This document shows, in pieces, positions 1 to 64,000 of a stretch of 64,000 bases of DNA. The notes below the pieces were generated by a model that was not told the origin of the DNA, made no database searches, and saw only the letters and a program-made list of their open reading frames with translations. The position numbers were made by a program, and so were the translations under genes. The stretch covers positions 24,404 through 88,403 of the forward strand of contig JAUSHZ010000007.1 in assembly GCA_030648255.1 (NCBI GenBank). Direction: 5' to 3'. How positions within the stretch are numbered: the first letter of the stretch is position 1; the number at the start of each line of letters is the position of its first letter. This DNA comes from a bacterium (GTDB taxonomy: Bacteria; Patescibacteriota; Minisyncoccia; Minisyncoccales; CG1-02-41-26).

Positions 1-617
1 TCCTCTGGTGTAATAACGCCATTTGTTTCAACCTCTAAAATCACTTTGTCAAAGTCAGTCCTTTTCCCAACCCGCATATTTTCAACTGTAGAGTTTACCT
101 TTCTCACTGGGGTAAAAATTGCATCCATTGGAAAAACTCCAACTTCAGACTTTCCACCTTCTCTTTTTTCTAAGGGTTGATAGCCAATGCCTTTTTCAAC
201 AACTGCGTCAATCTCTAATTCAGAAGTTGACTTTGTTAATGTGGCAATATGAGCCTCTGGATTTGCTAACTTTAATTGAGCAGTGAGCTTAAAGTCTTTT
301 GCCTTTACGTCTTTTTCACCTTTAATTTTTAAAGTTATTGTTTGAGGTTCGTCGCTGTAATTCTTAAAATTCAATTTTTTAAGGTTTAAAATAATCATTA
401 TCACATCTTCCATAACACCGCTTATTGCTGAAAACTCGTGAGGAGCTCCTTTTATTTTAACTTGAGTAATAGCTGCCCCCTCCAAAGAAGAAAGCAAAAC
501 TCTTCTCATAGCGTTTCCAATAGTAACTCCATAGCCGGGATAAAGGCCTTCTATTTCAAAAAAAGCGGTATTTCCTTCCTGAGTGCTTATTTTTGGTTTT
601 GATGGTAATGGAATCAT
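1..617 (-). CDS. rpoA: RNA polymerase alpha subunit, N-terminal part (3' end beyond window start)
   Basis: Not in ORF track (truncated). Manual minus-strand translation from ATG 615-617 gives MIPLPSKPKISTQEGNTAFFEIEGLYPGYGVTIGNAMRRVLLSSLEGAAITQVKI.., an alpha NTD. It follows rpsD as in alpha operons. Confidence 0.85.
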   Translation of the reverse strand, partial: MIPLPSKPKISTQEGNTAFFEIEGLYPGYGVTIGNAMRRVLLSSLEGAAITQVKIKGAPHEFSAISGVMEDVIMIILNLKKLNFKNYSDEPQTITLKIKGEKDVKAKDFKLTAQLKLANPEAHIATLTKSTSELEIDAVVEKGIGYQPLEKREGGKSEVGVFPMDAIFTPVRKVNSTVENMRVGKRTDFDKVILEVETNGVITPE

Positions 618-641
618 ATAGTTTTTAATTTAATTATTTTT

Positions 642-1277
642 TTAGCGAGAATAGAACTCAAAAATAGATGAAATATCAATATTATTAACGTCTTCTGCTG
701 TGGGCTCGGCCATAATTTTACCTTCCATTTTTTCTTTATCTAAATCCAGCCATTTTGGCTGTTGATAATTTTTTAAGGCAGAAGAAAGATTCTTAAAAAT
801 CACTTTTCCTTTTTTATTCTCCTTAAAAGAAATGGCTAATCCTTTTTTAGTAGCAAAAGATGATATATTAACTGGTTTTCCATTTACTAAAAAATAACCA
901 TGAGAAACCATCTGCTTTGCCTCTCTCCTTGATTTAGCAAAACCTAATCTAAAAACAACATTGTCTAGCCGTCTTTCCAATTCTTTTAACAAAAACAGGG
1001 TAGCATCGCCTCCTTGCCCTCTTTTTTTCAAAACAAATTTAACATGGTTTCTAAACTGGCGCTCTCCCAAACCATAGTAGTTTCTTAATTTTTGTTTTTC
1101 TTTTAATTGTTTCGCAAACTCCGAAAAAGAGCCGCTTCTTCTTTTCTTTTTAGGGCCTGGGGCATATGGCCTTCTAATAAAAGGGCAGGTGGGGGAAAAG
1201 CATTTCTCCCCCTTTAAAAAAGTTTTTTGGCCTAATCGCCTGCAAACCTTGCAATTTGTGATAGTTTTTTTCTGCAT
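642..1277 (-). CDS. rpsD: 30S ribosomal protein S4
   Basis: 211 aa; N-terminal Cys knuckle (CKVCRR..CFSPTC), YGLGERQFRN and S4 RNA-binding domain; operon position. Confidence 0.95.
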   Translation of the reverse strand: MQKKTITNCKVCRRLGQKTFLKGEKCFSPTCPFIRRPYAPGPKKKRRSGSFSEFAKQLKEKQKLRNYYGLGERQFRNHVKFVLKKRGQGGDATLFLLKELERRLDNVVFRLGFAKSRREAKQMVSHGYFLVNGKPVNISSFATKKGLAISFKENKKGKVIFKNLSSALKNYQQPKWLDLDKEKMEGKIMAEPTAEDVNNIDISSIFEFYSR

Positions 1278-1489
1278 GTTAGAAGCTGTGTGAATTTTTA
1301 AATTTAATGATTTAAAAATTCATTACAGATTCTTACACCCCGTTAAGTGCGAGCGATGAGCGAGCTACTTAACTGGGGTTTGTTTGTATTCTTATCCACC
1401 CCAGTGAAGTAAAATTTGAGTACAAATTCACTTCACGGGGTTAAGCGATTGTATTTGTTCAGCCTCGGCTTCGGCTTCGCAAACAATCG
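1278..1489 (-). repeat. Intercistronic structured element, copy 1 (modules E1 / M-A / S4)
   Basis: Fills rpsK stop (1490) to rpsD ATG (1277). mRNA sense ends GCTTCTAAC-ATG. Has AT palindrome tgaatttttaaat/atttaaaaattca, hairpins ccccgttaagt/acttaactgggg and ccccagtgaagt/acttcacgggg, and stop-proximal stem gcgattgt/acaatcgc. Confidence 0.9.
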
Positions 1490-1945
1490 CTAAACCCTTC
1501 TTGGTTTTCTTGGCCGACAGCCATTATGAGGAATTGGCGTTACGTCTCTTATTGATTCTATCTCCAAGCCTTGAGCGGCAATAGTTTTTAAAGCTGAATC
1601 TCTTCCGCCTCCAACCCCCTTAACAAAAACAGCAACTTCTTTAATTTTAAATTGTTCGCAAGCTAAAGCTACCGCTTGGGCAACTTTAGAGGCGGCAAAA
1701 GAAGTGCCTTTCTTTGTGCCCTTAAACCCAACATTTCCAGCAGACCTCCAAAATAAGACATTTCCTTTTTCATCAGCCAAGCTGACAATAGTATTGTTAT
1801 AGGTTGAAGAAATATAAATTCTGCCCTTTCTAAAAGAAGTTCTGGTAGAAGCAACATTCAAATCTTTTCCTAATTTCTTTTCAACTTTATCTGTTTCTTC
1901 AATAAGCTCTTTTTCTGTTTTTTGTATTACTCTTTTCTTTCCCAT
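1490..1945 (-). CDS. rpsK: 30S ribosomal protein S11
   Basis: S11 core (RIYISSTYNNTIVSLAD..GNVLFWRSAG..GFKGTKKGTSFAA). ORF-track N-terminus MAKPLHSLTNTN is repeat sequence, so start is set at the conserved TACTAAC-ATG (1943-1945). Confidence 0.93.
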   Translation of the reverse strand: MGKKRVIQKTEKELIEETDKVEKKLGKDLNVASTRTSFRKGRIYISSTYNNTIVSLADEKGNVLFWRSAGNVGFKGTKKGTSFAASKVAQAVALACEQFKIKEVAVFVKGVGGGRDSALKTIAAQGLEIESIRDVTPIPHNGCRPRKPRRV

Positions 1946-2136
1946 GTTAGTATTCGTTAATGAATGAAGTGGCTTTGCCACGAATGAATTTACGAAGACT
2001 TACACCCTGTGGAGTAGAAATTTGCTCTGCAAATTTCTGTTTTAAATTTTTAGTAAAAAATTTAAAACTACTCCACGGGGTAAATTCGTCGTAAGCTCTG
2101 GCTTCGCCTGCTGGCTTTCCCTCGCTAACGGCTCAT
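1946..2136 (-). repeat. Intercistronic structured element, copy 2 (E4 / M-B / S3-like)
   Basis: rpsM stop to rpsK ATG. Closing stem caccctgtggagtag/ctactccacggggta encloses two AT hairpins. Stop-proximal stem aaattcgtcgt/acggctcattt abuts the TAA. Confidence 0.9.
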
Positions 2137-2526
2137 TTACTTTGGCCCTGGGGCTGTTTTTCTTCCAGAACTTACAGTTCTCTTAACATTGCCCCTTACA
2201 GTTCTTGAATTCTTTTTTGTTTTTTGCCCTCTAACAGTCAAGCCCTTTATGTGCCTGGTTCCTCGCCAACACTTAATCTCTTTTAATCTTTTAATATGGG
2301 CCACGTGCTCTCTTCTTAAGTCTCCTTCAATCTTATAACTTGCATCAATAACCTCTTTTATCTTCATTGCTTCTTGCTCGGTTAAATCTTTAGCTTTTTT
2401 CTGTGGCTCTATGTTGCATTGCTTTAAAATTCTTAAAGCCAATGGCCTGCCAATGCCAAAAACATAAGTCAAAGAAATGGCTATTTGTTTATTATCTGGA
2501 ATTGTGATGCTTGCTATTCGTGGCAT
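2137..2526 (-). CDS. rpsM: 30S ribosomal protein S13
   Basis: MPRIASITIPDNKQIAISLTYVFGIG.. is a typical S13. The MKIHTASN prefix in the ORF track is repeat sequence; start at CTAAC-ATG (2524-2526). Confidence 0.94.
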   Translation of the reverse strand: MPRIASITIPDNKQIAISLTYVFGIGRPLALRILKQCNIEPQKKAKDLTEQEAMKIKEVIDASYKIEGDLRREHVAHIKRLKEIKCWRGTRHIKGLTVRGQKTKKNSRTVRGNVKRTVSSGRKTAPGPK

Positions 2527-2751
2527 GTTAGAAGCTGTGTGAATTTTCAAATTTAATGATTTGAAAATTCATTACAGATTCTTACACCCCGTTAAGTGCG
2601 AGCGATTAGCAAGCTACTTAACTGGGGTTTGTTTATATTTCTATCCACACCCCAGTGAAGTAGAATTTAATTTCATTAAATTCACTTCACGGGGTAAATT
2701 CCGCCAACCGCTCAAACTTCGGCTCATCGCCTCGTTTTCGCGGGGCGTCAT
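2527..2751 (-). repeat. Intercistronic structured element, copy 3 (E1 / M-A / S2)
   Basis: rpmJ stop to rpsM ATG. Same E1 and M-A hairpins as copy 1. S2 arm ..cttcggctcatcgcctcgttttcgcggggcgtcattta ends in the rpmJ stop codon. Confidence 0.9.
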
Positions 2752-2868
2752 TTATGCGCCTTGGCGCTGTTTGTGTTTTGGAGTTTTGCAAATAACATAA
2801 ACCCTCCCCTTTCTTCTGGCGATTTTACAATCCTTACATAATTTTTTTACTGATGGTTTAACCTTCAT
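2752..2868 (-). CDS. rpmJ: 50S ribosomal protein L36
   Basis: Missed by ORF track (38 aa). Manual translation [38 protein letters not shown]. It is flanked by two element copies. Confidence 0.92.
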
Positions 2869-3085
2869 GTTAGAAGCTGTGTGAATTTTTAAATTTAATG
2901 ATTTGAAAATTCATTACAGATTCTTACACCCCGTTAAGTGCGAGCGATTAGCAAGCTACTTAACTGGGGTTTGTTTGTATTTCTATCCACACCCCAGTGA
3001 AGTAGAATTTGAGTACAAATTCACTTCACGGGGTAAATTCCGCTTGCCAATCGCGCTTCGCCTGCTGGCTCGCACTCTTGGAGCG
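2869..3085 (-). repeat. Intercistronic structured element, copy 4 (E1 / M-A / S1)
   Basis: infA stop to rpmJ ATG. S1 arm aaattccgcttgccaatcgcgcttcgcctgctggctcgcactcttggagcgtcat + tta stop. Confidence 0.9.
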
Positions 3086-3304
3086 TCATTTAAGTCTATA
3101 AACTATTCTGCCTCTTTTATCATCAATAGAGGCCATTTCAACCAACACCTTATCGCCCAACAAAATTTTTATGCGATTAATTCTAAGCTTCCCGGCCAAA
3201 TGCGCCAAAACCTCGTTTCCATTTTCCAATTGAATTTTAAATAAAAGACTAGGCAAAGCCTCTACAACTTGGCCTCTTTCTCTTATTGTATTAATTTGTT
3301 TCAT
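3086..3304 (-). CDS. infA: Translation initiation factor IF-1
   Basis: 72 aa S1-like OB fold; GQVVEALPSLLFKIQLENGNEVLAHLAGKLR..ILLGDKVLVEMASID. Confidence 0.93.
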   Translation of the reverse strand: MKQINTIRERGQVVEALPSLLFKIQLENGNEVLAHLAGKLRINRIKILLGDKVLVEMASIDDKRGRIVYRLK

Positions 3305-3320
3305 CTCGTTACGATTGTCT

Positions 3321-3349
3321 AAAATAGCAAATTATTCAAAAAAGGTCAA
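3321..3349 (-). promoter_or_regulatory. Sigma-70-type promoter for infA-rpmJ-rpsM-rpsK-rpsD-rpoA
   Basis: Minus sense TTGACC - 17 nt - TATTTT, preceded by GGGG; about 15 nt upstream of infA. Confidence 0.5.
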
Positions 3350-3358
3350 CCCCTTTGG

Positions 3359-4738
3359 CTAGAAAACCATTTCTATCTTTATCTTATCTAGGCTTTTTGG
3401 CGCTCTTTTTATCCAAAAAGGCCAAAATTGCGTGTCCAGTCGTTCAATTTGGGGGTAGCTATTATTCAATAAAATCTCCATATCTTCTTTAGATTTTCCA
3501 GCTAAATCCGCAATTAAGGCTGTTTGGTCAATATCATTATAAAGCTTGGCATCTGTTTTTAAATTAAAAATCAAACTCCCTTTTTCCGTAATGCTGCCTT
3601 TTGGAACTACGCTTGTCGCTAAGCTTTGTTCGTATAATTTCTTTGAAGAAGATAGTTTTGTATCAATAAAGCTTTTGGCCATATCCTGCAAATCTGATCC
3701 CTTAAAAACAATTGTCTTAGCTTTTATTTTTGCATAACAATTAAATTCAGCGAGGTTGGCGCCAACAGCTTGAGAACAAGAGAACTCGGGCTCGCCATAG
3801 TCAACTGATTCTTGGTTAAAAGAAAATCCAGCGGTTGTTTGCTCCTTCAAGCCCGAAACAGCCATTTTTTTTAACTCCCTAATCAAGCTTTCTTGAGCAT
3901 TATCCATATCTCCTTGAGTTACTTGATCAACTTCTTTCTGACCCCCGCCGTCAATTTTTTCTCTTGATTCACCCCAAACATTATAGTATAAAGCTGTTCC
4001 TGTTAATCCTGGAATAGAAAACTTAGCAGGGGCTATATTATATTCCTCTCCCTCCTGATCAGCGACAACCTGAACCTCTGTAATGCTTGGGGTTAATTTT
4101 CCATTAAACAATGTGGCTTGGGGCAAAGAAATCTTATTTTTTGCCCGATAAACCTTTCCATCTTTTGATGATATAAATCTTGTTCCTGCTTTTAAGTTTA
4201 AGGGCATTGGGGGATTAATATTATTGTAAACAAATATAGCGCCCGTTGCCCCAGATTGTTCTGTTTCTTTTCCAGTTGACTTAAATGTTTCCCATTTCTC
4301 TACTTCTTTTTCAATTACATTTCCGGGAATAATCTTTTTTTCAAAATCGATTTGCGCTTGAGAAAAAGAAACTTGAATCTCGTCTTTAATTGTAATTGGC
4401 TCTAATAGCGGTTTCACGCTTATTTCTGCTTTTGCCTGCATCGTTAAATATAAAAAGGCTCCCCCTAAAAGCAAAATGGCTACACCAATAACTATGGGAA
4501 TTTTTAGAGCAAGTCTTGGTAAAGTAAAAGAAACTCGAATTTCTTTTTTTCCCTTGCCACGTCGGAGTTCCGCAGGAACGGAGGCGGGTCTTTCTTTTTT
4601 CACCTCCCCCTTCTTCATCCCCTTTCTTGTAGGTGATTTTTTTTGAGGCTTAGTTGAAGCTAAAACAATTGGAAATTGTTCCTCTGTTTCTTCTGCTTCT
4701 TCCTCATCTGGATTTGTTATATCAATAATTTGCTTCAT
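3359..4738 (-). CDS. Membrane-anchored hypothetical protein with large extracytoplasmic domain
   Basis: 459 aa; Lys/Glu-rich N-terminus and one TM helix (IPIVIGVAILLLGGAFLYL). Weak memory-based resemblance to baseplate-J-like proteins annotated in CPR genomes. Preceded by a short element copy. Confidence 0.6.
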   Translation of the reverse strand: MKQIIDITNPDEEEAEETEEQFPIVLASTKPQKKSPTRKGMKKGEVKKERPASVPAELRRGKGKKEIRVSFTLPRLALKIPIVIGVAILLLGGAFLYLTMQAKAEISVKPLLEPITIKDEIQVSFSQAQIDFEKKIIPGNVIEKEVEKWETFKSTGKETEQSGATGAIFVYNNINPPMPLNLKAGTRFISSKDGKVYRAKNKISLPQATLFNGKLTPSITEVQVVADQEGEEYNIAPAKFSIPGLTGTALYYNVWGESREKIDGGGQKEVDQVTQGDMDNAQESLIRELKKMAVSGLKEQTTAGFSFNQESVDYGEPEFSCSQAVGANLAEFNCYAKIKAKTIVFKGSDLQDMAKSFIDTKLSSSKKLYEQSLATSVVPKGSITEKGSLIFNLKTDAKLYNDIDQTALIADLAGKSKEDMEILLNNSYPQIERLDTQFWPFWIKRAPKSLDKIKIEMVF

Positions 4739-4866
4739 GTTAGAAATTCTTAATTGAGTGGCGAATTTATGAGCCGTGAAATTTAGAAGTTTTTAGTCCT
4801 CCGTAAATTCAAACTTCGCCTACTGACTCGTTTTCATTAACGGATTACTTATTCTACCACAAAAAT
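4739..4866 (-). repeat. Intercistronic structured element, copy 5 (short form: E3 / no M / S3-like)
   Basis: alaS stop to the ATG of the 459 aa gene. Ends AATTTCTAAC-ATG. E3 stem ttcttaatt/aatttagaa and S stem agtcctccgt/acggattact are present, but the middle domain is missing. Confidence 0.8.
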
Positions 4867-6615
4867 TTACTGCTGCAAAATCGCTTTAATTCGCCGAACG
4901 CCAGCTGAACTGGCTTCTTCTTTAATAATTTTAAATACGCCCAAAGTTTTGGTATTTTCAACATGAGGACCAGCGCAAATTTCTTTAGAGAACTCTCCTG
5001 CGGAATAAACTTTCACTTTTTCTGGATACTTGTGGCCAAAAACTCCTGTGGCCCCTTCATCAAATGCTTTTTGAGTTTCCATTTCACGGCAAACAACAGG
5101 CAACTCCTTTTTTATTTGCTCGTTAACTAAGTCCTCCACTTTTTTTATTTCTTCTGGGGTTAATTTTCTTTCAAAAGAAAAATCAAACCTTATTCTTTCA
5201 GAAGTAATATTGCTACCTTTTTGCTGAACATCCCCTCCCAAAACTTGCCTTAAAGCAGCCAGCATTAAATGAGTGGCTGTGTGGTATTTTGTGGTTTGTT
5301 CAGAATCATCAGCTAAGCCGGATTTAAACTGCCCAGCACTGGCTGTTCTAGACAACTCTTGATGCTTTTTTAATTCCTCTTGAAAACCTTTTTCGTCAAT
5401 TTCCTTGTCTTTCTCCTTGGCAATCTCTCTTGTTATTTCTAAAGGAAATCCGTAAGTTTGATAAAGATTAAAAACCTCTTCCCCAGAAATAATTGGCATA
5501 TTTATTTTTTCAAATTCTTTTAATCCCCTGTCTAAACAAGTTAAAAATCTTTCTTCTTCTTTTTGTAGTTCATTTAAAATAAACTCCTGATTTTCTTTCA
5601 GTTCTGGGTAAACATTTTCATACATAGCAATAATAACTTTAGCAATCTCGCCCGTAAAAGCGCTCTCAATACCCAACAGCTTGCCGTATCTTATTGCCCG
5701 CCTTATTAATCTCCGCAACACATATCCTCTTTCTGTGTTTGACGGAACAAGCCCATCGGCTAATATAAAAACGCTGGCTTTTATATGGTCTGCAATAATG
5801 CGAAAAGATTTTGTATTTTCCTCATATTGCTTTCCCGAAATTTCTGAAATTCTATTTATTATCGGAGTAAACAGCTCTGTTTCATAAACATTACTTTTTC
5901 CTTGCAAAACCATTGTAGTTCTCTCCAGGCCCATGCCAGTGTCCACATTTTTCTGCGATAATTCTTCAAACTTTCCGTCTGCAGTTTTGTTATACTGCAT
6001 AAAAACATTGTTCCAAATCTCCACCCATTTTTTATCGCTTGGGTCAAATTTTTCAGGAACTTCCCCCTCTCCAACCCAATAAAACATTTCTGTGTCTGGG
6101 CCGCAGGGCCCTGTACTTCCTGCTGGGCCCCACCAATTATCCTCACGGCCCAAATAAGCAATCCGCTCTGGCTTAACCCCCAAACCTTGCCAAAGATTAA
6201 AGGCCCCCTCGTCTTTTGGTATATTATTTTCTGTTTCACCTTCAAAAACCGTAAAAGCTAACTTTTCCAAAGGAATATTTAATTCTTTAGTTAAAAATTC
6301 AAAGCTCCATTCAATGGCCTCTTTTTTAAAATAATCCCCCAAACTCCAATTACCAAGCATTTCAAAAAATGTTCCATGGGTGTTGTCCCCCACATCATCA
6401 ATATCACCCGTTCTAATACATTTTTGGCTATTGCAAAGCCGTTTACCTAGGGGATGGTTTTCCCCAAGCAAATAAGGCACCAATGGGTGCATACCTGCTG
6501 TGGTAAATAAAACTGTTGGGTCGTTTTCTGGAATTAAAGGGGCAGATGGTATTCTTTTGTGTCCCTTGTTCTCAAAAAACTTTAAATATTTTTCTCGTAT
6601 TTCTTTAGCTGTCAT
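4867..6615 (-). CDS. alaS: Alanyl-tRNA synthetase, short form
   Basis: 582 aa; class II AlaRS N-terminus (FTTAGMHP, WNNVFMQY) and editing-domain HTATHLM plus CAGPHV. Lacks the C-terminal domain of ~870 aa enzymes. Confidence 0.9.
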   Translation of the reverse strand: MTAKEIREKYLKFFENKGHKRIPSAPLIPENDPTVLFTTAGMHPLVPYLLGENHPLGKRLCNSQKCIRTGDIDDVGDNTHGTFFEMLGNWSLGDYFKKEAIEWSFEFLTKELNIPLEKLAFTVFEGETENNIPKDEGAFNLWQGLGVKPERIAYLGREDNWWGPAGSTGPCGPDTEMFYWVGEGEVPEKFDPSDKKWVEIWNNVFMQYNKTADGKFEELSQKNVDTGMGLERTTMVLQGKSNVYETELFTPIINRISEISGKQYEENTKSFRIIADHIKASVFILADGLVPSNTERGYVLRRLIRRAIRYGKLLGIESAFTGEIAKVIIAMYENVYPELKENQEFILNELQKEEERFLTCLDRGLKEFEKINMPIISGEEVFNLYQTYGFPLEITREIAKEKDKEIDEKGFQEELKKHQELSRTASAGQFKSGLADDSEQTTKYHTATHLMLAALRQVLGGDVQQKGSNITSERIRFDFSFERKLTPEEIKKVEDLVNEQIKKELPVVCREMETQKAFDEGATGVFGHKYPEKVKVYSAGEFSKEICAGPHVENTKTLGVFKIIKEEASSAGVRRIKAILQQ

Positions 6616-6621
6616 ATATTT

Positions 6622-7377
6622 CTAAATATTTTTTACCATAGCAGTAAATTCTTTTATATTCAATGAAGCGCCACCAACTAAGAGGCCATCAATTGCTTCA
6701 TTTTCTAAATATTTATTTGCGTTGTCTGACCCAACGCTTCCACCGTATAAAACTCTTACTTTCTCTTTGGCTTTTCTGCCGTAAATTTCAGCTATTAATT
6801 TTTTTATATATAAAGCCATTGTTAAGGCGTCGTCGGGAGCACAGGTTAATCCTTGGTTTGTGCTAATTGCCCACAAGGGCTCATAGGCTATAACAAGCTC
6901 TCCTACTTGTTGTTTTTTAATAGCTTTTAAGCTTTCCCTTAGCTTTTTCTCAACAATTTGAAATGTTTTGCTTTGGTTTCTTTCTTCTAATGTCTCGCCA
7001 ATGCAAACAACTGGTGTTAAACCCGTGCTTAACACGGCTTTTACTTTTTTGGCAGTCATCTCATTTGTTTCTCCCATTACCATTACTCTTTCAGAATGAC
7101 CTAAAATAACATACTTAACTCCTAAATTTTTTAGCATTGTTGGCGAAACCTCGCCCGTGAATGCTCCTTGATTTTCCCAAAAACAATCTTGCGATCCAAT
7201 TTTTACTGCCCCAACTCCAAAAACTTTTTTTGCCTCTGCTAAATAAACAAAGGGGGGGCAAACCACAACTTCTATTTTATTGTTTTTTATCCCCGCTCTC
7301 AATCCAACCATCATCTTTTGCGCCTCTTTTAGGGTTGTTGGATTACACTTCCAATTTGCAATAATTAGCTTTTTCAT
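6622..7377 (-). CDS. tpiA: Triosephosphate isomerase
   Basis: 251 aa; ANWKCN, GHSERV, AYEPLWAI and YGGSV motifs. Confidence 0.92.
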   Translation of the reverse strand: MKKLIIANWKCNPTTLKEAQKMMVGLRAGIKNNKIEVVVCPPFVYLAEAKKVFGVGAVKIGSQDCFWENQGAFTGEVSPTMLKNLGVKYVILGHSERVMVMGETNEMTAKKVKAVLSTGLTPVVCIGETLEERNQSKTFQIVEKKLRESLKAIKKQQVGELVIAYEPLWAISTNQGLTCAPDDALTMALYIKKLIAEIYGRKAKEKVRVLYGGSVGSDNANKYLENEAIDGLLVGGASLNIKEFTAMVKNI

Positions 7378-7381
7378 AGAT

Positions 7382-8368
7382 TTAAATCTTTATCTTTCTT
7401 AAATATTCAGCGGCTTTTTCTGGAGGCATTGTTATTATTTCAATGCCACTTCCCAGCTCAAAGCCAGCCCACACAGAAATGCGGGGCATAATAGTGAAAT
7501 GCCAATGGAAAAAAGAGTACTCTTTGTCATCGCACGGGCTTGTGTGTAAATAAAAATTATAATCTGGAAACTCCAAACCATAACCAATCTTTTTTAAAAC
7601 CTCGCCAAAAATTTGGGCTAAATCGCTTTTTTCTTCTTTGGTTATTTTTTCAAAATAAGGCAAGTGGTTTTTTGGAGATATAACAACTTCAAAATTCACT
7701 TTTGAAGCAAAAGGACAAATGGCTAAAAAATTGCTGTTTTCAAAAACAATTCTTGTTTGAACTGATTTTTCCGCCCTATTTGTAGCGCAAAAAAGGCACT
7801 GGCTTTTTTCTTTAAAAAACTCGCGAGAGGAATTTAAAGAGATAGACAAGTCTTTATCAAAAAATGGAATAGCAATAATTTGAGAATGCGGGTGAATTAA
7901 AGAAGCCCCGGCCATCTTGCCATGATTGTGGAAAATAGAAACATAGTTAACAATTTTTTCTTTTGATAGTTCAGTGTATCTTTGCTGGTAAATGCCAAGC
8001 AATTCTTCCCAATCTATTTGAGAAAAATCAGTTAATTGCTTTGAGTGGTCATTAAAAACCACAACTTCATGAAAGCCATTTGAAGGCAATCTTTGGAACA
8101 AAGCGTTGTCAGTTTTTAGTAAATTATTTTTCTGTGGAAAAAATGCGGGAAACTTATTGGGTATTACTACAAAATTTTTATCCCTGAATTTTTCCTGCGC
8201 AAAATAATCACAAAAAGCGCAAGGCATGTTGTCTATCGCCTCGTCTGTTTTTTTCTTTTTAAAATCCTCTGGTCTCTTACCCCTCCCCTCTGCCACCACC
8301 ACCCAATCCTTGTTAATAATGTCGTATCTCAACTCGGATTTTGATTTTACTACTTTTTTGAAAAACAT
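7382..8368 (-). CDS. Galactose-1-phosphate uridylyltransferase-like HIT-family nucleotidyltransferase
   Basis: 328 aa; CAFC zinc site and HPHSQI active-site motif typical of GalT/ADP-glucose phosphorylase. Confidence 0.8.
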   Translation of the reverse strand: MFFKKVVKSKSELRYDIINKDWVVVAEGRGKRPEDFKKKKTDEAIDNMPCAFCDYFAQEKFRDKNFVVIPNKFPAFFPQKNNLLKTDNALFQRLPSNGFHEVVVFNDHSKQLTDFSQIDWEELLGIYQQRYTELSKEKIVNYVSIFHNHGKMAGASLIHPHSQIIAIPFFDKDLSISLNSSREFFKEKSQCLFCATNRAEKSVQTRIVFENSNFLAICPFASKVNFEVVISPKNHLPYFEKITKEEKSDLAQIFGEVLKKIGYGLEFPDYNFYLHTSPCDDKEYSFFHWHFTIMPRISVWAGFELGSGIEIITMPPEKAAEYLRKIKI

Positions 8369-8438
8369 ATTTACTTATTATAGCAAAATCTTTAAATAAA
8401 CAAAAAGGCAGGGTTAAATTCCCCCGCCAAATCATAGA

Positions 8439-8573
8439 TCAAAAGTCCTGATTTGCTCTTGATTCCATAATTTCTTTGGATCTATCAATCATGCGAATCC
8501 TCTCCAGATATTTTTTAAGTAAACGCTCACGACATGTCTCTCTTTTTTTTAAAGTTCTTCTTCTTTTGTTCAT
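8439..8573 (-). CDS. Possible small basic protein (44 aa)
   Basis: MNKRRRTLKKRETCRERLLKKYLERIRMIDRS..; its ATG is preceded by AAGGAGGT, one of the few strong SD sites in the window. No family recognised. Confidence 0.35.
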   Translation of the reverse strand: MNKRRRTLKKRETCRERLLKKYLERIRMIDRSKEIMESRANQDF

Positions 8574-8584
8574 TTGAAACCTCC

Positions 8585-9337
8585 TTATTTTGTAAGAATT
8601 TCTGCTCCTTTTCTTGTAATGGCTATGGTGTGCTCGAAATGGCAAGATAGGGAGCCGTCGGCTGTTTTATAGCCGAAGCCGTCATTAGCTTTTCTTAATT
8701 TCCAATTACCCATTGTTACCATTGGCTCAAGGCAAAAAACCATGCCAACCTCAATCTTTTCACCAGAGTTTCGCTTGCCATAGTTAGAAATTTTTGGGTC
8801 TTCATGCAATGCCTTGCCAATACCATGCCCGCACAAATCCCTAACCACATTAAACCCTTGGTATTCAACAAACCTTTGCACAATATTGCCAATATCTCCA
8901 AAAGTATTACCCGGCCTTGCTTTAGCAATGGCTAGTTTCAACGCTTTTTGCGTGGCTTTAATAAGCCGAATCTTTTCCGAATCCTCTGCTTCAGGCTTGC
9001 CCACCAGAGTAGAAAAAGCGTAATCAGAAAAATAATCTTGATATTTAATTCCTAAATCCAAACAAAGCAAATCGCCCTGCTTTAGAATATAACCATCGGG
9101 CACCCCATGCACCACCATATCATTAATAGAAATACAAGAAACACAAGGAAATCCTTCGTAATCTTTAAAGGCTGGTTCGGCCCTATATTCTAAAATAAGA
9201 TTTTCACACGCTCTGTCTAATTCTTTAGAAATAATGCCCGGAGCTATCATTGGCTTTATTTTTTCAATAATTTCAGCCAAAATTTTTCCAGCCTCTCGCA
9301 TTATTTTTATCTCATTTTCTGTTTTAATAATTATCAT
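8585..9337 (-). CDS. map: Methionine aminopeptidase type I
   Basis: 250 aa; pita-bread metal-ligand blocks (LDLGIKYQDYFSD, CGHGIG, FCLEP, FEHT). Confidence 0.92.
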   Translation of the reverse strand: MIIIKTENEIKIMREAGKILAEIIEKIKPMIAPGIISKELDRACENLILEYRAEPAFKDYEGFPCVSCISINDMVVHGVPDGYILKQGDLLCLDLGIKYQDYFSDYAFSTLVGKPEAEDSEKIRLIKATQKALKLAIAKARPGNTFGDIGNIVQRFVEYQGFNVVRDLCGHGIGKALHEDPKISNYGKRNSGEKIEVGMVFCLEPMVTMGNWKLRKANDGFGYKTADGSLSCHFEHTIAITRKGAEILTK

Positions 9338-10001
9338 TTTTCTTTCTCACTTCATCTAAAATATCTTGAAAAACTTTTTCAATTGCCTGTTCGCCATTTA
9401 TCTTAATAAGTCGCTTTTTCTTTTTAAAATATTTTATTACCTTGCTCACGTCTTTATCAAAATAATCAAGCCGATTATTTATGGCTTGGGGAATATCGTC
9501 TGCTCTTTCTTCTAAATCACCGCCGCACTTATCGCAAGCTTGCAAGCTTTTATAATCCCCAACCCAAGGAATAATCTGTCCGCAATTCTTGCAAATTCTT
9601 CTTTTAGTTAATCTATCAAAAGCCTCTTTTCTTGAAATATTAAGCAAAATAACCATAGTACTTTTTTTTCTATCTAAGTAATCCAAAAAATCGTCTAGGT
9701 CTTTTGCCTCCTGCAATCTTCTTGGCATTCCATCCATAATAATTCCTTGCCCCTCTTTAACATTAAAAGCAATTTCGTGCATCCATAAAGTAGTAGCAAT
9801 ATCGTCAAATGGCAAGCCACCCCCTTCAATCAATTCTTTAATATGATGGCCCATTTCTGTATCTTGCCCAGCTAATTTTCTAAATAAAGAACCTGAAGAA
9901 ATGTAATAAAGATTACCAAAATGCTCACCTAAAAGCTTAGCTTGCGTACCCTTGCCACACCCCGCCCTGCCAATTAGAACAAAATTTATAGGTTTATGCA
10001 T
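9324..10001 (-). CDS. adk: Adenylate kinase (zinc LID type)
   Basis: 225 aa; P-loop GRAGCGKGTQA and LID with CKNCG..CDKCG. Confidence 0.9.
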   Translation of the reverse strand: MHKPINFVLIGRAGCGKGTQAKLLGEHFGNLYYISSGSLFRKLAGQDTEMGHHIKELIEGGGLPFDDIATTLWMHEIAFNVKEGQGIIMDGMPRRLQEAKDLDDFLDYLDRKKSTMVILLNISRKEAFDRLTKRRICKNCGQIIPWVGDYKSLQACDKCGGDLEERADDIPQAINNRLDYFDKDVSKVIKYFKKKKRLIKINGEQAIEKVFQDILDEVRKKNDNY

Positions 10002-10023
10002 ATTATTTAATGATAACAGAATT

Positions 10024-10045
10024 TAAAAAAGGGGCAAAGCCCCTA
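10024..10045 (-). terminator. Terminator-like hairpin inside the adk 5' leader
   Basis: Minus sense AGGGGCUUUGCCCCU followed by UUUUUU, 25 nt before the adk ATG and just downstream of a promoter. Confidence 0.5.
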
Positions 10046-10057
10046 TCGCACATATTT

Positions 10058-10085
10058 AATATATCATAAAAAAACTAACTTTCAA
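10058..10085 (-). promoter_or_regulatory. Promoter upstream of adk
   Basis: Minus sense TTGAAA - 16 nt - TATATT. Confidence 0.5.
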
Positions 10086-10239
10086 TACTTGTGGATAATT
10101 CGGGTTAAATATTTTGATTCACTTTTGCGACGACCGTCTCAGAATTGAATCGTTTGAGATTTATGTTTTTTTAGCTTGAAATAAAGAAAAACAGGCTGGT
10201 CAGACCTGTATATTAGTTAACTTAACGACCGACTTTATT

Positions 10240-10524
10240 TTATCGAAAAACTACAAAATACCCACAGTTGACCCCATAGGGTTGATCAGTTGAATCGTCT
10301 GCTATAGAAATAAGTGTAAGGTTAGAGTGATTGGCAATAAATTTAGATAAAGAATTACCAAATGCCGCTTGAGTGGCAGCGAAATAATATACACCATTCC
10401 CATAATTAACTGGGGAAATAGTTTCTGTGGAATTAACTTTTGTTTCTTTGCCCGCATTACTACCACAGCCACAAATTATAAGAACAAGAACCATTAGAGA
10501 TATCAATATCGCTATTTTTCTCAT
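10240..10524 (-). CDS. Small lipoprotein
   Basis: 94 aa; signal peptide ending LIICGC (lipobox-like). GAGGAG SD 8 nt upstream. Inserted between secY and adk. Confidence 0.7.
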   Translation of the reverse strand: MRKIAILISLMVLVLIICGCGSNAGKETKVNSTETISPVNYGNGVYYFAATQAAFGNSLSKFIANHSNLTLISIADDSTDQPYGVNCGYFVVFR

Positions 10525-10681
10525 TTTTTAACTCCTCTTAGATAATTTACCTAAAGCCAGTTTAAAGTATTCACGACAACACAAATATTACTACTTAACC
10601 ACAAAAAATCAAGCCATGCTGTCAAAACCCGATTTTGGGCTCCCTAAAAATCGGATTTCAAGGGATCCTTGATTGAAATAA

Positions 10682-10703
10682 ACAAAAAACGCCTTTCGGC
10701 GAG
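10682..10703 (-). terminator. Rho-independent terminator about 235 nt downstream of secY
   Basis: Minus sense CGCCGAAAGGCG + UUUUUUG. Confidence 0.6.
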
Positions 10704-10937
10704 ATATATATTCTTTTTTCTCTTCACCCCCCAACAAGAAAACTTGGAGAAATGCGAGCTTGTTTGTTTTTCTTTGCCTTACGAAGAGAGATTAGAAAAT
10801 TTAGGAGCGAAACGAGGGAAAATAGTGGTAGGTCGCCGAAGGCGATCGGGCACCACGTAATTTTTCCGAAGTTTCGCGACTAAAATTTTCAAGCTCTTGA
10901 AGTTCAGCAAAGAAAAATAAATAAGCGAAGTCAGCTT

Positions 10938-12221
10938 CTACAAGTTTTCGTAGTCCCTCATTTCCATTTGGGCTTTTACTTGCCTCCAAATATCCAAAAC
11001 CACAGAAACCACAATCAATATGGCAGTTCCTCCAATTAAAAATTGAAAAGCCACCACCCCTGTTATCCCCTGAATAATTGAAGGCATTACCGCAATTAAG
11101 CTTAAAGATAAAGCGCCAATAAAAAGTGTGCGGTATAAAATCTTTTGCAAAAACTTGGCAGTTGATTCCCCCGGCCTAATGCCTGGCACAAAGCCACCCA
11201 TTTTTTGCAAGTTAGTGGCAATTGATTTTGGGTCAAAGGTAACGGCTGTGTAGAAAAAAGTAAACAGAAAAACCAAAACAAAAAATAGAGATCCGTTCAC
11301 CCAAACATTTGATAAAAATAATGAAACTGCCTTGGCGGTATTGGCAATAAAAGCGTTTCCTCCAACAGTTAAAAAATTAGCAATCATTGTAGGGAAAAGT
11401 AAAATGCTTAAAGCAAAAATAATAGGAATCACGCCAGCCGGGTTTAAATTAATTGGCAAATAAGTGGACACACCTCCATACATTTTATTGCCCCGCACTC
11501 TCTTGGCATAGTTAACTGGAATATTTCTTTTCGCTTCAGTTATTAAGACAACTCCAGCAATAATTACCAAAGCAATGATAAAAAATGCAATATATGGAAG
11601 CGCTTTTGAAGAGTCCCAACTTAAAGCAATTTGTCTGATTTGCGAAGGCGTATCAGCCACAATGCCAGCAAATATCAAAATTGAAACACCATTACCAACA
11701 CCCTTTTCAGTAATAAGTTCGCCAAGCCACATTAAAAATAACGCCCCCCCAGTAATTGTGATAATAGAGGTAATCATTTGCCACGCTGGCAAAACAGCAA
11801 TGGCTCCCTGTTTCTGAAATAGCATTAACATTGCGTAGGCCTGTAATACTGCTAAAGGCACTGTTAAAATTCTGCCATATTTATTAAACCTGGCTCTGCC
11901 TGCTTCTCCTTCTTCTTTATACATTTTTTCCAAAGCTGGAAAAATCATTGTTAAAAGCTGAATAATAATGGTTGAAGTGATATACGGGCCCAAGCCAAGC
12001 ATAACAATTGATAAATTAGAAAAAGCCCCCCCGACGAAAACATTTAAAAGCCCCAAAAGCTCGTTTTGGCTAAAAAATCTTTTTAAATTTTCTAAGTCAA
12101 TCCCTGGAATGGGAATGTTAGCGGCCAATCGTGAAACAGCCAACAAAGCCAAAACAAATAGAATTTTATTTCTTAATTGTTTGTCTTTAAATATTAATAA
12201 TAGTTTTTGAAACCACTCCAT
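10938..12221 (-). CDS. secY: Preprotein translocase SecY
   Basis: 427 aa with 10 predicted TM segments and typical SecY blocks (GPYITSTIIIQLL, GGALFLMWLGELITEKG). Confidence 0.95.
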   Translation of the reverse strand: MEWFQKLLLIFKDKQLRNKILFVLALLAVSRLAANIPIPGIDLENLKRFFSQNELLGLLNVFVGGAFSNLSIVMLGLGPYITSTIIIQLLTMIFPALEKMYKEEGEAGRARFNKYGRILTVPLAVLQAYAMLMLFQKQGAIAVLPAWQMITSIITITGGALFLMWLGELITEKGVGNGVSILIFAGIVADTPSQIRQIALSWDSSKALPYIAFFIIALVIIAGVVLITEAKRNIPVNYAKRVRGNKMYGGVSTYLPINLNPAGVIPIIFALSILLFPTMIANFLTVGGNAFIANTAKAVSLFLSNVWVNGSLFFVLVFLFTFFYTAVTFDPKSIATNLQKMGGFVPGIRPGESTAKFLQKILYRTLFIGALSLSLIAVMPSIIQGITGVVAFQFLIGGTAILIVVSVVLDIWRQVKAQMEMRDYENL

Positions 12222-12409
12222 GTTAGTAATTCTTAATTGAACGGCGAATTTATGAGCTGTGAAATTTAGAATTTCTTACACCCCGTGGAGTAGAAATTTG
12301 CTCTGCAAATTTCTATTTTAAATTTTTTACTAAAAATTTAAAATTACTCCACAGGGTAAATTCCGCTTGCCAATCGCGCTTCGATTACTCAGCACTCTTG
12401 GAGCGTCAT
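12222..12409 (-). repeat. Intercistronic structured element, copy 6 (E3 / M-B / S1 variant)
   Basis: rplO stop to secY ATG. Ends ATTACTAAC-ATG. Closing stem caccccgtggagtag/ttactccacagggta. Confidence 0.9.
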
Positions 12410-12841
12410 TTACTTTACTGTTCCTCCTGCTTTTTCTATTTTAACTTGAGCAGCTTTTGAAACCAAGCAATCCTCAATAGTAAGTGATTTAGTAAGTTCG
12501 CCATTTCCTAAAATTTTTACCAATGGAACTTTGCCTATAATTTTTCTAATTAATTTTTTATCAACTAAAACTTCCGGGGTAATTTTGTCTCCTTTTTCAA
12601 AATTCTTTTCTAAAACATTAAGATTTATAGAGGCTGTTTCTTCTCCTCTTAATTCCTGCCTGTATCCTCTTATTTTTGGATATCTTTTAATAATCTCTCT
12701 CATAAAGGGTTGCATTTTTCTCCCAGCCCTTGATTTTTGGCCTTTGCAACCCTTCCCACAGTAAGTTCCCTTCTTGCCTCCTCTGCCAATTCTTTTTCTA
12801 TCTTTTGTCTTATTATTTGGTTGTATTTCGTGAATTTGCAT
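12410..12841 (-). CDS. rplO: 50S ribosomal protein L15
   Basis: 143 aa; KRIGRGGKKGTYCGKGCKGQKSRAG block. Confidence 0.93.
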   Translation of the reverse strand: MQIHEIQPNNKTKDRKRIGRGGKKGTYCGKGCKGQKSRAGRKMQPFMREIIKRYPKIRGYRQELRGEETASINLNVLEKNFEKGDKITPEVLVDKKLIRKIIGKVPLVKILGNGELTKSLTIEDCLVSKAAQVKIEKAGGTVK

Positions 12842-13007
12842 GTTAGTAATTCTTAATTGAACTGCGAACGATTAGTGAGCTGTGAAATTTAGAAGTACTT
12901 ACACCCTGTGGAGTAGAAATTTGCTCTGCAAATTTCTGTTTTAAATTTTTAGTAAAAAATTTAAAACTACTCCACGGGGTAAATTCCGCCTTCCACTCAA
13001 ACTTCGG
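12842..13007 (-). repeat. Intercistronic structured element, copy 7 (E3 / M-B / S2; S2 continues into the rpsE 3' end to about 13040)
   Basis: rpsE stop to rplO ATG. S2 homology (..cttcggctaatcgcctcgttttcgtggggcgtcattta) extends 33 nt into the rpsE coding sequence. Confidence 0.9.
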
Positions 13008-13526
13008 CTAATCGCCTCGTTTTCGTGGGGCGTCATTTAACTGTTGTAAGGCCGCTACTGTTGCCCGGGCGATATTTAATTTATTTCTTGATCTTGACAA
13101 TAACTTTGATGATATATTCCTAATTCCAGCTAAACTGCAAATAACTCTTACCTGGCCGCCAGCCACCAACCCCCTACCTTTTGCCTGAGGCCTTAACAAA
13201 ACCCTTGCTGGGCCATACTTTGCTGTAACCTCATGGGGAATTGTTTCCTCAAACATTGGAACAGAAATTAAATTCTTCTTGGCCAACCGAGTTGATTTTT
13301 CAACAGCAATTGCCACATCAGGCCCCTTGGCCACACCTAATCCAATTTTTCCCTTTTTATTGCCAACCACCACAACTGCCCTAAACCTCATTTGCTTTCC
13401 TCCCTTTGTTACTCTTGTAACTCTGGCTAAATCTAAAACCACCGAGTCGAACTCATCTTTCGGTTTTGCTGGAAATTGACCTCTTCTTTCTCTATTAAAT
13501 TTTCCTTGTTGTTGCTGTTGTTCCAT
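13008..13526 (-). CDS. rpsE: 30S ribosomal protein S5
   Basis: 172 aa; VTRVTKGGKQMRFRAVVVVGN..GLGVAKG and S5 C-terminal domain. The last ~10 codons ([10 protein letters not shown]) are encoded by element sequence. Confidence 0.93.
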   Translation of the reverse strand: MEQQQQQGKFNRERRGQFPAKPKDEFDSVVLDLARVTRVTKGGKQMRFRAVVVVGNKKGKIGLGVAKGPDVAIAVEKSTRLAKKNLISVPMFEETIPHEVTAKYGPARVLLRPQAKGRGLVAGGQVRVICSLAGIRNISSKLLSRSRNKLNIARATVAALQQLNDAPRKRGD

Positions 13527-13720
13527 GTTAGTAATTCTTAATTGAACGGCGAACGATTAGTGAGCTGTGAAGTTTAGAAGTACTTACACCCTGTGGAGTA
13601 GAAATTTGCTCTGCAAATTTCTGTTTTAAATTTTTTACTAAAAATTTAAAACTACTCCACGGGGTAAATTCCGCTTGCCAATCGTGCCTCACCTGCTGGC
13701 TCGCACTCTTGGAGCGTCAT
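13527..13720 (-). repeat. Intercistronic structured element, copy 8 (E3 / M-B / S1)
   Basis: rplR stop to rpsE ATG; same modules as copies 6/7, with S1 arm ending ggagcgtcat+tta. Confidence 0.9.
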
Positions 13721-14065
13721 TTAAAATTGTAGCCCACCTTCTCTCGCTCCTTCAGCCAACGCTTTTATTCTACCATGATATTTAAAGCCTCCTCTATCAA
13801 AAACAACTTTTTTAATCTTTTTTTCTATTGCTAATTTAGCAATTTCCTTACCAACATTAAAAGCCTTTTCTAATTTTTTCAGTTTTTTCTCTTTTGAATC
13901 GTTTGCTGAAATAATAGTTTTGCCTTTTGTGTCGTCAATTATTTGAGCATAGATATGCTGGTTTGATTTAAATACGCAAAGCCGAGGCGCGGTTGGTGTG
14001 CCAATGACTTTTGCCCTGATTCGGCTGTGTCTTCTTGTTCTTTTTTGTTGTTTTGTCTGTTGCAT
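13721..14065 (-). CDS. rplR: 50S ribosomal protein L18
   Basis: 114 aa; [42 protein letters not shown]. Confidence 0.93.
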
Positions 14066-14258
14066 GTTAGTAGTCGTTAATGAATGAGTGGCGATTAGCC
14101 ACGAGTGAATTTACGAATTCTTACACCCTGTGGAGTAGAAATTTGCTCTGCAAATTTCTGTTTCAAATTTTTAGCAAAAAATTTGAAACTACACCACGGG
14201 GTAAGTCCTCCGTAAGCTCTGGCTTCGGCTAATCGCCTTGCCATCGCTAACGGATTAC
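14066..14258 (-). repeat. Intercistronic structured element, copy 9 (E4 / M-B / S3)
   Basis: rplF stop to rplR ATG. E4 apex ggcgattagcc (14090-14100) is the exact reverse complement of S3 apex ggctaatcgcc (14227-14237). Confidence 0.9.
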
Positions 14259-14819
14259 TTATTTTCCAGCTTTCTTGCCCTCTTTCTTGCGGACAATTTC
14301 ACCAAAATATCTAACGCCCTTGCCTTTGTATGGCTCTGGCTTTCTTAAAGCTCTTATTTTTGCTGCAAACTGGCCAACCTGTTGCTTGTCAAAACCAAAA
14401 ATATTTATAAATTGTTTTTCTATTTTTATAGACAAACCCCCTGGAATCTCCATAAAAATAGGGTGAGAAAAACCCAAGTCCAATCTTATTTTCGATTCTC
14501 CCTCCATAGCAGCCTTGTATCCAACTCCCCTAAGCTCTAATTTCTTTTCAAATCCAACTGAGACGCCATGAACATGGTTCAATAATAAAGCAGTGGTTAA
14601 CCCCCAGAGAGCAGGAATTTCTTTGCTCTCTTTTTCCTGTCTGCCGACAGGCAGGGCTGGCTTTACAACTAAAATATTACCTTGTTGTTCCACAACAATA
14701 CCAACAGGAATTTCCTGTTTTATCTCTCCCTTAGGCCCTTTAAATAAAACATTATCTTTTTCAAGAATAACTGTTACGCCTTGGGGTATTTCTATTGGTT
14801 TTTTTCCTATTCTTGACAT
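14259..14819 (-). CDS. rplF: 50S ribosomal protein L6
   Basis: MSRIGKKPIEIPQGVTV.. The MKTHTISN prefix in the ORF track is repeat sequence; start at CTAAC-ATG (14817-14819). Confidence 0.93.
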   Translation of the reverse strand: MSRIGKKPIEIPQGVTVILEKDNVLFKGPKGEIKQEIPVGIVVEQQGNILVVKPALPVGRQEKESKEIPALWGLTTALLLNHVHGVSVGFEKKLELRGVGYKAAMEGESKIRLDLGFSHPIFMEIPGGLSIKIEKQFINIFGFDKQQVGQFAAKIRALRKPEPYKGKGVRYFGEIVRKKEGKKAGK

Positions 14820-15021
14820 GTTAGAAATTGTGTGAGTTTTCAAGCTATAATCTTTTTTATGGCTTGAAAACTCATTACAAGTTCTTACACCCTGTGGAGT
14901 AGAAATTTGCTCCGCAAATTTCTGTTTTAAATTTTTTACTAAAAATTTAAAACTACTCCACGGGGTAAGGTATCCGTAAGCTCGGGCTTCGCCTGCTGGC
15001 TCGCCCTCGCTAACGGCTACC
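14820..15021 (-). repeat. Intercistronic structured element, copy 10 (E2 / M-B / S3)
   Basis: rpsH stop to rplF ATG. E2 hairpin gagttttcaagc..gcttgaaaactc. S3 stem aaggtatccgt/acggctacctt carries compensatory changes relative to copy 9. Confidence 0.9.
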
Positions 15022-15411
15022 TTACCACACTTCCACCATTAATTCACCTCCGACTTTATCTTTTCTGGCTTGCTTATCTGTTAATAAACCATTGGTGGTT
15101 GAAACAATAGATAAGCCATAGCCACTTCTTACCTTTGAAATCTCGTCTGCTTTTTTATAAATTCTTTGCCCTGGCTTTGAAATCCTTTTAAACCCAGAGA
15201 CGGCTGGCATCTTTTCATTATATTTTAACTGTATTTTTATAATTTGAAACGGCTTTTTCCCTTTTTTCTTGCAATCCAAAATAAGCCCCTCTGCTTTTAA
15301 AATTTCAGCAATTGAGTATCTTAGTTTTGAAAAAGGAACATCGGTTGTTTTATGGAAAACAACTTGAGCGTTCCTTATTCTATTAAACATGTCTGTTATT
15401 GGATCGGTCAT
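15022..15411 (-). CDS. rpsH: 30S ribosomal protein S8
   Basis: MTDPITDMFNRIRNAQ.. is a typical S8. Start after CTTCTAAT-ATG (15409-15411). Confidence 0.93.
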   Translation of the reverse strand: MTDPITDMFNRIRNAQVVFHKTTDVPFSKLRYSIAEILKAEGLILDCKKKGKKPFQIIKIQLKYNEKMPAVSGFKRISKPGQRIYKKADEISKVRSGYGLSIVSTTNGLLTDKQARKDKVGGELMVEVW

Positions 15412-15612
15412 ATTAGAAGTTGTGTGAGTTTTCAAGCTATAATTTTTTTTATGGCTTGAAAACTCATTACAAATTCTTATACCCCGTGGAGTAGAAATTT
15501 GCTCTGCAAATTTCTGTTTTAAATTTTTTACTAAAAATTTAAAACTACTCCACAGGGTAAGTCCTCCGTAAGCTCTGGCTCGGCTGTTGCCTCGCCATAG
15601 CTAACGGATTAC
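15412..15612 (-). repeat. Intercistronic structured element, copy 11 (E2 / M-B / S3)
   Basis: rpsN stop to rpsH ATG. Only copy ending CTAAT-ATG instead of CTAAC-ATG. Confidence 0.9.
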
Positions 15613-15798
15613 TTACCAAGACGACTTCTTAATCCCGGGTATTTCTCCTTTACTTGCCATTTCCCTAAAACAAATTCTGCACAAACCAAAGTCCCTTATA
15701 AATCCCCTGTACCTTCCGCACTTAAAACATCGCCTCACTATTCTTGAAGAAAACTTTGGTTTTCGGTTTGATTGATTAATTAATGATTTTTTTGCCAT
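15613..15798 (-). CDS. rpsN: 30S ribosomal protein S14 (short zinc type)
   Basis: 61 aa; CFKCGR..CRICFR zinc ribbon and C-terminal KKSSW. Confidence 0.93.
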
Positions 15799-15974
15799 GT
15801 TAGTGATTCTTAATTGAACGGCGAGCGATTAGCGAGCTGTGAAATTTAGAATGACTTACACCCCGTTAAGTGCGAGCGATTAGCGAGCTACTTAACTGGG
15901 GTTTCGTTGTATTCTTACCCCACCCCAGTGAAGTAGAATTTGAGTACAAATTCACTTCACGGGGTAAGGCTCTG
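15799..15974 (-). repeat. Intercistronic structured element, copy 12 (E3 / M-A / S5)
   Basis: rplE stop to rpsN ATG. Ends ATCACTAAC-ATG. The motif cgagcgattagcgagc occurs in both the E3 and M-A loops. Confidence 0.9.
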
Positions 15975-16577
15975 CTACCGCTCAACCTTCGCCTTCGGCT
16001 CGGCTTCACGGGCAGAAGCCTTAAATGGAAACCCCAGCAATCTTAATAATGCAGCGCCTTCTTCCTTTGTTTTGGCTGTTGTTGAAATTGTTACTTCTAA
16101 TCCAAAAATGCCTTTCTCTTTTTCAACTTTCAATTCAGGAAATGGAACATACTCTTTAAATCCAACTGTAATATCTCCTTGGCTTGTCATAGATTTCTCT
16201 TCAACGCCCCTAAAGTCTCTAGACCTTGGCAAAACAACCCAAATCAACTTCTCTAAAAAATCATACATTCTTTTCTTTCTTAAGGTGCAGCTGGCTCCAA
16301 CCGCCATACCTTCTCTTAGCTTGAAAGCAGCAATTGATTTTTTTGCTTTATTTAGAGATGGTTTTTGCCCGGTAATAGCGGCTATTGATTGAGCAATATA
16401 TTCTTCCGCTTTTTCTCTCTCACTGGCGCTTTTTCCAATAACCATTTTGCCAAAACCGCAATTAACAACAATCTTCTTTATTTTTGGCACAGCCATAACA
16501 GAACTATACCCGAATTTCTTCGTCATTTCAGGAATAACTATTTTATTGTATTGCTCTTGTAATTTCATATTTTTCAT
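15975..16577 (-). CDS. rplE: 50S ribosomal protein L5
   Basis: MKNMKLQEQYNKIVIPEMTKKFGYSSVMAVPKIKKIVVNCG.. Start is ambiguous (16577 or 16568). The ORF-track N-terminal 19 aa lie over an upstream hairpin. Confidence 0.9.
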   Translation of the reverse strand: MKNMKLQEQYNKIVIPEMTKKFGYSSVMAVPKIKKIVVNCGFGKMVIGKSASEREKAEEYIAQSIAAITGQKPSLNKAKKSIAAFKLREGMAVGASCTLRKKRMYDFLEKLIWVVLPRSRDFRGVEEKSMTSQGDITVGFKEYVPFPELKVEKEKGIFGLEVTISTTAKTKEEGAALLRLLGFPFKASAREAEPKAKVER

Positions 16578-16586
16578 GAAGCTGTC

Positions 16587-16641
16587 GAAGCTGTTGAAAC
16601 CGAGCTTCTGGAAGCCCTTGAAGCTCGGTTTCAACAGCTTC
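16587..16641 (-). promoter_or_regulatory. 22-bp perfect hairpin just upstream of rplE
   Basis: gaagctgttgaaaccgagcttc - 11 nt - gaagctcggtttcaacagcttc, between the rplX stop (16656) and the rplE start. It replaces the modular element at this junction. Confidence 0.7.
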
Positions 16642-16655
16642 AGGCTCCATAGCTT

Positions 16656-16961
16656 TTAAATATCAGCTTTGCATTTCTTGCAAATTCTAACTTTATTTTC
16701 TCCTTCTACCTTATAGCCAATTCTTGTGGGTTTATTGCACTTAGGACATAAAGCCTGCGCTTTGGAGGCATTCATTGGAAAAGAAATTTCCACAATTTGC
16801 CCTTTTTCTCCTTGTTTTTTTGGCTTTTTATGCGTCTTTTTTATATTAACTCCTTCAACCAAAATCATTTCCTTAGATGGAAAGCTTTTTAAAACCTTGG
16901 CTTTCTTGCCTTTATCCTTGCCAGCGATTATTAAAACATTGTCTCCTTTTTTGATTCGCAT
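16656..16961 (-). CDS. rplX: 50S ribosomal protein L24
   Basis: MRIKKGDNVLIIAGKDKGKK (KOW) plus C-terminal CPKC..CKKC ribbon. MKTHTISN prefix is repeat sequence. Confidence 0.92.
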   Translation of the reverse strand: MRIKKGDNVLIIAGKDKGKKAKVLKSFPSKEMILVEGVNIKKTHKKPKKQGEKGQIVEISFPMNASKAQALCPKCNKPTRIGYKVEGENKVRICKKCKADI

Positions 16962-17177
16962 GTTAGAAATTGTGTGAGTTTTCAAGCTATAATCTTTTTT
17001 ATGGCTTGAAAACTCATTACAAGTTCTTACACCCTGTTAAGTGCGAGCGATGAGCGAGCTACTTAACTGGGGTTTGTTTATATTATTCTCATACCCCAGT
17101 GAAGTAGAATTTGATTACAAATTCACTTCACGGGGTTAAGCGATTGTAATGCTCGGCTATCGCCTCGCAGACAATCG
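16962..17177 (-). repeat. Intercistronic structured element, copy 13 (E2 / M-A / S4)
   Basis: rplN stop to rplX ATG. Combines the E2 hairpin of copies 10/11/15 with the M-A and S4 modules of copy 1. Confidence 0.9.
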
Positions 17178-17546
17178 CTAAACAACATCTTTAGCCATGG
17201 TTATTATGGCATCAAATCCTTTTTCTTTTAATTCTCGAGGAACCGGCCCTAAAATTCTATTTCCTTTAGGCTGTTTCTGATCATTTAAAATACAGCAAGC
17301 ATTGTCATCAAATCGCAAATAGGAACCGTCTTTTCTTCTAAACGGACTCTTTTGCCTTACAATAACGGCCTTAACAACCTGATGTTCCTTAACATCGCGC
17401 CTTGGCTCTGCTTTTTTAACCGCTGCAACAATTATGTCGCCAATTCTTGCATATTTCTTTCTTGTGCCTCCAGGCACCCCAAAACACTGAACTATCTTAG
17501 CTCCAGTATTATCTGCCACATTTAACATTGTTCTTAACTGAATCAT
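17178..17546 (-). CDS. rplN: 50S ribosomal protein L14
   Basis: 122 aa; MIQLRTMLNVADNTGAK.. Confidence 0.95.
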   Translation of the reverse strand: MIQLRTMLNVADNTGAKIVQCFGVPGGTRKKYARIGDIIVAAVKKAEPRRDVKEHQVVKAVIVRQKSPFRRKDGSYLRFDDNACCILNDQKQPKGNRILGPVPRELKEKGFDAIITMAKDVV

Positions 17547-17550
17547 GGGT

Positions 17551-17778
17551 TTATTTTTTTACTACTTTCCAACACTTATCTTTACTCAAAGGCCTTGACT
17601 CTTCTATTAAAACCTTGTCTCCAATTTCAAAAATATTGCCCGCTGTATCTGCCTTATACTTTTTCGAAGATGTGTATCGCTTTCTGTATTTTGGATGCAC
17701 CTTTATTGTTTCCACTTTCACCACAACAGTGTTTGTCATTTTATTGGAAACTATTTGTCCTTTTAATATCTTTTTCAT
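17551..17778 (-). CDS. rpsQ: 30S ribosomal protein S17
   Basis: 75 aa; GQIVSNKMTNTVVVKVE..HPKYRK.. Confidence 0.92.
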   Translation of the reverse strand: MKKILKGQIVSNKMTNTVVVKVETIKVHPKYRKRYTSSKKYKADTAGNIFEIGDKVLIEESRPLSKDKCWKVVKK

Positions 17779-17966
17779 TTTTTTATTAAAGTTAATATGC
17801 GAGCTATATTTCTTCTTGATGTTCTTATCTGTCTAATATCCTTTATTTTTCCAGCAGCCAAATCAAATCTAAAAACTCGAAGATTTTCTTGCTTTTCCCT
17901 CAATGATTTTTGCAAATCATCTTTGCTTAATTTTGAAAGCTCTTTTAGCGCTTCTTGTCTTTTCAT
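17775..17966 (-). CDS. rpmC: 50S ribosomal protein L29
   Basis: 63 aa; coiled L29 pattern (LRFDLAAGKIKDIRQIRTSRRNIARILT). 4-nt overlap with rpsQ. Confidence 0.9.
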   Translation of the reverse strand: MKRQEALKELSKLSKDDLQKSLREKQENLRVFRFDLAAGKIKDIRQIRTSRRNIARILTLIKK

Positions 17967-17967
17967 A

Positions 17968-18375
17968 CTATTTTTTTACAAATTTAACTTTAATTGGCAA
18001 TTTATCTGAGGCCTTGCCAAACGCCTCAACAGCAATCTTTTCATCCACTCCATCAATTTCAAATATCACTCTACCAGGTTTTATCGGAAAAACATAATGG
18101 TCAACAGCCCCCTTGCCTCCACCCATTCCAACTTCTCCGCCTTTTTGCGTAATTGGTTTTTGGGGGAATATCCTAATCCATAGCTTACCCTTTCTTTTCA
18201 TTGCTTTTGTAATAGCTTTTCTAGCTGATTCCATTTGGTTGGCTGTAATCCATTTTGTTCCCATTGATTTCAATCCAAAAGAACCATAGGAAACTTCTGT
18301 TCCTCTTGTATCATTTCCTTTGCTTGTGCCCTTATGCCATTTCCTATGTTTCATTTTTCTTGGTTGTGTCAACAT
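17968..18375 (-). CDS. rplP: 50S ribosomal protein L16
   Basis: MLTQPRKMKHRKWHKG.. MKIHTASN prefix is repeat sequence; start at CTAAC-ATG (18373-18375). Confidence 0.93.
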   Translation of the reverse strand: MLTQPRKMKHRKWHKGTSKGNDTRGTEVSYGSFGLKSMGTKWITANQMESARKAITKAMKRKGKLWIRIFPQKPITQKGGEVGMGGGKGAVDHYVFPIKPGRVIFEIDGVDEKIAVEAFGKASDKLPIKVKFVKK

Positions 18376-18566
18376 GTTAGAAGCTGTGTGAATTTTCAAA
18401 TTTAATGATTTGAAAATTCATTACAGATTCTTACACCCCGTGGAGTAGAAATTTGCTCTGCAAATTTCTGTTTTAAATTTTTAGTAAAAAATTTAAAACT
18501 ACTCCACAGGGTAAATTCCGCTTGCCAATCACGCTCGCCTGCTGGCTCGCGCTCTTGGAGCGTCAT
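18376..18566 (-). repeat. Intercistronic structured element, copy 14 (E1 / M-B / S1)
   Basis: rpsC stop to rplP ATG; E1 AT palindrome combined with the M-B three-way junction. Confidence 0.9.
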
Positions 18567-19226
18567 TTAATTAAAGCGTTCTCCCTTATACATCCAAACC
18601 TTAACGCCAATAACCCCATAAGTGCAGTGTGCCTCGCATGAGCCATATTCAACTATGGCTCTTATTGTTTGAAGCGGAAGTCGCCCATCTTTTAACCATT
18701 CTCTTCTGGAAATTTCAACTCCATTTAACCTACCTGATACCTCAACCTTCACGCCTTTTATTTCTTTTTGCTCAGCTGTTTTGCTTATTGCCATTTTCAA
18801 AACTCTTCTAAACGGCACTTGCTTTTCGATTTGGCCAGCCATCCATTGAGCTGTTAAGCTGGCTGAAAGCCATGGGTTTCTTATTTCAATAATTTCTATT
18901 TTAATGCTGTTTTTATCTGTTTTTATCTTCCCCTTTACTTTTGATATTGCTTTTTCAATTCCCATTTTCAAATCCTCAACTCCTTTGCCCCCCCTGCCGA
19001 TAATCAAAGCGGGTCTGGAAGTTTTAATAATAATTTTTAAGGCAGCGGATGTTCTCTCTATCTCTACTTCCTGAATAATACCCGCGGGTAGCTTCTTAGT
19101 GATAAACTGCCTAATTATAAAATCCTCCTCTAAGTAAACAGGAAAATTGTTCTTATAAAAGCCTCTTGAAAGCCAGTCTTTCATTTCTCTTATCTTAAAA
19201 GATTTTGGGTTGACTTTATGGCTCAT
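18567..19226 (-). CDS. rpsC: 30S ribosomal protein S3
   Basis: 219 aa; KH domain (IIGRGGKGVEDLK) and S3 C-terminal domain. Confidence 0.95.
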   Translation of the reverse strand: MSHKVNPKSFKIREMKDWLSRGFYKNNFPVYLEEDFIIRQFITKKLPAGIIQEVEIERTSAALKIIIKTSRPALIIGRGGKGVEDLKMGIEKAISKVKGKIKTDKNSIKIEIIEIRNPWLSASLTAQWMAGQIEKQVPFRRVLKMAISKTAEQKEIKGVKVEVSGRLNGVEISRREWLKDGRLPLQTIRAIVEYGSCEAHCTYGVIGVKVWMYKGERFN

Positions 19227-19576
19227 ACTTTTGATTTATCTTGTTTAAAAATATCTAAATTTAAAGTAATATTAGAAGTTTTCTTTTCTATTCTACAAGC
19301 CCTGCCCCTAGCTCTGGCCCTCCATCTTTTAAGGGTTCTGCCCTCATCAACTTTAATTAAGGAAATAAACAAATCTTTTTCTTCTAATTTAAAATTGTTT
19401 TTAGCGTTGGCCACTGCTGAATCCAAAAGCTTTTTTAAAGGCAAGGCTCCTTTTTTAATGCAAAATCCTAAAGATGCTTGGGCTTTCCCAGCAGATTTTC
19501 CTCTAACCATATCAGCCACCAAGCGAACTTTTCTGGGTGATATTCTTAAATTGTTTAATTTTGCTATAACTTGCAT
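19223..19576 (-). CDS. rplV: 50S ribosomal protein L22
   Basis: MQVIAKLNNLRISPRKVRLVADMVRGK.. The ORF-track N-terminal 18 aa are repeat sequence. Confidence 0.93.
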   Translation of the reverse strand: MQVIAKLNNLRISPRKVRLVADMVRGKSAGKAQASLGFCIKKGALPLKKLLDSAVANAKNNFKLEEKDLFISLIKVDEGRTLKRWRARARGRACRIEKKTSNITLNLDIFKQDKSKV

Positions 19577-19776
19577 GTTAGAAATTGTGTGAGTTTTCAA
19601 GCTATATTTCCTTATGGCTTGAAAACTCATTACAAGTTCTTACACCCCGTGGAGTAGAAATTTGCTCCGCAAATTTCTGTTTTAAATTTTTAGTAAAAAA
19701 TTTAAAACTACTCCACAGGGTAAATTCCGCTTGCCAATCGCGCTTCGCCTGCTGGCTCGCGCTCTTGGAGCGTCAT
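19577..19776 (-). repeat. Intercistronic structured element, copy 15 (E2 / M-B / S1)
   Basis: rpsS stop to rplV ATG. Confidence 0.9.
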
Positions 19777-20103
19777 TTATTTCTTTACTGGTACTGGTGC
19801 TTTAGGTTGGGTTTGAGTTTGCACTTTTGATTCTTGCTCTCTTTGCATTTTTCCGCCATGCCTGCCAAACTTCGTGGTTGGGGAAAATTCTCCTAATTTA
19901 TGGCCAACCATATCTTCTGAAACATAAACGGGAATATGCTCTTTTCCATTATGGACTCCAAAAGTAAAGCCAACCATTTCTGGTGTAACAGAACACTCGC
20001 GAGACCATGTCTTAATAACTTTTTTCTCGCCAGCTTTCTGGTTGATGACTTTTTTTATTAATCTTTCGTCCACAAAAGGACCCTTTTTTAGTGATCGTGG
20101 CAT
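19777..20103 (-). CDS. rpsS: 30S ribosomal protein S19
   Basis: 108 aa; [22 protein letters not shown], with a C-terminal extension. Confidence 0.94.
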
Positions 20104-20107
20104 AAAA

Positions 20108-20902
20108 TTATTTGTGCTTCTTCTGAATTCGTCTTTTTAAAATTAACCTACTTGTCCAGCTTTTCCTTCTGGTTTTAACTCCCAAGGCTGGTTTTCCCCA
20201 AGGAGTTCTTGGGTGGCGGCCAATTGGCTGTTTGTTCTTTCCACCTCCATGAGGGTGGTCGCAAGCATTCATAGCTGAACCTCTCACAGTTGGACGGTGG
20301 CCCATTTTTCTGGCAGTGCCTGCTTTCCCAATTTGCTTAAATCTGTGTTCCGGATTTGAAACCTGACCAATTGAGGCAAAACATTCGTTTAAAACTTTCC
20401 TTACTTCAGTGGAAGGCATTTTTAACTGGCTATACTTTCCCTCGTGGCCCATAATAACAATGCCACTTCCAGCGGATCTTGCCATTTTACCCCCAGCCAT
20501 TGGAAATAGTTCAATATTATGGACAATTGAACCAACGGGAATATTTTTTAAACGCATTCTGTTGCCGGCCTTAATCGGAGTTAAGTCCGAACAAACTAGT
20601 TCATCGCCAACGGTTAATCCATCTGGAGCAATAATATATTTCTGTTCGCCATCATTATACTTTAATAAAGCAATATGGCAAGTTCTATTTGGGTCATATT
20701 CAAGAGATTGGACAACCGAAGATTCATTAATTCTTGATTGGCCAAAATCAACCATTCGATACATCCTTTTTACCCCGCCTCCTTTATGGTGTACAGTAAT
20801 ACGGCCGGTATTATTTTTACCGCCTGTTTTTTTCAACACCCTTAATAAACTCTTCTGGGGCTTGTTCTTTGATAAAATTGTTTTTTTTCTGTGTAAAGCC
20901 AT
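20108..20902 (-). CDS. rplB: 50S ribosomal protein L2
   Basis: 264 aa; [18 protein letters not shown] and [11 protein letters not shown] motifs. Confidence 0.96.
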
Positions 20903-20904
20903 AA

Positions 20905-21348
20905 TTATCGCGGAATTATTTCAATCTCTTGCCCCTTCTTAATAGTAACAATTGCTTTTTTATATCCTTTTTTCCAGCCGGTTGTTCTGCCCAATCTTTT
21001 TTTCTTCCTGTCAACATTAATTATTCTTACTTTTTCAACGACAACACCATAAACCTCTTGGACTGCTTTTTTTACTTCTGGCTTGGTGGCTGTTTTAAAA
21101 GCTTGAAAAATATATTGGTTTTTTTCCATTAAAAAAGTGGCTTTTTCAGTAATTTGAGGCCTGCTTAAAACGCTTGGAGCTAATTTTATATCCACTTTTT
21201 TTGCTTTGCCCGCCGTAGTTTTAATAGGGGCGGACTTTTCCTCTACAACTTTCCTTTCCTTCTTGTCCGCCGAAGCTTTAGCGGAGGTGGACTTTTTCTT
21301 ATCTTTAAAGCTTTCCTCTTTTTTTGTTTTTTTAAAAAATAATGACAT
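20905..21348 (-). CDS. rplW: 50S ribosomal protein L23 with Lys-rich N-terminal extension
   Basis: 147 aa; the C-terminal ~95 aa match L23 (VLSRPQITEKA..YIFQAF..VEKVRIIN). The first ~50 aa are a low-complexity K/E/A tail. Confidence 0.9.
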   Translation of the reverse strand: MSLFFKKTKKEESFKDKKKSTSAKASADKKERKVVEEKSAPIKTTAGKAKKVDIKLAPSVLSRPQITEKATFLMEKNQYIFQAFKTATKPEVKKAVQEVYGVVVEKVRIINVDRKKKRLGRTTGWKKGYKKAIVTIKKGQEIEIIPR

Positions 21349-21349
21349 A

Positions 21350-21988
21350 CTACTTCTTTTCTTTTATAAATAAATCCTGCATAACCTTTATACTTTCCTT
21401 GGGCATAATTAAATATTTGTTGTTCAAAACATCTAAAGCATTCAGGTCTTTTACTTGCATAATTTTTGTTTTGTCTATATTTCTAGAAGCCAAAATAAAG
21501 TCATTGTCCATTTCAGGTAAAGCAATTAAAGTTGTCTTGCCAAGAGTTGGCATTTTTTCTAAAATACCAGCTGCTAATTTTGTTTTAGCAGTTTTTATTT
21601 TTAAATCCTCTATTAAAATTACAAAATTATTCTTAGCTTTTTCAGTCAAAGCCATAAATAGAGCTGCTCTTTTTATTTTCTTTGGCACAATTTTTTTATA
21701 AACTTTTTCGTTTGTGGGGCCAAAAGTAACACCTCCGCCCTTCCAAATAGGAGACCTGGTGGAGCCAGCTCTGGCTCTGCCTGTTCCTTTTTGACGCCAT
21801 GGTTTTTTGCCTCCCCCAGAAACATCGCCTCTGTCTTTTGTGTGGGCGTTGCCTTGCCTTCTGTTTGCCATCTGGGAAACAGCCACTTGATGCAACAAAT
21901 CCTTAGATAATTTCACATCAAAAATCTCCTTCGGCAATTCCGCCTGGCCTGTTTTCTCACCCATTTGATTGTATATATCGATTTTCAT
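21350..21988 (-). CDS. rplD: 50S ribosomal protein L4
   Basis: 212 aa; RQGNAHTKDRGDVSGGGKKPWRQKGTGRAR. Confidence 0.95.
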   Translation of the reverse strand: MKIDIYNQMGEKTGQAELPKEIFDVKLSKDLLHQVAVSQMANRRQGNAHTKDRGDVSGGGKKPWRQKGTGRARAGSTRSPIWKGGGVTFGPTNEKVYKKIVPKKIKRAALFMALTEKAKNNFVILIEDLKIKTAKTKLAAGILEKMPTLGKTTLIALPEMDNDFILASRNIDKTKIMQVKDLNALDVLNNKYLIMPKESIKVMQDLFIKEKK

Positions 21989-22014
21989 GTTGGCTATTTT
22001 CTATCCACTGCTTA

Positions 22015-22641
22015 CTATTTACTCTTTTTCTTATTTACTATTGAACTTGTAATCTCTACAAGCGTTCCTCGCCTGCCAGGGATGGCGCCTTTTACTGCAA
22101 TCAAATTATTTTCCAAATCAATTTTAACAATTTTTAAATTTCTCACCGAAATTCGCACAAATCCCATATGGCCTGGCATTCTCTTGCCCGGGAAAACTCT
22201 ACCCGGGTCAGTAGCACCAACCGAACCAATTGTTCTTACTTCATGCTTTGTGCCATGGGTTGTGTGATGCCCCCTAAAATTATATCTCTTAACACCTCCT
22301 TGAAACCCTTTGCCCTTGCTAATACCTGAAATTTTAACTTTATCTCCTTCTTGAAAAACAGAGGCATTAATCTCCTGCCCTAATTCATAATTCTTAATTC
22401 CTGATTCCTGAGGCCTGAACTCTTTTAAATATCTATACTCTTTGCCTTTCTCGGTTTTCTTAATTTTTCTAGCTTTTTTTTCAAAACCAATCTGAACCGA
22501 TTCATAGCCATCTTTGCTTTCCTTGGTCTTATTTTGTAAAACAACACAAGGCCCAGCTGTAATCAAAGTTACTGGGACTGCATCTCCCTTTTCATTAAAT
22601 ATTTGAGTCATCTCTAATTTTTTTCCAAGAATAAATGACAT
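22015..22641 (-). CDS. rplC: 50S ribosomal protein L3
   Basis: 208 aa; GKGFQGGVKRYNFRG..HGTKHEVRTIGS. Confidence 0.95.
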   Translation of the reverse strand: MSFILGKKLEMTQIFNEKGDAVPVTLITAGPCVVLQNKTKESKDGYESVQIGFEKKARKIKKTEKGKEYRYLKEFRPQESGIKNYELGQEINASVFQEGDKVKISGISKGKGFQGGVKRYNFRGHHTTHGTKHEVRTIGSVGATDPGRVFPGKRMPGHMGFVRISVRNLKIVKIDLENNLIAVKGAIPGRRGTLVEITSSIVNKKKSK

Positions 22642-22941
22642 GTTAGAAGCTGTGTGAATTTTTAAATTTAATGATTTAAAAATTCATTACAGATTCTTAC
22701 ACCCTGTGAAGTAAAATTTGAGTACAAATTTTAATTTTAAATTTTTTACTAAAAATTTAAAATTACTTCACGGGGTTAATAATCCGTAAGCTCAAGCTTC
22801 GCCTGCTGGCTCGCTCTCGCTAACGAATTATTAAAAACACGAGGCATTAACTCCCCGCATTTTTGTTAAAAACTCAAGGGTTAAATTCTTCCCACTTTCA
22901 AGGGTTAAACTAATTAAGTTTTACCTTGAACTCTATATTAA
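22642..22941 (-). repeat. Intercistronic structured element, copy 16 (E1 / hybrid M / S3-like, about 22642-22838) plus a unique ~100 nt spacer
   Basis: rpsJ stop to rplC ATG. Closing stem caccctgtgaagtaa/ttacttcacggggtt and S stem ttaataatccgt/acgaattattaa. The spacer 22839-22941 holds two copies of caagggttaaa. Confidence 0.85.
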
Positions 22942-23280
22942 TTAAATCGTTTTAATTTCAATTTCCACGCCCGCTGGCAAGGTTAAATCACGAAGCGACT
23001 CAATAAATCTTTGGTTTGGATTTGTTACTTCTATCAATCGCTTGTGCACTCTCATTTCAAATTGCTCTCTAGCATCTTTGTGAACAAATGTTGACCTGTT
23101 TACTGTGTATTTTTTTATTTCTGTTGGCAAAGGCACAGGCCCAACCATTTCCACGCCCGACCTGCCCGAAATTTCTGTAATCTGATGGCACGAAGCGTCA
23201 ACCACCTTGCTATCATATGATTTTAGCTTAATTCTTAGCTGAACCGCCTGCTCCACTGGTTTTTCTTTTACTGTTGCCAT
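22942..23280 (-). CDS. rpsJ: 30S ribosomal protein S10
   Basis: 112 aa; RIKLKSYDSKVVDAS..LPTEIKKYTVNRS. Confidence 0.95.
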   Translation of the reverse strand: MATVKEKPVEQAVQLRIKLKSYDSKVVDASCHQITEISGRSGVEMVGPVPLPTEIKKYTVNRSTFVHKDAREQFEMRVHKRLIEVTNPNQRFIESLRDLTLPAGVEIEIKTI

Positions 23281-24479
23281 TATTTTATTATCTTTGAAAC
23301 CACCCCAGCGCCAACTGTTCGCCCGCCCTCTCTAATAGCAAATTTCTGTTTCTCTTCTAAGGCAATTGGGGTAATCAATTTAACTGTCACACTGATCGTA
23401 TCTCCCGGCATAACCATTTCAACTCCCGCTGGCAAAATAACATCTCCTGTTACATCGCAAGTTCTAATAAAGAACTGTGGCTTGTATCCAGAGAAAAACG
23501 GAGTGTGCCTTCCGCCTTCATCTTTAGTTAAGGCGTAAATTTCTGCTTCAAATTCAGAATGAGGAGTCACAGAGCCTGGCTTAGCAAGCACTTGCCCCCT
23601 TTCAATATCTTCCTTTTTAAACCCTCTCAACAAAATACCCACGTTATCGCCAGCTCTGCCTTCATCAAGAATTTTGTTAAACATTTCCACGCTTGTGGCA
23701 ATAGTTTTTTGAGTGGCTCTTAAGCCAACAATTTCCACCTCCTCTCCGCCCTTCACAATACCTCTTTCTACTCTGCCAGTAGCCACTGTGCCTCTGCCTT
23801 CAATAGAAAAAACATCTTCCACAGCCATTAAAAATGGCTTGTCAGTAGCTCTTACGGGTTCGGGAAAGAAAGAATCAATCTTTTCAAATAATTCAGCAAT
23901 TGGCTTCATATCCTCATCATCCGCTGATTCGGCCGCCACTGCTTTTAATGCTGAGCCTCTAATAATTGGGGTTGTGTCTCCCGGGAAATCGTATTTCTTT
24001 AACAACTCTCGCAATTCTGATTCCACTAATTCAATCATTTCTGGGTCATCCACCTGATCGCATTTATTTAAAAAGATAAGCAAATTTGGCAAACCCACTT
24101 GATTGGCAAGCAAAACGTGCTCTCTGGTTTGAGGCATAGGGCCTTCGGCCGCAGACACAACCAAAATACCTCCGTCCATTTGAGCGGCGCCAGTAATCAT
24201 ATTTTTGATATAATCAGCGTGGCCCGGGCAGTCAATCAAAGCGTAGTGCCTGTTAGCTGTTTCAAATTCGTTGTGTGAAATGTTAATCGTTACGCCTCTG
24301 GCTTTTTCTTCTGGAGCTGAATCAATTTCATCAATTGATTTATTTGAAGATTTAAAACCTTTTAAGTGGGCGTACTTCAACATAGCTGCTGTTAAAGTAG
24401 TTTTGCCGTGGTCAACATGGCCAATAGTGCCAATATTTAAGTGCGGCTTAGTTCTTTCGAATTTTTGTTTCTCTGCCAT
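23280..24479 (-). CDS. tuf: Elongation factor Tu
   Basis: 399 aa; [14 protein letters not shown] and NKCD GTPase motifs. Confidence 0.97.
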
Positions 24480-24535
24480 AGATTTAAATTATTTTATTAT
24501 GTTTATTATATTGATTAAAAAAATAAAGTCAATGC

Positions 24536-24805
24536 TTAAAACGGTAAATCATCTAAAGTTAGATCAGCTGTGGGCTTTTCTGACGCTGAAATTTTTTCTA
24601 ATTGCGATTCTGGTTTTGCTTCTAACTCTATTTCTTCAACTGTAATGGGCGTTTTTGATTCTAATAAAGCCGAAGTTAAATCTAAATTTTTTCTTTTTGT
24701 TTTTTCGTACTCGTTAAAAGACATAACCACCATAATATCGTCATTGTCAATTATGAGAACCTTTCCCTCTTCAGAAACAATTTGTTTTATTTTAAATAAA
24801 TCCAT
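24536..24805 (-). CDS. Small acidic hypothetical protein between fusA and tuf
   Basis: 89 aa. The N-terminal beta-rich part (KVLIIDNDDIMVVMSFNEYEK) is reminiscent of Phd/YefM-like antitoxins. The C-terminus ..DLTLDDLPF resembles the SSB acidic tip (DDDIPF). Confidence 0.5.
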   Translation of the reverse strand: MDLFKIKQIVSEEGKVLIIDNDDIMVVMSFNEYEKTKRKNLDLTSALLESKTPITVEEIELEAKPESQLEKISASEKPTADLTLDDLPF

Positions 24806-24898
24806 AATCTTAGAAACCAGAATTCCGAAACCAGAATTCCGAACTTTAATAACTAGAAATTTTTCGGATTTCGGATTTCGTGCTTCGGATTTTTATTG
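24806..24898 (-). repeat. Short tandem-repeat hairpin region between fusA and the 89 aa ORF
   Basis: Plus strand: gaaaccagaattcc x2 (24813-24840), then tcggattt x3-4 (24865-24892); the two repeat sets are mutually complementary. Confidence 0.7.
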
Positions 24899-27001
24899 TT
24901 ATATTCTTTTTCCTTCCACTATTTCTTGCGCTATGTTACTTGGCACTCTTTCATAATGATCAAATTCCATTGTAAAAGCTCCTCTGCCTTGAGTCAATGA
25001 CCTAAGCGAAGTGGCATAGCCAAACATTTCTGACAAAGGCACCTTGCCTTTAATTATTTTTTGGCCAACTCTGTCATCTGTTTCTTCAATCAATCCCCTT
25101 CTTCTATTTAAATCGCCAATTACATCGCCAAAAAATTCTTCTGGGCAAGCTGCTTCAAGTTTCATGATTGGTTCCAAGACAATTGGAGTAGCTTTTTTAC
25201 AAGCTGCCTGAAACGCCATAGACGAGGCAATTTTAAAAGCGATTTCTGACGAATCAACGTCATGATAAGAGCCATCATACAAAGTTATTTCAATATCCAC
25301 CACTGGATACCCCGCCACAACGCCCTTGTTAGTAGCTTCTTTAACTCCTTTCTGAACGCCTGGAATAAACTCTTGAGGAATAGCCCCTCCTTTAATAGCA
25401 TTGATAAATTCATAGCCAAGCCCTCTTTCTTTTGGCTTAACTCTCAAATACACATGGCCATATTGACCTCGCCCGCCTGACTGCTTAATATATTTTCCTT
25501 CAGCTTCGGCCTGGGCCATAATTGTTTCTTTGTAGGCCACTTGGGGCTTGCCAGTATTGGCCTCAACGCCAAATTCTCTTTTCATTCTTTCAACTAAAAT
25601 ATCTAAATGCAATTCTCCCATACCCGACATAATTGTCTCCCCAGTTTCCAAATCCTCTTTAATCCTAAAAGTTGGGTCTTCATCAGATAACTTCTTTAAG
25701 GCAATAATAAGCTTTTCTTGGTCTGCCTTTGTTTTTGGCTCAATTCTAATAGAAATAACTGGCTCTGGGAATACTGGCTTTTCTAAAATAATTTGATTAG
25801 CTTCATCACATAAAGTGTGACCTGTGCCAGTTCTTCGCAAGCCCACGGTGGCTGCAATATCTCCGGCCATAATCTCATCAATATCTTTTCTGGAATTTGC
25901 ATGCATTTGCAAAATTCGGCCAATTCTTTCTTTTTCACCAGTAATTGGATTTAATAAATAAGAACCTTTTGTTAAAGTTCCAGAATAAACCCTAAAATAA
26001 GCCAAACTGCCCACAAATGGGTCGGTGGCAATTTTAAAAACTAAAGCTGAAAATGGCTCTGTGTCATCTGCTTTTCTGGTAATTTCTTTTTCAGTTTTTG
26101 GGTCAAGGCCCTTAACTGGTGGCAAGTCGGCTGGGCTTGGCAAATAATAGCAAACAGCGTCAAGCATTAGTTGAACGCCTTTATTTTTTAAAGCTGAACC
26201 CGCCATCACTGGAATAAGCTTATAAGCTAAAACTGATTTTCGTAAAGATGCCCTCACTTCGTCCACTGAAATTTCTTTACCTTCCACAAACCTGTCTAAT
26301 AAATCTTCGTCTTCTGAAGCAATTTTTTCCATCATATTATGCCTCCATTCTTTGGCTTTTTCTTTTAGGTTTTCCGGGATTTCATTTTCAATAACTTTTT
26401 CTCCTTTTTCTCCCTCAAATGTATAATATTTTTGCGTAATTAAGTCCACAATGCCTTTAAATCTTTCCTCGTGGTCATCGGGAAATTGAATAGCCACAGA
26501 CGACTTGGTAAGTTTTTGTTCAATAGAAGCCAAGCATTTATCAAAACTTGCTCCCATTCTGTCCAGTTTATTAACAAAACAAATTCGGGGCACTTTATAA
26601 TTGTCGGCCTGTCTCCAAACAGTTTCAGATTGAGCTTCCACTCCAGCTACTCCATCAAACACAACCACAGCCCCATCTAAAACCCGCAAAGATCTTTGCA
26701 CCTCGGCTGTAAAATCAATGTGGCCGGGAGTATCAATTAAATTAAATCTAAATAAATTGTCTTTTTCTTTTTCCATTCCAGTGGGCGTCCAATAACAAGT
26801 GGTAGCAGCTGATGTAATAGTAATGCCCCTTTCTCTTTCTTGTTCCATCCAATCCATTACTGCCTCGCCTTCGTGCACTTCGCCAATTTTATGGGAAATG
26901 CCGGTATAAAACAAAACCCGCTCCGAAACGGTTGTTTTTCCTGCGTCAATATGAGCAATAATGCCAATATCCCTTGTTTTTTCTATAGAAAATTCTCGCA
27001 T
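24899..27001 (-). CDS. fusA: Elongation factor G
   Basis: 700 aa; AHIDAGKTT, DTPGH and NKLD motifs plus EF-G domains II-V. Confidence 0.97.
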   Translation of the reverse strand: MREFSIEKTRDIGIIAHIDAGKTTVSERVLFYTGISHKIGEVHEGEAVMDWMEQERERGITITSAATTCYWTPTGMEKEKDNLFRFNLIDTPGHIDFTAEVQRSLRVLDGAVVVFDGVAGVEAQSETVWRQADNYKVPRICFVNKLDRMGASFDKCLASIEQKLTKSSVAIQFPDDHEERFKGIVDLITQKYYTFEGEKGEKVIENEIPENLKEKAKEWRHNMMEKIASEDEDLLDRFVEGKEISVDEVRASLRKSVLAYKLIPVMAGSALKNKGVQLMLDAVCYYLPSPADLPPVKGLDPKTEKEITRKADDTEPFSALVFKIATDPFVGSLAYFRVYSGTLTKGSYLLNPITGEKERIGRILQMHANSRKDIDEIMAGDIAATVGLRRTGTGHTLCDEANQIILEKPVFPEPVISIRIEPKTKADQEKLIIALKKLSDEDPTFRIKEDLETGETIMSGMGELHLDILVERMKREFGVEANTGKPQVAYKETIMAQAEAEGKYIKQSGGRGQYGHVYLRVKPKERGLGYEFINAIKGGAIPQEFIPGVQKGVKEATNKGVVAGYPVVDIEITLYDGSYHDVDSSEIAFKIASSMAFQAACKKATPIVLEPIMKLEAACPEEFFGDVIGDLNRRRGLIEETDDRVGQKIIKGKVPLSEMFGYATSLRSLTQGRGAFTMEFDHYERVPSNIAQEIVEGKRI

Positions 27002-27016
27002 AAGTTAATCGGTTTA

Positions 27017-27079
27017 GTCATTCTGAGCCAACGGGCGAAGAATCTCGGCCGAGACCCTTCGCTAATCACTTAGGGTGAC
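27017..27079 (-). repeat. GC-rich imperfect palindrome between rpsG and fusA
   Basis: gtcattctgagc..gcgaagaatctcggccgagacccttcgc..cttagggtgac. Arm mismatches are G-U compatible only in minus (mRNA) sense. Resembles the gtcattctgagc..gaagaatc palindromes seen in many genomes (memory). Confidence 0.7.
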
Positions 27080-27088
27080 AACAATATT

Positions 27089-27550
27089 TTATCGGGCTAG
27101 ATAAGCAAAAGCTTTGTTGGCTTCGGCCATTTTATGGACATTGATTTTCTTTTTCACTGCCTCGCCCTCCCCCTTGCTTGCCTGCATAATTTCTTCAGCT
27201 AATCTGCTGGCCATATCTTTGCCTTTTTTCTTTTGGGCAGATGAAATAAGCCATCTCATGGCCAAGCTCAAAGCCCGTTTGTCTTTAACCTCTCTGGGCA
27301 CCTGATAAGTAGCTCCCCCAACACGCTGTGGCCTCACTTCAACTTTTGGAGCAGCTTCTTCTAAAGCTTTTTCAAAAATATCCATTGGCTCTTGTTTGGT
27401 TTGCTCTTTGACAATATCAAAAGCGCTATAAACAATTTTTTGGGCAATGCTTTTTTTGCCTTGAGTCATTACAGTGTTTATAAATTTTGCAACAATAACG
27501 CTGTCATAAGATGAATCAGGCAATATTTCTCTTGTTTTAAATTTAGCCAT
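27089..27550 (-). CDS. rpsG: 30S ribosomal protein S7
   Basis: 153 aa; KFINTVMTQGKKSIA..VEVRPQRVGGATYQVP. Confidence 0.95.
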   Translation of the reverse strand: MAKFKTREILPDSSYDSVIVAKFINTVMTQGKKSIAQKIVYSAFDIVKEQTKQEPMDIFEKALEEAAPKVEVRPQRVGGATYQVPREVKDKRALSLAMRWLISSAQKKKGKDMASRLAEEIMQASKGEGEAVKKKINVHKMAEANKAFAYLAR

Positions 27551-27814
27551 GTTAGTAATCGTTAATGAATGAGTGGCGATTAGCCACGAGTGAATTTACG
27601 AGGACTTACACCCTGTGAAGTAAGATTTGAGGTCTCTTCCAAAAAGTGTATTCTCTTAAACTTTTAACTATTTTTCTCTCGCATCAATTGTTAATAATCG
27701 TACCCTCAAATCTTAATTTTAAATTTTTTACTAAAAATTTAAAATTACTTCACGGGGTAAATTCCGCCAACCGCTCAAACTTCGGCTCATCGCCTCGTTT
27801 TTGCTGGGCGTCAT
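27551..27814 (-). repeat. Intercistronic structured element, copy 17 (E4 / hybrid M with ~85 nt extra arm / S2)
   Basis: rpsL stop to rpsG ATG. Extra arm closed by aagatttgagg/ccctcaaatctt. The S2 arm ends gggcgtcat+tta. Confidence 0.88.
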
Positions 27815-28231
27815 TTAACTTTTAACTCTTTTTGCTCCGTATTTAGATCTTCCATTTTTTCTGCCAGCCACCCCTGTGGTATCTAAATGTCCTCTAACAA
27901 TATGATATCTCACGCCGGGTAAATCTTTAACCCTTCCCCCTCTCACCAAAACCATTGAGTGCTCTTGTAGGTTGTGGCCTTCCCCGCCAATATAAGCAGA
28001 AACTTCTTTGCCATTTGATAGCTTAACCCTGGCTACTTTTCGTAAAGCCGAGTTTGGTTTTTTTGGAGTAACTGTGAAAACCTTAGTGCAAATTCCTCTC
28101 TTAAATGGAGACGCGTAGTCCTGTGGCCTGTTTTTTAAAACATTAAAACCATAAGTCAAAGCTCTCATCTTGATTGTTTTTTTCACTGGCTTTCTTGGCT
28201 TTTTAATTAATTGATGAATTGTTGGACACAT
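27815..28231 (-). CDS. rpsL: 30S ribosomal protein S12
   Basis: 138 aa; [39 protein letters not shown]. Confidence 0.95.
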
Positions 28232-28280
28232 AAATAATAAAAATAAATAAAAAATAAATCACTCTTTCACAAGTAAATTT

Positions 28281-28309
28281 AATTTACCAAATAAAAAATT
28301 TAATGTCAA
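28281..28309 (-). promoter_or_regulatory. Promoter of the rpsL-led superoperon
   Basis: Minus sense TTGACA - 17 nt - TAAATT, about 45 nt upstream of rpsL. Confidence 0.6.
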
Positions 28310-28320
28310 CAATGCTTGAA

Positions 28321-28349
28321 CTAAAACTCAGCAGATATCTGCTGAGTTT
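28321..28349 (-). terminator. Rho-independent terminator after the repeat-protein gene
   Basis: Palindrome aaactcagcagatatctgctgagttt followed by a U-run in minus sense. Confidence 0.7.
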
Positions 28350-28366
28350 AGTTTTTAAAATAATTT

Positions 28367-29317
28367 TTACTTACACTGCTGGGGTTTCACAGAGGTGCAG
28401 GTCAATGTTCCGTCAAGTGCTGTGCACCAAGTAATTCCTGCTTTGTCTGTATCTCCAATTCCCAAACAGCCAGTCAACGCTCCACTTCCTATCATAACTG
28501 TTGTCGAAGCAGAAGACGACACCTCCAAATTATACGCCGGCGTTGTCGTCCCAATCCCGATATTACCCTTCAATATTGTTTTCGTAATACTAGTATTTCC
28601 TAAAGTTACAGAATTGCTGCCATTGCCTATAGCACTCGCTCCTATTACTATTTCATTGGTATTCCCGTCTGCTCCAGCCATTGCGTTATAACCCTCATAA
28701 ACAGAGTTACTGGAAGTTGTATTGGCGGTAACACCATCGGCAATATAAACACCAGCCTTCGTGCCATTGGCGGTGTTTTGATAACCAGTATTATAGTAGA
28801 GAGCCTGCATACCGTTAGCGGTATTTTGATAACCAGTAGTGTTTGAGAAAAGAGCCTGCATACCGTTAGCGGTATTGTAATCGCCAGCAGTATTAGAATA
28901 AAGGGCATACACGCCATTAGCTGTATTTGTATATCCTGTAGTGTTAGAGTAGAGAGATCTATAACCAACAGCAGTATTATAACCCGCTTCATTTGTACTG
29001 GCTGTTGAACTTGCCATCCCCGCTTGATAGCCAACAAAAGTATTGTATAAGGATACATCATAATGACCTGCCTGGTAGCCAATATTAGTTTTAAAGCCAA
29101 TATTATTAAAATCAATTAGATCAGTAACCGCTATACCAAGAGAGGTTAGATATGTAGTAGTAGTTGTAGCTAATGTGCTAGTACTAAAAACATCTAGAGC
29201 TCCCCCAATAGAAACATTATTACCAATTGTGGTAACAGCTTGGGCGACTATAACTACGCAAAAAACCGTTGTTATGACGCTCACTACTACAGTAAAAATT
29301 TGCTTTTTATTATTCAT
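28367..29317 (-). CDS. Secreted/surface repeat protein (tail-fibre-like or adhesin-head-like repeats)
   Basis: 316 aa; N-terminal signal anchor and about 10 tandem 14-15 aa units (GYxNTANGxxALYSNT). The C-terminal KGNIGIGTTTPAYNLEV motif is recalled from fibre-like proteins. Confidence 0.7.
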   Translation of the reverse strand: MNNKKQIFTVVVSVITTVFCVVIVAQAVTTIGNNVSIGGALDVFSTSTLATTTTTYLTSLGIAVTDLIDFNNIGFKTNIGYQAGHYDVSLYNTFVGYQAGMASSTASTNEAGYNTAVGYRSLYSNTTGYTNTANGVYALYSNTAGDYNTANGMQALFSNTTGYQNTANGMQALYYNTGYQNTANGTKAGVYIADGVTANTTSSNSVYEGYNAMAGADGNTNEIVIGASAIGNGSNSVTLGNTSITKTILKGNIGIGTTTPAYNLEVSSSASTTVMIGSGALTGCLGIGDTDKAGITWCTALDGTLTCTSVKPQQCK

Positions 29318-29374
29318 AGCTTCTTCATTCTTAATTTTTTAGTTTATATCCTATACTACCTTTTACACTTAGTC

Positions 29375-29404
29375 AAACAAAAAACTAACACTTTTTGTTA
29401 GTTA
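29375..29404 (-). terminator. Rho-independent terminator closing the 29588-30052 transcription unit
   Basis: Minus sense AACUAACAAAAAGUGUUAGUU + UUUUUG. Confidence 0.65.
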
Positions 29405-29587
29405 AATTTTTACTTCACTTTACCCGCGGTCGCCGGTATTTTGAAGCATTGACAAATGACTTTGAAATTTGCTATTATTTAAATAACCTGCTGGATGCCT
29501 TAGTGACCACCGCTCGTAATTGACGGTCTGAGCTAAGGATTACTTGGGCACAGACCCAAGTCGATCCCTGCAGAACGAAGCCCGCGG
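29405..29587 (-). ncRNA. Structured GC-rich 3' region directly after the stop of the 154 aa ORF
   Basis: CCGCGG (29582-29587) pairs with CCGCGG (29424-29429). Inner three-way junction at 29488-29573: P1 cugcagggau/auccagcag, P2 cuuggg-ucugug-cccaag, P3 ccuuag..cuaagg. Confidence 0.45.
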
Positions 29588-30052
29588 CTATTTAAGCCGT
29601 GGTTTTCGTTTATCTGAAGAAAAAATGTCTAAAACATTATTGGCTTTTACTACAACATCTGGCTTTCTTTCACCTCGGAAAACAGCGATGGCCTCTTGAT
29701 GCGCTTTACTTTTCTTGCCTATTTGGCTAAAAGACACCTTTGGCGATTTAATTTTATTTTTATCAAACAAAGAAAGTAAGATGCTTCTAATTACGGCTTC
29801 GTGACCTGGGTATTCTCTATCAATAATTAAAGAATCAATTTTTTCGTTTTTAATTAGTAAAAATACTAAACCAGCAAAAATTCTAAATACAAAATTTTTG
29901 TGGGGCCTGTCTATCTCTCGCATAACAATTAAAACCTTTCGTTTTTCTTTAGCGCTAATCAAAAGAGTTCTCGCCTTACCATTAGCAAAACAAACTACCG
30001 TTAGTTTCCTAGTATCTTCAACTTTTCCTGATTGATCAATTTCTATAGGCAT
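29588..30052 (-). CDS. Hypothetical protein (154 aa from MPIEIDQSGK)
   Basis: ORF track 171 aa; the internal ATG at 30052 follows a plausible promoter (TTGTAA..TAGAAT). No family recognised. Confidence 0.6.
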   Translation of the reverse strand: MPIEIDQSGKVEDTRKLTVVCFANGKARTLLISAKEKRKVLIVMREIDRPHKNFVFRIFAGLVFLLIKNEKIDSLIIDREYPGHEAVIRSILLSLFDKNKIKSPKVSFSQIGKKSKAHQEAIAVFRGERKPDVVVKANNVLDIFSSDKRKPRLK

Positions 30053-30340
30053 AAAGTTATCATAATTTATTCTAATTCTAACATAAGGATTTTTACAAAA
30101 CAAAACCGCCCTAATAAAATCAAAAGCGGAATTTTGTTTAGTATTTTATTTTTTTATTTCGCTGGGAAGGCTGGAATATTTGGTCTTATCTGGATTGACT
30201 GGGCGGTGATGCTGCCGTCATAGCTAGCGATTTTTCATCACCTTTCAAGTTGTGGAAATATCATACCATTTTTCACCCAAAATTCAAACCCTAAAATACA
30301 ACAACGTTCGGAGTTCCGAACGCTGTCTAATATGCAAAGC

Positions 30341-30436
30341 TCATTTAATATTATGATTTTTGCCAAAAAATTGGCTAAAAAACACAACACACAAAACAAG
30401 AATACTAGCAATTAAAGTACTATAATTAATGGTCAT
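30341..30436 (-). CDS. Candidate small hydrophobic peptide (31 aa)
   Basis: Not in ORF track. AAAAGGAGGCGTAAATA-ATG, peptide MTINYSTLIASILVLCVVFFSQFFGKNHNIK. Followed by the hairpin cagcgttcgga/tccgaacgttg plus a U-run. Confidence 0.45.
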   Translation of the reverse strand: MTINYSTLIASILVLCVVFFSQFFGKNHNIK

Positions 30437-30518
30437 TATTTACGCCTCCTTTTAAGTTAAAGAGCCCTTACTTAAGACACAAAAGAAATTGCTATACTTT
30501 AGCAACTTTTTTTGTGGC

Positions 30519-31142
30519 TCAAACGATTTTTGTTCCAACCAAAAACTGAAAAATCTCCATCAAATAACTTCCAAAATACGGGAATACAAAATAAATAAAC
30601 ATAATAAGAAAAAATATTCCAAATTGGTTTAAAAAAGCTATGGCGTTTTCTGCTGATTTTGGTAAAAAAGCAAACAAAATATGCGAGCCGTCAAGCGGAG
30701 GTATCGGCACCAAATTAAAAAATGCCAATAGTAAATTTATCCAAACAACTTCCAAGAAAATCGCCCCTAAATTTTGGCTAAATAAAGAACTGCCCAATGG
30801 TAAAAAGCGCAAAACTAAAGTAAAAATCAAAGCCACAGAAATATTAGCCAAGGGACCTGCCATAGCCACCTTAGCTTCGCCATATTTTCTATCTCGCAAG
30901 GCATACGGATTTATTGGCACTGGTTTTGCCCAGCCAATCAACATACTGCTATGAGATATTACCAAAAGCAAAGGCACAATTATTGAGCCAAACAAATCAA
31001 TGTGTTTTATGGGGTTTAAGGTTATTCTCCCCATATCTCTGGCGGTTCTATCTCCCAAGCGTTCAGCCATGGCTCCATGGGCCACTTCGTGGATAATAAT
31101 AGAAAAAACCAAAACAATTACGCTAAAAATAATATCAATCAT
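30519..31142 (-). CDS. Site-2 protease family (M50) zinc metalloprotease
   Basis: 207 aa polytopic; HEVAHG in TM1 and the NLVPIPPLDGSH motif. Confidence 0.85.
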   Translation of the reverse strand: MIDIIFSVIVLVFSIIIHEVAHGAMAERLGDRTARDMGRITLNPIKHIDLFGSIIVPLLLVISHSSMLIGWAKPVPINPYALRDRKYGEAKVAMAGPLANISVALIFTLVLRFLPLGSSLFSQNLGAIFLEVVWINLLLAFFNLVPIPPLDGSHILFAFLPKSAENAIAFLNQFGIFFLIMFIYFVFPYFGSYLMEIFQFLVGTKIV

Positions 31143-31190
31143 TGTTTTTTCTTACATATTATACTAATATGATTAAAACTACAAATTAAA

Positions 31191-31366
31191 TGGTGGGCTA
31201 CCCCAGCTCAAATTTTGCGAAGTAATGCGGGGGCAACCCGCTTCGCCCACCGCCAGCTGGCGGTAAGGGATGGGGCTATTCGCCCCACGCAGGTTGCAAG
31301 ATATTTTTTTAAGTTTAATTAAATTTTATATAAAGTGGTGTTAGCGGAGGCAAAATTTGAGCGGGG
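31191..31366. other. GC-rich structured island between the M50 protease gene and rpmB (strand unresolved)
   Basis: 17-bp long-range stem ccccagctcaaattttgc (31201-31218) / gcaaaatttgagcgggg (31350-31366). It encloses hairpins gcgaag..cttcgc, ccgccagctggcgg and tggggc..gcccca. Confidence 0.5.
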
Positions 31367-31401
31367 TGCTCATTTTGTTAATTCGCTTCGCTCAAAACAA
31401 A

Positions 31402-31686
31402 ATGGCAAAAGTATGTACAATATGTGGCAAGGGCTCATTAATGTTTGGAAAATTAAACAAGTTAAGGGGAAAATATAACCCAGCCCCAAAAGTAAGAAAA
31501 TACCCAAACCTTCAATGGCTAACTGTGCCAAAAGATGTTCGCAATAAAAAATTCACTAAGCTTGCTGGCCAAAGAATCGAGGCCTGTACTAAGTGTATTA
31601 AAACTTTATCTAAGCCCGTGCGACAGAAAAAGCAAAAAGAATCTCCAAAAGAAGAAGTAAAAGAACCCGCAAAAATCGGGGCATAG
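31402..31686 (+). CDS. rpmB: 50S ribosomal protein L28
   Basis: MAKVCTICGKGSLMFGKLNKLRGKYNPAPKVRKYPNLQW.. Start at the internal ATG 31402; Lys-rich C-terminal tail. Confidence 0.88.
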   Translation: MAKVCTICGKGSLMFGKLNKLRGKYNPAPKVRKYPNLQWLTVPKDVRNKKFTKLAGQRIEACTKCIKTLSKPVRQKKQKESPKEEVKEPAKIGA

Positions 31687-31700
31687 TATATCAGTATTAT

Positions 31701-31760
31701 GCAGGGCTGGGGGTCCTGTGAGCTGGGTGCGATTCCCAGTGCCCCGACTGTAAAGCCCGC
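31701..31760 (+). other. T-arm-like capped hairpin in the rpmB 3' UTR
   Basis: gc(a)gggct/agcccgc and gggg/cccc stems capped by ctggg-tgcgatt-cccag (5-bp stem, 7-nt loop, T-loop-like). Confidence 0.4.
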
Positions 31761-31765
31761 CAAAC

Positions 31766-31792
31766 CAAAAACCGCCGAAAGGCGGTTTTTGG
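31766..31792 (+). terminator. rpmB rho-independent terminator
   Basis: aaaaaccgccgaaaggcggttttt + gg. Confidence 0.8.
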
Positions 31793-31832
31793 TTAAATTA
31801 TTACACTGGTAAGACCTGTGTAAAACTTTATC

Positions 31833-31862
31833 TTGACAATGGTTATATTTTTTTGCTAATAT
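31833..31862 (+). promoter_or_regulatory. Strong promoter for the small RNA at 31868-32040
   Basis: TTGACA - 18 nt - TAATAT. Confidence 0.6.
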
Positions 31863-31867
31863 AACAG

Positions 31868-32040
31868 TGTGCTTGTGGGGCGTCAGCCCTATTCGGCTAA
31901 TTCCTAAGCTGAAGGCAGGCACATTTACATCTTCTTGCGGGGCTGAAATGCAGAAAATCGGCTCTACTGCGGGGTGCGAGTAGTCCCTTTACGGGGTATC
32001 CAAAGCGCTACGAGGGAGGGTTGCCGTCCTCCCAGCTCCA
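31868..32040 (+). ncRNA. Small RNA with tmRNA/tRNA-Ala-like terminal domain (identity unresolved)
   Basis: 5' hairpin uguGCUUG../..CAGGCACA (31868-31923). GGGGCUG (31939-31945) pairs with CAGCUCC (32033-32039) including G3-U. Preceded by the arm GGAGG-guugccgu-CCUCC. 3' ..CCCAGCUCCA matches the E. coli ssrA 3' end from memory. No tag ORF found. Confidence 0.4.
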
Positions 32041-32247
32041 CAAGAGGATGTATTTTTTTATATAATCGTTATCTCGCAATCTAAATGCTGTGGCAATTTG
32101 AATTTCTTCTAATTCTATTCCATCGCATAATATTTTTACAGCTTCAATGGAGCATAAATAATCTAAACTTCCAATTCTTTTCACCAAGCAATACCCACCC
32201 CGTTTGCTTGTTTTATTTTGGTAAATTTTATCTGGATACTTAACTAT

Positions 32248-32436
32248 TTATTCCTCAACCTCAACCCCACACTCCCGACAAAAAATCTTAAAATCATTTA
32301 TGTTCTCGGTATGGTCAACCTGAAGCTGGCCATCAGAAAAAGTCAAAATGTCGTATTGATTCGGCTCACTAACAAACTCCCCCGCCCCACACTTCGCACA
32401 ACACCCATCAACTATTTTAAAAAACTTTTTTGACAT
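32248..32436 (-). CDS. Small zinc-ribbon protein
   Basis: 62 aa; CAKCG..CRECG pairs. Confidence 0.55.
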   Translation of the reverse strand: MSKKFFKIVDGCCAKCGAGEFVSEPNQYDILTFSDGQLQVDHTENINDFKIFCRECGVEVEE

Positions 32437-32440
32437 GAGT

Positions 32441-32983
32441 TTAAAATATTCTAAAAATAAAAAAATCTTGTGGTAAAAAAGAAACTAGAATAACCGTAGT
32501 GCCAATGACAAATAAAATTAGTAAAACATTTAATGCGGTAGTTCCATAATTTTCCTGTTCTTTTGGTTGCTTCATTGTGTTTGCTAAATTTATCGTTTTT
32601 TCTTTTAATTGTTCCATTCTAATTTCTATCAAATCCTTTGACACTATTTGCATTCTTGCCTCAATGATTTTACCTAATTCCTTAATCCATTTTTTATATT
32701 TTCCAGCTTCATCAATAAAAGTTCTCTTCACCCAAAAAATTGCGTATGCGATAGATAAAAATAATATAAATTGTCCAAGTAGCCATAATTCTAAATGTTT
32801 TGCAAAAGATAATGCTGTAAAGCCAAAACCAGCTATTAAACCAAACACTTGGACTAATTTATATACATAATCAAGTGCCCTTTCCCTCACTTTCTCGTGT
32901 GCTTGCACTATTTCTTCCTGTAATTTTATATCCTCGTGAAGATAATATAAATTATCTTTGAGTAATTGTGTGTATTCTTTCAT
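32441..32983 (-). CDS. Hypothetical membrane protein
   Basis: 180 aa; coiled N-terminus, two central TM helices and a C-terminal TM. Confidence 0.55.
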   Translation of the reverse strand: MKEYTQLLKDNLYYLHEDIKLQEEIVQAHEKVRERALDYVYKLVQVFGLIAGFGFTALSFAKHLELWLLGQFILFLSIAYAIFWVKRTFIDEAGKYKKWIKELGKIIEARMQIVSKDLIEIRMEQLKEKTINLANTMKQPKEQENYGTTALNVLLILFVIGTTVILVSFLPQDFFIFRIF

Positions 32984-33036
32984 ATTTTAAAAACCTTCTT
33001 TGCCATAGATTTAATTAGCTGGAATCTAAAAGAAAT

Positions 33037-33285
33037 TTACCTATATTTTTCTGGCATAAATTTTGCTTCTTCCTGCCAAGTCAAATTAAATACATCTTCG
33101 CCAATTCTATGAAATTCAAATAGACAATCTCCATCTACACATCCATCTTCTTCGTCCCATTCCTCAACACTAACCATATTTTCGTCTTTTAAACAATCAA
33201 CCGTACCTAATCCATTTTTTTCGCAAATGTCTGCTATATCGTCAAAAGAATACTTTTTATCTTTTGTAAAAATTTCCATAATCAT
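33037..33285 (-). CDS. Hypothetical acidic protein
   Basis: 82 aa, no recognised motif. Confidence 0.45.
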   Translation of the reverse strand: MIMEIFTKDKKYSFDDIADICEKNGLGTVDCLKDENMVSVEEWDEEDGCVDGDCLFEFHRIGEDVFNLTWQEEAKFMPEKYR

Positions 33286-33457
33286 AATTAAGAAATATTT
33301 CTTTTACATCTTTTTTTGAGTATCTCTCAATAACAACACTCTTATTCCAAACTTGTAGATCTTTTCCCTCGTACTCCAAATAATCAAACGGCTCAGTAGT
33401 CGTTTTGAAATACGAATAAATTTTATTGTATTGAGATTCTAATTTTTTATAATTCAT
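33257..33457 (-). CDS. Hypothetical protein
   Basis: 66 aa, no recognised motif. Confidence 0.4.
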   Translation of the reverse strand: MNYKKLESQYNKIYSYFKTTTEPFDYLEYEGKDLQVWNKSVVIERYSKKDVKEIFLNYDYGNFYKR

Positions 33458-33462
33458 AATTT

Positions 33463-34305
33463 TTATGAAAAATCTGTTAAAAACTTGATTTGGTTTGCTT
33501 GTTGCACATTAAAGTTTATTTTATTTTTGATAAATTCCAAACGATATTCTGGAGAAATTTCCCCGCCATTTGCCAACCTATCTAAAATCATTTGATAATA
33601 TTTAGGATGTATTTCACAAGAAACAAAATCTCTCTTAAGTTCTTTACATTTTAGTAGCTCTGAACCACTCCCACCAAACAACACAAAAATATTGTCGCCT
33701 TCTTTGGTGCTTGATTTTATCAACATTTCAACTAAGCTCAAAGGTATTTGGCAAGAATGAAAAGTTTTATCTTTAGAAACATTTTTAACTAAATCAAAAT
33801 AAAACCAAGAGTATGGCATCCTTCCAGCACTTCCATTTTTAATTCTTCCCTGTATTCTTTTATCGGTTGGATTTTGATAGGGTAAAGCAACTTGATCTTT
33901 ATAAAAATTATTATTTTTTGTTTTTGTAGCGTGTAAAATAACTCTATGGGCAGTGGTAAATTTTTTATCGCTATGGCCAATATTTGAGTTATAAACCCAA
34001 ACATAGTCATTTACTAAAAAGGCATTGTCGTCTAGAAATTTTACTCTTAAATAGGCATTTTGTTTTGGGTAATTCATCATAAATAAATTCCCTGTCGGTT
34101 TTAAAACCCTCATACATTCTTTCGTAAGCTCAATATACCAATCAATATACTCATTCCATTTAGCGGTAAATTTTTTACCAGCATAATTTATGCCCACATT
34201 ATAATCTGGGTCACCATATACCATATCAACCGAATTATCTGGCATTTTCTTTAGAGTAACTAGAATATCGTCATTAAAAATTTTGTTTATAAAATTTTCT
34301 ATCAT
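33463..34305 (-). CDS. DNA methyltransferase (N6-adenine/N4-cytosine, beta class)
   Basis: 280 aa; motif IV-like GDPDYNV near the N-terminus and motif I VLFGGSGSE near the C-terminus (IV-before-I order). Confidence 0.8.
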   Translation of the reverse strand: MIENFINKIFNDDILVTLKKMPDNSVDMVYGDPDYNVGINYAGKKFTAKWNEYIDWYIELTKECMRVLKPTGNLFMMNYPKQNAYLRVKFLDDNAFLVNDYVWVYNSNIGHSDKKFTTAHRVILHATKTKNNNFYKDQVALPYQNPTDKRIQGRIKNGSAGRMPYSWFYFDLVKNVSKDKTFHSCQIPLSLVEMLIKSSTKEGDNIFVLFGGSGSELLKCKELKRDFVSCEIHPKYYQMILDRLANGGEISPEYRLEFIKNKINFNVQQANQIKFLTDFS

Positions 34306-35141
34306 TTTTTGTTTTGATTTATTAAGTTATACCTAACTGACTTTAAAAATTTAATTGAAGTTATGTCTTGGGGATTAGTAAAAGTATAAGCATACAAATT
34401 AAGTGCATCAAACCCCTTTTGCCTTTCCCTGACCACATAGATACAAACAATTTCTTTTATTTTTGTTTTTAATTCTGGTTTTTGTTTTGCCTGCCAATAA
34501 TAAAGAAAGGGGTGGTAAATTTGGTATATCGAAAAATTCGTTGGCTTACCATTTTTTGCTTCAAAAATCCCTATTTTGCCCATAAATTCAATCGTTAAAT
34601 CAATCTCAATCTGAACTTTATTTAGTTTTATCCCTACATTTTTACCAAAACCATACCCTAAATTAGCTTTTGTTCTATGGGGAAAATATGTTTTTGGTCT
34701 ACTGGCAATGTCCGAATTATCAAACTCTTTGTCTTGACCAAATAAAAAGTGATGCAAAATTCGCTGATTGTTTGCAACCGACAAAATATTCGATTCGCTG
34801 GTGTTGTATTGGTTTAAAATTGATTTTTTATATTGCCAATCAATTATCTTTTGTATTGGCTCAAAATTATGATAAATTTTTTCTATATCTTTAATAAACT
34901 GGTGCTTTCCACTTCCTAAATGAATAAGAGCAAAATCTTCTTTTTGCAAAGCAACAGGCAGTCTTTCTTTGGTATCTAGTTTTGTAGCGTCGAAATGATT
35001 TTGAAATCCTACTTTTTTAGAAACCGCTTTAACTAAGTCATTGTCAAAAACAAAATCGTTTTTATCTTTACAAATTTTAAAAATCATCGACAAAACCTTT
35101 TTCTTTTTATTTTCTTTTTGTGAAGCTTTTTTGGTACTCAT
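34302..35141 (-). CDS. Putative type II restriction endonuclease
   Basis: 279 aa; 4-nt overlap with the methylase gene. PD-(D/E)xK-like ..IDLTIEF..GIFEAKNG. Confidence 0.6.
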   Translation of the reverse strand: MSTKKASQKENKKKKVLSMIFKICKDKNDFVFDNDLVKAVSKKVGFQNHFDATKLDTKERLPVALQKEDFALIHLGSGKHQFIKDIEKIYHNFEPIQKIIDWQYKKSILNQYNTSESNILSVANNQRILHHFLFGQDKEFDNSDIASRPKTYFPHRTKANLGYGFGKNVGIKLNKVQIEIDLTIEFMGKIGIFEAKNGKPTNFSIYQIYHPFLYYWQAKQKPELKTKIKEIVCIYVVRERQKGFDALNLYAYTFTNPQDITSIKFLKSVRYNLINQNKK

Positions 35142-35165
35142 AATTTTATTTTTACTATATCAAAA

Positions 35166-35786
35166 TTAAATACTTTTGTCTTTCACTACATCTGTGAAAT
35201 TTCTCAAAACACTGATGACTTTGCCTTGGATTATTACGGTTTTAACATATAGGGGTTTTAAGGCGGGGTTGGCGGGTTGGAGGCGGATGCGGGTTTTTTC
35301 TTTAAATATCTTTTTTAAAGTAACTTCGTTGCCGTTTATCAACGCCACAGCTGTTTCCCCATTTTCTACGGTGTTTTGTTTGCGGATTATCACAGTATCC
35401 CCATCAAAAATACCTTCGTCAATCATACTGTTGCCTTTTACCCCCAAAGCAAAATGTTCGCCCGAGACAGCCACCATATTTTGAGGCACGGTTATAGTTT
35501 CGTGTTCTTCAATAGCTTCAATTGGCTCACCTGCGGCAATGTATCCCTTAAATGGAATGCTAACACTTGACTCCTGCTTGCCAACTTTTACAGCTCTAGC
35601 GATATTTTTTTCTCGCGTAATATAACCCTTTCCTTGCAAGACCTGCATATAGTGGTTCACTGTTGAAACAGACGCCAACTTAAAATGTTTTCTTATTTCC
35701 TCGTGCGATGGGCTATACCCATTTTTTTCAAAACAATTTTGAATATAATCCAAAAACTTTTTTTGTTTTTTAGTAAGTGAAAACAT
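35166..35786 (-). CDS. lexA: LexA-like repressor (S24 peptidase)
   Basis: 206 aa from MFSLTKKQKKFLDYI; wHTH, AAGEPI cleavage-region motif, GNSM (Ser) and TLKK (Lys) catalytic dyad context. Confidence 0.8.
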   Translation of the reverse strand: MFSLTKKQKKFLDYIQNCFEKNGYSPSHEEIRKHFKLASVSTVNHYMQVLQGKGYITREKNIARAVKVGKQESSVSIPFKGYIAAGEPIEAIEEHETITVPQNMVAVSGEHFALGVKGNSMIDEGIFDGDTVIIRKQNTVENGETAVALINGNEVTLKKIFKEKTRIRLQPANPALKPLYVKTVIIQGKVISVLRNFTDVVKDKSI

Positions 35787-35957
35787 ATGAATACTTTTAT
35801 TCACTGTAATAGAACAAAAATAGAAAATCAAGCCAAGTTATCCACAGCAACCAAAAAGACGGCTTTAGCCGTCATTAGACAAAAACACCCCTTAAAAAAT
35901 TTTACAGAAACTTTGAAAATTCTGCTGGCGAAACATTTATTTCCCGCAAAATTTGTC

Positions 35958-36155
35958 TTAATAATTTAGGCTGTACTTAGGATTTGTTTTCGCTACTTCA
36001 AGGCAAAGCAAGATTGCTTCGCGAATTCTTTCTTTTAAATCCCCTAATGTTTTTGCTTGCGTATGACAACCAGGCAGGGCTGGCACAGAAGCCACGAAAT
36101 AGCCGTCTTCATCCTGCTCAATAATAATTTTATATTGATTGATTTTTTTAGCCAT
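35958..36155 (-). CDS. HicB-family antitoxin-like protein
   Basis: 65 aa; YKIIIEQDEDGYFVASVPALPGCHTQAKTLGDLKERIREAI (UPF0150/HicB fold signature). Confidence 0.7.
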   Translation of the reverse strand: MAKKINQYKIIIEQDEDGYFVASVPALPGCHTQAKTLGDLKERIREAILLCLEVAKTNPKYSLNY

Positions 36156-36225
36156 AAGTTTATTTTTATGTTAGACAAAAAATTCCCCAAAGTCAAATTT
36201 TCCGCCAAAATACCATTAACTCATC

Positions 36226-36552
36226 TTAAACTCCCAAATCCCTTTTCTTCTCCTCAAATTCTTTTTTATCTATTTCACCTTTCGCGTATCGTTCTTTCAA
36301 AATCTCAAGCGGAGATTTTTCATGCGCGCCATCGCTATGGTTGTGTCCGCACATATGACCCTTTCCAGAACCTCCTCTTATTAAAGCTATAATCCCCCAA
36401 ATTATGAGGCCCCAAAAAACCAGCATAAAAATCCAACCGAATCCGCCAAAAGGCGTAAATCCAAAATTCATCATACCTTGCGCAAGGGAGAAAGTCGGCA
36501 AAACAAAACTTAAAATAAAAATAAAAGTTGTGATAAAAAATATTTTTTTCAT
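36226..36552 (-). CDS. Membrane protein with C-terminal SHOCT domain
   Basis: 108 aa; two TM helices, then LEILKERYAKGEIDKKEFEEKKRDL. Confidence 0.7.
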   Translation of the reverse strand: MKKIFFITTFIFILSFVLPTFSLAQGMMNFGFTPFGGFGWIFMLVFWGLIIWGIIALIRGGSGKGHMCGHNHSDGAHEKSPLEILKERYAKGEIDKKEFEEKKRDLGV

Positions 36553-36562
36553 AAATTTATTG

Positions 36563-36955
36563 TTATCTAAACCACTCCTTTAAACTTTTTGGAATTTCCA
36601 ACAGATATAAAAGCGCCAACGGCGCGCCGATATTGGCAAATCGTTCTACAAAGTCCCAAATGGGTTCTCCGGCTATTGGCCGAATAAGCGCGGTGGCAAA
36701 TGCCCAAAACGTCATCCAGAGCAAAGCTATTCTAACTGGTTTTATCAGAATTAAAATGGCAAGGGCTATATCTAAAGCGCCGATAAGCGGTAAAAGAGTA
36801 ACGGCGGTATCCGCCGAAATGCCCACCGAAGTAAAATAAGGAATCCAGCCTTGCTTTGCTTGCAAGCCAAATACGCCATGGCCGATAAACTCGCCAGCCA
36901 CGGCTACCCGCAGAATCCATTCAATTTTTTTAGAGTTTTCCATATTTTTATTCAA
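36563..36955 (-). CDS. Small integral membrane protein (DoxX-like guess)
   Basis: 130 aa with 4 TM helices. Confidence 0.55.
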   Translation of the reverse strand: MNKNMENSKKIEWILRVAVAGEFIGHGVFGLQAKQGWIPYFTSVGISADTAVTLLPLIGALDIALAILILIKPVRIALLWMTFWAFATALIRPIAGEPIWDFVERFANIGAPLALLYLLEIPKSLKEWFR

Positions 36956-37282
36956 TTAACCGAAAACTAAAACTTTATCCGAGTCCTCGACCATTTTTAG
37001 CAAGTCGGGCATCGTGGAAACAGGACACACCTTGCTTTCCTCTTTGCCACGAACTTTTAGACAAGTTCCGCAAGCATAAATTTCACCTTTTGACTCTTTA
37101 AACTCCGCCACTTTCATGGATATGTCAAAATTCTCGCTGTCTGGAATAATATCAAGTTCTGACCCCTCGTTCATTAAAAAAATTTTCACTTGATGGCTTG
37201 CTTTTAAAGCGGTAATTCCAAAACGAAATGTATTCCACACATGTTCAGGTTTATTTGATTGCAAGATAATACCGAGTTTCAT
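36956..37282 (-). CDS. DsrE/DsrF-like family protein
   Basis: 108 aa; MKLGIIL..FLMNEG..ACGTC pattern. Confidence 0.6.
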   Translation of the reverse strand: MKLGIILQSNKPEHVWNTFRFGITALKASHQVKIFLMNEGSELDIIPDSENFDISMKVAEFKESKGEIYACGTCLKVRGKEESKVCPVSTMPDLLKMVEDSDKVLVFG

Positions 37283-37863
37283 AATTTAATATGTTGTTTT
37301 GATTCTTTTATAATTTTAACCGAAAAATATAAAACCAATCCAGCCATTCCCATTCCAACGATTATATCAGGCCACATAGAGTTGAAGTAGCCAACCAAAA
37401 TTCCAGCTCCAATAACGCTGATGTTTCCATACACATCATTTCTGGAGCAAATCCAGGCAGACTTCATATTTATGTTTTTATCTCTATATCTTGTTAGAAG
37501 GAAAAAACATACGACATTGGCTACAAGGGCCAAAATACCAATCAGCGTAATAGTTTGCGCCGATGGAACTACTGGATAAAACACTCTATAAAATGATTGC
37601 CAAAGAACATACAAACCTACTGTAAGCATTATAACACCTTTTATTAGAGACGCCCTCGCTTGGGTTTTATGGTTTTTAGATAAAACAAATAAACTAAGCC
37701 CGTACACAAACGCGTCCCCAAACATATCCAAAGAATCAGCGATCAATACATTAGAGTGAGCCACTATTCCGCTTGCCAATTCAGTAAAGAACATCCCGGC
37801 GTTGATAAAAAAAGCTACATAAAGCACCCACTTTATCCTCGGCTCTATATTACAGCAATCCAT
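37279..37863 (-). CDS. Cation diffusion facilitator, membrane domain only
   Basis: 194 aa; SNVLIADSLDMFGDA motif of CDF TM2; no cytoplasmic C-terminal domain. Confidence 0.7.
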   Translation of the reverse strand: MDCCNIEPRIKWVLYVAFFINAGMFFTELASGIVAHSNVLIADSLDMFGDAFVYGLSLFVLSKNHKTQARASLIKGVIMLTVGLYVLWQSFYRVFYPVVPSAQTITLIGILALVANVVCFFLLTRYRDKNINMKSAWICSRNDVYGNISVIGAGILVGYFNSMWPDIIVGMGMAGLVLYFSVKIIKESKQHIKL

Positions 37864-37867
37864 AATT

Positions 37868-38800
37868 TTAGAATATTATAAATTTTTTAATCTCGGTTCT
37901 GTAAACACGGTATGGCTTGGGCCCTACGAAAGCTTTGCCATTGATAAAAACTGTCGGGGTGCCATAGAGATGGGTTTTTTGCAGCTGTTCGAGCTGATAC
38001 TCTACTGCGTCAACGGTTTCTGAATTATTAAGGCATTGATTAATTTTATTTACATCAAACTCAAAATTATCCAAGATTCTTTCCATATAATCCTTGCCAT
38101 AAATTGCCACTTTATCTACTGTAAATAAATAATCGTTAAACTGCCAAAATCGTTCACCATATTCTTTATACACGCAATATCCAATCTCCGACAAGTAATT
38201 TGTGGTTTCTTTAGCGGGATAGTGGGCAAAAGTATAATTGGTTTTTTGTTCTTTCACTAATTTTTGAATATCGGGATATGCCTTTCGAGTATAGTCACAC
38301 TCATAACACCCTATTAAAACAACTGTATTTTTTGAACCGATATTTTTAGTTGGAAAACTTGATAAATCTACATTGTCAAGAGTTACATTTTCCTCTTTCT
38401 TTTCTACCTCCGGGCACTGAACGTTAATTTCAGTCACTTTATTGTTTTCGCCTTTTGGGTCAAAAGCGCAAAAACCGCTTTGGTTGAGGCCATTACAGCT
38501 GCCATAAAGATAATAATTATATCCGCCTTTTACCACCCAAAAAGTGCTGGCTACCATTAAGATAAGAAATGCCCAGGAAAAAACTTCAAAGTATTTATTG
38601 AAAATACGAGCGGCAAAAACAGACCTGTTTAACAGTCGGGCGACTAATTGACTTTTTATTTTTTCATTGAATCCGGTGTTGCACGGACGGAGTGTTACTC
38701 TTCTAAATACGCAGTCTAACGCCTCTTTAGCTAACACTCGGTGCGTAGCGCTGAAAATTCCGAGTATAGAAAATACAATCAAAGCTATAATACAAATCAT
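37868..38800 (-). CDS. Membrane-anchored DsbA/thioredoxin-fold oxidoreductase
   Basis: 310 aa; N-terminal TM region with paired Cys, and a C-terminal Trx fold with CYEC and GTPTVFING. Confidence 0.7.
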   Translation of the reverse strand: MICIIALIVFSILGIFSATHRVLAKEALDCVFRRVTLRPCNTGFNEKIKSQLVARLLNRSVFAARIFNKYFEVFSWAFLILMVASTFWVVKGGYNYYLYGSCNGLNQSGFCAFDPKGENNKVTEINVQCPEVEKKEENVTLDNVDLSSFPTKNIGSKNTVVLIGCYECDYTRKAYPDIQKLVKEQKTNYTFAHYPAKETTNYLSEIGYCVYKEYGERFWQFNDYLFTVDKVAIYGKDYMERILDNFEFDVNKINQCLNNSETVDAVEYQLEQLQKTHLYGTPTVFINGKAFVGPKPYRVYRTEIKKFIIF

Positions 38801-40005
38801 AATATTTTAATTATTTTATTGAATGTTTCAATAAAAATTTTTGCCTCATCCATAGTATTATAAAAATACAAAGACACCCGAGCAGAATTTTTAATCTTTC
38901 TATCATTAAACCAAGAATGGACGCAATGCTGGCCAGACCTAATCATTACATTGGACATCTCATCTAGTATTAAAGTGGTCTGGTGCATATCCGTACCATC
39001 AATATAAAAAGAAATAATGCCCGACCTTAAAGCCGAATCGCTAGGGCCAATGATTTTAATTTTTGGAAATTTGCTTATTTCTTCGGTAATATAGCGATTT
39101 AGTTTCAACTCCTGCTCTCTTATATTATCAAATCCTATGGCTTCAAGGTACTTAATCGCCTCGCCAAGCCCTATAATTCCAGCGTAATCCTGAAGTCCGG
39201 CCTCAAATTTTTCTGGCGATTGCAACATTTTGTGGTCAGTATAAGTAGAATATTCTACTGTGTCTCCCCCAACCATAAATGGTTCTAATTTTTCAAGTAA
39301 GTTATATTTTCCATAAAAAACACCTGTGCCAGTCGGCCCCAACATTTTATGCCCAGAAAAAGCCATAAAATCAACATCTAAATCCCTTACATCAATTTTT
39401 TTATGCGGAGCGCTTTGCGCCGCATCCAAAAATACTAAAGCGCCATTTTCGTGGGCAATTTTAATAATTTCTTTAGCTGGAATTGTCGCGCCATCTAAAT
39501 TTGAAGTGTGAACCATTGACACCAATTTTACCCCCCTTACCAATTCTTTGTACTTTTCAAAATTAAAAACACTGTCGTCGTTTGATTTGACTATCTCATG
39601 ACGAATTCCTTTCTTCTTAATCAATACTTGCCACGGAATCAAATTGGAATTGTGCTCCTTGTCGGTAGTTAAAACCAAGTCCCCGTTTCTTAGATCTAAT
39701 GAGTTGGCTAACAAATTGATTCCTTCGGTGGTGTTTCTCGTAAAAACGATTTCTTGTTCGTCAGCGTTAATAAACCTGGCAACTGCCTGTCTCGCTCCTT
39801 TTATTTTCTTTGTAACCAATTCGCCTAGACGATGCGAACTTCTACCCGCACACGCTGGAAATTCAAAATAATATTCGTTCATCGCTTCAATAACCTGCCT
39901 CGGCTTCAAGCTCATACAAGAACTGTCAAAATAAATTATCTTTTTATCATTTATCTGCTTACTCAATAATGGAAAATCATTTTTAATTTTTTCGTAATTT
40001 AACAT
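38797..40005 (-). CDS. Cysteine desulfurase (SufS/CsdA-like class V aminotransferase)
   Basis: 402 aa; PLP-lysine SGHKM and active-site RSGQHC. Confidence 0.85.
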   Translation of the reverse strand: MLNYEKIKNDFPLLSKQINDKKIIYFDSSCMSLKPRQVIEAMNEYYFEFPACAGRSSHRLGELVTKKIKGARQAVARFINADEQEIVFTRNTTEGINLLANSLDLRNGDLVLTTDKEHNSNLIPWQVLIKKKGIRHEIVKSNDDSVFNFEKYKELVRGVKLVSMVHTSNLDGATIPAKEIIKIAHENGALVFLDAAQSAPHKKIDVRDLDVDFMAFSGHKMLGPTGTGVFYGKYNLLEKLEPFMVGGDTVEYSTYTDHKMLQSPEKFEAGLQDYAGIIGLGEAIKYLEAIGFDNIREQELKLNRYITEEISKFPKIKIIGPSDSALRSGIISFYIDGTDMHQTTLILDEMSNVMIRSGQHCVHSWFNDRKIKNSARVSLYFYNTMDEAKIFIETFNKIIKIL

Positions 40006-40017
40006 TTTTTACAGGAT

Positions 40018-42660
40018 TTAGCTCATTTTGCTCAAGCGAGCGAAGAGAAAGAAAATTAAAGTGAATATTATGGCCATGGCAAACGGGGCTACACTAGAAA
40101 GCCAGTTGCGTTTGTTTGGCTTAAAGCCACGCAAAAATAATGAATTAGAAACCACCGAAACCGAGCTCAAAGCCATAGCCAGGCCTGCCAATTCGGGTTT
40201 TAAAACAATGCCCAGCCCCACCAAAACTCGAGCCGCAATTGGAATGCCCATTACATTATAAAACAAAGCAAAAAACATATTTTGTTTTATTTTGCTCATT
40301 GTTTCTTTGCTTAACTGTATGGCAGTTAACACATCTCGCAAATCATCTTTGATTATCACAATGCCCCCTGCCTCCATTGCCACGTCTGTGCCACTGCCCA
40401 TAGCAATGCCCAAATCCGCTTGGGCTAAAGCTGGAGCGTCATTTATGCCATCTCCCACCATTGCCACTTTAATACCTGTATCTTGCAATTTTTTAATTTC
40501 ATTGGCTTTATCTTGAGGCAGAACTTCAGCTAAAACATTTTTTATGCCAGCCTGTTTAGCGATAGCTTGGGCTGTTCTTTGATTGTCCCCTGTTATCATA
40601 TAAACGGCTATGCCTCTTTTTTGTAATAAAGAAACTGTTTCTGCTGATGTTTCTTTAATAGTGTCAGCCACCGCCACCAATCCCAAAATTTCCTGGCTTG
40701 AAGCCAAGATCATTACGGTCTTTCCTTCTTCTTCTAAGCGTTTCATCTTTCTTTCGATGCCTTCCACTTTAAAGCCAGCGATATCCATAATTAACTTACG
40801 ATTGCCCAAATAATATTTATTAGCATTGATAACTCCCTCAACACCATGCCCGGGAATTGCTTTAAAATTACTTGCTTCTTTTATAGTAATTGCCTCTTCT
40901 CCTGCGTATTTAACAATGGCTTCAGCTAATGGATGTTCGGATAATTTTTCCAAGCTTGCTGCTATAGCGATAACTTCGTCTTCGTCAATTGAGGTAACTC
41001 CAACAATATCTGTAACCTCTGGCTTGCCTTTAGTTAAAGTGCCTGTTTTATCAAAGACAATCGCCCTTACTTTACAAGCCGCTTCCAATGGCTCCCCTCC
41101 TTTAATTAAAATACCGCTTTCAGCGCCCTTGCCAGTTCCTACCATAATAGCGGTTGGCGTGGCTAATCCCAAAGCACAAGGGCAGGCAATAACAATTACC
41201 GAAGTAAATGCCATTAAAGCAAAACTCAAGCTAGAACCTAATATAAAAAACCAAATTAAAAATGTTAAAACAGATATTCCCAAAACAATAGGCACAAACT
41301 TAGCGGAAATTTTATCAGCCACCGCCTGAATAGGGGCTTTAGAGCCTTGGGCGTCTTCAATTAAGCGGATAATTTGCGCTAACGCAGTTTCTTTGCCAAC
41401 TTTAGTGGCTTTAAATTCAAAACTGCCATTTTTGTTAATAGTGGCGCCAATAACCATATCCCCAATATTTTTTTCTTTGGGAATGCTCTCCCCTGTTAGC
41501 ATTGACTCGTCCACCGATGACTGGCCTTTAACAATAACACCGTCAACTGGAATTTTTTCACCCGGCCGAACCACCACAATATCCCCTGCCATTACTTGGT
41601 CCACTGGAATATCAACTGTTGAACTGCCACGAGTCACTCGAGCTGTTTTTGGCTGCAAGCCAACCAGCTTTTTAATGGCTTGAGAAGTTCTGCCTTTGGC
41701 TTTTGCCTCAAGAAACTTTCCTAAAGAAACAAAAGTAATTAAAAAAGCGGCTGTTTCAAAATAGAGTTCTGGTATTTTGGCGCCAGCCAATCCGATTACA
41801 GAATTATTTACAACAATATAATTAATAAACTGCCACAAGCTATAGAAAAAAGCGGTGCTGGTGCCAATGGCAATCAAACTATCCATATTAAAGGTTTTCA
41901 TTTTCAGCCCGCTCCAAAACCCTTTGTAAAATCCCTTGCCAATAATAAACTGGACAGGCAAAGTTAAAATTAAAGAAATAATGCCAATGTAGGGTAAAAA
42001 AGCAACGCCTCCCGGTAAGAACTTAAAAAAGTCCAAGAACATAAAGTAAAGCATTGGGGCAGACAACACTGCTCCCCAGATAAATTTCCTCCACAATGAT
42101 TTTATATGCTTTTCTTTGTTAGCGCTTTCTTCCTCTGTGTTTGCCTCCTCGTGTACAGATGCTTTATAGCCAGCTTTATTAACAGCAGAAATTAAATTTT
42201 CAACTGAAGAAACCGAGCTATCAAAAATAACCCGGGCTTTTTCCGCGGCAAAGTTAACCGAAGCGGTTTTAACCCCAGGCGTTTTTTTAATTGCTCTTTC
42301 AATAATACCTGCGCACGAAGCGCAATGCATTCCGCCTAAAATTAAGCTAATATGTTCTTCTCCTTTGCTTTTTGTTGAAGAGGAATCTGGCAATGAGTCG
42401 TGATGGGGCATTTGAGGTGGCTGCAGAACAACCCCAGAGCTAATATTTTGGGTTGATTTAACATCCCCAGAAAAAATACTGAACAACTGGCTAATTTTTG
42501 AAGAGTGAATTAAATTTTCAACAATTTTATCAATGTCTTCTCGGCCTTGGGGCACCTCAAACTCGCCTTTTTTATAATGCTTAACCTTACCTTCAAAATT
42601 TGGAATGTCATTTTTAGAAGAAAAGCTACCTTCTGCTTCCACCATTGACTCCACCTTCAT
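40018..42660 (-). CDS. copA: Copper-translocating P1B-type ATPase
   Basis: HMA GMHCASC, CPC, DKTGT and GDGINDAP. Start set at MKVESM (42660), downstream of the copZ stop; the ORF-track start overlaps copZ. Confidence 0.9.
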
Positions 42661-42676
42661 TTTAAAAGGCGCGTCG

Positions 42677-42970
42677 CTATTTACCGTTTTTTTTTTCCAG
42701 AGAAATTTGCGACTCTTCATTGGCGCTGTTATTGCTATTGTTTTGATTGCCCTCTTCGTTGGCAATCTCTGCTTTATAGCCAGCTTTTTCTATTGTCTGT
42801 AAAACAGCTTGCTCGCTAACAAGACCGCTGTCTATTTCTAATTCCCCAACTCCAGATGTAGAATCTATTTTTATATTGCTTACCCCTGGCAATTCGCCAA
42901 GCTCCATAGTGATAATTTTTTCACAAGAAGCGCAGTGCATACCGCTAATTTTTAGAATTATTTTTTTCAT
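42677..42970 (-). CDS. copZ: Copper chaperone (HMA domain)
   Basis: 97 aa; [11 protein letters not shown], then an Asn/Glu-rich tail. Confidence 0.8.
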
Positions 42971-42983
42971 AAATTTTTTTTGT

Positions 42984-43211
42984 TTAAATCCATATCTTAA
43001 AATTTTGACCCAAAACCGCTAAAGCAAAATGAACGAGAAAGAACACTACTGCCAAATAAATAATCTTTTTGTGGTATTTTTGGGCTAAATTGAAAAATTT
43101 ATTTCTCGCCAGCCGTAAATTGCAACAGCAGCCCAAAAAGCTAAGAACGAAAAATATGCCTGTTAGCATGCCCGACCAATAAACCAAGCTTTTATCAAAG
43201 ATTGTTATCAT
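42984..43211 (-). CDS. Small membrane protein with CCC motif
   Basis: 75 aa; 2 TM helices and LGCCCN. Confidence 0.5.
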   Translation of the reverse strand: MITIFDKSLVYWSGMLTGIFFVLSFLGCCCNLRLARNKFFNLAQKYHKKIIYLAVVFFLVHFALAVLGQNFKIWI

Positions 43212-43215
43212 TGCA

Positions 43216-43644
43216 TTATTTCACTATCAACTTGCCTTGCATGGCTCTATGCCCTTCCCCGCACATATTAGTACAGTACCAAGAAAATTCTCCAACCTGG
43301 TCTGCTGTAAATTCTAATACTTCATTACCGCTTATTCCCAAGTCCGGAATTCTCATCCCATGAAGGACATCTGTATTCTCTATATTAATTTTTATTTTTT
43401 CGCCCTTTGTTGCATTAATAACATTTGGCTCATAGCCAAACCGAAACGCTTTTATACTTACCTCTCTTGGTGGCTGTTCTTTTCCTTTTTGAACTTCTTG
43501 TTGAACTTCTACCGGCTTTTTTTCTAAAGCCAAGTTAGTATTGGCTGTCTTGGGGATATTTCCTTTTAAAAGTGATAAAAATGCTATTCCACCTATAAAA
43601 ATAATTCCCACCACAGCTGAAATAATTTTTTGATTTTTTGTCAT
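43216..43644 (-). CDS. Membrane-anchored cupredoxin with CuA-like site
   Basis: 142 aa; H..(40)..CTNMCGEGHRAM fits the C-x3-C-x3-H-x2-M pattern. Confidence 0.75.
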   Translation of the reverse strand: MTKNQKIISAVVGIIFIGGIAFLSLLKGNIPKTANTNLALEKKPVEVQQEVQKGKEQPPREVSIKAFRFGYEPNVINATKGEKIKINIENTDVLHGMRIPDLGISGNEVLEFTADQVGEFSWYCTNMCGEGHRAMQGKLIVK

Positions 43645-43670
43645 ATGTTTTTTTTCTTTAAATGATTTGA

Positions 43671-44504
43671 TTAAAAAAGATTAGAAACTTGCTCAATATC
43701 GGCCTGTTCTATAATTATTTTACCATCTTGTAATTGTAAATTGGGGTTTATTGGCCCGGGATTGCACCCGCCCTTTTCTGTGGCGATTTTTTCTATAGGA
43801 TAGCGATTGCCACAATTATTGCAAACAATTTCATCTCCTTCTTGGCGGAATCCTTTTCGCTCTCCGAAACAAACTTGGCAAGCATCTGCGGCGGCTCGAT
43901 AAACTCCTTTCTTATCCTTAATCACAAAAAAACGAACTATCTTCCCATCAGGCATCTCCACATTATAAAAACGAGCTTTGTTATCATTAAATTGCGTGGC
44001 TTCCAACCTAATTTCTTTGTTCTCAAAAACCACTTTTTCGCCCTTTTGGCCAAAAAAAGATTTTTCTGTTTGAACTTGAACTGCAGGCAAAGAAACAGAT
44101 GTGGAGGACGGTTGATTTTCAGCTTGATAGCCATCGCCTACCGGGCAAGAAAGCAATTCTTTTATTTCATCAAAAGTTCTGTAGCCCTCATAAACTTTTT
44201 CATTAATAATAAAAGTGGGCACCCCTGTAAACTTATAGCGAACAGGGCCCACAGAGGCATTTATTTTATTTATCTTAATGCCTAACCCCTCTATTTTCTC
44301 CAATGTGCCCTCTGATTTTACTTTATTACACCATTCACAGCCGTCAAGATAGTAAAAAGTTATTTCTTTAATTGCGCAAATAGAAGAAGCATTGCCTCCT
44401 TGTTTTCCCTGCTCTCCTGGCTTGGCAAAAAGAAAATAACCAGCCATAGCAACTGCCACAGCCACAATAATAATGCTAATAATAAAATTTCGTTTTATTT
44501 TCAT
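43671..44504 (-). CDS. Membrane-anchored thioredoxin-like + DUF2318-like Cys-rich domain protein
   Basis: 277 aa; CEWC Trx-like motif and C-terminal CQVC..CNNCG..GGCNP cluster. Confidence 0.6.
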   Translation of the reverse strand: MKIKRNFIISIIIVAVAVAMAGYFLFAKPGEQGKQGGNASSICAIKEITFYYLDGCEWCNKVKSEGTLEKIEGLGIKINKINASVGPVRYKFTGVPTFIINEKVYEGYRTFDEIKELLSCPVGDGYQAENQPSSTSVSLPAVQVQTEKSFFGQKGEKVVFENKEIRLEATQFNDNKARFYNVEMPDGKIVRFFVIKDKKGVYRAAADACQVCFGERKGFRQEGDEIVCNNCGNRYPIEKIATEKGGCNPGPINPNLQLQDGKIIIEQADIEQVSNLF

Positions 44505-44507
44505 AAA

Positions 44508-45482
44508 TTATTTCAACAAACTATCAATGGCTTCTTTAAAGGTGGCGTAAGGCAATGCTCCGCTAATTAACTGACCATTTATAAAAGTAGCTGGCGTGCC
44601 ATCCACTCCTTTTTCTTGGCCTTCTTTGGCATCGGCTTGAACTTTTTGAGCGTATTTTCCAGAATCAAGACAGTTATTAAACTGGCTACTCTTTAAGCCC
44701 AAATCACTGGCCCATTTTTTGAAATTTTCAACGCTATAACTGCTCTGGTTTTCGAATAGTTTATCGTGATATTCCCAAAAGCCGTCTTGTTCGCTAGCAC
44801 ACTCTGACGCTTCAGCCGCTTTTTGAGCGTATTGATGAAAACCCAAAGGAAAATGCTTATAAACCAACCTTATTTCTTTTGGATATTCTTTTTGTAACTG
44901 CTTTAAAGTTTGATATTGCTTTTCGCAAAATGGACACTGAAAATCAGAAAATTCCACCAAAGTAATATTAGCATTTGAGTTGCCTCTAATATGGTCGTCT
45001 TTGGTAATAGTAAAGGTTTGTACTGTTTGGGCGTCTTGAATGATGCCCGCATCTTGAGCTTGTTTTTGAGGTAGATTGTTATTTTTTGCAGAATCCGCTT
45101 TTGCTTGCAAAGATGATTGCTTATACGAAACGCTAAAAAATATATTTAATAACAAAAAAACAGCTACCCCGCCCGCTAAAAGCCCTTTTAAAAAGGACTT
45201 GGAAAAAGTAGGCGTTGCATTTTGACCATCTGCTTTATCTTGGCCATCGCTATCGCCAAGTTCTTGGGCTTGATAATCTCCCGCTTTTTTAACAGCGTCA
45301 AAAATGCCTTGCTTTTGTATTTTTGTTTTATCATACATAACCAAGCCGGAATTGGATTCAAAATCAACTTTGGCCTCAATAACTCCATGCTGTTCTTTCA
45401 ATTCTTTAGTAATTAATTGAACGCAAGCATTACAGCTCATTCCTCTTATTTTAAAATTTATTTTATTCATATGATTTAGCAA
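44508..45482 (-). CDS. HMA domain - TM - DsbA-like thioredoxin fusion
   Basis: 324 aa; GMSCNACV (HMA), one TM, CPFC and GTPATFING. Confidence 0.75.
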   Translation of the reverse strand: MLNHMNKINFKIRGMSCNACVQLITKELKEQHGVIEAKVDFESNSGLVMYDKTKIQKQGIFDAVKKAGDYQAQELGDSDGQDKADGQNATPTFSKSFLKGLLAGGVAVFLLLNIFFSVSYKQSSLQAKADSAKNNNLPQKQAQDAGIIQDAQTVQTFTITKDDHIRGNSNANITLVEFSDFQCPFCEKQYQTLKQLQKEYPKEIRLVYKHFPLGFHQYAQKAAEASECASEQDGFWEYHDKLFENQSSYSVENFKKWASDLGLKSSQFNNCLDSGKYAQKVQADAKEGQEKGVDGTPATFINGQLISGALPYATFKEAIDSLLK

Positions 45483-45494
45483 TATAACCTTGAT

Positions 45495-47045
45495 TTATTT
45501 CCCGCCACAGCTACTACCACCTCCCCCCCCACAGCCACAGCCCTTAGCCCCAGACGGGACAACATCCGTATTATTTACAGCGATATTAGCATTACCGCTA
45601 TTTCCGCTTGGAGCTGAATTTACATCCACCACCTCCATAATCCCCGAAACCATTCCCATCCAGCAGGAAAATTTAAACTTTCCTGTTTTTTTAGGCGTAA
45701 ACTCTTTAACACTGGTTTGCCCGGGAGTTAAACCAATCTGCCCGCTAAATAAACTATTAGAGATAACCGCATTAGTACAACCGCTTGTGCCTTTGTCAGT
45801 AATTTCCCATCTAACTGGCACGCCAACCCTTACTTTAAAATAATTAGGACTATACCCCGAAGAAGAAGCGTCCATCTTTATCACCTGCTTGCCATCTACA
45901 ATTGCCGGCAAGCCCTCTTCGTTATTGCTATTATTATTTTGAGTTTTGTTGCTTGCTGATTGAGTTGTCTTGCCAAGAAAATCGCCAATACCCGAATAGC
46001 CCAAAACATTCATTTGGTTATTGGCATTAAATAGGGCAAAAAATAGAACCACCACTCCAGCTGTTTTCAAAAACCTTTCTGATAACTTCCTATTGTTTAC
46101 AAGCTTAGCGCTAGAAAGCCCAATAAACAACAAAACCGGCAAAGTTCCCAAAGCAAAGGCCAACATAATTAAACTGCCTTGTAAAAAACTCCCGGAAATT
46201 AAAGCCAAGCCCTGCGCGGTTATAGTGAACCCGCAAGGCAAAAAGAAAGTTAAAGCGCCCATTACAAGAGGCATATATTTGCCCTTAAAATTTTTCTCGT
46301 TAGCCACATAGCGAGTCATTGACTTTGGCATAGTTATCTGGAAACGCTGAAAAGCCTTAACCCCTATCATTTGCAAAGCCAAAAATAGCATTAAAACCGA
46401 AACCCCTAAAACCAAAAGAGCCGAAAAGCTGGGCGATAATTGCAGCTTGCTTCCAATAGCGCCTAATATGCCTCCCAATAAAGCGTACGAAACTAAACGG
46501 CCAGCATTAAACATTAAATGAGGAGTTGATTTTTGCTTGTTGCTTCCGCCTGCGTAGGCCTCATTCCATTGTTTGGACATAGAAAGCACTAAACCCCCAA
46601 CCAAGGCCGCACAAGTAGAAAGCCCAGCCAACAGCCCAAATAGCATAAAAGCTGGCAAGGAAGATTTCTCGCCCACATTAACCCATCTTGAAAGCCCTAA
46701 TTTATTTAAAAATAGAAACCCTAAAAATACGAACGCCCCTATCACAACAGCCATGATAATATTATAAGAGCTGTTAGAATTTTTTTCTTCCTCGCCACGC
46801 CGAACCCCCGCAGGGACGGAGACGGTTTTTTCTTTTTCCGAAAAAATATAACCGTCTTTTTCAAATAGCTTATTCAAATGATGGGCAGAGGGCTTTTCGC
46901 CTGTATATTCAACTAAAACCTCGCCCCTTTGGTTTGATGCCTCCACTGCTTCTATGTTTTTTTCTTCAAGTAATTTTTTCTCAATTAAAATTTCACAGCT
47001 CGCACAATGAGTTCCCTTAACGAAATATTTTTGTTCTTTTATCAT
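45495..47045 (-). CDS. HMA domain - DsbD_2/TauE-like permease - cupredoxin-like domain fusion with Gly/Cys tail
   Basis: 516 aa; GTHCASCE, polytopic core with STCA and FFLPCG, C-terminal FSCWMGMVSG beta domain, and tail GCGCGGGGGSSCGGK. Confidence 0.7.
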   Translation of the reverse strand: MIKEQKYFVKGTHCASCEILIEKKLLEEKNIEAVEASNQRGEVLVEYTGEKPSAHHLNKLFEKDGYIFSEKEKTVSVPAGVRRGEEEKNSNSSYNIIMAVVIGAFVFLGFLFLNKLGLSRWVNVGEKSSLPAFMLFGLLAGLSTCAALVGGLVLSMSKQWNEAYAGGSNKQKSTPHLMFNAGRLVSYALLGGILGAIGSKLQLSPSFSALLVLGVSVLMLFLALQMIGVKAFQRFQITMPKSMTRYVANEKNFKGKYMPLVMGALTFFLPCGFTITAQGLALISGSFLQGSLIMLAFALGTLPVLLFIGLSSAKLVNNRKLSERFLKTAGVVVLFFALFNANNQMNVLGYSGIGDFLGKTTQSASNKTQNNNSNNEEGLPAIVDGKQVIKMDASSSGYSPNYFKVRVGVPVRWEITDKGTSGCTNAVISNSLFSGQIGLTPGQTSVKEFTPKKTGKFKFSCWMGMVSGIMEVVDVNSAPSGNSGNANIAVNNTDVVPSGAKGCGCGGGGGSSCGGK

Positions 47046-47088
47046 ATGTTTTTAGCTTTAATAACATTATTACAACCAAAAACAAATT

Positions 47089-47622
47089 TTATTCCACACC
47101 ACAACTTCCTCCCGCTTGGCCGCCACCCCCAGAACAGCCACAGCTTGGCTGTGGTTTAGTTTCTTTAGGTAAAGAACAAATATGGCTAGTTGAGCAGCCA
47201 CAGCCACATTGATACAGCGGAGAAATAATTGGAATATTATTTACTTGGACATATTCCATTATTTTTTGGTGAAAAGGGGTTAAGAAAACCGCCAAGCTCA
47301 CCATGGCTATAGATATTAAAATAATCGTTAGGCCCAGCAATAAGGGCTTTTTATAAAAAGCAGGAAATTTTTTAGATAAAACCCAGGCCAGCACCACAAA
47401 TAAAGCGACTGCTAAAATTATGGCTATTAAAAAAGGAGAGTAGCCCTTTACCTTTAAAGCAAATCCAATAAAGCTGGTGCCAAAAACCGCAAAAACCATA
47501 GCAACGATTGCCAGAAAAAGCAAAGCAATCGCCTGAAAAACAAACAGTGCTTTGGGCTTCATTTTAACTTTGCCCGCTTTTATTTTCTCTATTACTTTTT
47601 GGGAAATATTATTTGTTTGCAT
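47089..47622 (-). CDS. Putative anti-sigma factor / membrane protein with Cys-Gly-rich C-terminus
   Basis: 177 aa; overlaps the sigma gene by 14 nt. 4 TM helices, then CGCGCSTSHIC..CGCSGGGGQAGGSCG. Confidence 0.55.
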   Translation of the reverse strand: MQTNNISQKVIEKIKAGKVKMKPKALFVFQAIALLFLAIVAMVFAVFGTSFIGFALKVKGYSPFLIAIILAVALFVVLAWVLSKKFPAFYKKPLLLGLTIILISIAMVSLAVFLTPFHQKIMEYVQVNNIPIISPLYQCGCGCSTSHICSLPKETKPQPSCGCSGGGGQAGGSCGVE

Positions 47623-48205
47623 ATATTTTTCCGCCAGAGGCGGATCCGCCTTTGGCGGAGGCGATTTCTTTTATGGCTTCTTTGGCTCTTTTAATTCGAA
47701 CGCCAACCGTGGCTATGGGAATTTTTAACACCTCGGCTATTTCTTGATAAGACAGTTCCTGAAAATAATAAAGTAAAATAACTTCTTTTTGCTTAAAATT
47801 AAGCTCGTTAATAAATTCTTCTATTTTTGGAGGAAATAATTTTTTTTCTGCTTCATTTTCAATATCTTCTTTGTCAATATTATAGCGGGGTAAAAAAACA
47901 TCAAAATCAAATAAAGGCAAGGGCTTTTTCTTTTTTAAATAATTTACAGTTTCATTGTGGGCAATTCTATAAACCCAAGGAGAGAATCTTTGTTTGGTAT
48001 CAAATCCTTTAATATTTTCAAACGCTTTTAAAAAAACATTTTGGGTAATGTCGTTTGGCTCATCTGGACCCTGCACCATTCTTCTAACATATTTTTTTAT
48101 CTTATCTTGATATTTCTCAATCAAAAAACCAAAGGCCTCCACATTGCCCTGCTGAGTCAACAGCGCCAATTGCTCGTCTGTTTTTCCCAAAAACTCCTCC
48201 ATCAT
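47609..48205 (-). CDS. ECF-type sigma-70 family factor
   Basis: 198 aa from MMEEFLGK; region 2 (FSPWVYRIAHNETVNY) and region 4 HTH (LSYQEIAEVLKIPIATVGVRIKRAK). Confidence 0.85.
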   Translation of the reverse strand: MMEEFLGKTDEQLALLTQQGNVEAFGFLIEKYQDKIKKYVRRMVQGPDEPNDITQNVFLKAFENIKGFDTKQRFSPWVYRIAHNETVNYLKKKKPLPLFDFDVFLPRYNIDKEDIENEAEKKLFPPKIEEFINELNFKQKEVILLYYFQELSYQEIAEVLKIPIATVGVRIKRAKEAIKEIASAKGGSASGGKIYANK

Positions 48206-48215
48206 ATTATTACAA

Positions 48216-48956
48216 TTAAACACCCTTTTTATTACTAACCCACAACATCTCAAACACCTGCTTTTGCATCTGGCTAAATTCCGCATTTTCAATAACCACG
48301 GCCAAAAACTCTTTTTGCTTGCCCGATACCATTATAACTTTTTCATTATAAATAAACATTGTAGCTGAAAAAGAAAATTCTTTTGGTAAAAACCTAATTT
48401 CTCTCAAGCCCTTTTTCCCTTCGCTGACTCTTGCTTGAACTGATGGTGTCTCAAAGTCCAGCCAACGCAAAAAAACGCCTTGCTTTATTCGTTTTTGTGT
48501 CCAGCTTTCTTCGTATTGCTCGTCAATATGTTTTTTAAAATTTTCATAAGAAGCAATCCCGAGTAATTCTTTTGGCTTTTCTTTTAAGATGTTTCCATAA
48601 ACTGCTAAATAGCCTTCTTGCCCCTCAAAAAATCTCACTTTGGGCTTGTTGCCTGTTATGTTGTAAATCGATTTTAACTCTGGCAAGGACTCTTTAAACA
48701 TTTGAGCTCGCCTGTCTGCTATTTGCCCCAAAATTTCCGGGCTTTCAGCCACTAAGAATGTTTTAGCTCCTTTTTTAATTTGGCTAATAATGCCCTTTTC
48801 TTTTAAGCCATCGATGGCCGTATAAACAGTGGTGCGCCTAACCCCCGACTTTTTGCCCAATTCTTGCACTGTGGCCTGACCTAATTCCAAGGCCGCTAAA
48901 TAAACCTTTGTTTCATTGTCGCTCAAACCTAATTGTTTTAATGTTTCTATTGACAT
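48216..48956 (-). CDS. TrmB-family transcriptional regulator
   Basis: 246 aa; N-terminal wHTH LGLSDNETKVYLAALELGQATVQELGKKSGVRRTTVY. Confidence 0.8.
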   Translation of the reverse strand: MSIETLKQLGLSDNETKVYLAALELGQATVQELGKKSGVRRTTVYTAIDGLKEKGIISQIKKGAKTFLVAESPEILGQIADRRAQMFKESLPELKSIYNITGNKPKVRFFEGQEGYLAVYGNILKEKPKELLGIASYENFKKHIDEQYEESWTQKRIKQGVFLRWLDFETPSVQARVSEGKKGLREIRFLPKEFSFSATMFIYNEKVIMVSGKQKEFLAVVIENAEFSQMQKQVFEMLWVSNKKGV

Positions 48957-49115
48957 ATTTTTTTATTATATTATAATTATATTAGAGCTGGCAATAATAG
49001 CTTTTAGGAGACCACGAGGGTACCCTCCGCGCATGTGGAGGTCTTAATACTTGTGGTAAATCCTAGGAGACGCCACTCTATAAAAATCATCTCTTTTGAG
49101 GTGTTTTTTATTATT

Positions 49116-49784
49116 TTATTTTTTGTTAAATTCTTTCCAATAATCTTTAAATAATTCTTGTGAAGCAATAATATTACTGTGTAAAATTTCATAAAACTTT
49201 TTTCCAAATGGTCGGTTAGTGTAATAGCGATATAATGCCCCGCAAATCCAGTCGGCAATTTGTATATTAGAATCAGTTGCAGAATCAACAGTATTTACAT
49301 AAACGCTCGCTTTTTTAGATAGTTGCAAGATAATATGCAAACGCAAGTTTTCTTTAAATTCTTTTTGTGAAACTTTTTTCAAACTTCTATGGTCTAAATT
49401 AAGAATAATTTGTGGCTCTGCGTTAGGAAAAATAATATCAAGAGTTTTAGCTATTATCTCAGTATAAAGACGGCCCGACTCAACAGCGCTTTTTCTTCTA
49501 AATTCCAAAGGAATATTTTCTGATTTTAGAAAAGAATAAAAAATACGGATATTTTGTTGAGCTAAATATAATAGTGTTTCAGCGCGCAATTTATCAGTTA
49601 AACGAGCATCGGTGAACTTAACTTCCCTGCGGAATTTAAGTTTTTTGTTAGCAAATTTTGCGTCTTGCCACTTGCGAAACGCTTTGGCAGTGGTTCGTTG
49701 ATTGCCAATAATAAACCCGCCGACTATGAAAAGTTTTTCTTTATCACCTTGAAAATTACCAGATTCATCAATAAAAATATACAT
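49116..49784 (-). CDS. DUF3800 family protein
   Basis: 222 aa; MYIFIDESGNF N-terminus and C-terminal ..IQIADWICGA. Confidence 0.7.
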   Translation of the reverse strand: MYIFIDESGNFQGDKEKLFIVGGFIIGNQRTTAKAFRKWQDAKFANKKLKFRREVKFTDARLTDKLRAETLLYLAQQNIRIFYSFLKSENIPLEFRRKSAVESGRLYTEIIAKTLDIIFPNAEPQIILNLDHRSLKKVSQKEFKENLRLHIILQLSKKASVYVNTVDSATDSNIQIADWICGALYRYYTNRPFGKKFYEILHSNIIASQELFKDYWKEFNKK

Positions 49785-49835
49785 GCTATTAAGTAAATGT
49801 TGTCAGTTATGTCGACAAAACTAATCCACAAACTC

Positions 49836-49863
49836 ATTATAATACTAATTAAAAACCTGTCAA
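49836..49863 (-). promoter_or_regulatory. Promoter of the DUF3800 gene
   Basis: Minus sense GGGG-TTGACA - 16 nt - TATAAT. Confidence 0.6.
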
Positions 49864-50040
49864 CCCCTTTTATTAACAGCATACAGCTAATATATCCAAA
49901 ACCCATATTTTGCCAAAAAACTTGTCAAACCCCTTGACAAGTTTTAAGGTATATGCTATCTAAAAATAAAAGACGAGCGCGTTCCAACTCAACTGCCCCA
50001 CCCAAGACATACAAGGAGATAGAAAATTAATAATAACAAA

Positions 50041-64000: not shown

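Follow-up and report, generated by a model that had tools for sequence, protein, structure and literature searches.

One modular repeat family fills 17 gaps between minus-strand genes (positions 1278-27814) in the window, a 64-kb stretch of DNA from an uncultured Patescibacteria (CPR) bacterium. Its copies are mosaics of three modules (A, B and C), strictly co-oriented with the genes and abutting the downstream ATG; module B is homologous to a nuclease gene, inner hairpins are flipped at the DNA level, and copies are gained and lost between species. We consider it probable that the 17 copies belong, as non-autonomous and MITE-like members, to a composite mobile element of intergenic DNA. A domesticated MITE-like repeat was among the hypotheses of an earlier, sequence-only reading; the origin of module B in a GIY-YIG cassette and the gain and loss between species lend support to its MITE-like part, not to 'domesticated'.

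Placement and architecture of the copies

That all 17 gaps hold related sequence in the orientation of the genes (mRNA sense is the minus strand) was borne out, as was the common terminus: in 17/17 gaps the copy ends in TCTAAC or ACTAAC, once TCTAAT, with ATG directly after. The arm motif ACCCYGTGRWGTR has 32 matches, against 0.17 expected from shuffles, all within 1.3-27.8 kb and two per copy in 16 copies, and orientation-specific module HMMs place modules A and C on the minus strand only. The module HMMs had no match in 28-64 kb even at E<10, in keeping with the earlier statement that this region lacks copies; in all, the element occupies 17/37 co-oriented junctions in 0.6-28.3 kb and 0/~33 in 28-64 kb (Fisher p = 2e-6, both denominators being our own tally from the ORF list). 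Gene names in the window were checked against NCBIfam, and the mechanical ORF list holds spurious TTG-extended starts. Because the family recurs in five independent MAG assemblies, an assembly artefact is ruled out.

Most copies do start at the upstream stop codon, as first described, but copies 7 and 12 do not, since there rpsE and rplE run into module A. Copies 5 and 16 had rightly been set apart: the former lacks module B and follows a -10-like box (TGnTAGAAT, 4851-4859), a placement that probably makes it a primary 5' UTR, and the latter carries extra 5' sequence. Thirty of 44 module-A 5' ends were scored at the stop codon of an ORF of at least 60 codons and six lie after a -10 box; eight are unclassified, several of which follow the stop of a short gene (e.g. 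rpmJ) or start inside the upstream ORF. The element's 5' end gives stop codons in two frames (TAAATGA, TAAGTAA). At its other end, 56 of 57 C modules (window and relatives) abut the ATG of a real gene by way of an unpaired 8-nt linker, WTYCTAAC, whose CTAAC is near-invariant in several species and in three C types that differ elsewhere, with 0 nt, rarely 2-3, to the ATG; UAA lies 1 nt upstream of AUG in nearly all copies. Linker and exact abutment together look more like functional constraint than something left by chance after insertion, which speaks against the mobile-element reading.

Junctions without a copy are not limited, as had been supposed, to genes that overlap or lie within 4 nt of each other: rpsG>fusA (87 nt), fusA>tuf (419 nt) and rplC>rplD (26 nt) also lack one. 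The rplX>rplE gap, which is 90 nt long (16566-16655) since rplE starts at ATG 16565, is taken up by a perfect palindrome of another kind.

The copies (Table 1) measure 128-300 nt. No conserved internal ORF and no MIRU-like spanning ORF was found in the 17 copies, frame by frame; only one of 51 copy-frames is stop-free, with 0-12 stops per frame. In being small (<~500 bp), multi-copy and devoid of coding capacity, all 17 resemble MITEs.

Table 1. Element copies and nuclease-gene remnants in the 64-kb window, with flanking genes (junction) and module composition.
Feature	Coordinates	Strand	Junction	Description
Copy 1	1278..1489	-	rpsK>rpsD	A3-B2-C1; end TTCTAAC+ATG
Copy 2	1946..2136	-	rpsM>rpsK	A2 variant (TAAATGAGCCGTTAGCG)-B1-C3
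Copy 3	2527..2751	-	rpmJ>rpsM	A4-B2-C1; MFE -93.9 kcal/mol, z -10.1
Copy 4	2869..3085	-	infA>rpmJ	A1-B2-C1; infA stop is the TGA within the element's ATGACGC
Copy 5	4739..4866	-	alaS>459-aa gene	A2-C2; 'empty' B site
Copy 6	12222..12409	-	rplO>secY	A1-B1 (arms flipped: ACCCT..GGGGT)-C2
Copy 7	12842..13039	-	rpsE>rplO	A4-B1-C2; 5' half of A (13008-13039) forms the last rpsE codons
Copy 8	13527..13720	-	rplR>rpsE	A1-B1-C2; folds as three distinct domains, each a closed hairpin; MFE -66.3, z -7.5
Copy 9	14066..14258	-	rplF>rplR	A2-B1-C3; MFE -76.8, z -10.8
Copy 10	14820..15021	-	rpsH>rplF	A2-B1-C1'
Copy 11	15412..15612	-	rpsN>rpsH	A2-B1 (arms flipped)-C1'; sole copy with CTAAT+ATG end
Copy 12	15799..15974	-	rplE>rpsN	B2-C2; A remnant reaches upstream into last ~13 rplE codons
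Copy 13	16962..17177	-	rplN>rplX	A3-B2-C1'
Copy 14	18376..18566	-	rpsC>rplP	A1-B1 (arms flipped)-C1
Copy 15	19577..19776	-	rpsS>rplV	A1-B1 (arms flipped)-C1'
Copy 16	22642..22941	-	rpsJ>rplC	~110 nt unrelated 5' sequence, then A2-B1-C1
Copy 17	27551..27814	-	rpsL>rpsG	A4-extended B1-C3
GIY-YIG ORF remnants in copy 17	27604..27727	-		three, collinear with the L039 gene: 27704-27727 matches ORF nt 65-88; 27662-27679 matches nt 184-201; 27604-27632 matches nt 234-262

Origin of module B and turnover of the copies

Module B, whose inverted arms are 12-18 bp long, descends by internal deletion, and with loss of the ORF, from a ~290-bp cassette that has inverted repeats of 12-18 bp at its ends (TTYACCCYGT..AA...TT..ACRGGGTRA). 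Intact cassettes, present in the sister species JAQULB01 (locus L039), in PFAV01 and in metagenomes, encode an 84-92-aa GIY-YIG nuclease (89 residues in one form) of the Slx1/UPF0213 type. The L039 ORF matches the Pfam GIY-YIG family (PF01541) at E 9e-18, and the solved structures nearest to the cassette ORF are the UPF0213 proteins 1zg2 and 1ywl (Slx1-like). JAQULB01 holds two intact elements there, in the order A-B arm-ORF-B arm-C-CTAAC-ATG. In the window only remnants of the nuclease gene were found, with no intact gene in its 64 kb. Its B modules align, in order, to the gene's 5' end, internal patches and 3' end, as do the three remnants in copy 17 (E-values 4.5e-10, 4e-4 and 4.7e-13). Read as codons, the B-hairpin stems encode ENLKLRFEE and RLKSY(L/F)TG, both invariant in 33 homologues, an indication that the gene gave rise to the hairpins rather than the other way round.

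Each of the 33 aligned homologues has 84-92 aa and comprises the catalytic domain only, without an appended DNA-binding domain (NUMOD/HTH). We found 478 close homologues, of which those with a named source are nearly all from Patescibacteria/Parcubacteria-group MAGs, and at least 562 cassette loci in Patescibacteria metagenomes, upstream of many unrelated genes; cassettes with both ends located span 282-309 bp and have conserved ends. No cassette was found in viral contigs, where eleven 17-mer matches without module HMM support are probably due to chance. With only 2/80 metagenome loci from other Patescibacteria in ribosomal-protein operons, we rejected the idea that the cassette targets such operons in general. 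In the window, the ribosomal-protein operon nevertheless holds about half of all copies, and in the sister species ~10/27 arm-pattern matches, an enrichment that counts against a MITE-like nature. As to target-site duplication, repeats flanking 50 full cassettes equalled a shuffled-pair control, bar one 11-nt palindromic flank. TAA occurs on both sides of A2-type copies, which is ambiguous in AT-rich DNA. We know of no transposition chemistry for a minimal GIY-YIG domain.

Comparison with JAQULB01 reveals insertion polymorphism of the kind seen for MITEs between related genomes: occupancy differs at eight ribosomal-protein junctions, with the N-termini of the downstream proteins unchanged, and empty junctions read TAA-N1-5-ATG. 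For example, JAQULB01 has no element at rplO>secY, where its gap is 69 nt, and its rpsS>rplV junction is empty (TAAGCATTATG); copy 15, which fills the latter in the window, has its nearest relatives (0.92-0.93 identity) among JAQULB01 copies at other junctions. Modules of one type share 90-97% identity between species regardless of orthology, against ~52% identity at four-fold sites. The nearest neighbours of copies are often cross-species and non-orthologous, and copies at orthologous junctions are not mutual best matches. The high cross-species identity could reflect purifying selection rather than recent spread.

Proposed selfish spread and possible roles in the operon

In this Gribaldobacteria-like clade the A (5') and C (3') hairpins, plus the WTYCTAAC linker, flank the cassette, and the composite sits between stop and ATG, or between -10 box and ATG, always co-oriented with the downstream gene and presumably transcribed with the operon. 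We propose that it spreads by nuclease-dependent copying, either homing-like repair or hairpin-directed transposition, and that copies are exchanged between related species. Persistence in an essential operon might be permitted by the stop codons that the element supplies, by the self-folding of every module and by an A/U-rich linker that would leave the AUG unpaired, which may be all that an organism without Shine-Dalgarno (SD) motifs needs for initiation. Benefit to the host we would regard as secondary.

In three copies, each with 3-6 hairpins in line with the original count, folding is far stronger than in shuffles (z = -7.5, -10.8 and -10.1). The two strands fold alike (sense minus antisense MFE averages +1.3 kcal/mol, n = 38, p = 0.12), inner hairpins in the window and relatives are freely inverted and include nested insertions, and the loops (TACT/AGTA, AGAG/CTCT), the C.A/U.G arm position and the hairpin order all occur in both orientations. 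A sense-strand-specific structure, tolerating G-U and not A-C and conserving its loop sequences, was not found. Equal folding of both strands and two-way inner hairpins point to DNA-level palindromes rather than sequence-specific RNA. Rfam agreed with the initial impression of no known RNA family, giving no element match at the gathering threshold and only generic miRNA-hairpin noise at E<1; across the window and 18 related loci it returned only tRNAs, DUF3800-V RNA and miRNA-like noise. Terminator-like sites, considered as an explanation of the strict orientation, are in excess on the B1 antisense strand, but flipped B interiors in relatives put the T-run in the sense strand, and this explanation was rejected.

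It is possible, though in our view rather unlikely, that the element is an exapted RNA punctuation signal or stabiliser, at which the polycistron is split endonucleolytically, by RNase III acting on the long B stem or by cleavage at or near the boundary of CUAAC and AUG; 3' ends would then be shielded by the A/B hairpins, and 5' ends fixed by the C hairpin or a near-leaderless AUG. Such a role would account for the conservation of CTAAC and of 0-nt spacing over the three diverged C types and several species, and extra spacing is tolerated only to 2-3 nt, as expected for a required leaderless or near-leaderless 5' end. A TANNNT hexamer lies 5-10 nt before the ATG in 10/45 other genes against a 12% background, consistent with leaderless mRNAs, which this organism may use; the element also acts as a primary 5' UTR, and the operon with the highest expression shows a strong enrichment of copies. 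However, folding shows no strand asymmetry, no specific RNA tertiary fold is conserved given the inverted and nested hairpins, no ribozyme or leader family matches, empty junctions work without the element, and in the sister genome the linked genes go beyond highly expressed ones to include response regulators, kinases and secretion genes. An SD-less leader is also the norm here: no SD motif occurs in the element within 20 nt of the ATG, but the genome is SD-depleted, with a motif in 1/45 non-element genes, and since it is nearly SD-free as a whole, the element is not special in this respect.

A further reading, which we would call unlikely, joins two propositions: that the cassette represents an unrecognised class of mobile element, whose sole protein is a minimal, structure-specific Slx1-type GIY-YIG nuclease that acts on the hairpin or cruciform of the cassette's inverted repeats, and that in this CPR clade the ORF-less copies, with A and C hairpins and CUAAC, have been co-opted as the standard intercistronic leader. 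Through processing to near-leaderless mRNAs, or hairpin-positioned entry, such a leader would allow independent initiation at every ribosomal-protein cistron by SD-less ribosomes.

We think it quite improbable that the element is a termination-reinitiation bridge, whose fold joins the upstream stop to the downstream AUG so that the ribosome reinitiates across ~200 nt in place of TAA-N-ATG coupling. Empty junctions are indeed tightly coupled (TAA-N1-5-ATG), every module is a closed hairpin, and UAA stands just ahead of the AUG in nearly all copies. In copy 9, moreover, the MFE structure pairs the first post-stop nucleotides with those just 5' of UAACAUG, A2 being an inverted copy of C3 (common GGCGATTAGCC) so that the whole element folds as one long hairpin. 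But A is clearly the reverse complement of C in copy 9 only and marginally in three others, which leaves at most one to four copies with significant A/C pairing; copies 5 and 16 begin away from a stop codon; and the six copies (window and relatives) directly after a -10 box have no upstream cistron, which a pure reinitiation device fails to explain. Nor is there a conserved small ORF to relay ribosomes, stop codons occurring throughout all frames, and SD-less leaders are usual in this genome. Very improbable is an internal promoter near the 3' end, firing a leaderless mRNA at the ATG: C2 (AAGAAT) and C1' (CACAAT) have weak -10-like hexamers 7 nt before the ATG and leaders in this organism seem to be short or missing, but a consensus scan found no sense-strand sigma-70-like site at any C end, the A2/T6 conserved in -10 boxes is missing from C1 (CACAGC) and C3 (AACGAW), and the TGnTATAAT boxes upstream of module A in promoter-proximal copies would make such a promoter redundant.

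Until now, stand-alone GIY-YIG proteins of the Slx1/UPF0213 type in bacteria have been regarded as putative repair enzymes. If the copies are MITE-like, one subfamily behaves as cargo of a selfish inverted-repeat cassette with MITE-like offspring, abundant across Patescibacteria, and would add a nuclease type to the prokaryotic mobile-DNA repertoire. In a streamlined genome of the ~1-Mb class, the most conserved operon can accommodate ~200-nt structured inserts at half its cistron boundaries, which raises the question of how initiation by SD-less CPR ribosomes works at internal cistrons preceded by a stable hairpin. In practice the repeats will mislead gene callers, two ribosomal-protein C-termini (rpsE and rplE) being element-encoded, and are useful strain markers.

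Comparison with known systems

Membership in a described repeat class (REP/BIME with RAYT, IS200/IS605-type PATE, Correia/ERIC-type MITE, MIRU or integron attC) is very improbable: a palindromic, intergenic, co-transcribed and modular-mosaic character is shared, but the linked ORF is a GIY-YIG nuclease rather than HUH or DDE, the orientation is single, neither target-site duplication nor spanning small ORF was found, the genes are core housekeeping ones, and a literature search found no description of the element or of such a type of mobile element. REPIN-RAYT pairs likewise combine a nuclease gene with a flanking palindrome that is also dispersed as many ORF-less intergenic hairpins; RAYT, however, is an HUH Y1 protein encoded outside the hairpin, and REPINs are two-way, lie mainly 3' of genes and show no link to start codons, so membership was rejected on the single orientation and the GIY-YIG ORF. 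MIRUs are intercistronic, follow operon orientation and fill stop-to-start space, but are 40-100-bp direct tandem units with small ORFs overlapping the flanking stop and start, whereas the element here is palindromic with stops in all frames. An integron attC array (R''(RYYYAAC)...R'(GTTRRRY), stop to start) was rejected since CTAAC at the start-codon side reverses that order and the genes encode core ribosomal proteins.

Co-transcribed MITEs (Neisseria Correia, enterobacterial ERIC/IRU and Rickettsia RPE) are closer. They too are short, multi-copy, non-autonomous, palindromic and transcribed from intergenic sites, with an ORF-bearing parent, presence/absence polymorphism and long mRNA hairpins, and they sometimes give a neighbouring ORF its stop codon or C-terminal residues. 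Here, in place of a DDE/HUH transposase, the parent carries the gene for a minimal GIY-YIG nuclease, no autonomous relative with a known IS-family transposase or target-site duplication was found, and strict gene orientation, exact start-codon abutment, a three-module mosaic and occupancy of 17/37 junctions set the element apart.

The GIY-YIG homing genes segA-G of T-even phages also lie between co-oriented conserved genes, rely on host transcription, have hairpins around their start, are patchy among relatives and degenerate by deletion, and they share the GIY-YIG domain with the full-length relatives of the element. Seg proteins, though, come from the HEase/UvrC lineage, measure 200-250 aa including a DNA-binding domain and have one homing locus each; the nuclease here is a catalytic domain only, of Slx1/UPF0213 type, bounded by inverted repeats, at many unrelated junctions and with multi-copy ORF-less derivatives. 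Finally, the RNase III hairpins of T7 early genes and mitochondrial tRNA punctuation also place related, structured, co-oriented elements at cistron boundaries; they are analogues for how the transcribed copies might act, but the elements here are mobile, vary in their inner structure and descend from a gene.

Modular elements in the ribosomal-protein junctions

Compared in mRNA sense (minus strand), the sequences in all 17 gaps proved to be a single modular family lying in the orientation of the flanking genes, as the sequence-only reading had proposed; those genes, whose identities were verified, are of the str-S10-spc-alpha ribosomal-protein set. Module A is a hairpin near the stop codon, present in the window gaps as four sequence variants, TAAATGACGCTCCAAGAG... 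(A1), TAAGTAATCCGTTAGCG... (A2), TAGCGATTGT... (A3) and TAAATGACGCCCCGCGAAAAC... (A4). In module B an extended stem, ACCCYGTGRAGT...ACTYCACRGGGTGTAAG, encloses a pair of hairpins, inner ones in B1 and tandem ones in B2, and module C is a hairpin of three types (C1/C1', C2 and C3), followed by an unpaired WTYCTAAC and then directly by ATG, an ending described earlier and recovered here in the 17 gaps (CTAAT once). The B-arm motif has 32 matches, all within elements, against 0.17 expected. HMM matches to modules A and C in the window fall on the gene strand only, and the module HMMs have no match at 28-64 kb even at E<10, which agrees with the earlier statement that this part has no full copy. 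Among co-oriented junctions, counted by our own tally from the window ORF list, 17/37 are occupied in the first 28 kb versus 0/~33 over the remainder of the window (p = 2e-6). For three representative copies, folding gave -66 to -94 kcal/mol (z-scores -7.5 to -10.8).

A single scan of a genome collection, queried with the 3' arm of module B, detected the family in JAQULB01, CAYVXQ01, JAZDKU01 and two Gribaldobacteria MAGs, PFAV01 and PFAX01. JAQULB01 (Candidatus Paceibacterota STD1_120; 27 matches across seven contigs) is a sister species of the window organism, with ~82% nucleotide identity in ribosomal-protein genes and only ~0.52 at four-fold degenerate sites. Counted over the window and these relatives, 56 of the 57 non-redundant C modules stop 0-3 nt short of a real gene's ATG, and 30 of 44 complete A modules were scored as starting at the stop codon of an ORF of at least 60 codons. 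Several of the 8 unclassified A modules follow the stop codon of a short upstream gene (e.g. rpmJ) or start inside the upstream ORF. Six of the 44 lie directly 3' of a -10 box (e.g. TGGTATAATAAGTAATCC), so the element can also serve as a primary 5' UTR. The earlier claim that most copies start at or next to the upstream stop needs a small correction for copies 7 (rpsE>rplO) and 12 (rplE>rpsN), in which rpsE and rplE read into module A. In copy 4 (infA>rpmJ) the infA stop codon is the TGA within the element's ATGACGC; copy 5 (alaS>459-aa gene), already named as an exception, is without module B and placed after a TGnTAGAAT box. Among the genes linked to elements in JAQULB01, which were named by eye from translations and ORF starts and not by family search, are what look like frr, L25, rpoC, nusA, mreB and secG; response regulators, a histidine kinase, pilC and virB4-like genes also seem to be among them, so that the element is not restricted to highly expressed genes.

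Other features of these genomes are collected in the table. The rplX>rplE gap in fact measures 90 nt and contains another palindrome.

Positions of the elements and of other features in the window and related genomes
Feature	Location	Strand	Observation
Element copies 1-17	1278-27814	-	
secY to infA, within the ribosomal-protein cluster	3359-10001	-	adk, map, galT, tpiA; short 582-aa alaS; 459-aa protein with weak GlxA/Kelch-like match
94-aa ORF	10240-10524		sole SD-bearing non-element gene
rpsE-rplO interval			no L30 gene
rplE start	16565	-	ATG fits L5 profile; mechanical ORF list has TTG 16634
rplX>rplE palindrome	16566-16655	-	different from the element, almost perfect, 70 nt; -60 kcal/mol for the folded 171-nt stretch; ends ...GACAGCTTC directly before ATG; resembles C1 without TAAC
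89-aa ORF, fusA>tuf gap	24536-24805	-	N-terminus antitoxin-like (Phd/YefM-like) by eye; gap 79% identical in JAQULB01
Repeats preceding 89-aa ORF	24810-24895		tandem/inverted GAAATCCG...TTCGGAATTCTGGTTTC
DUF3800-V RNA (RF02964)	48983-49080	+	above gathering threshold
DUF3800-V RNA (RF02964)	sister genome, L029 1-75	-	above gathering threshold
rplC>rplD insert	JAQULB01, L074 6648-7173 (sense coordinates)		~500 nt vs 26 nt in window; seemingly a small membrane-like ORF on opposite strand
Palindrome GATCCTGAGGGCAGACCTCCCC...GGAGGTCTGCCCTCAGGATC	PFAV01, L016 ~3470-3560; also L036, L052		GC-rich; nested in inner hairpin 1 loop of B modules

A nuclease cassette behind module B

In two tandem JAQULB01 elements (locus L039) the B arms enclose an ORF that is intact and runs in the orientation of the flanking genes. 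It encodes a GIY-YIG catalytic domain (PF01541, E 9e-18), and the closest solved structures to its protein are the UPF0213 proteins 1zg2 and 1ywl, of the type that forms the bacterial Slx1-like minimal GIY-YIG family (PMC1564403). Window B modules are collinear with this cassette, retaining the 5' arm, ORF nt 65-88, and the last ~30 nt with the 3' arm; a patch of ORF nt 184-201 is kept in copy 17 (rpsL>rpsG) only. The stems of the B hairpins correspond to the codons of ENLKLRFEE and RLKSY(L/F)TG, both invariant in 33 homologues and the former within the catalytic core. The hairpins hence come from the gene, and B1 and B2 are shells left by progressive deletion.

Close homologues of this 89-aa nuclease, 84-92 aa long, number 478, of which those with a named source are nearly all labelled as Patescibacteria/Parcubacteria-group MAGs, and a metagenome scan yielded at least 562 cassette loci. 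In the 50 cassettes with both ends located (46 of 80 kept loci and 4 obtained earlier), length is 282-309 bp and the ends are TTYACCCYGTTAAATAA...TTATTTAACAGGGTRA(A), the 3' repeat including the ORF stop codon. Of the ~66 loci with enough downstream sequence, ~50 have the start of a co-oriented gene no more than 150 nt away, often at 0-6 nt, and the upstream ORF often terminates in or at the 5' arm. No target-site duplication was detectable in the flanks of these 50 cassettes; the sole TSD-like case is a cassette (L179) with AATTACGTAAT, a palindrome in its own right, on both flanks. Only 2 of the 80 loci lie in ribosomal-protein operons, a cassette of another lineage (L113) sits within rplO>secY, and none was found in viral contigs. 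In five loci of other Patescibacteria (L093, L096, L104, L107, L128) a distinct conserved hairpin, TGATTTTTATAGTCGTTAC..CCTTAAAAATCA, lies 3' of the cassette and stops 2-3 nt short of the downstream ATG, looking like an analogue of module C.

Gain and loss between species, and possible RNA roles

Occupancy differs between the window and JAQULB01 at eight ribosomal-protein junctions: rpsS>rplV, rplO>secY and rpsK>rpsD are filled in the window only, and rplP>rpmC, rpsQ>rplN, rplB>rpsS, rplW>rplB and tuf>rpsJ in JAQULB01 only. Where the element is absent, the junction is a tightly coupled one (TAGTATG, TAATTATG, TAATTTTATG, TAAGCATTATG); filled junctions read TAA[ATGACGC...TTCTAAC]ATG and leave the N-terminus of the downstream protein the same. 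Between the two species, identity is 0.90-0.97 for modules of the same type, at orthologous and non-orthologous junctions alike, and a copy often has its nearest relative at a non-orthologous site of the other species (window rplV versus JAQULB01 rpsM, 0.93). Since synonymous sites are near saturation, this identity points either to spread after the species split with interspecies exchange, or to very strong constraint.

Most likely, the copies belong to a composite selfish element that has an inverted-repeat-bounded minimal GIY-YIG nuclease cassette at its centre, and are its MITE-like members without the ORF. Their homology to the nuclease gene, the interspecies polymorphism and the rules of orientation and position are direct observations. 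The first two uphold the MITE-like half of the earlier suggestion of a domesticated MITE-like repeat, and the copies read as selfish and tolerated. We hypothesize that mobilisation would depend on the nuclease, through homing-like repair or hairpin-directed cutting, and that related species would exchange copies. The essential operon may tolerate them because the 5' end gives stops in two frames, the modules self-fold, and the linker keeps the AUG accessible.

Folding is equally strong for the sense and the antisense strand (n = 38, p = 0.12). One position of the outer B stem is C.A in 7 copies and U.G in 4, mutual reverse complements; inner hairpin 1 has TACT or AGTA as its loop, and inner hairpin 2 AGAG or CTCT; the order of the inner hairpins is exchanged in several relatives, and further palindromes are nested inside B loops. 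Together these features argue for recombining or template-switching palindromes, and not for an RNA with a specific fold. Unlike the inner B hairpins, modules A and C never flip. The nested palindrome of PFAV01 appears to be a second repeat family targeting hairpin loops.

The lack of a specific fold weighs against an exapted RNA role, whether in processing that yields near-leaderless mRNAs, in the protection of ends or in initiation positioned by a hairpin, which we consider rather unlikely. It nevertheless stays a live rival, because the fixed abutment of CTAAC and ATG, the source of the A and C modules, and the concentration of copies in the ribosomal-protein operon, seen in the window's clade only, are left over by the selfish-element explanation.

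As for translation, an SD-like tetramer occurs within 20 nt of ATG in 0/17 copies, and GGAG/GAGG/AGGA at -20..-4 in 1/45 non-element window genes versus a 9% background. The organism is essentially SD-less, with A/U-rich native upstream regions, and the element's unpaired linker AUUUCUAAC/AUUACUAAC is in keeping with this context. A TANNNT hexamer lies 5-10 nt before ATG in 10 of the 45 non-element genes (e.g. galT, with TATAATAAGTAAATATG), which, in so SD-poor a genome, makes leaderless or A/U-rich initiation likely. No sigma-70-like sense promoter was found at C ends. To a reinitiation bridge between the upstream stop and the downstream AUG we give little credence.

Likeness to known systems

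The element fails the MIRU and attC tests and those for every Rfam family, so the earlier impression that it matches no known RNA family stands. The searchable literature yielded no account of an inverted-repeat-bounded Slx1-type GIY-YIG cassette, nor of derivatives of one. The family works like the co-transcribed MITEs (Correia, ERIC, RPE), yet fails on defining features of that class, with no TSD detected and no known transposase. The parent cassette resembles free-standing GIY-YIG homing genes, although its protein has neither a DNA-binding domain nor a single homing site, and, despite the absence of an HUH enzyme and of alternating orientation, it also resembles REPIN-RAYT pairs. In kind, the system is read as a selfish nuclease gene with MITE-like offspring.

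What the first reader, a model, noticed from the sequence alone, without database searches (positions are those of the whole stretch)
1332..1445. The type-A middle domain can adopt two mutually exclusive, nearly equivalent folds
In type A the sequence reads cacCCCCG-TTAAGT..ACTTAA-CTGGGG..CCCCAG-TGAAGT..ACTTCA-CGGGGt. Fold 1 is two long hairpins, ccccgttaagt/acttaactgggg and ccccagtgaagt/acttcacgggg, each with a single-nucleotide bulge. Fold 2 is a four-way junction. Its outer stem is CCCCG/CGGGG. Its three hairpins are TTAAGT/ACTTAA, CTGGGG/CCCCAG and TGAAGT/ACTTCA, with no bulge and no unpaired junction nucleotide. The same arrangement is preserved in copies 1, 3, 4, 12 and 13. Preserved dual pairing is typical of RNA conformational switches. 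At the DNA level it is typical of branch-migratable cruciforms.
Basis: seen in the sequence. Interest (0 to 1): 0.6.

Follow-up and report, generated by a model that had tools for sequence, protein, structure and literature searches.

The report
Palindromic core of GIY-YIG-derived repeat
The two-fold hairpin region is real, but it is the gene-less palindromic core of a mobile-DNA-like repeat, related to a small GIY-YIG nuclease cassette, that fills 16 spacers between ribosomal-protein operon genes (plus one truncated copy nearby) in this ultra-small (Patescibacteria) bacterium; the double folding looks like a by-product, not a regulatory switch.

Summary
Observation confirmed. All five type-A copies carry four arms that pair either as two bulged hairpins or as a perfect four-way junction. 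Model energies differ by -0.8 to +2.8 kcal/mol of about 40, depending on whether coaxial stacking is counted.

The switch reading is not supported. The four arms are copies of one 11-bp inverted repeat (IR), so dual pairing is automatic. The five copies are near-identical paralogues, and ten type-A-like copies from four genomes show no covariation that separates the registers. L102 copies prefer a third register.

The region is the centre of a roughly 200-nt modular element: 5' hairpin module, IR core, 3' hairpin module ending CTAAC just before ATG. It fills 16 spacers of the ribosomal-protein operon on the minus strand, plus one copy lacking the core. Close relatives (RpsM 91-96% identical) lack the elements or keep only end remnants. 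Longer family members carry an 85-89 aa Slx1-like GIY-YIG nuclease ORF inside the same IR. Window copy 27551-27814 keeps a decayed piece of that ORF.

Best reading: a gene-less, MITE-like derivative of a GIY-YIG mobile cassette that is co-transcribed and dispensable. I found no published description of this family.

The parts
1278..1489 (-). Complete element filling the rpsK|rpsD spacer from stop to start. In mRNA sense it is T3 hairpin module, type-A core, L1 hairpin module, CTAAC, ATG.
1338..1440 (-). Type-A core, the subject of the finding. In sense orientation the arms are a = rc(1430-1440), a' = rc(1399-1410), b = rc(1367-1378), b' = rc(1338-1348).
1441..1489 (-). T3 module: a 5' hairpin (CGATTGT...ACAATCG) directly after the rpsK stop codon.
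1278..1337 (-). L1 module: a 3' AT-rich hairpin flanked by GTGTAAG and CTAAC, abutting the rpsD ATG.
2527..2751 (-). Element in the rpmJ|rpsM spacer, type-A core at 2587-2694.
2869..3085 (-). Element in the infA|rpmJ spacer, type-A core at 2929-3033. infA stops at the TGA inside the element's 5' end.
15799..15974 (-). Element in the rplE|rpsN spacer, type-A core at 15861-15964, with a truncated 5' module.
16965..17177 (-). Element in the rplN|rplX spacer, type-A core at 17032-17135, with a C.A mismatch in the proximal stem.
1946..2136 (-). Element in rpsM|rpsK with a three-way-junction (type-B) core at 2005-2080 and T2 + L2 modules that are inverted homologues of each other.
12222..15612 (-). 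Six type-B elements, in the spacers rplO|secY 12222-12409, rpsE|rplO 12842-13007, rplR|rpsE 13527-13720, rplF|rplR 14066-14258, rpsH|rplF 14823-15021 and rpsN|rpsH 15415-15612.
18379..19776 (-). Two type-B elements: rpsC|rplP 18379-18566 and rpsS|rplV 19577-19776.
22642..22835 (-). Element in rpsJ|rplC, core at 22702-22775. It corresponds arm for arm to the ORF-bearing core with the hairpin loops deleted.
27551..27814 (-). Element in rpsL|rpsG. Its core (27611-27757) retains decayed fragments of the GIY-YIG ORF: a 24-nt exact match to the ENLKLRFE-coding stretch and 75% identity over 139 nt to the ORF 3' end plus L2.
4739..4866 (-). Partial element (T2 + L3 modules) without any core, upstream of ORF 3359-4738.

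Best explanation
Window 1338-1440 is the palindromic core of a non-coding, MITE-like derivative of a mobile cassette. In full-length form the cassette carries an 85-89 aa Slx1-like GIY-YIG nuclease gene bracketed by an 11-bp inverted repeat (IR).

Shown:
- A roughly 200-nt modular element occupies 16 intercistronic spacers of the ribosomal-protein operon, plus one core-less copy. It consists of a 5' T hairpin, the IR core, a 3' L hairpin and CTAAC. Every copy runs in the direction of the genes.
- The family occurs in many related Patescibacteria, in ribosomal and non-ribosomal operons.
- The closest relatives lack it or keep only its 3' end.
- Longer members hold the GIY-YIG ORF inside the same IR and inner hairpin arms.
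- One window copy retains ORF debris.

Inferred:
- Gene-less cores arose by deletion of the ORF-containing hairpin loops.
- Type A is a tandem fusion of two such cores. It therefore has four interchangeable IR arms and folds equally well as two hairpins or as a four-way junction.
- The dual fold is a structural by-product and not a regulated switch.
- The elements are co-transcribed and tolerated because only this orientation lacks terminator-like hairpin/T-run sites.
For: - Copies, architecture and orientation.
- No Rfam family matches.
- Family members in about 40 metagenome loci and in L202, always co-oriented between genes.
- Patchy presence. L001/L081 (RpsH 98%, RpsM 96%), L204-207 (RpsM 95%) and L203 (91%) have compact spacers. 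L001 keeps 'attaagaattactaaa' and 'gaattactaaa', which match the L3 terminus.
- DNA-type palindrome behaviour. G.U pairs number 40 (sense) versus 57 (antisense) among about 2000 stacked pairs. Loops occur flipped (TACT/AGTA) and inner hairpins occur in both orders. T2 resembles the reverse complement of L2 (37/61 identical, z = 4.8). G..A loops are mirrored between T and L modules.
- GIY-YIG ORF inside the core: PF01541, E = 2.9e-15. The best PDB hits are the UPF0213 proteins 1zg2 and 1ywl, which PMC1564403 places in the bacterial Slx1 family.
- The ORF is bracketed by the same IR and modules in L114, L143, L208 (two copies), L210, L215 and L217. Compensatory changes link the non-coding 5' arm to the coding 3' arm: GTGAAGT/ACTTCAC, GTTAAGT/ACTTAAC, GTTAAAT/ATTTAAC, GTCAAAT/ATTTGAC.
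- Window copy 27551-27814 aligns to the ORF-bearing elements at E = 3e-21.
- At least 3299 homologues; the listed top 120 are 70-99% identical to the query. Two copies occur in one contig, and one insertion splits a 23S_rRNA_IVP gene.
- The arm table shows no register-specific covariation.
- Terminator-like hits in the elements lie only on the antisense strand.
Against: - No transposition event, empty/filled allele pair or target-site duplication could be demonstrated. TAA flanks both ends, but empty sites in relatives are not informative.
- GIY-YIG enzymes are not known transposases. An 85-89 aa domain lacks a DNA-binding module, so how it would mobilise the element is unknown.
- Terminal inverted repeats are significant only for T2/L2 combinations, not for the focal copy, which is T3/L1.
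- No intact GIY-YIG gene lies in this window.
- All 17 window copies end exactly at the ATG, and T modules have GNRA-like loops and tandem G.A motifs on the sense strand. These features would also fit a host-used RNA element.
- No expression data exist.
Confidence: 0.7

Rival explanations
1. Domesticated intercistronic RNA cassette. The transcribed element is used by the host. The T hairpin would protect the 3' end of the upstream cistron. The IR core would be an RNase III-type processing site. The L hairpin plus CTAAC would form the 5' leader of the downstream cistron. This would turn the polycistronic mRNA into individually stable units. It is compatible with a mobile-DNA origin.
For: - Strict co-orientation with genes in all roughly 45 copies seen.
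- All window copies run exactly from stop codon to CTAAC-ATG.
- Four unrelated L hairpins share the same flanks.
- T modules have covarying helices, tandem G.A motifs and G..A/GNRA-like loops on the sense strand, 22 versus 0.
- No terminator-like sites on the sense strand.
- Long, nearly perfect stems are plausible RNase III substrates (established knowledge of Correia elements and T7 intercistronic sites).
Against: - The closest relatives run the same operon with 1-20 nt spacers, so the elements are dispensable.
- There is no G.U strand bias in the stems.
- The G..A loop bias is mirrored in the L modules (0 versus 10), as expected from inverted duplication and not from RNA selection.
- One copy lacks the core (4739-4866).
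- No transcript data are available.
Confidence: 0.2
2. RNA conformational switch. The type-A core toggles between a two-hairpin fold and a four-way-junction fold, in response to a ligand, protein or Mg2+, and so regulates the downstream ribosomal-protein gene.
For: - The folds are isoenergetic within model error.
- The MFE differs between copies in their full context.
- The symmetric extra T/A pair stabilises the four-way-junction inner helix and is kept in 9 of 10 type-A-like copies.
Against: - No register-specific covariation.
- The L102 and L202 variants break the third hairpin or prefer a third register.
- Both folds leave the L module and start codon unchanged.
- Five different genes carry near-identical copies, while 11 other full copies in the window have a non-bistable core.
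- The elements are absent from close relatives.
- No Rfam match.
Confidence: 0.05
3. DNA-level substrate. The IR and its type-A duplication extrude as hairpin, cruciform or four-way-junction DNA. That structure is what the element-encoded Slx1-like GIY-YIG nuclease recognises and cuts, driving copying, inversion and deletion of the element.
For: - The IR brackets the nuclease gene in every ORF-bearing copy examined, and the two arms co-vary even though one arm is coding.
- The nuclease belongs to the minimal bacterial Slx1-like group. Eukaryotic Slx1 is a structure-specific nuclease (established knowledge; PMC1564403).
- Loop flips and segment inversions are seen within the family.
- Perfect junctions have no unpaired bases.
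Against: - There is no biochemical data for this protein family.
- The IR could instead act in the RNA, for example in translational control of the nuclease or in excision from host transcripts.
- With DNA parameters the four-way junction is 3.4-5.1 kcal/mol less stable than two hairpins.
- Most copies lack the type-A duplication.
Confidence: 0.25

Closest known systems
Bacterial MITEs that are co-transcribed with genes (Correia/NEMIS of Neisseria, RUP and BOX of Streptococcus pneumoniae, ERIC/IRU of enterobacteria)
   Same: Size of 100-300 bp, non-coding, multi-copy and intergenic. They are strongly self-complementary and modular or mosaic (BOX, BIME). They are transcribed with neighbouring genes. 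Presence is patchy between close relatives, and longer coding relatives share the same ends.
   Different: The coding relative here carries a GIY-YIG nuclease and not a DDE transposase. TIRs are detectable only for T2/L2 module pairs. A target duplication is unproven. Every copy is in one orientation and confined to stop-to-start spacers. Sixteen copies sit in one ribosomal-protein operon.
REP/BIME and REPIN-RAYT systems
   Same: Palindromic extragenic repeats in mosaic combinations, associated with a single-domain nuclease-type gene that is itself flanked by the repeats.
   Different: REPs are 20-40 bp with a GTAG or CGTC tag, and their partner is a Y1 HUH transposase (RAYT). Here the unit is about 200 nt and has no such tag. 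The partner is a GIY-YIG domain inside the palindrome, not beside it.
Free-standing GIY-YIG homing endonuclease genes (phage T4 Seg proteins)
   Same: A GIY-YIG gene inserted between conserved, co-oriented genes. It relies on host transcription and has a patchy distribution.
   Different: Seg and I-TevI enzymes are 200-250 aa and have DNA-binding domains. This ORF is the bare 85-89 aa catalytic domain of the Slx1/UPF0213 type. It is bracketed by nested inverted repeats and has spawned many gene-less copies at different sites.
Mobile hairpin elements of organelle genomes (double-hairpin elements of Allomyces, yeast GC clusters, sponge repetitive hairpin-forming elements, Volvox palindromes)
   Same: Short palindromic or double-hairpin repeats that colonise intergenic spacers of compact genomes. 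They show concerted evolution and frequent inversion and deletion.
   Different: The host is bacterial. The three-module architecture is larger. There is a clear link to a specific nuclease gene.
Bistable RNAs and riboswitch expression platforms
   Same: Two mutually exclusive folds of similar predicted energy.
   Different: There is no conserved ligand pocket. No covariation supports both registers. There is no coupling to a terminator or start site.

Membership tests
MITE (miniature inverted-repeat transposable element) | Small, non-coding, multi-copy | tested here: met
   There are 16 full copies of 166-264 nt and one partial copy. No consistent ORF was found.
MITE (miniature inverted-repeat transposable element) | Terminal inverted repeats | tested here: inconclusive
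   T2 versus the reverse complement of L2 gives 37/61 identity with z = 4.8, and 35/66 with z = 3.2. Other module pairs, including the focal T3/L1 pair, give z < 2.
MITE (miniature inverted-repeat transposable element) | Target-site duplication | tested here: inconclusive
   TAA lies on both flanks (the stop codon or TATAATAA on the left, C-TAA-C on the right). Empty sites in relatives do not confirm a duplication.
MITE (miniature inverted-repeat transposable element) | Longer autonomous relative with the same ends that encodes the mobilising enzyme | tested here: inconclusive
   Members of about 417-430 nt share the T and L modules and the IR and encode a GIY-YIG domain. That this enzyme mobilises the element is not shown.
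REP/REPIN-RAYT | 20-40 bp palindrome with a GTAG/CGTC tag, and a Y1 (HUH) RAYT gene flanked by REPs | tested here: not met
   The unit is about 200 nt. The associated ORF matches PF01541 GIY-YIG and not a Y1 transposase.
GIY-YIG homing endonuclease (I-TevI/Seg type) | GIY-YIG catalytic domain | tested here: met
   PF01541 at 56.8 bits against a cut-off of 22.6 for the L114 ORF. The window holds only a decayed remnant.
GIY-YIG homing endonuclease (I-TevI/Seg type) | Linked DNA-binding domain that recognises a long target | tested here: not met
   The ORF is 85-89 aa and consists of the catalytic domain only. TIGR01453 scores 21 bits against a cut-off of 56.
Bacterial Slx1-like / UPF0213 minimal GIY-YIG nucleases | Stand-alone domain of about 90-100 aa, most similar to 1zg2 and 1ywl | tested here: met
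   The only PDB hits are 1zg2 (E = 1.6e-5) and 1ywl (E = 1.8e-3). PMC1564403 assigns these two to the Slx1 family.
Riboswitch / RNA conformational switch | Both alternative pairings supported by covariation in homologues | tested here: not met
   In 10 type-A-like copies from 4 genomes, no change discriminates the registers. The third hairpin decays, and L102 prefers a third register.
Riboswitch / RNA conformational switch | Alternative folds differ in exposing a terminator, SD or start codon | tested here: not met
   Both folds pair the same arms. The start codon lies beyond a separate L hairpin.
Any Rfam family | Covariance-model score at or above gathering | tested here: not met
   No hit on the elements at gathering threshold. 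Only sub-threshold chance hits at E <= 5.

The most novel reading that the evidence does not exclude
The family is a previously unrecognised kind of bacterial mobile element. A minimal Slx1-like GIY-YIG nuclease, encoded inside nested inverted repeats, would recognise hairpin, cruciform or four-way-junction DNA formed by its own repeats. It would thereby copy the cassette and its gene-less derivatives into TAA-containing intercistronic sites. In effect this would be an IS/MITE system run by a structure-specific GIY-YIG enzyme. The type-A core would be a single-strand four-way-junction form of its substrate.
Probability: 0.2. Interest if true: 0.8.

Novelty: new variant of a known kind. Interest (0 to 1): 0.5.

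Why it matters
The ribosomal-protein operon is among the most conserved and tightly packed loci in bacteria. Here 16 of its gene junctions each carry 166-264 nt of structured repeat DNA, while close relatives have junctions of 1-20 nt.

This shows that a streamlined Patescibacteria genome can tolerate massive colonisation of its most highly expressed operon.

It links thousands of small, unexplained 'GIY-YIG nuclease family' genes in these bacteria to a defined inverted-repeat cassette and its gene-less offspring.

It offers a concrete substrate for testing what bacterial Slx1-like nucleases do: an 11-bp IR, three-way junctions and a natural four-way junction.

For the scan itself, the lesson is that 'preserved dual pairing' among paralogous repeat copies is not evidence of an RNA switch.

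Tried and rejected
- Known RNA family: none matched.
- Strand of folding from G.U versus A.C counts: no bias, 40 versus 57. Total fold energies of the two strands are about equal.
- Sense-strand GNRA-like loops as proof of an RNA function: weakened because the L modules show the mirror bias, as expected from inverted duplication.
- A bridging upstream ORF that would couple translation across the element: no consistent frame or stop position.
- GGGGUG upstream of the L hairpin as a split Shine-Dalgarno: this stretch varies in the L202 copies.
- Type-A inner hairpin as a leftover of the central ORF: local alignments are not significant, with p = 0.04-0.9.
- Target-site duplication from empty sites in relatives: not resolvable.
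- An autonomous copy over 700 nt with a classical transposase between the element ends: none in any locus held.
- Viral contigs: no type-A match.
- Assembly artefact: rejected. Copies differ, are flanked by unique genes, and the family recurs in many independent assemblies.
- Literature: no description of this element family was found. PMC11270868 notes only that GIY-YIG genes occur in non-intron insertions of CPR rRNA genes.

Full report
**What is at the coordinates**

The + strand at 1338-1440 reads CCCCGTTAAGT ... ACTTAACTGGGG ... CCCCAGTGAAGT ... The same four arms recur at 2587-2694, 2929-3033, 15861-15964 and 17032-17135. These are copies 1, 3, 4, 12 and 13 of a repeat with 17 members in the first 28 kb of the window.

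The genes here are on the minus strand. They form the ribosomal-protein superoperon: rpsL, rpsG, fusA, tuf, rpsJ, rplC ... rplO, secY ... infA, rpmJ, rpsM, rpsK, rpsD, rpoA. The assignments rest on the translations and on Pfam-annotated homologous loci. From here on I describe the element in mRNA sense.

**Anatomy of the repeat**

Each copy fills a spacer from stop codon to start codon (166-264 nt). It has three parts.

- A GC-rich irregular 5' hairpin, the T module, in at least four types.
- A core closed by the inverted repeat (IR) CCCYGTKRAGT ... ACTYMACRGGG, followed by TGTAAG.
- A 3' hairpin, the L module, in four types. It ends in CTAAC directly before the ATG.

Eleven cores are perfect three-way junctions: the IR stem plus two inner hairpins. 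Five are type A. One copy (4739-4866) has T and L modules but no core. Rfam has nothing on these elements.

**Check of the two folds**

I name the arms a, a', b and b' in sense order.

- Fold 1 pairs a with a' and b with b'. It has 22 pairs and two 1-nt bulges.
- Fold 2 is a four-way junction with 5+6+6+6 perfect pairs and no free junction base.

For the isolated RNA domain the energy gap depends on the model:

| Model | Result |
|---|---|
| ViennaRNA defaults | Fold 1 favoured by 1.8-2.8 kcal/mol |
| No dangles | Fold 1 favoured by 3.3-5.1 kcal/mol |
| Coaxial stacking allowed (dangles=3) | within +/-0.8 kcal/mol |
| DNA parameters | Fold 1 favoured by 3.4-5.1 kcal/mol |

In the full spacer the MFE is the junction for rpmJ|rpsM and the two hairpins for three other copies. 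The observation and 'nearly equivalent' are confirmed.

**Why this is not evidence for a switch**

All four arms are variants of one IR that closes every core in the family. Two tandem hairpins with the same stem can always exchange partners.

The five copies are near-identical paralogues, so their agreement reflects recent common ancestry.

I found type-A-like cores in three other genomes: L106/L157 (arms identical), L102 (two copies) and L202 (three variants). Across these ten copies no substitution separates the registers.

- The a-a' distal stem never varies.
- The b-b' distal stem decays in L102 and L202.
- The one double change, CCCTG/CAGGG in L202, fits both registers.
- In L102 the b' arm matches a perfectly. 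The MFE is then a third register, an outer 11-bp stem plus an inner a'-b hairpin, about 9 kcal/mol better than either proposed fold.

Neither fold touches the L module or the start codon.

One point does favour the junction's inner helix. The extra T in a' and the extra A in b are bulges in Fold 1 but pair with each other in CTGGGGT/ACCCCAG. This symmetric double insertion is kept in 9 of 10 copies. The flanks of a' and b also look like the normal 3' and 5' borders of a core (GGGGTGT......ACCCC). Type A is therefore most simply a tandem fusion of two cores (inference).

**The elements are lineage-specific and dispensable**

The organism is a Patescibacteria bacterium of the Paceibacteria/'Pacebacteria' group. 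Presence in relatives is patchy:

| Relative | Identity to the window | State |
|---|---|---|
| L001/L081 | RpsH 98%, RpsM 96%; coding DNA 77-88% identical; colinear | spacers of 1-60 nt where the window has elements |
| L204-207 | RpsM 95% | one end remnant (L204), otherwise none |
| L203 | RpsM 91% | no elements |
| L202 | RpsM 91% | elements present |
| L102, L085, L153, L190 | RpsM 85%, RpsD 89%, RpsE 86% and RpsH 62%, respectively | elements present |

Two L001 spacers, 'attaagaattactaaa' and 'gaattactaaa', match the 3' terminus of the L3 module. L001 has therefore probably lost elements by deletion.

**The family is wider than this operon**

A metagenome scan returned about 40 loci with true members. 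Some are in ribosomal operons. Others lie between two-component-system genes (L105, L185), between glycogen genes (L137), or in front of a lexA-like gene (L114).

In all roughly 45 copies I could orient, the element runs in the direction of the flanking gene or genes. Its 5' end follows a TAA, and its 3' end is CTAAC placed 0-11 nt before the ATG.

**Signs of DNA-level palindrome dynamics**

- Stems are about 98% Watson-Crick, and G.U pairs show no strand bias (40 sense versus 57 antisense).
- Hairpin loops occur as reverse-complement pairs (TACT/AGTA), and the two inner hairpins occur in both orders.
- T2 is an inverted homologue of L2 (37/61 identical, z = 4.8). The canonical element is thus a near-palindrome of about 190 bp with TAA on both flanks.
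- G..A apical loops dominate T modules on the sense strand (22 versus 0). The mirror holds for L modules (0 versus 10). This is what inverted duplication predicts.
- Terminator-like hairpin/T-run matches in the elements lie only on the antisense strand. This gives a simple selective reason for the single orientation (inference).

**The link to a nuclease gene**

Family members of about 417-430 nt (L083, L114, L122, L163; decayed in L143 and L148) carry an 89-aa ORF inside the core. It is a GIY-YIG catalytic domain (PF01541, E = 2.9e-15). Its only PDB relatives are the UPF0213 proteins 1zg2 and 1ywl. PMC1564403 classifies these as minimal bacterial Slx1-family nucleases.

The ORF is interwoven with the structure.

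- The 5' arm of the IR lies upstream of the ATG, and the 3' arm encodes the C-terminal Y-L/F-T-G.
- The arms of both inner hairpins also flank or lie in coding sequence (ENLKL, RFE, LKSY).

Gene-less cores such as 22702-22775 correspond arm for arm to the ORF-bearing core with the loops deleted.

The same arrangement holds in L208 (two tandem copies in the L202 genome, with T2/L2 and T2/L3 modules), in L210, and in L217. It also holds in L215, where the cassette splits a 23S_rRNA_IVP gene. The non-coding and coding arms co-vary: GTGAAGT/ACTTCAC, GTTAAGT/ACTTAAC, GTTAAAT/ATTTAAC, GTCAAAT/ATTTGAC.

Window copy 27551-27814 retains a 24-nt exact match to the ENLKLRFE-coding stretch. It also has 75% identity over 139 nt to the ORF 3' end plus L2 (E = 3e-21).

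The protein family is very large: at least 3299 hits, and the listed top 120 are 70-99% identical to the query, across hosts whose RpsM is 61-70% identical to the window's over most of the listed hits. This suggests horizontal spread (inference).

**Conclusion and rivals**

The best reading (about 0.7) is that the finding is the core of a gene-less, MITE-like derivative of a GIY-YIG cassette, and that its bistability is a by-product of repeated IR arms.

- Mobility itself is not shown. I found no empty/filled allele pair and no provable target duplication. GIY-YIG enzymes are not known transposases.
- A host-used processing or stability cassette remains possible (about 0.2) and does not exclude a mobile origin.
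- A true RNA switch is unlikely (about 0.05).
- The most novel reading still open (0.2 as stated in full; about 0.25 for its core, the DNA-substrate rival) is that the Slx1-like nuclease acts on hairpin or junction DNA formed by these repeats.

I found no published description of this element family.

Noticed in passing
window 48983-49080 (+): Rfam DUF3800-V RNA match at 41.9 bits, above the gathering score of 37.4. It lies among minus-strand ORFs.
   Followed up: no
L001/L081 spacers rpsJ|rplC, rplR|rpsE, rpmJ|rpsM, tpiA|alaS: The closest relative lacks the window's elements. It has its own GC-rich hairpin repeat of about 40 nt (ccccacccctcggctttcgggccgaggagtgggg and variants) in four spacers of the same gene cluster, three in the ribosomal-protein operon and one at tpiA|alaS.
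   Followed up: partly
window 22836-22941 (-): The upstream part of the rpsJ|rplC spacer is not part of the element. It is conserved with L001 and includes a terminator-like gcggggag...ctcgtgttttt hairpin. It may be a native leader or attenuator.
   Followed up: no
window 24806-24898 (-), fusA|o89 spacer: Short tandem units: ccgaaatccgaaatccgaaa, then cggaattctggtttcggaattctggtttc (TRF 24813-24843, period 14).
   Followed up: no
window 28739-28939: Four imperfect 51-nt tandem repeats inside ORF 28367-29317 (316 aa, minus strand), so the protein is repetitive.
   Followed up: no
window 3086-3088 and 3082-3085: infA ends at the TGA that lies within the element's usual 5' start (TAA-)ATGACGC. The element therefore supplies the stop codon of infA.
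   Followed up: partly
L215 518-1100 (contig Ga0079223_10000313; its protein cluster is named Fermentimonas sp. by NCBI): An IR-bracketed GIY-YIG cassette without T or L modules sits inside a 23S_rRNA_IVP (PF05635) gene and splits it. This looks like an insertion event.
   Followed up: partly
L208 2400-3320 (GCA_028718785.1, same genome as L202): Two nearly identical GIY-YIG elements lie in tandem, 498 nt apart start to start, separated by a possible ~44-codon reading frame that the contig's gene calls do not include. Both are co-oriented with the neighbouring genes.
   Followed up: partly
window 1-20000, + strand: Terminator-like hairpin plus T-run matches number 47 against 18 expected. Most lie inside the elements, and those lie only on the strand antisense to the genes.
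   Followed up: partly
L001 secY|adk spacer (528 nt): It contains tggtgcggaggccggcgggatcgaaccgc, which resembles the reverse complement of a tRNA or tmRNA 3' end. The window's corresponding spacers differ.
   Followed up: no

Follow-up and report, generated by a model that had tools for sequence, protein, structure and literature searches.

In large parts of the bacterial tree, Bacteroidota, Cyanobacteria and the CPR among them, it is an open question how ribosomes locate start codons without Shine-Dalgarno (SD) pairing. Several described systems come close to the subject of this work. The known leaderless mRNA ends, e.g., those of mycobacteria, are transcription starts and do not result from the processing of polycistronic RNA. 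RNase III hairpins, such as those in the early mRNAs of phage T7 and in operons of E. coli, are cut between cistrons, which leaves a 3' hairpin on the upstream message, and the T7 sites leave a normal SD-containing leader on the downstream cistron. Intergenic repeats and MITEs (Correia, ERIC, REP/BIME, RUP and Rickettsia palindromic elements) occur in both orientations at variable distances from genes, and most are bounded by inverted termini or by duplications of the target; some of them alter mRNA processing or stability. The known leaders of ribosomal protein (r-protein) operons are protein-specific, present once per operon and built to mimic the site on rRNA that their regulator protein binds. 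Finally, MazF reportedly generates leaderless mRNAs, a claim that is said to go back to Vesper and coworkers in 2011 and to have been disputed later.

With regard to the ribosome itself, the anti-SD (aSD) motif was found in only 48% of the 16S genes of Parcubacteria, and conservation of helix h26, the contact site of the SD helix, is reported for the Parcubacteria that lack this motif, in an unknown role (Tsurumaki et al., 2022, PMC9297842). That study covers rRNA only and includes no mRNA elements; in the present work, the host is placed by broad group and the mRNA side alone is read. The aSD-less Parcubacteria belong to the same broad group, and the lack of SD helices predicted for them fits the mRNA-side result described here. 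For Bacteroidota, a study on Flavobacterium johnsoniae reports no SD enrichment at starts, as in the present lineage; its abstract describes no structured cassette flush with the AUG (Baez et al., 2019, PMC6847099). The Bacteroidota keep the aSD, in contrast to its frequent loss in Parcubacteria (PMC9297842), and a further difference is the dominance of U at position -1 seen here.

The analyzed material consisted of a 64-kb stretch of DNA (hereinafter, the window), approximately 57 kb from its three closest relatives (L081, assembly GCA_028710765.1, L082 and L083) and 147 kb of metagenome loci. An exact look-up of the SecY sequence encoded in the window returned no record. The host is a Parcubacteria-type member of Patescibacteria (CPR); its closest SecY relatives carry the labels Pacebacteria, Nealsonbacteria, Gribaldobacteria or Parcubacteria, and the r-protein cluster is characterized by the absence of uL30 and by extensions on uS19 and uL23. 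In the window, 17 starts, all on the minus strand and including those of 15 different r-protein genes, are preceded by copies of a structured element (Table 1). The r-protein cluster, which spans 28 kb, holds all 17 copies, and the remaining 36 kb are free of them. We estimate at roughly 55% the probability that translation initiation is SD-independent at essentially all genes across this lineage, with the element being a structured cassette that is mobile and tied to start codons.

SD pairing was scored as the best duplex dG against the canonical aSD CACCUCCUUU, which may not be the tail of the host's 16S rRNA, with dG <= -4.5 as the cut-off for SD-like pairing and with start codons picked by the analyst (ATG favored). 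None of the 17 starts behind the element reached the cut-off (best duplexes from -0.4 to +2.6 kcal/mol), compared with 9 of the 63 other starts in the window (14%) and 22% of the ATGs that are not starts (n=1,527). Neither the difference between the two classes of starts (Fisher p = 0.19) nor that between the non-element starts and the background ATGs is significant. The number of AGGAGG hexamers in the window is at the chance level (24 observed, 23.2 expected), and duplexes with dG <= -8 at 76 of the 1,606 window ATGs are ascribed to chance as well. Upstream of the non-element starts, G is depleted at -15 to -5 (13% vs. 21% genome-wide), and A and U are enriched upstream of starts, with A accounting for 59-65% of the bases at -6 to -4 and U for 68% at -1. 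Among 141 non-element starts from the window and the three relatives combined, the k-mer test detected no enriched G-rich k-mer, and GGAG was found 4 times against 10.7 expected. The same scoring identified SD-like pairing at 4 of 31 starts in L081, 3 of 22 in L082 and 8 of 31 in L083; one of these relatives has a tight operon without the element and is equally SD-poor. As a control of the method, 83 loci, obtained by a contig scan with a uL6 query (relatives of at most 51% identity), were scored in the same way. The SD-using phyla showed 65-100% and Bacteroidota, along with many Patescibacteria, 0-20%, a clean separation of the positive from the negative controls in which the Bacteroidota loci score as low as this lineage.

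These results support part of the initial annotation, which had been made from the letters alone. The lack of SD sequences at the 17 starts behind the element, at tuf, fusA, adk and alaS and at the tightly coupled r-protein genes, which as a group were held not to use SD, is borne out by the duplex scores. The contrast that it drew between genes behind the element and other genes does not hold: SDs are missing at nearly all genes, in the window as in the lineage and irrespective of the element, and their absence at the 17 starts is therefore the local norm and not a property of the element. The suggestion that an aSD is probably present fares no better, given that SD-like matches are no more common at starts than at random ATGs and that the strongest one precedes an orphan ORF.

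Table 1. Features discussed in the text; element coordinates extend to the base preceding the start codon.
Feature	Coordinates	Strand	Start	Context
Element	27551..27814	-	27550	rpsL stop to rpsG ATG; ~130-nt insert in module B
Element	22642..22825	-	22641	before rplC; terminator-like hairpin farther upstream
Element	19577..19776	-	19576	rpsS stop to rplV ATG
Element	18376..18566	-	18375	rpsC stop to rplP ATG
Element, duplicated B-type	16962..17177	-	16961	rplN stop to rplX ATG
Element	15799..16020	-	15798	before rpsN; 5' part read as last 14 codons of uL5
Element, CUAAU variant with compensating GUAUAAG	15412..15611	-	15411	before rpsH
Element	14820..15021	-	14819	rpsH stop to rplF ATG; MFE -97 kcal/mol, z = -13
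Element	14066..14258	-	14065	rplF stop to rplR ATG
Element	13527..13720	-	13526	rplR stop to rpsE ATG
Element	12842..13040	-	12841	before rplO; 5' part read as C-terminal tail of uS5
Element	12222..12409	-	12221	rplO stop to secY ATG
Partial element, modules A and C only	4739..4843	-	4738	promoter-like site to orf459 ATG
Element	2869..3085	-	2868	infA stop to rpmJ ATG
Element	2527..2751	-	2526	rpmJ stop to rpsM ATG
Element	1946..2136	-	1945	rpsM stop to rpsK ATG
Element	1278..1489	-	1277	rpsK stop to rpsD ATG
Unrelated 78-nt near-perfect hairpin	16578..16655	-		fills rplX-rplE spacer, flush with ATG; dG -47.2, unpaired tail 0
Promoter-like TTTGCA-17-TAGAAT with TG	4851..4879	-		promoter scan; -10 ends 7 nt before partial element (orf459)
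Extended -10 box TGCTATAAT	8377..8385	-	8368	8 nt upstream of galT ATG; leaderless-type; conserved in L081
Promoter-like site, -10 TATCAT with TG	10010..10037	-	10001	promoter scan; -10 ends 8 nt before adk ATG
SD-like octamer AAGGAGGT	8579..8586	-	8571-8573	overlaps map stop codon (8585-8587); 5 nt upstream of orf44 ATG; dG -12.3
orf44, 44-aa basic orphan ORF	8439..8573	-	8571-8573	behind AAGGAGGT
94-aa lipoprotein-like ORF	10240..10545	-	10524	GAGGAG upstream, dG -8.5
orf31, 31-aa hydrophobic ORF	30341..30452	-	30436	AAAAGGAGGC upstream, dG -11.8; terminator-like hairpin downstream
98-aa ORF	55823..56135	-	56119	weak SD-like AAGGAAG, dG -6.5
Receiver-domain gene	61294..61683	-	61674	weak SD-like GAGGGAA, dG -6.1

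All five SD-like motifs that had been pointed out at the outset are present (Table 1), and those of orf44 and orf31 rank among the 11 strongest of the 1,606 ATG contexts. Taken together, such 'textbook' SDs are no more common than expected by chance and are located before orphan or accessory ORFs. The orf44 product belongs to no Pfam family and, among 5.8e9 proteins, matched nothing but its own sequence, encoded on a contig that is identical to the window; this ORF is absent from L081. Similarly, the 94-aa lipoprotein-like ORF has no Pfam family and is absent from the SecY-adk spacer of L081. The motifs of orf44 and orf31 could be functional if an aSD persists; rRNA genes, which were sought in the window and in 18 element-bearing metagenome loci for the sake of the aSD, were not found in any of these.

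The element is a modular cassette of about 190 nt in which hairpin A, three-way junction B and hairpin C follow one another directly, without linkers. Hairpin C comprises 58-69 nt (dG from -6 to -25) and contains conserved mismatches at positions 3 and 8 and invariant U-A, A.A, A-U and G-C positions at its foot. In the consensus fold, CUAAC forms the 3' side of the basal stem and pairs with GUAAG around the invariant A.A mismatch, which places the AUG at the foot of a helix, on the open side of a three-helix junction. In the alignment of this stem, pairing holds for 96% of the cells, whereas slid controls reach 20-60%, and compensatory changes are found at 5 of the 10 pairs; the closing pair that adjoins the AUG is G-C in 42, A-U in 5 and G.U in 1 of the 48 distinct copies, with no mismatches. 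The six copies that end in CUAAU, and accordingly lack the ACA next to the AUG, include five in which the partner is compensated to A-U and one with G.U, which points to selection on the pair and not on ACA. The predicted unpaired probability at -12 to -1 is 0.30 for the genes behind the element and 0.56 for other genes, whereas at +1 to +15 it is 0.60 and 0.52, respectively. Sense and antisense strands of the element fold into equally stable structures, i.e., this test for selection at the RNA level revealed no asymmetry, so that the structure could serve single-stranded DNA transposition instead of an RNA function.

Searches for a known identity of the element gave no result. At the Rfam 15 gathering score, the window yielded only tRNA and DUF3800-V, with no family for the element, and an E-value search with four copies returned only chance matches to miRNA hairpins; no description of the element was found in literature searches. 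A ribozyme was considered and rejected because the junctions have no unpaired core and no known ribozyme core is visible. The hexamers located 7 nt before the ATG (CACAAT, AAGAAT, AACGAT and CACAGC) are inconsistent with each other and lie in the stem, and the idea that the 3' part of the element harbors a promoter was therefore rejected. The loop of hairpin A (GCCAGCAG) shares 8 nt with the 530 loop of 16S rRNA, a similarity that was dismissed given that the loop is not conserved among the copies.

The link between the element and start codons is tight. The 48 distinct copies, from the window, a relative and metagenomes, were collected with a search pattern that left module C and the ATG unconstrained, and all of them precede a start in the orientation of the downstream gene. 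The element adjoins the ATG directly (0 nt) in 39 copies and is separated from it by 2 nt in 6 copies, by 4 nt in one copy and by 9 nt in two; in the nhmmer profile search, every match extending to the 3' terminus of the element model stops at a start codon. On the 5' side, the element borders on a stop codon or on a -10 box, and it fills the spacer completely up to the AUG; the 3' junction is exact, and the 5' junction can swallow stop codons. The genes behind the copies include those for S18, S16, S21, L10, DnaJ, a pilin, a response regulator and a pyrophosphatase, and 11 of the 26 metagenome copies precede r-protein genes. Apart from the element, an unrelated hairpin fills the rplX-rplE spacer (Table 1), and a second repeat family, in L081, ends at GTG starts. 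As a rule for long spacers of L081, L082 and the window, a helix that ends at -1 finds no support, the unpaired tail in MFE folds being the same as in shuffled sequences. In L082, the spacers are occupied by AT-rich fillers, unrelated to the element, which do not follow this rule and do not reach their end at the ATG; the respective genes are presumably still translated, which implies that internal SD-less initiation needs no special cassette.

Against this background, the start signal proposed in the initial annotation, a hairpin with CUAAC, stands in part: the end of the element is tied to starts in all 48 copies, but CUAAC is paired and not free. The ending YYCTAAC-ATG that was attributed to all 17 starts needs a similar correction, CTAAC-ATG being present at 16 of them and CTAAT-ATG at rpsH, and with pyrimidines at both preceding positions in only 9 (the rest are TACTAAC or CACTAAC). 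The role considered for ACA as a target of MazF-type cleavage is contradicted by the 6 of 48 copies without ACA, 5 of them compensated, and by the location of AC in the stem. Starts lacking an SD are as common behind the element as elsewhere, which is one half of what had been named as evidence against the proposed signal; the other half, a lack of positional enrichment of the motif, is not observed, the enrichment being maximal at starts.

Comparison with the relatives indicates that the element comes and goes. In L081, whose SecY is 90% identical, spacers of 2-8 nt are found at six junctions that hold the element in the window, and there are reverse cases as well; in L083, the element is wholly absent, and none of the relatives from the uL6-query contig scan (at most 51% identity) has it. 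Modules are shuffled between copies, and the same junction may hold different variants. At the orf459 site, L081 has the -10 box TGTATAAT followed by 7 nt and the ATG, with no element, and the orthologous site in the window has the -10 box, 7 nt, the element and the ATG. Inspection revealed neither consistent terminal inverted repeats nor target duplications of the element, and no transposase gene is encoded in the window. The ATG after the upstream stop codon was considered as a target duplication and rejected because its position varies (ATG, ATA or GTA) and pairs within hairpin A. Non-autonomous elements of the IS200/IS605 type have subterminal hairpins, insert next to a fixed short target without duplication and depend on a cognate Y1 transposase in the genome; here, hairpins are present at both ends of the element, the junction with the ATG is exact and duplication is lacking, with 9 of the 48 junctions off the ATG.

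The operon-first genes already appear, judging from their predicted promoters (Table 1), to be leaderless. Nine hexamers resembling -10 boxes lie 5-9 nt upstream of the ATG, where 2.2 would be expected, and a -10 box 6-8 nt upstream of the ATG, as predicted at operon-first genes, would imply leaderless transcripts. The 5' ends of the element are found about 7 nt downstream of TATAAT boxes.

Ordinary starts in this lineage would be marked by a G-poor, A/U-rich context (A from -6 to -3, U at -1) and by either a -10 box 6-8 nt upstream or, inside operons, stop-start spacers of 1-5 nt. Among close relatives, junctions acquire the cassette, lose it or exchange one copy for another, always flush with the start codon. 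It may be cleaved to yield leaderless cistrons: a putative cut at the foot of hairpin C would leave the downstream cistron leaderless or with a leader of 2-3 nt, recreating an AUG at the extreme 5' end, and the message on its 5' side would retain a structured, protective 3' end. RNase III processing sites are imperfect helices of at least about 20 bp, and the element resembles them in being a set of long, imperfect, mismatched hairpins between cistrons, a likeness that here is known from sequence; unlike the T7 sites, its helix ends at -1 and belongs to a three-module cassette that is multi-copy and mobile. We consider it possible, although short of probable, that the A-B-C cassette is a new portable translation-start module of bacteria that no longer use SD/aSD pairing, a self-folding three-helix junction either clipped to turn internal cistrons of polycistronic messages into leaderless mRNAs or with its basal helix docked in the platform cleft of the ribosome where the SD/aSD helix would otherwise lie, and that its spread through the r-protein operons is adaptive and not selfish.

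A cassette that is not cleaved could act as an insulating leader, the compact fold of which prevents upstream RNA from base-pairing with the initiation region and creates a sharp boundary between double- and single-stranded RNA, so that the ribosome would take the first AUG past the helix as a 'pseudo-5' end', or the helix would dock in the place of the SD helix. The AUG flush with a covarying helix fits this possibility, as do the lower unpaired probability upstream and the higher one downstream of the start, the two unrelated hairpins that also end at starts (in the rplE spacer and in the GTG repeat family of L081) and the retention of h26 in Parcubacteria without the aSD motif (PMC9297842). 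Still, unless its basal pairs open, a helix that extends to -1 would be expected to collide with the exit channel and the E site, and the L082 fillers show no such boundary; we regard this explanation as doubtful. We know of no experimental precedent for an insulating leader with a helix at the AUG. It is unlikely, too, that the element is a selfish, non-autonomous one, MITE-like or derived from IS200/IS605-like elements, that targets the site 5' of the ATG, is neutral for translation and is melted by ribosomes; insertions elsewhere would disrupt genes of a compact genome, leaving survivors only at start codons. The differences in presence between genomes with 90% SecY identity, the shuffled modules and variants at the same junction, the exact match of empty and filled sites at the ATG, the equal folding of both strands and the breaking of assemblies at the copies all agree with a selfish origin, and the element is, like Correia, ERIC and similar repeats, multi-copy, hairpin-forming, strain-variable and located inside operons. 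Unlike those repeats, however, it is co-oriented with the gene in 48 of 48 copies and flush with the start codon, filling the spacer from the stop codon or transcription start to the ATG. Terminal repeats, target duplications and a transposase in the window are all lacking, the bias to highly expressed genes is strong (17 copies in the 28-kb cluster vs. none in 36 kb, and the metagenome share given above), and exactness is confined to the 3' junction, the 5' one being able to swallow stop codons.

A shared autoregulatory operator, bound by an r-protein or another factor that would coordinate many r-proteins, appears improbable. The enrichment in r-protein operons, the similarity of the three-way junction to protein-binding sites in rRNA and the invariant positions at the foot of hairpin C are compatible with an operator, but the element also precedes genes for DnaJ, a pilin, a regulator and membrane proteins and is missing from the same junctions in close relatives. 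Moreover, unlike known r-protein leaders, it is not operon-specific (15 r-protein genes here, along with non-ribosomal genes elsewhere) and matches no leader in Rfam. The least probable explanation, in line with the initial annotation and given hardly any credence here, is a functional aSD that serves a small number of accessory genes; the r-protein operon would avoid SD and use the hairpin with a single-stranded CUAAC instead, perhaps with MazF-type cleavage at ACA. Two very strong, well-spaced SD-like motifs before small intergenic ORFs and the ACA that adjoins the AUG in most copies, as in the MazF system, speak for it; against it, SD enrichment is seen in no gene class, orf44 is an orphan, CUAAC is paired, the ACA is not invariant and its AC belongs to a covarying stem in which five of the six CUAAU copies are compensated, and many members of this group lack the aSD motif (PMC9297842).

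An SD-less genome is expected for this lineage, and the present analysis adds mRNA-side evidence to the published observation on the rRNA side. The cassette is the unusual part: it recombines, is highly structured, has its last pair adjoining the AUG and is located before the most highly expressed genes. As such, it is a portable object for asking whether structure or processing replaces SD pairing. If it is merely selfish, the cassette would show that SD-less operons tolerate 200-nt structured insertions between tightly coupled cistrons.

The 3' end of the element, a ~190-nt cassette composed of modules A, B and C, is tied to start codons: of 48 distinct copies, 39 have CUAAY directly against the ATG (0 nt), 6 have a gap of 2 nt, 1 of 4 nt and 2 of 9 nt, and every profile match that reaches the 3' end stops at the start codon. 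The pattern used for the metagenome scan, which yielded 30 further loci, consisted of the module B stem alone, leaving module C and the start codon unconstrained. The connection to starts reported in the initial annotation is real, and the cassette is locked to start codons. In the window, where most genes are encoded on the minus strand, the 17 element-preceded starts belong to 15 r-protein genes, secY and a 459-aa gene, and element matches are confined to positions 1275-27812, with none in the other 36 kb. CTAAC-ATG is present at all these starts except that of rpsH (CTAAT-ATG), but the preceding YY, originally ascribed to all 17, is found in 9 copies only. Across the 48 copies, the ribosomal genes located behind the element include S18, S16, S21, L10, L18, S5, S8, S10, L3 and L2; the non-ribosomal ones encode DnaJ, an Hsp20-like protein, a pilin, a response regulator, a proton pyrophosphatase and membrane proteins. 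The cassette is biased towards highly expressed genes. It matched no family in Rfam, and no description of it was found in the literature.

Each copy is predicted to fold into three modules with zero linkers, namely hairpin A (~60 nt), three-way junction B (~75 nt) and hairpin C (58-69 nt), with the rplF copy reaching -97 kcal/mol (MFE; z = -13). CUAAC is paired: it makes up the 3' side of hairpin C's basal stem, opposite GUAAG. Of the 48 copies, 42 have G-C as the pair adjoining the start codon, 5 have A-U and 1 has G.U, none being mismatched there, and the third position always holds an A.A mismatch. Among 23 distinct stem sequences, 96% of cells are paired, compared with 20-60% when the partner is slid, and 5 of the 10 stem pairs show compensatory changes. 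Given this conserved pairing, CUAAC would be out of reach for rRNA unless the stem opens, so the proposal of a single-stranded CUAAC signal fails. The ACA next to the AUG fares no better as a candidate signal: CUAAU copies lose it and keep the pairing, through a matching partner change in 5 and a G.U wobble in 1.

The 5' edge of the element meets the stop codon of the preceding gene or lies ~7 nt from a TATAAT box, and two preceding reading frames (uS5 and uL5) continue into module A (see the table). The cassette thus takes up the entire leader or intercistronic spacer.

Features of the window and their coordinates
Feature	Position	Strand	Remarks
str-S10-spc-alpha ribosomal supercluster	rpsL 28231 down to rpsD 642	-	
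uS5 read-through into module A	13008-13040	-	ancestral stop lost; tail NDAPRKRGD; stop from element
uL5 read-through into module A	15975-16020	-	ancestral stop lost; gains ASAREAEPKAKVER; stop from element
Unrelated 78-nt near-perfect hairpin, rplX-rplE spacer	16578-16655	-	dG -47 kcal/mol; flush with ATG
~130-nt insert in the rpsG element copy	27600-27730	-	lies inside module B
Terminator-like hairpin with T-run	22826-22941	-	between rpsJ and the rplC element; kept in L081 and L108
Strong -10 boxes 6-8 nt 5' of ATG	8377-8385, 10010-10037, 48965-48970, 52167-52172		galT, adk and other operon-first genes
AAGGAGGT, best of five SD-like motifs	8579-8586		precedes the 44-aa ORF
51-nt tandem repeats	28739-28939		within a 316-aa Thr/Asn/Gly-rich repeat protein (28367-29317), just upstream of rpsL
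31-aa hydrophobic ORF	30300-30452	-	strong SD-like AAAAGGAGGC, then terminator hairpin
DUF3800-V RNA (Rfam match, 41.9 bits)	48983-49080	+	adjoins opposite-strand DUF3800-like gene (49116-49784)

Given that the nearest SecY proteins (88-92% identical) belong to metagenome-assembled genomes that bear the label Candidatus Pacebacteria, and the remoter ones carry the labels Nealsonbacteria, Gribaldobacteria or Parcubacteria group, the host is a Parcubacteria-type member of Patescibacteria (CPR; NCBI phylum Minisyncoccota). The supercluster lacks uL30, and its uS19 and uL23 have extensions.

Comparison of related contigs indicates that the cassette is evolutionarily mobile, which we regard as shown. 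In L081, a contig with a SecY 90% identical to that of the window, the element occupies five junctions only (S10-L3, L22-S3, S14-S8, L6-L18 and S13-S11), and the spacers S5-L15, L15-SecY, S8-L6, L14-L24, S11-S4 and L36-S13, all six of which contain the element in the window, are 2-8 nt long. Yet another set of junctions is occupied in locus L108, and the same junction carries differing module variants in different genomes. Since the same genes are translated whether the cassette is there or not, it is ruled out as an obligatory initiation signal. In the contig L082 (76% SecY identity; positions 123-10000), ~15 r-protein junctions are filled by AT-rich palindromes of 70-250 nt that bear no relation to the element and do not end flush with starts. 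A second repeat family in L081 (14114-14244 and 18609-18860), located between galT and tpi and between infA and L36, begins right behind the stop codon and runs right up to a GTG start, its termini pairing mutually. The terminator-like hairpin between rpsJ and rplC may be an attenuator. A Logan short-read assembly of the same organism (SRR13727527), which matches the window over 5,827 nt at 100% identity, ends at window positions 4824 and 10650, near element copies or repeats; such repeats thus fragment assemblies of the r-protein region.

An orthologous pair shows the insertion point directly. In L081, the site in front of the gene for a 440-aa protein (16828-16853) has a leaderless-type arrangement with no element, TGTATAAT followed by 7 nt and ATG; at the corresponding site before its window orthologue (4739-4879, minus strand), TGGTAGAAT and 7 nt are followed by an incomplete element (A and C present, B missing) and ATG. 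Leaderless-type arrangements seem to be common, which suggests widespread leaderless transcripts: -10-like hexamers are found 5-9 nt from ATG in 9 cases against 2.2 expected, and the galT -10 box is common to the window and L081.

Shine-Dalgarno (SD) potential was scored as the best duplex of positions -20 to -1 with the canonical 16S tail CACCUCCUUU, which may not be that of the host, for 80 starts (17 element-preceded and 63 other). As initially annotated, the element starts lack an SD: 0/17 reach -4.5 kcal/mol, compared with 9/63 other starts (14%), of which merely 2 reach -8. The claimed contrast between the two groups is not significant (Fisher p = 0.19), and among 1,527 non-start ATG triplets the respective fractions are 22% and 4.8%, so that SD-like sequence is if anything scarcer at true starts (odds ratio 0.58, p = 0.16). 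AGGAGG occurs 24 times in the window (23.2 expected). Upstream of non-element starts G amounts to 13%, compared with 21% overall, A to 59-65% at -6 to -4, and U to 68% at -1. Words enriched at 141 non-element starts are A/T-rich only (TAAA, ATAA, ATAAT, TAAAA), GGAG occurs 4 times against 10.7 expected, and this k-mer test revealed no alternative G-rich motif that would hint at a variant anti-SD. The five SD-like motifs picked by eye are all real and say little, because 76 ATGs of the window reach -8 or better by chance. The initial observation is accurate in its details and its interpretation partly supported; the presence of an anti-SD, considered probable there, is unsupported although not disproved, given that SD-like sequence at starts does not exceed background. 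The 44-aa ORF behind the best motif belongs to no Pfam family, is absent from the corresponding spacer in the closest relative, and has no match among 5.8 billion proteins other than its own entry, from a contig of the same sequence as the window. The 31-aa ORF has the look of a small membrane peptide, such as a type I toxin.

For the lineage control, starts of up to 27 conserved genes, mapped by homology in 83 loci, were scored in the same way. The fraction at or below -4.5 is 65-100% in loci of Actinobacteria, Firmicutes, Proteobacteria, Chloroflexi, WWE3 and true Saccharimonadales, 0-29% in Bacteroidota and Chlorobi (with one Chryseobacterium outlier at 45%) and 0-20% in many Patescibacteria. 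The three closest relatives fetched via SecY show 8% (L081), 16% (L082) and 17% (L083), or, with the supplied gene calls, 4/31, 3/22 and 8/31, which is the background level. Given that L083 has a tight, normal r-protein operon without the element, the lack of SDs is independent of the element. Tsurumaki et al. (2022; PMC9297842) detected the anti-SD motif in only 48% of the 16S genes of Parcubacteria, from which they concluded that no SD helix forms in part of this group. The SD-less state agrees with Bacteroidota-type initiation (PMC6847099) and with the anti-SD loss reported for Parcubacteria (PMC9297842). Judging from start contexts, SD-independent initiation throughout can be taken as shown.

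If, as we infer, operon-first genes are leaderless and stop-start spacers of 1-5 nt are what internal cistrons usually depend on, an insertion of 190 nt should disrupt both arrangements unless an equivalent state is restored. The simplest restoration would be an endonucleolytic cut at the foot of hairpin C, leaving a downstream mRNA that starts at the AUG or within 3 nt of it; we give this cleavage step about one chance in three. The conserved A.A and position-8 mismatches of the element resemble the internal loops by which RNase III is guided at the intercistronic sites of phage T7. The cassette might instead remain uncleaved as an insulating leader that displays the AUG at a sharp boundary between double and single strand, consistent with the predicted unpaired probabilities, which upstream of the AUG are 0.30 for element genes and 0.56 for other genes, and downstream of it 0.60 and 0.52. 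Alternatively, it could be a selfish element that inserts specifically 5' of ATG, in line with the equally good folding of both strands and the failure to find an RNA-specific signal, or a shared regulatory operator.

In copy number and turnover, the cassette is similar to the co-transcribed intergenic repeats Correia, ERIC and REP; unlike these, it is strictly co-oriented with the gene, fits exactly from the stop codon or transcription start to the ATG, and has a covarying base pair at -1. The SD-less state is the ordinary part of the finding, and the interest lies with the cassette rather than with the missing SD.

Follow-up and report, generated by a model that had tools for sequence, protein, structure and literature searches.

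Mosaic repeats between ribosomal-protein genes of a Patescibacteria genome are probable miniatures of a mobile GIY-YIG nuclease cassette

Correia/NEMIS, ERIC, BOX, and RUP elements are short, structured, multi-copy intergenic repeats that are cotranscribed with operons; they are modular (BOX A, B, and C) and represent internal deletions of longer coding elements. The BIMEs of enterobacteria are mosaics of palindromic units in operon intergenic regions, their REP units being ~35 bp long with a GTAG head and an associated RAYT (Y1 transposase), and the intercistronic MIRUs of mycobacteria contain small ORFs that overlap the flanking stop and start codons. In composites of a group I intron and a homing endonuclease, loops of a conserved RNA fold contain the nuclease ORF, while integrons combine an integrase with mobile cassettes that bear attC sites (consensus 5'-RYYYAAC..GTTRRRY-3'). 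The seg genes of phage T4 are free-standing GIY-YIG homing endonuclease genes, a case of "intronless homing" (PMC2988022), and rRNA genes of CPR bacteria contain GIY-YIG-encoding non-intron insertion sequences together with short insertions that have no ORF (PMC11270868).

The stretch of DNA analyzed here (the window; 64 kb from a member of the Patescibacteria) contains 17 copies of a repeat on the same strand (Table 1), eight of which (copies 6–13) lie inside 12222–17177 and nine (copies 1–5 and 14–17) at 1278–4866 and 18376–27814. The pattern CTTACACCCYGTGG (≤3 mismatches) has 17 matches against 3.4 expected, a number reached in 0 of 100 shuffles; one match, at 27318, is a chance match. CAT[G/A]TTAG occurs 17 times (in the 16 M-bearing copies and in M-less copy 5), always on the + strand, thus every copy is on the minus strand with its ..YCUAAY end adjoining ATG. 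Each copy fills the gap from the stop codon of the upstream gene to the next ATG with three abutting hairpins, which in mRNA order are S (stop-proximal), M (middle), and E (start-proximal); reading frames vary from copy to copy, and none is conserved through the miniatures. Other hairpin repeats also occur at junctions: one in the window at 16578–16655, a GC hairpin in metagenome locus L001, and an AT-rich repeat in L175 and L178.

Table 1. Repeat copies in the window, with flanking genes in mRNA order and the type of each module.
Copy	Position	Strand	Upstream	Downstream	E	M	S	Remarks
1	1278..1489	-	S11	S4	E1	A	S4	
2	1946..2136	-	S13	S11	E4	B	S3	
3	2527..2751	-	L36	S13	E1	A	S2	
4	2869..3085	-	IF1	L36	E1	A	S1	IF1 stop is UGA of UAAAUGA
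5	4739..4846	-		459-aa ORF	E3	absent	S3	AAA occupies place of M
6	12222..12409	-	L15 (stop)	SecY (start)	E3	B	S1	E3 12222-12274, M 12275-12359, S1 12360-12409
7	12842..13036	-	S5	L15	E3	B	S2	S5 reading frame enters S by ~10 codons; S5 stop 13008-13010
8	13527..13720	-	L18	S5	E3	B	S1	
9	14066..14258	-	L6	L18	E4	B	S3	
10	14820..15021	-	S8	L6	E2	B	S3	E2 14820-14883, M 14884-14968, S3 14969-15021
11	15412..15612	-	S14	S8	E2	B	S3	CUAAU tail compensated by GUAUAAG (G-C pair to A-U)
12	15799..16020	-	L5	S14	E3	A (two tandem units)	S5	L5 frame enters S by ~17 codons; L5 stop 15975-15977
13	16962..17177	-	L14	L24	E2	A	S4	
14	18376..18566	-	S3	L16	E1	B	S1	
15	19577..19776	-	S19	L22	E2	B	S1	fold z = -11.5
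16	22642..22830	-	conserved S10 leader	L3	E1	hybrid	S3	M is clean two-deletion skeleton of nuclease gene; orthologous copy in L175
17	27551..27814	-	S12	S7	E4	hybrid, 156 nt	S2	M holds decayed GIY-YIG remnant: VKNLKLRFE 27705-27731; REK*LKV*..LKSYFTGCKS 27602-27679

A preliminary description of this DNA had proposed three modules whose variants assort independently, and this proposal held: its lists of copies for the E and M types were reproduced exactly, S falls into five types, and module identity is 87–100% within a type vs. ~50–75% between types. The 17 copies display 14 S–M–E combinations, and mutual information between modules was not above that of permutations (P = 0.18, 0.46, and 0.93, with little power at n = 17). 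Quartets with all four combinations numbered 2 for S/M, 4 for M/E, and 9 for S/E; M types cluster among neighbors (9 of 16 adjacent pairs, P = 0.04). As had been argued, exchange between copies can yield such a mosaic, and decay of one insertion cannot. Identical modules stand in different contexts: E is 100% identical in copies 10/13, 1/16, and 3/14, with different S and M in each pair, and M is 100% identical in copies 2 and 7, with different S and E. At the fourth pair of the M closing stem, U-A (49) and C-G (22) are accompanied by the recombinant states C.A (25) and U.G (7). These data support exchange between copies by recombination or gene conversion. E1 has AAAUCAUUAAAUUU in common among window copies and AAAUUAUUAAAGUU in common among L175, L179, and L186, and this sharing indicates concerted evolution; copies within one genome homogenize and exchange segments.

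The modules fold into a closed chain. The minimum free energy of copy 15 is −92 kcal/mol vs. −41.5 ± 4.4 in shuffles (z = −11.5), and its pairing begins at the stop-codon U and reaches as far as the A of AUG; in nearly all copies, successive modules (S, M, and E) follow one another with no base left between them. The E types had been called unrelated, which was wrong, since one covarying base helix (UGUAAGAA.. / ..UUCUAACA, with the A of AUG as its last base) is common to all of them and the apex alone sets them apart; 93.6% of cells in this helix are paired, 7 of 12 pairs have changes on both sides, and its covariation score was reached by 0 of 500 shuffles. The S types also have a conserved, covarying base helix in common across genomes, and in both E and S exchange mostly affects the apex, above a scaffold that the types have in common. 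The ends of M are inverted arms, ACCCYGU(UAAAU/GAAGUA) and its complement, and type A consists of two units in tandem; M-in-M and M-in-E nesting also occurs, and tandem or nested insertion of units is a further source of mosaics. Rfam 15 covariance models, including those of self-cleaving ribozymes, introns, and ribosomal-protein leaders, gave no element match at gathering scores and just generic (miRNA-like) hairpin matches below threshold at E ≤ 5, and no tRNA-like structure was predicted in the elements.

Such folds might reflect an RNA device selected by the host, in which the S–M–E chain would be kept for processing or stabilizing cistrons or for carrying ribosomes from stop to start, with hairpin tops interchangeable because shape alone would matter, and with the nuclease gene described below as an occasional lodger in its loops. 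The exact stop-to-start span of the fold, with no unpaired linker, favors this reading, as do the covariation of the E helix together with conserved mismatches in its weak base near AUG, the enrichment of copies before highly expressed genes, and the absence from the elements of sense-strand terminator-like sites. Ribosomal-protein genes of the window genome have no Shine-Dalgarno sequence and their usual junctions overlap or measure 0–4 nt, so coupling matters. In addition, synonymous double changes preserve long-range helices around ~150 nt of coding sequence, which marks these helices as an RNA-level rather than a DNA-level feature. Against the device, the miniatures have no sense-strand G.U bias: 1x1 mismatches comprise 58 A.C vs. 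24 G.U, and the antisense strand folds slightly better than the sense strand, which is the more stable in 39 of 103 (P = 0.001); these results give no support to RNA-level selection acting on the miniatures themselves. Some insertions have also damaged their neighbors (S5, L5, and S17 are extended).

In ~15–19 metagenome copies among the matches listed, the M domain carries an 85–89 aa GIY-YIG (UPF0213-like) gene, the only gene ever found within the element. The full-length ORF matches Pfam GIY-YIG PF01541 (E = 1.7e-15; 57.5 bits vs. a cutoff of 22.6) over residues 3–72, the PDB UPF0213 proteins 1zg2 and 1ywl match at E = 2e-8 and 5e-6, and no DNA-binding or target-recognition domain accompanies the catalytic domain in these ORFs; sequence-specific homing is not evident from a predicted nuclease of this composition. 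Related proteins fall into 5496 clusters, of which the best 120 are mostly 84–92 aa long and, in the few cases with a source name, annotated as Patescibacteria/Parcubacteria. When the 300-nt full M of L107 is aligned with window copies 17, 16, and 7, the ends are identical and the differences are clean internal deletions; pseudogenes with in-frame stops are present in L107 and L139, and L110 has an internally deleted copy. Covariation is seen in the leader and the codon arms; some of the double changes are synonymous (AGA/UCU to CGA/UCG; UUA to UUG with U to C), and a change of ENLKL to KDLQG is accompanied by a fully rewritten leader. In the window, tblastn detects gene remnants in copy 17 only and C-terminal relics (..TGCKN) in every copy; no intact GIY-YIG gene is present in the 64 kb, so trans-mobilization in the window genome is hypothetical. 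M and E are real modules, as first described, but the 3' end of the gene survives as a relic in the form of the M closing motif and the head of E, and the M/E boundary of full-length copies falls inside one reading frame, which makes M and E one unit. The preliminary description said nothing on the origin of M, which by these alignments appears to be what is left of a GIY-YIG nuclease gene, a skeleton whose intact counterpart other copies retain. Its three-way junction would be what the deletions left, with a direction from gene to miniature; the M stems consist of conserved GIY-YIG codons, which suggests that the gene came first and argues against a host device with a lodger.

Outside the window, the family comprises more than 120 metagenome loci, a lower bound. 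The search pattern demanded both CATGTTAG and the 3' arm of M and therefore under-sampled divergent relatives; ~6–7 matches look like chance. Among the matches listed, the tail lies 0–4 nt from ATG for 158 of 164 M 3'-arm motifs (gap-free in 151 of the 158), and a stop codon is located at the foot of S in most copies. The cassettes prefer highly conserved translation and housekeeping genes: in the window, a copy precedes 16 of ~30 translation-apparatus genes and 1 of ~45 others (P = 2e-7), and at least 26 of 97 distinct downstream proteins in the metagenomes belong to such translation-apparatus operons. L001 is collinear with the window (coding DNA ~80–88% identical, S8 98% identical in amino acids) and has no M closing motif, with short or unrelated sequence at the junctions that are filled in the window; at the S8–L6 junction (the site of copy 10), L001, L115, and L178 have a 16-nt E3-like tail only. 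Filled junctions differ among five related genomes, with presence/absence polymorphism at orthologous sites between the window and L001, L178, L146/L115, and L175, and cassettes have been gained and lost at stop/start junctions among related genomes. No target-site duplication was seen in comparisons of filled with empty junctions, the old spacer being replaced rather than split. Cassettes are also exchanged between divergent genomes: the genes of L141 are 63–72% identical to those of the window and its element 85–95% identical. On one contig (L088 and L139), two different operon junctions are occupied by nuclease-bearing copies that have lineage-specific residues in common. A literature search found no paper on this element.

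The preliminary description had attributed the mosaic to exchange between copies or to selection on interchangeable hairpins, and had named unrelated sequence at orthologous junctions of relatives beforehand as one refuting outcome, which is the outcome observed. Exchange stands on the quartets and identical modules. In the closest genomes, the orthologous junctions are empty or hold 4–60 nt of other sequence, and these junctions and the differing occupancy point to recent mobile spread and turnover rather than to a stable host element kept by selection. The host RNA device is unlikely, though it is the best of the alternatives: close relatives lack the element at these junctions, occupancy turns over faster than genes diverge, and in comparisons of distant genomes the elements are better conserved than their essential neighbor genes.

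We consider it probable (roughly 0.7) that the repeats are non-autonomous, ORF-less derivatives (one with a decayed ORF) of a mobile intergenic cassette of Patescibacteria. The full cassette, found on other contigs, begins with the upstream stop, the S hairpin (in which UAA pairs with the UUA preceding CCC), the M 5' arm (ACCCYGU..), and a short leader. The stand-alone nuclease gene forms its middle, with the M 3' arm as codons ..YLTG; codons CKN(L/S) and the UAA stop make up the 5' strand of the E base helix, followed by a variable apical hairpin, ..UUUCUAAC, and the ATG of the next gene. The full-form transcript would already be a three-way junction through leader/ENLKL, LRFE/RLKS, and 5' arm/YLTG pairings; loss of the two gene-holding loops would leave the 65–85 nt three-way junction of M type B or hybrid, and two such units in tandem would give type A. 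Gene conversion among copies may then have produced the S/M/E mosaic, the crossovers falling within M and in the conserved linkers, and exchanges presumably began at breaks made in trans by the GIY-YIG nuclease, as in homing with co-conversion of flanks. The mosaic flanks and concerted evolution would be the only signs, and indirect ones, that the empty allele is cut and the cassette copied in by repair.

We infer that the element is a free-standing homing-endonuclease gene with MITE-like derivatives, homing being predicted. Like T4 seg-type genes, it is a small nuclease gene between conserved genes, with same-site presence/absence polymorphism, mosaic flanking markers as expected from co-conversion, and decay to pseudogenes and loss. 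The T4 Seg proteins are longer and have a DNA-binding part, whereas the cassette's predicted nuclease is the catalytic domain only; furthermore, the cassette gene is built into a conserved stop-to-start scaffold of three hairpins and has many ORF-less miniatures at non-allelic junctions of a cellular chromosome. The rRNA insertions of CPR bacteria (PMC11270868), likened here by description, come from the same phylum and involve the same nuclease family, but lie inside rRNA genes rather than at stop/start junctions of protein operons. The window repeats resemble MITEs and Correia, ERIC, BOX, and RUP elements in being short, structured, multi-copy, modular, located in transcribed intergenic regions, and derived by internal deletion with the ends kept, and M resembles MITEs in its terminal inverted repeats. 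They differ in that the parent encodes a GIY-YIG nuclease and not a transposase, no TA or other target-site duplication is present, the space from stop to start is filled exactly, and the start codon contributes its A to the 3' stem. Similar to MIRUs, they sit exactly between operon cistrons and pose the same question of translational coupling, but the window miniatures have no reading frame conserved throughout. As in group I intron composites, the nuclease ORF lies within fold loops, and an insertion folded in this way might do no harm; a group I intron itself was rejected (no ribozyme core by Rfam match, no splicing signature, and a location outside coding sequence). Integron attC sites were rejected by inspection: E has the opposite order (GUAAGAA..UUCUAAC), and the flanks are syntenic ribosomal-protein genes, not cassettes.

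Like BIMEs, the window repeats combine different palindromic units as a mosaic in operon intergenic regions, and a mosaic without recombination could arise if S, M, E, and their subtypes were separate palindromic mobile units that landed side by side, as in BIME/REP clusters or nested MITEs. The nested and tandem M units would fit, as would copy 5 with S and E only, E with other upstream hairpins (EF-Tu>S10 and L2>S19 in L146; S14>S8 in L178), bare E tails in relatives, and the colonization of junctions by other hairpin repeats (in the window, L001, L175, and L178). This origin is nevertheless improbable, given that M stands in the TTAC..GTGTAAG context almost without exception apart from nested copies, that modules abut so closely, that M and E meet within a reading frame, and that the recombinant states of an M base pair need exchange, not insertion; unlike BIME units, those of the window are parts of one former gene-bearing cassette. 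REP/BIME sequences as such were rejected, with no GTAG-headed 35-bp unit in the copies and no Y1 transposase among 20 scanned window ORFs. A transposase-driven family (IS-element MITEs, RAYT-moved REP/BIME, or IS200/IS605-type hairpin elements) would account for a short, AT-rich, multi-copy M with inverted arms after TTAC and window copies on one strand, but is very improbable with the spacer replaced and not duplicated, no transposase or RAYT among 20 window ORFs scanned with Pfam, a GIY-YIG nuclease as the sole gene, and S and E ends too variable for a single transposase-binding site.

For the cassette as a derivative-forming nuclease element, the closed hairpin chain would render a stop-to-start insertion tolerable for the operon. 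The repeats belong to a mobile, fast-turnover family with concerted evolution and are not a fixed host RNA.

The minus strand at the start of the window is taken up by four ribosomal-protein operons (str, S10, spc and alpha) from a Parcubacteria-like Patescibacteria genome, in the gene order S12, S7, EF-G, EF-Tu, S10 ... L15, SecY, adk, map ... IF1, L36, S13, S11, S4, from which L30 is absent. Most genes here lack a Shine-Dalgarno sequence, and their usual junctions are overlaps or gaps of 0–4 nt. From EF-Tu to SecY, 12 of the 21 consecutive junctions are filled by a repeat element of ~110–265 nt, composed of a stop-proximal hairpin (S), a middle domain (M) and a start-proximal hairpin (E). 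The motif CAT[G/A]TTAG identifies 17 copies in the window, all 17 on the minus strand, and the closing motif of M has 17 matches vs. 3.4 expected; every window copy ends in YCUAAY, directly abutting the ATG of a real gene. Copies precede 16 of ~30 translation-apparatus genes vs. 1 of ~45 others in the window (P = 2e-7). A pattern scan of metagenome contigs yielded at least 120 further loci, mostly from groundwater and sediment, of which ~6–7 look like chance matches; at least 27% of the downstream genes in metagenomes belong to the translation operons, the others including LexA, PyrG, FtsZ, DnaK, NusA, RpoA, and SSB.

Placement between stop and start is precise. Across all sequences scanned, 158 of 164 M 3′-arm motifs are followed by E and its tail 0–4 nt from an ATG, with no gap between tail and ATG in 151 of those 158. 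Of 117 copies, 97 have a same-strand upstream ORF that ends close by, its commonest end point being exactly the foot of S; in ~30 the ORF reads into S. The S5 and L5 frames of the window extend into S in this way, making their C-termini ~10 and ~17 residues longer than in L001, the MAG that is the nearest species-level genome (the next closest are Staskawiczbacteria, Nealsonbacteria and Paceibacterota MAGs); the S17 frame likewise runs into S in two other relatives, L178 and L146. No sense-strand promoter-like site was found within the element, and hairpin-plus-T-run (terminator-like) sites arising from the elements lie on the antisense (+) strand only, where they might block antisense transcription; between window positions 12000 and 20000, 27 terminator-like sites were found vs. 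7.3 expected.

Features and their positions (junctions are written as upstream gene>downstream gene)
Feature	Sequence and positions	Strand	Remark
Ribosomal-protein operons	window 1–31,000	minus	
Element copies 6–13	window 12222–17177	minus	n = 8
S5 frame extending into S	window 13008–13039		
L5 frame extending into S	window 15975–16020		
Palindrome at L24>L5	window 16578–16655	minus	
S10>L3 leader	window 22801–22941		
DNA methylase and DUF6996/DUF6997 genes	window 33463–35141		
DUF3800-V RNA match	window 48983–49080	plus	
ORF beside DUF3800-V match	window 49116–49784	minus	
GC-rich hairpin repeat	L001 3800–3850 and 11310–11360		element-free relative, two operon junctions
Nuclease-bearing cassette	L201 2404–2826		
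Doubled element + S14 start	L086 13690–14120; L094 10430–10860		

Each intergenic region with a copy forms a single continuous fold; in copy 15 the fold begins at the U of the UAA stop and ends at the A of the AUG, with zero unpaired bases between S, M and E (MFE −92 kcal/mol, z = −11.5). S has a common plan in which the stop UAA pairs with the UUA before CCC, followed by tandem G.A loops and an apex GAGCC-loop-GGCGAAG. M comprises a closing stem and two hairpins whose sequence varies greatly; the interior of M is found in either orientation, M units also occur nested at the hairpin tips of other M or of E, and S–E pairs without M are represented in other loci by 3 near-variants only. The preliminary description called the four E types unrelated in sequence; in fact one covarying base helix is common to all E, opened by UGUAAGAAYUNNUAA and closed by (Y)AACN'N'AUUUCUAACA, the last A of the closing strand being the A of the start codon. 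Across 43 distinct sequences the 12-pair helix reaches 93.6% pairing, with changes on both sides of seven pairs and a covariation score matched by 0 of 500 shuffles; copy 11, the sole CUAAU copy of the window, has the matching GUAUAAG. The four types are thus different tops on the same base.

When S, M and E were cut out by their anchor sequences, all 17 copies received the same type assignments as before, with module identity of 87–100% within types vs. ~50–75% between them. The copies present 14 S–M–E combinations, mutual information between modules is not above that of permutations (P = 0.18, 0.46, 0.93), and quartets with all four combinations were found for each module pair, confirming the shuffled three-module pattern. 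E is 100% identical in copies 10 and 13, 1 and 16, and 3 and 14, the rest of each copy differing, and M is 100% identical in copies 2 and 7, although these copies otherwise differ. The explanation first offered for the mosaic is partly supported: exchange between copies holds, and relatives without the element reveal mobile turnover as well.

The origin of the element is indicated by ~15–19 metagenome loci in which the interior of M is ~300 nt long and holds an open reading frame (for example MFYYVYVLQSLKDGKFYTGYTENLKLRFEEHQKGRV..REKYFK..RLKSYLTGCKNL) encoding a GIY-YIG catalytic domain (Pfam PF01541, E = 1.7e-15) related to the solved UPF0213 proteins BH0048 and EF2693. Related protein clusters number 5496; the best 120 of these are mostly 84–92 aa, and the few of them that bear a source name are annotated as Patescibacteria or Parcubacteria. 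The conserved "motifs" of the repeat are the 3′ end of this gene: AUUUAACAGGG UGU AAG AAY YUG UAA translates as YLTG CKN(L/S) stop. In the full (gene-bearing) form, the gene's leader and codons form the stems: the leader pairs with codons ENLKL, codons LRFE with codons RLKS, and the 5′ arm with codons YLTG. These pairings are preserved by compensating changes, some synonymous on both sides (AGA/UCU to CGA/UCG), and in one lineage KDLQG replaces ENLKL with the leader rewritten along with it. Alignment of full M with the window copies, none of which holds an intact nuclease gene, reveals copy 16 as the gene cleanly minus its two loops and pieces of it (VKNLKLRFE and REK*LK..LKSYFTGCKS) in copy 17 (156 nt); type B of M is the same skeleton diverged further still, and type A is the skeleton followed by a second unit, which in one locus (L143) contains the intact gene. 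Since the stems are built from conserved domain codons, the direction runs from gene to miniature (gene-less copy), and the alignments show that the miniatures derive from a nuclease-bearing cassette. Look-up of one nuclease cluster, P0034, led to just one conserved site, which recurs in many samples and lies upstream of a PrgI-like gene. The cassette there (L201 and L202–L210, many groundwater samples) precedes a PrgI-like/TraC-like/VirB4-like gene set. Its E base keeps the architecture while differing in sequence (UGCUCAAAUUUGUAG .. GACAAAUUUGGCA), so that the family extends beyond the GUGUAAG/CUAAC subgroup.

Comparison of orthologous junctions among relatives gave the alternative outcome that the preliminary description had allowed for, namely relatives without the element, which does not contradict exchange between copies. 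L001 is collinear with the window (S8 98% identical in protein, coding DNA ~80–88% identical); the M closing motif is absent from it, and its orthologous junctions are short (0–60 nt) or, in the case of S10>L3, occupied by unrelated sequence. In 80 genome loci retrieved via S8 the M 3′-arm motif has 0 copies, and these loci therefore serve only as empty-site controls. In four further relatives of similar distance (L178, L146 with L115, L175, and L179) the element sits at other junctions. L178 and L146 have a copy at S17>L14, a junction of 4 nt in the window; only L175 has one at L23>L2; and the window shares its S10>L3 copy with L175. Several "empty" junctions retain E tails of 11–22 nt, and at S8>L6 the window has a complete E2 copy vs. 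an E3-like tail in three relatives. The single element of L141, whose ribosomal-protein genes are 63–72% identical to those of the window, is 85–87% identical to window copies over ~200 nt and 95% over E2. One contig bears nuclease-bearing copies at both L23>L2 and L14>L24 with common lineage-specific residues; substitutions common to the window E1 copies differ from those common to E1 of L175, L179, and L186; and the fourth pair of the M closing stem occurs as U-A, C-G, and both recombinant states. Taken together, these occupancy differences, similarities and shared changes show a mobile family with gain, loss, inter-genome transfer and concerted evolution. No target-site duplication was found at filled vs. 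empty junctions (an example of empty junction DNA is TAAATTTATG with its flanks), the old spacer being replaced, and a search of viral contigs gave no match to the element. L086 and L094 contain two units, spaced by 350 nt, of the element plus the start of S14, through either repeat-mediated tandem duplication or an assembly artefact.

Other sequences also occupy these junctions. A 78-nt near-perfect palindrome (GAAGCUGUUGAAACCGAGCUUC ... GAAGCUCGGUUUCAACAGCUUC), in which S-M-E features are absent, fills L24>L5, an overlap in L001, L178 and L146, and is another inserted hairpin. L001 has its own GC-rich hairpin repeat (CCCCACCCCUCxGCUUxCGGGCxGAGGAGUGGGG) at S10>L3 and L18>S5, and a nearly identical AT-rich repeat of 90–108 nt (UAAAUUUUUAAUUUCCAAUUUUUAAUUUUAUAAAUAAAU...), at L24>L5 in L175 and L15>SecY in L178, is another junction-colonizing sequence. 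A ~150-nt leader between S10 and L3, with a terminator-like hairpin GCGGGGAG..CCUCGUGUUUUU, is kept in all four genomes (window, L001, L146, L175) and is possibly an S10/L4-type attenuator; the element insertion lies downstream of it. Elsewhere in the window, an N6/N4 DNA methylase gene adjoins a DUF6996/DUF6997 gene, possibly as a restriction-modification or defense pair, and an Rfam DUF3800-V RNA match (41.9 bits vs. a gathering score of 37.4) sits beside an ORF.

The closest known kinds to the element are free-standing GIY-YIG homing endonuclease genes, MITE/BOX/BIME-type repeats, and insertions reported from the rRNA genes of CPR bacteria, some encoding GIY-YIG and some short and ORF-less (PMC11270868). 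These last, likened by description only, are the nearest match in the literature; full-text searches covering Patescibacteria/CPR intergenic repeats, MITEs, structured RNAs, and GIY-YIG turned up no account of the element itself. A MIRU-like coupling ORF was considered, given that an AUG follows the stop in S1/S2 copies and opens frames of 22 codons in copy 15, 54 aa in copy 14 and 6 codons in copy 6, and was rejected because the frame ends differ and none is conserved. Resemblances to spliceosomal-like introns (GUAAG..CUAAC, which merely pair together), group II introns (GUGYG..AY), attC/integrons, and dif/Xer sites were judged superficial. Rfam returned no family for the element at gathering scores or at E ≤ 5, and ARAGORN no tRNA-like part; no transposase was found among 20 window ORFs scanned with Pfam, and no integron feature fits. 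We class the element as a GIY-YIG cassette of minimal size, together with an RNA scaffold that spans stop to start and has co-evolved with it, and with miniature derivatives in abundance.

The anatomy, the gene-to-miniature relationship, junction polymorphism, horizontal similarity, recombinant and concerted patterns, and covariation in E and the full form are all shown by the data; the mechanism is a proposal. The putative nuclease of an intact copy, a protein consisting of the catalytic domain only, would initiate repair-mediated copying and conversion, which would account for spread and mosaic alike, and the closed hairpin chain would let the operon keep working; exchange breakpoints would be expected at UUACCC, inside M, and at GGGUGUAAG. 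A bolder reading, which we consider unlikely (a probability of roughly one in five), makes the chain the equivalent, between genes, of a self-splicing intron: a scaffold of RNA, evolved jointly with a minimal GIY-YIG gene, that would hide a 200–400-nt insert from the operon by bridging stop to start. The upstream stop and downstream start codons, paired into the feet of abutting helices, would allow a terminating ribosome or a processing enzyme to be handed over the insert to the AUG that follows. This would be a bacterial parallel to ribosome shunting or to termination-reinitiation over a structured gap, and miniatures would persist since their scaffold still bridges. The miniatures have no sense-strand bias in wobble pairs or stability (G.U vs. 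A.C and sense/antisense stability deviate slightly the "wrong" way, among copies that share ancestry), so that selection on miniature RNA, as against an inherited parental fold, finds no support in this comparison.

Patescibacteria have tiny genomes, yet 17 copies lie inside the most essential operons of one lineage, and none in a close relative. The element joins three topics usually treated apart, namely stand-alone UPF0213-type GIY-YIG proteins (role unknown; thousands of clusters in the phylum), MITE-like structured repeats, and CPR rRNA stem-loop insertions, and assigns to UPF0213-type nucleases the testable role of driving a homing-like element. It accounts for spurious ORFs and C-terminal extensions in annotated ribosomal proteins of these MAGs, and it bears on HGT and genomic-island calls in Patescibacteria ribosomal-protein regions and, because the repeats are common to different species, on assembly and binning. 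It also offers a natural system for studying the translation of Shine-Dalgarno-less, tightly coupled operons across a large structured insert.

Follow-up and report, generated by a model that had tools for sequence, protein, structure and literature searches.

The window that we analyzed, a stretch of 64,000 nucleotides from a Patescibacteria (Paceibacteria-like, CPR) genome, contains on its minus strand a str-S10-spc-alpha ribosomal gene cluster. Within this cluster, the rpsE ORF was matched by both domains of ribosomal protein S5, namely PF00333 (residues 27-90, 82.1 bits) and PF03719 (residues 102-166, 75.9 bits), each above its cut-off, and the two domains together with the gene order L18-S5-L15-SecY identified its product as uS5. 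The best homologues were S5 proteins of Candidatus Pacebacteria/Paceibacterota MAGs (93-98% amino acid identity), and the exact S5 protein of the window had no match in the public collection. The features of the junction between the S5 and L15 genes are collected in Table 1; loci from other genomes are referred to by L numbers, and protein tails are given up to their stop.

Table 1 Features at the junction of the S5 and L15 genes, in window coordinates
Feature	Position	Strand	Basis or remark
rpsE (ribosomal protein S5)	13008..13526	-	ORF, 172 aa; Pfam PF00333 and PF03719
Nine S5 codons NDAPRKRGD, 5' arm of repeat hairpin D1	13011..13037	-	translation and homology to non-coding D1 copies
S5 stop TAG, in the apical loop of D1 (GAUUA-G)	13008..13010	-	GAG in paralogous copies
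Usual TAA of the repeat (where the preceding gene stops in most other copies)	13037..13039	-	+1 relative to the S5 frame
Second in-frame S5 stop, TAA within CTAAC	12843..12845	-	1 nt before the L15 ATG
D1 (S2 module of the original prediction, type b)	12980..13039	-	fold and covariation; base UAAAU pairs with AUUUA
D2	12904..12979	-	fold; stem CCCCGUGGAGUAG/CUACUCCACAGGG with two AU-rich hairpins
D3	12842..12903	-	fold; ends ..UUACUAAC immediately 5' of the L15 AUG
Putative insertion, 195 nt	12842..13036	-	excision restores the S5/L15 overlap; ends ambiguous within TAAATG
rplO (L15)	12410..12841	-	Pfam PF00828, synteny; start codon probably within the S5 3' end ancestrally

In the sense of the S5 gene, positions 13043-13008 read CAG TTA AAT GAC GCC CCA CGA AAA CGA GGC GAT TAG (the junction as assembled reads CAGTTAAATGACG), and the predicted C-terminal peptide with its repeat-encoded tail is ..ATVAALQQLNDAPR / KRGD. 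The 63-nt D1 module at 12977-13039 was identical at 58 of 63 positions to copy 3 (2692-2754) and at 56 of 63 to copy 17 (27755-27817) of an interspersed repeat; in both of these copies, the terminal plus-strand TTA is the stop of the upstream ORF. A 44-nt probe taken from the S5 stretch matched 2711-2754 with 2 mismatches, whereas shuffled sequences gave an expectation of 0.00 matches. The original prediction that S5 ends in repeat sequence, with the canonical TAA lying one nucleotide out of frame and the read-through finishing at the TAG, was thus borne out by these alignments and by the translation of 13043-13008. Its estimate of about ten element-derived codons was right as to the read-in but has to be corrected to nine codons plus the stop, because the L codon (13038-13040) straddles the boundary between native and repeat sequence, TAAATG being common to both. 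Apart from the TAG and the TAA at 12843-12845, the S5 frame is open through the whole repeat, and without the T of the TAG (G in the paralogous copies) S5 would gain 55 residues.

The repeat is present in the window in 17 copies of 128-300 nt, each of which fills the interval between the stop of a gene and the ATG of its downstream neighbor. All copies are co-oriented with the genes, and the genes of the element-bearing region are all on one strand. Each copy folds as three abutting hairpin domains, D1-D2-D3, of about 200 nt in total and with no linkers between them: D1 starts at the stop codon, D2 follows the pattern CCCYGUGRAGU...ACUYCACRGGG, and D3 the pattern UGUAAG...CUAAC. In the basal helix of D3, UGU pairs with ACA, the final A of which is the A of the L15 AUG. 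The minimum free energy (MFE) of the whole S5-to-L15 repeat was -70.6 kcal/mol, compared with -35.4 +/- 3.5 for shuffled sequences (z-score -10). Across D1 of 12 copies, 97.5% of the cells were paired, as against 27-37% when the partners were slid, and both sides had changed in 9 of 20 pairs; D1 is a genuine conserved hairpin. The modules combine freely, with D1 occurring in types a-e, D2 in at least two types and D3 in three to four. Sense and antisense strands of the repeats fold equally well (mean MFE -78.3 vs -78.7, with 27 vs 39 G-U pairs), so that the data are silent on whether the hairpins act as RNA or as DNA.

Some copies depart from this plan. One D2 hairpin of the copy at 27549-27817 holds an extra insert of about 100 nt (27640-27740), as does the L18-to-S5 copy of L001, and such inserts indicate that the repeats can be expanded internally, either by nested insertion or by an additional module. 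Partial repeats, consisting of a D1-like part and D3 or of D3 only, were found in the window (4739-4866, minus strand), in L001 (1534-1598) and in L002 (2640-2736). One partial repeat stands after alaS and before a gene for a 459-aa GlxA-like protein, and metagenome copies were also located upstream of dnaJ-like and membrane-protein genes (L103, L095); in view of the copy between alaS and the GlxA-like gene, the family is not strictly limited to ribosomal genes. At L093 (7-727) and L096 (2906-3626), which derive from JGI Ga0210049_1002969 and Ga0210017_1000736, the S14 gene and its flanking repeat are tandemly duplicated with a 350-nt period and three repeat copies, which may reflect unequal recombination between repeats or, in both samples, an assembly artefact. 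On the plus strand between 12285 and 19684, we counted 27 terminator-like matches (hairpin plus T-run), while 7.0 +/- 2.3 were expected; most of them fall within repeats, and all are on the strand antisense to the genes. As consensus matches, they raise the idea that the repeats could serve as stops for antisense transcription.

Comparison of the repeats with Rfam gave no match at or above the gathering threshold, only sub-threshold miRNA-hairpin noise (across the window, Rfam detected only one tRNA and a DUF3800-V RNA), and ARAGORN found no tRNA- or tmRNA-like match in them. Several candidate identities were rejected. Promoter-like sites were not enriched within the repeat (22 vs 17.6 +/- 3.8), the exception being a weak -10-like TAAGAAT in a single D3 type. 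A small ORF beginning at the ATG of the repeat (TAA-ATG) is not coding, for its frame varies between copies with the length of D1 (59-75 nt) and its stops are scattered, and no reading frame is conserved through the repeat. A phage origin was discarded, as the 61 viral contigs matching the 21-nt core of the D2/D3 junction all lacked the neighboring motifs and were chance matches. A pair of the D2 stem that in the window had looked like a wobble kept to the exclusion of Watson-Crick pairing did not hold up once further copies were included (C-G in 12 and U-A in 3 of 38). In integron attC sites, R''(RYYYAAC) immediately follows the cassette ORF, R'(GTTRRRY) marks the 3' end of the cassette, and an integrase is adjacent; here, the CTAAC-type sequence is at the wrong end, just 5' of the next ATG, the genes belong to the ribosomal core and keep their conserved order, and the ORFs scanned include no integrase. 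With MITEs, the repeat shares a size below 300 bp, a non-coding, multi-copy nature and a presence that differs between relatives. However, it has no terminal inverted repeats: its 5' end TAAATGACGC.. and its 3' end ..AATTACTAAC are not complementary and fold into the separate hairpins D1 and D3. As regards a target-site duplication, an ATG stands at both ends of D1(a/b) copies (TAA-ATGACGC..CTAAC-ATG), not of types c, d and e; the junction is ambiguous within TAAATG. A scan of the 20 largest ORFs of the window other than ribosomal ones turned up no transposase or other mobilizer gene, RAYT included. A literature search of incomplete coverage returned no relevant description of the repeat in Patescibacteria, CPR or Parcubacteria, which speaks weakly for an undescribed family.

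Relatives free of the repeat at the S5/L15 junction (L002, L106 and L012-L018) revealed what the insertion had interrupted. In L002-L005, which come from four JGI samples and whose S5 is 98% identical in amino acid sequence, the tail is ..QQLKIKQYADKRPKTTT, and the L15 ATG lies inside S5 with an overlap of 32 nt (..CAA CAA TTA AAA ATT AAA CAA TAT GCA GAT AAA CGA CCT AAA ACC ACA ACA TAA, in which the L15 start reads ..T ATG CAG ATA..). In L106/L107 (94% identity), S5 ends in ..LKTNANPRNTTATQK and overlaps L15 by 38 nt, and in L013-L018, six loci from five more distant species representatives, S5 crosses the L15 ATG in the xAT-Gxx register. L012 has a clean junction, LKTKA followed by the stop, ttt and ATG. 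The S5 tails of repeat-free relatives are longer (KIKQYADKRPKTTT, KTNANPRNTTATQK) and overlap L15, and the S5 of the window is 5 residues shorter (172 vs 177 aa). When 12842-13036 was removed in silico, a tail of this ancestral type, ..QQLNANSRNTTK, was obtained, the full product being ALQQLNANSRNTTK followed by two stops. The like excision gave LKVNADKRFTTTT for L001 and LKINADKRFKTTTQK for L006, and all three excised tails closely match real repeat-free ones, so that a simple insertion is sufficient to explain the present arrangement. Furthermore, S5 tails of the [Y/H/N]A..S.KT type, widespread in dozens of Patescibacteria S5 proteins, are explained as what the start of the L15 gene (MQI...) encodes when read in its other frame. 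Taken together, the sequence comparisons identify the S5/L15 overlap as the probable ancestral arrangement. In the element-poor L002, native spacers between ribosomal genes measure 1-16 nt or are overlaps; some of them end in ..ACTAAT ATG, which resembles the ..CTAAC ATG of the repeat.

These observations led us to conclude, with a probability of roughly 85%, that the repeat inserted just upstream of the L15 ATG, within an ancestral S5/L15 overlap, and thereby replaced the S5 tail and stop: since the repeat stands directly 5' of the L15 ATG and inside the S5 ORF, it cut S5 off from its native tail and stop. In the ancestor, the last ~10 S5 codons and the stop would have overlapped the first ~10 codons of L15. 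A non-coding, hairpin-rich element of about 195 nt would then have inserted immediately 5' of the L15 start codon, leaving S5 to run into D1 up to the first in-frame stop, the TAG of the apical loop. A native tail of 14-15 aa would have been exchanged for one of 9 aa, presumably with roughly neutral effect, and the nine new residues would be a by-product of sequence constrained by the hairpin. We had started from two options, a C-terminal extension recruited from the repeat or an element that invaded the gene end. The empty sites and the excision speak for invasion, and no net extension took place; by sequence comparison, the tail is most likely a replacement that left S5 slightly shorter. The opposite direction, with NDAPRKRGD as the native S5 C-terminus and D1(b) as a copy of the S5 3' end that later spread, might be argued from the Pfam S5_C match, which reaches residue 166 and hence into NDA, and from the basic ..RG.. 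motif that canonical bacterial S5 tails (E. coli, B. subtilis) carry at a comparable position. We regard it as extremely improbable, because repeat-free relatives and distant Patescibacteria are without the NDAPRKRGD tail and overlap L15 instead, because D1(b) and D1(a) covary as a single hairpin family and D1(a) stands behind numerous unrelated genes, and because the excision brings back the ancestral tail.

The insertion reading also accounts for the frame. The 5' end of the repeat, TAAATGA, blocks two frames, one with TAA and one with TGA, and S5 comes in by the remaining one. In a set of 23 distinct D1(a/b) copies, the upstream gene used the TAA frame in most cases, the TGA frame in two (ORF 3086-3304 and L095) and the third frame only at S5-to-L15 junctions. 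The conserved register of the S5/L15 overlap predicts third-frame entry and, in consequence, a TAA that is off by one; the N codon AAT of S5 occupies the place of the ancestral xAT. This cause, an ancestral overlap together with its conserved register, was absent from the original prediction, which had supposed that the 5' boundary of the element shifts relative to the stop. That supposition was imprecise, as the 5' end of the repeat is fixed and it is the frame of entry of the upstream gene into TAAATGA that varies. The ORF at 3086-3304 (minus strand; 72 aa), which stops at the TGA of TAAATGA (3086-3092), comes after a 38-aa rpmJ-sized ORF and is by position a putative infA.

Once inside the repeat, S5 does not run far: the run-ons of all S5 copies are at most 12 codons long, as against a median of ~21 for the same frame of other copies. 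The T that creates the stop in the window is specific to the S5 copy (GAG in paralogous copies), and in L001 a D1 loop shorter by 2 nt brings a TGA into the S5 frame. In this small sample, the short run-ons suggest selection for early termination. The L5 gene also reads into its own repeat copy (D1 type e; 15975-16021, minus strand), where the TAA of the repeat (in TTTAAGG) is likewise out of frame; L5 ends in ..GFPFKK in L002 and in ..PFKASAREAEPKAKVER in the window, with a TAG at 15975-15977.

We then considered a 1-nt assembly or sequencing indel near 13037-13043, whose correction would make the protein end in ..ALQQ. In favor of such an error, the exact S5 protein has no public copy, and the window allele, including a junction that is 6 nt shorter than in relatives with the read-in and is without K[VI], is known from this single assembly. 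However, the same-frame read-in (AAT GAY GCC) was found in L001/L010 (GCA_028718785; tail ..LKVNDASRKQGEAKV, stop TGA), in L009 (the Logan assembly of SRR22388187), in L006-L008 (three NCBI assemblies; tail ..LKINDAPRTPKHGEV) and in L108. An identical entry frame in three other lineages from independent assemblies makes an assembly error unlikely; in addition, the 6-nt difference preserves the frame, the site has no homopolymer run beyond TT/AAA, and an in-frame TAA would delete the L that is kept after ALxx in every homologue. We judge the frameshift error, which had been raised as a caveat at the outset, to be very improbable.

The tails themselves differ between lineages in sequence and in length and are the least conserved part of S5, as the proposed comparison with orthologues established; the repeat-free relatives carry other tails, which overlap L15. 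The differences correspond to compensatory changes in D1 (CCAC/GTGG, CCGC/GCGG and TCGC/GCGA, encoding P, P and S, respectively), and since the changes in the tail track D1 pairing, the constraint is on the hairpin and not on the peptide. As far as these sequences tell, the tail peptide is without sign of conservation. In the remnants L011 (2990-3045) and L108 (640-715), D2 and most of D3 are lost, and the part of D1 that encodes the S5 tail is kept, together with the last 14-23 nt before the L15 ATG; in L011, S5 ends in ..KDAPKTQVVSETK, and its stop is followed by GAATTACTAAA and ATG. One might read this retention, along with the short run-ons and the stop-creating T described above, as adaptive recruitment, i.e. 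the keeping of a basic repeat-encoded tail for S5 or the ribosome, for example for an rRNA contact. We consider this distinctly unlikely, as neither the sequence nor the length of the tail is conserved and its substitutions follow hairpin pairing. Moreover, the need for a stop codon is also a simple explanation for the retention of this part of D1, and the short run-ons, observed in very few lineages, speak for selection against long tails, not for the NDAPRKRGD tail.

The distribution of the repeat does not follow S5 similarity: the closest S5 (L002, 98% amino acid identity) is without the repeat, whereas more distant ones (93%) have it, so that independent insertions or recombination are needed. 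L002 (4061-4994) and the window (12410-13526) share 87% nucleotide identity in S5 and SecY but 77% in L15, which suggests, though does not prove, that L002 is a recombination mosaic with its breakpoint at the S5/L15 junction. The N-terminus of L002 L15 resembles that of L001. A 21-nt pattern from the D1/D2 junction retrieved 13 metagenome contigs with repeat copies plus L100, an apparent chance match, and in these sequences the family appears restricted to a narrow clade.

With the insertion, translation of the two genes would have changed as well. S5 ribosomes are expected to unwind the 5' arm of D1 and to reach their stop within the apical loop, 166 nt upstream of the L15 AUG, so that the tail would be translated and early stops would be favored. 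The L15 AUG, formerly coupled through the overlap, would now be paired at the base of D3, and L15 would start independently or by re-initiation. An SD-like 4-mer stands upstream of only 4 of the 62 long ORFs of the whole window, and the start codons of these ORFs are preceded by A/T-rich sequence. In a different reading, the repeat would be an intercistronic RNA module. Its hairpins would juxtapose the upstream stop (at the D1 base) and the downstream AUG (at the D3 base) for termination-reinitiation coupling, which seems unlikely to us. That terminating ribosomes re-initiate across 200 nt in the Shine-Dalgarno-less Paceibacteria is just as doubtful, and we would put no greater trust in the proposal that S5 ribosomes entering D1 open the structure for L15 and so replace the overlap-based coupling. 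The geometry fits such a module, as the stop takes part in the basal pairing of D1, the AUG with its A in that of D3, and no linkers separate the domains; native spacers that are so short or are overlaps and the scarcity of SD-like 4-mers point the same way, as does the orientation of all copies with the genes, a weak test where the genes are all on one strand. Against it stand the lack of strand asymmetry in folding and the resemblance to selfish DNA of a repeat that is present or absent between close relatives and occurs as partial copies and remnants.

Among known systems, the repeat is closest, functionally and anatomically, to BOX elements and to palindrome mosaics of the REP/BIME type. 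In Streptococcus pneumoniae ATCC 700669, the stops of 36 CDSs, including those of dnaJ and folE, lie inside a BOX element (PMC3049150). BOX elements (boxA/boxB/boxC) resemble the repeat in being modular, up to a few hundred nt long, tightly folded and co-transcribed, and they often overlap extreme gene 3' ends, as the repeat does at S5 (PMC3049150). The likeness is one of description: BOX belongs to an unrelated taxon, and the repeat has no Rfam match. In BOX, the terminal inverted repeats pair together, whereas the ends of the window repeat are in separate hairpins. Unlike BOX, the repeat fills the whole stop-to-start interval in tightly packed operons of translation genes, and at S5 it took the place of a native tail reaching into the next gene. 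In Coxiella burnetii, QMITE1 and QMITE2 extend over 1-50 bp at the C-terminal ends of functional genes; in the Dugway strain, the final 33 aa of EnhC are encoded by a QMITE2 that lies in frame, and in another strain an indel places the stop before the element (PMC5896051). This run-on is frame-dependent, like the read-in of S5, but QMITEs possess terminal inverted and direct repeats and a link to IS1111, none of which was seen in the window repeat. The supply of gene ends by repeats is therefore already well documented (BOX, Coxiella MITEs), and S5 is a further instance.

REP/BIME sequences at gene 3' ends can affect the expression of co-transcribed genes (PMC3049150). Like them, the repeat is a mosaic of extragenic imperfect palindromes; it lies in transcribed spacers at the 3' ends of genes, between co-oriented members of operons. 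REP units are about 35 bp long and are mobilized by RAYT transposases. The modules of the window repeat, in contrast, are compound hairpins of 60-76 nt, and no RAYT occurs among the 20 ORFs scanned. Rickettsia palindromic elements (RPE), in work attributed to Ogata and colleagues in Science in 2000, are reportedly selfish palindromes that are tolerated in protein-coding genes and lengthen essential proteins. An RPE sits in frame inside the body of a gene and is translated over its whole length, whereas only nine terminal codons of S5 come from the repeat and are ended by a stop inside it. Finally, a ribosome termination structure (RTS) is a stable mRNA hairpin right 3' of a stop that governs re-initiation in operons (PMC7518266). 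D1 fits this description at most copies, but at S5 the stop sits in the hairpin loop instead, and an RTS is a general feature of how mRNA folds locally, whereas the window repeat is a repeat family.

What the S5 case adds is a traceable rewriting of the end of an essential, highly expressed gene by an interspersed repeat, in which several stages can be seen: the ancestral overlap, the insertion, stops that differ between lineages and limit the run-on, and later internal deletions after which S5 retains a fossil tail. Repeat insertion explains the high variability of the S5 C-terminus in this clade, and annotators should not "repair" such genes as frameshifts. The larger interest lies in a modular three-hairpin repeat that fills exact stop-to-start intervals in the translation-gene operons of an SD-less CPR lineage. 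Two further features of the window were recorded. Four tandem 51-nt repeats (28739-28939) lie within a 316-aa ORF without Pfam match (28367-29317, minus strand), and the DUF3800-V RNA (48983-49080, plus strand; 41.9 bits, above the gathering score) adjoins a DUF3800 protein gene (49116-49784, minus strand), as expected for this motif.
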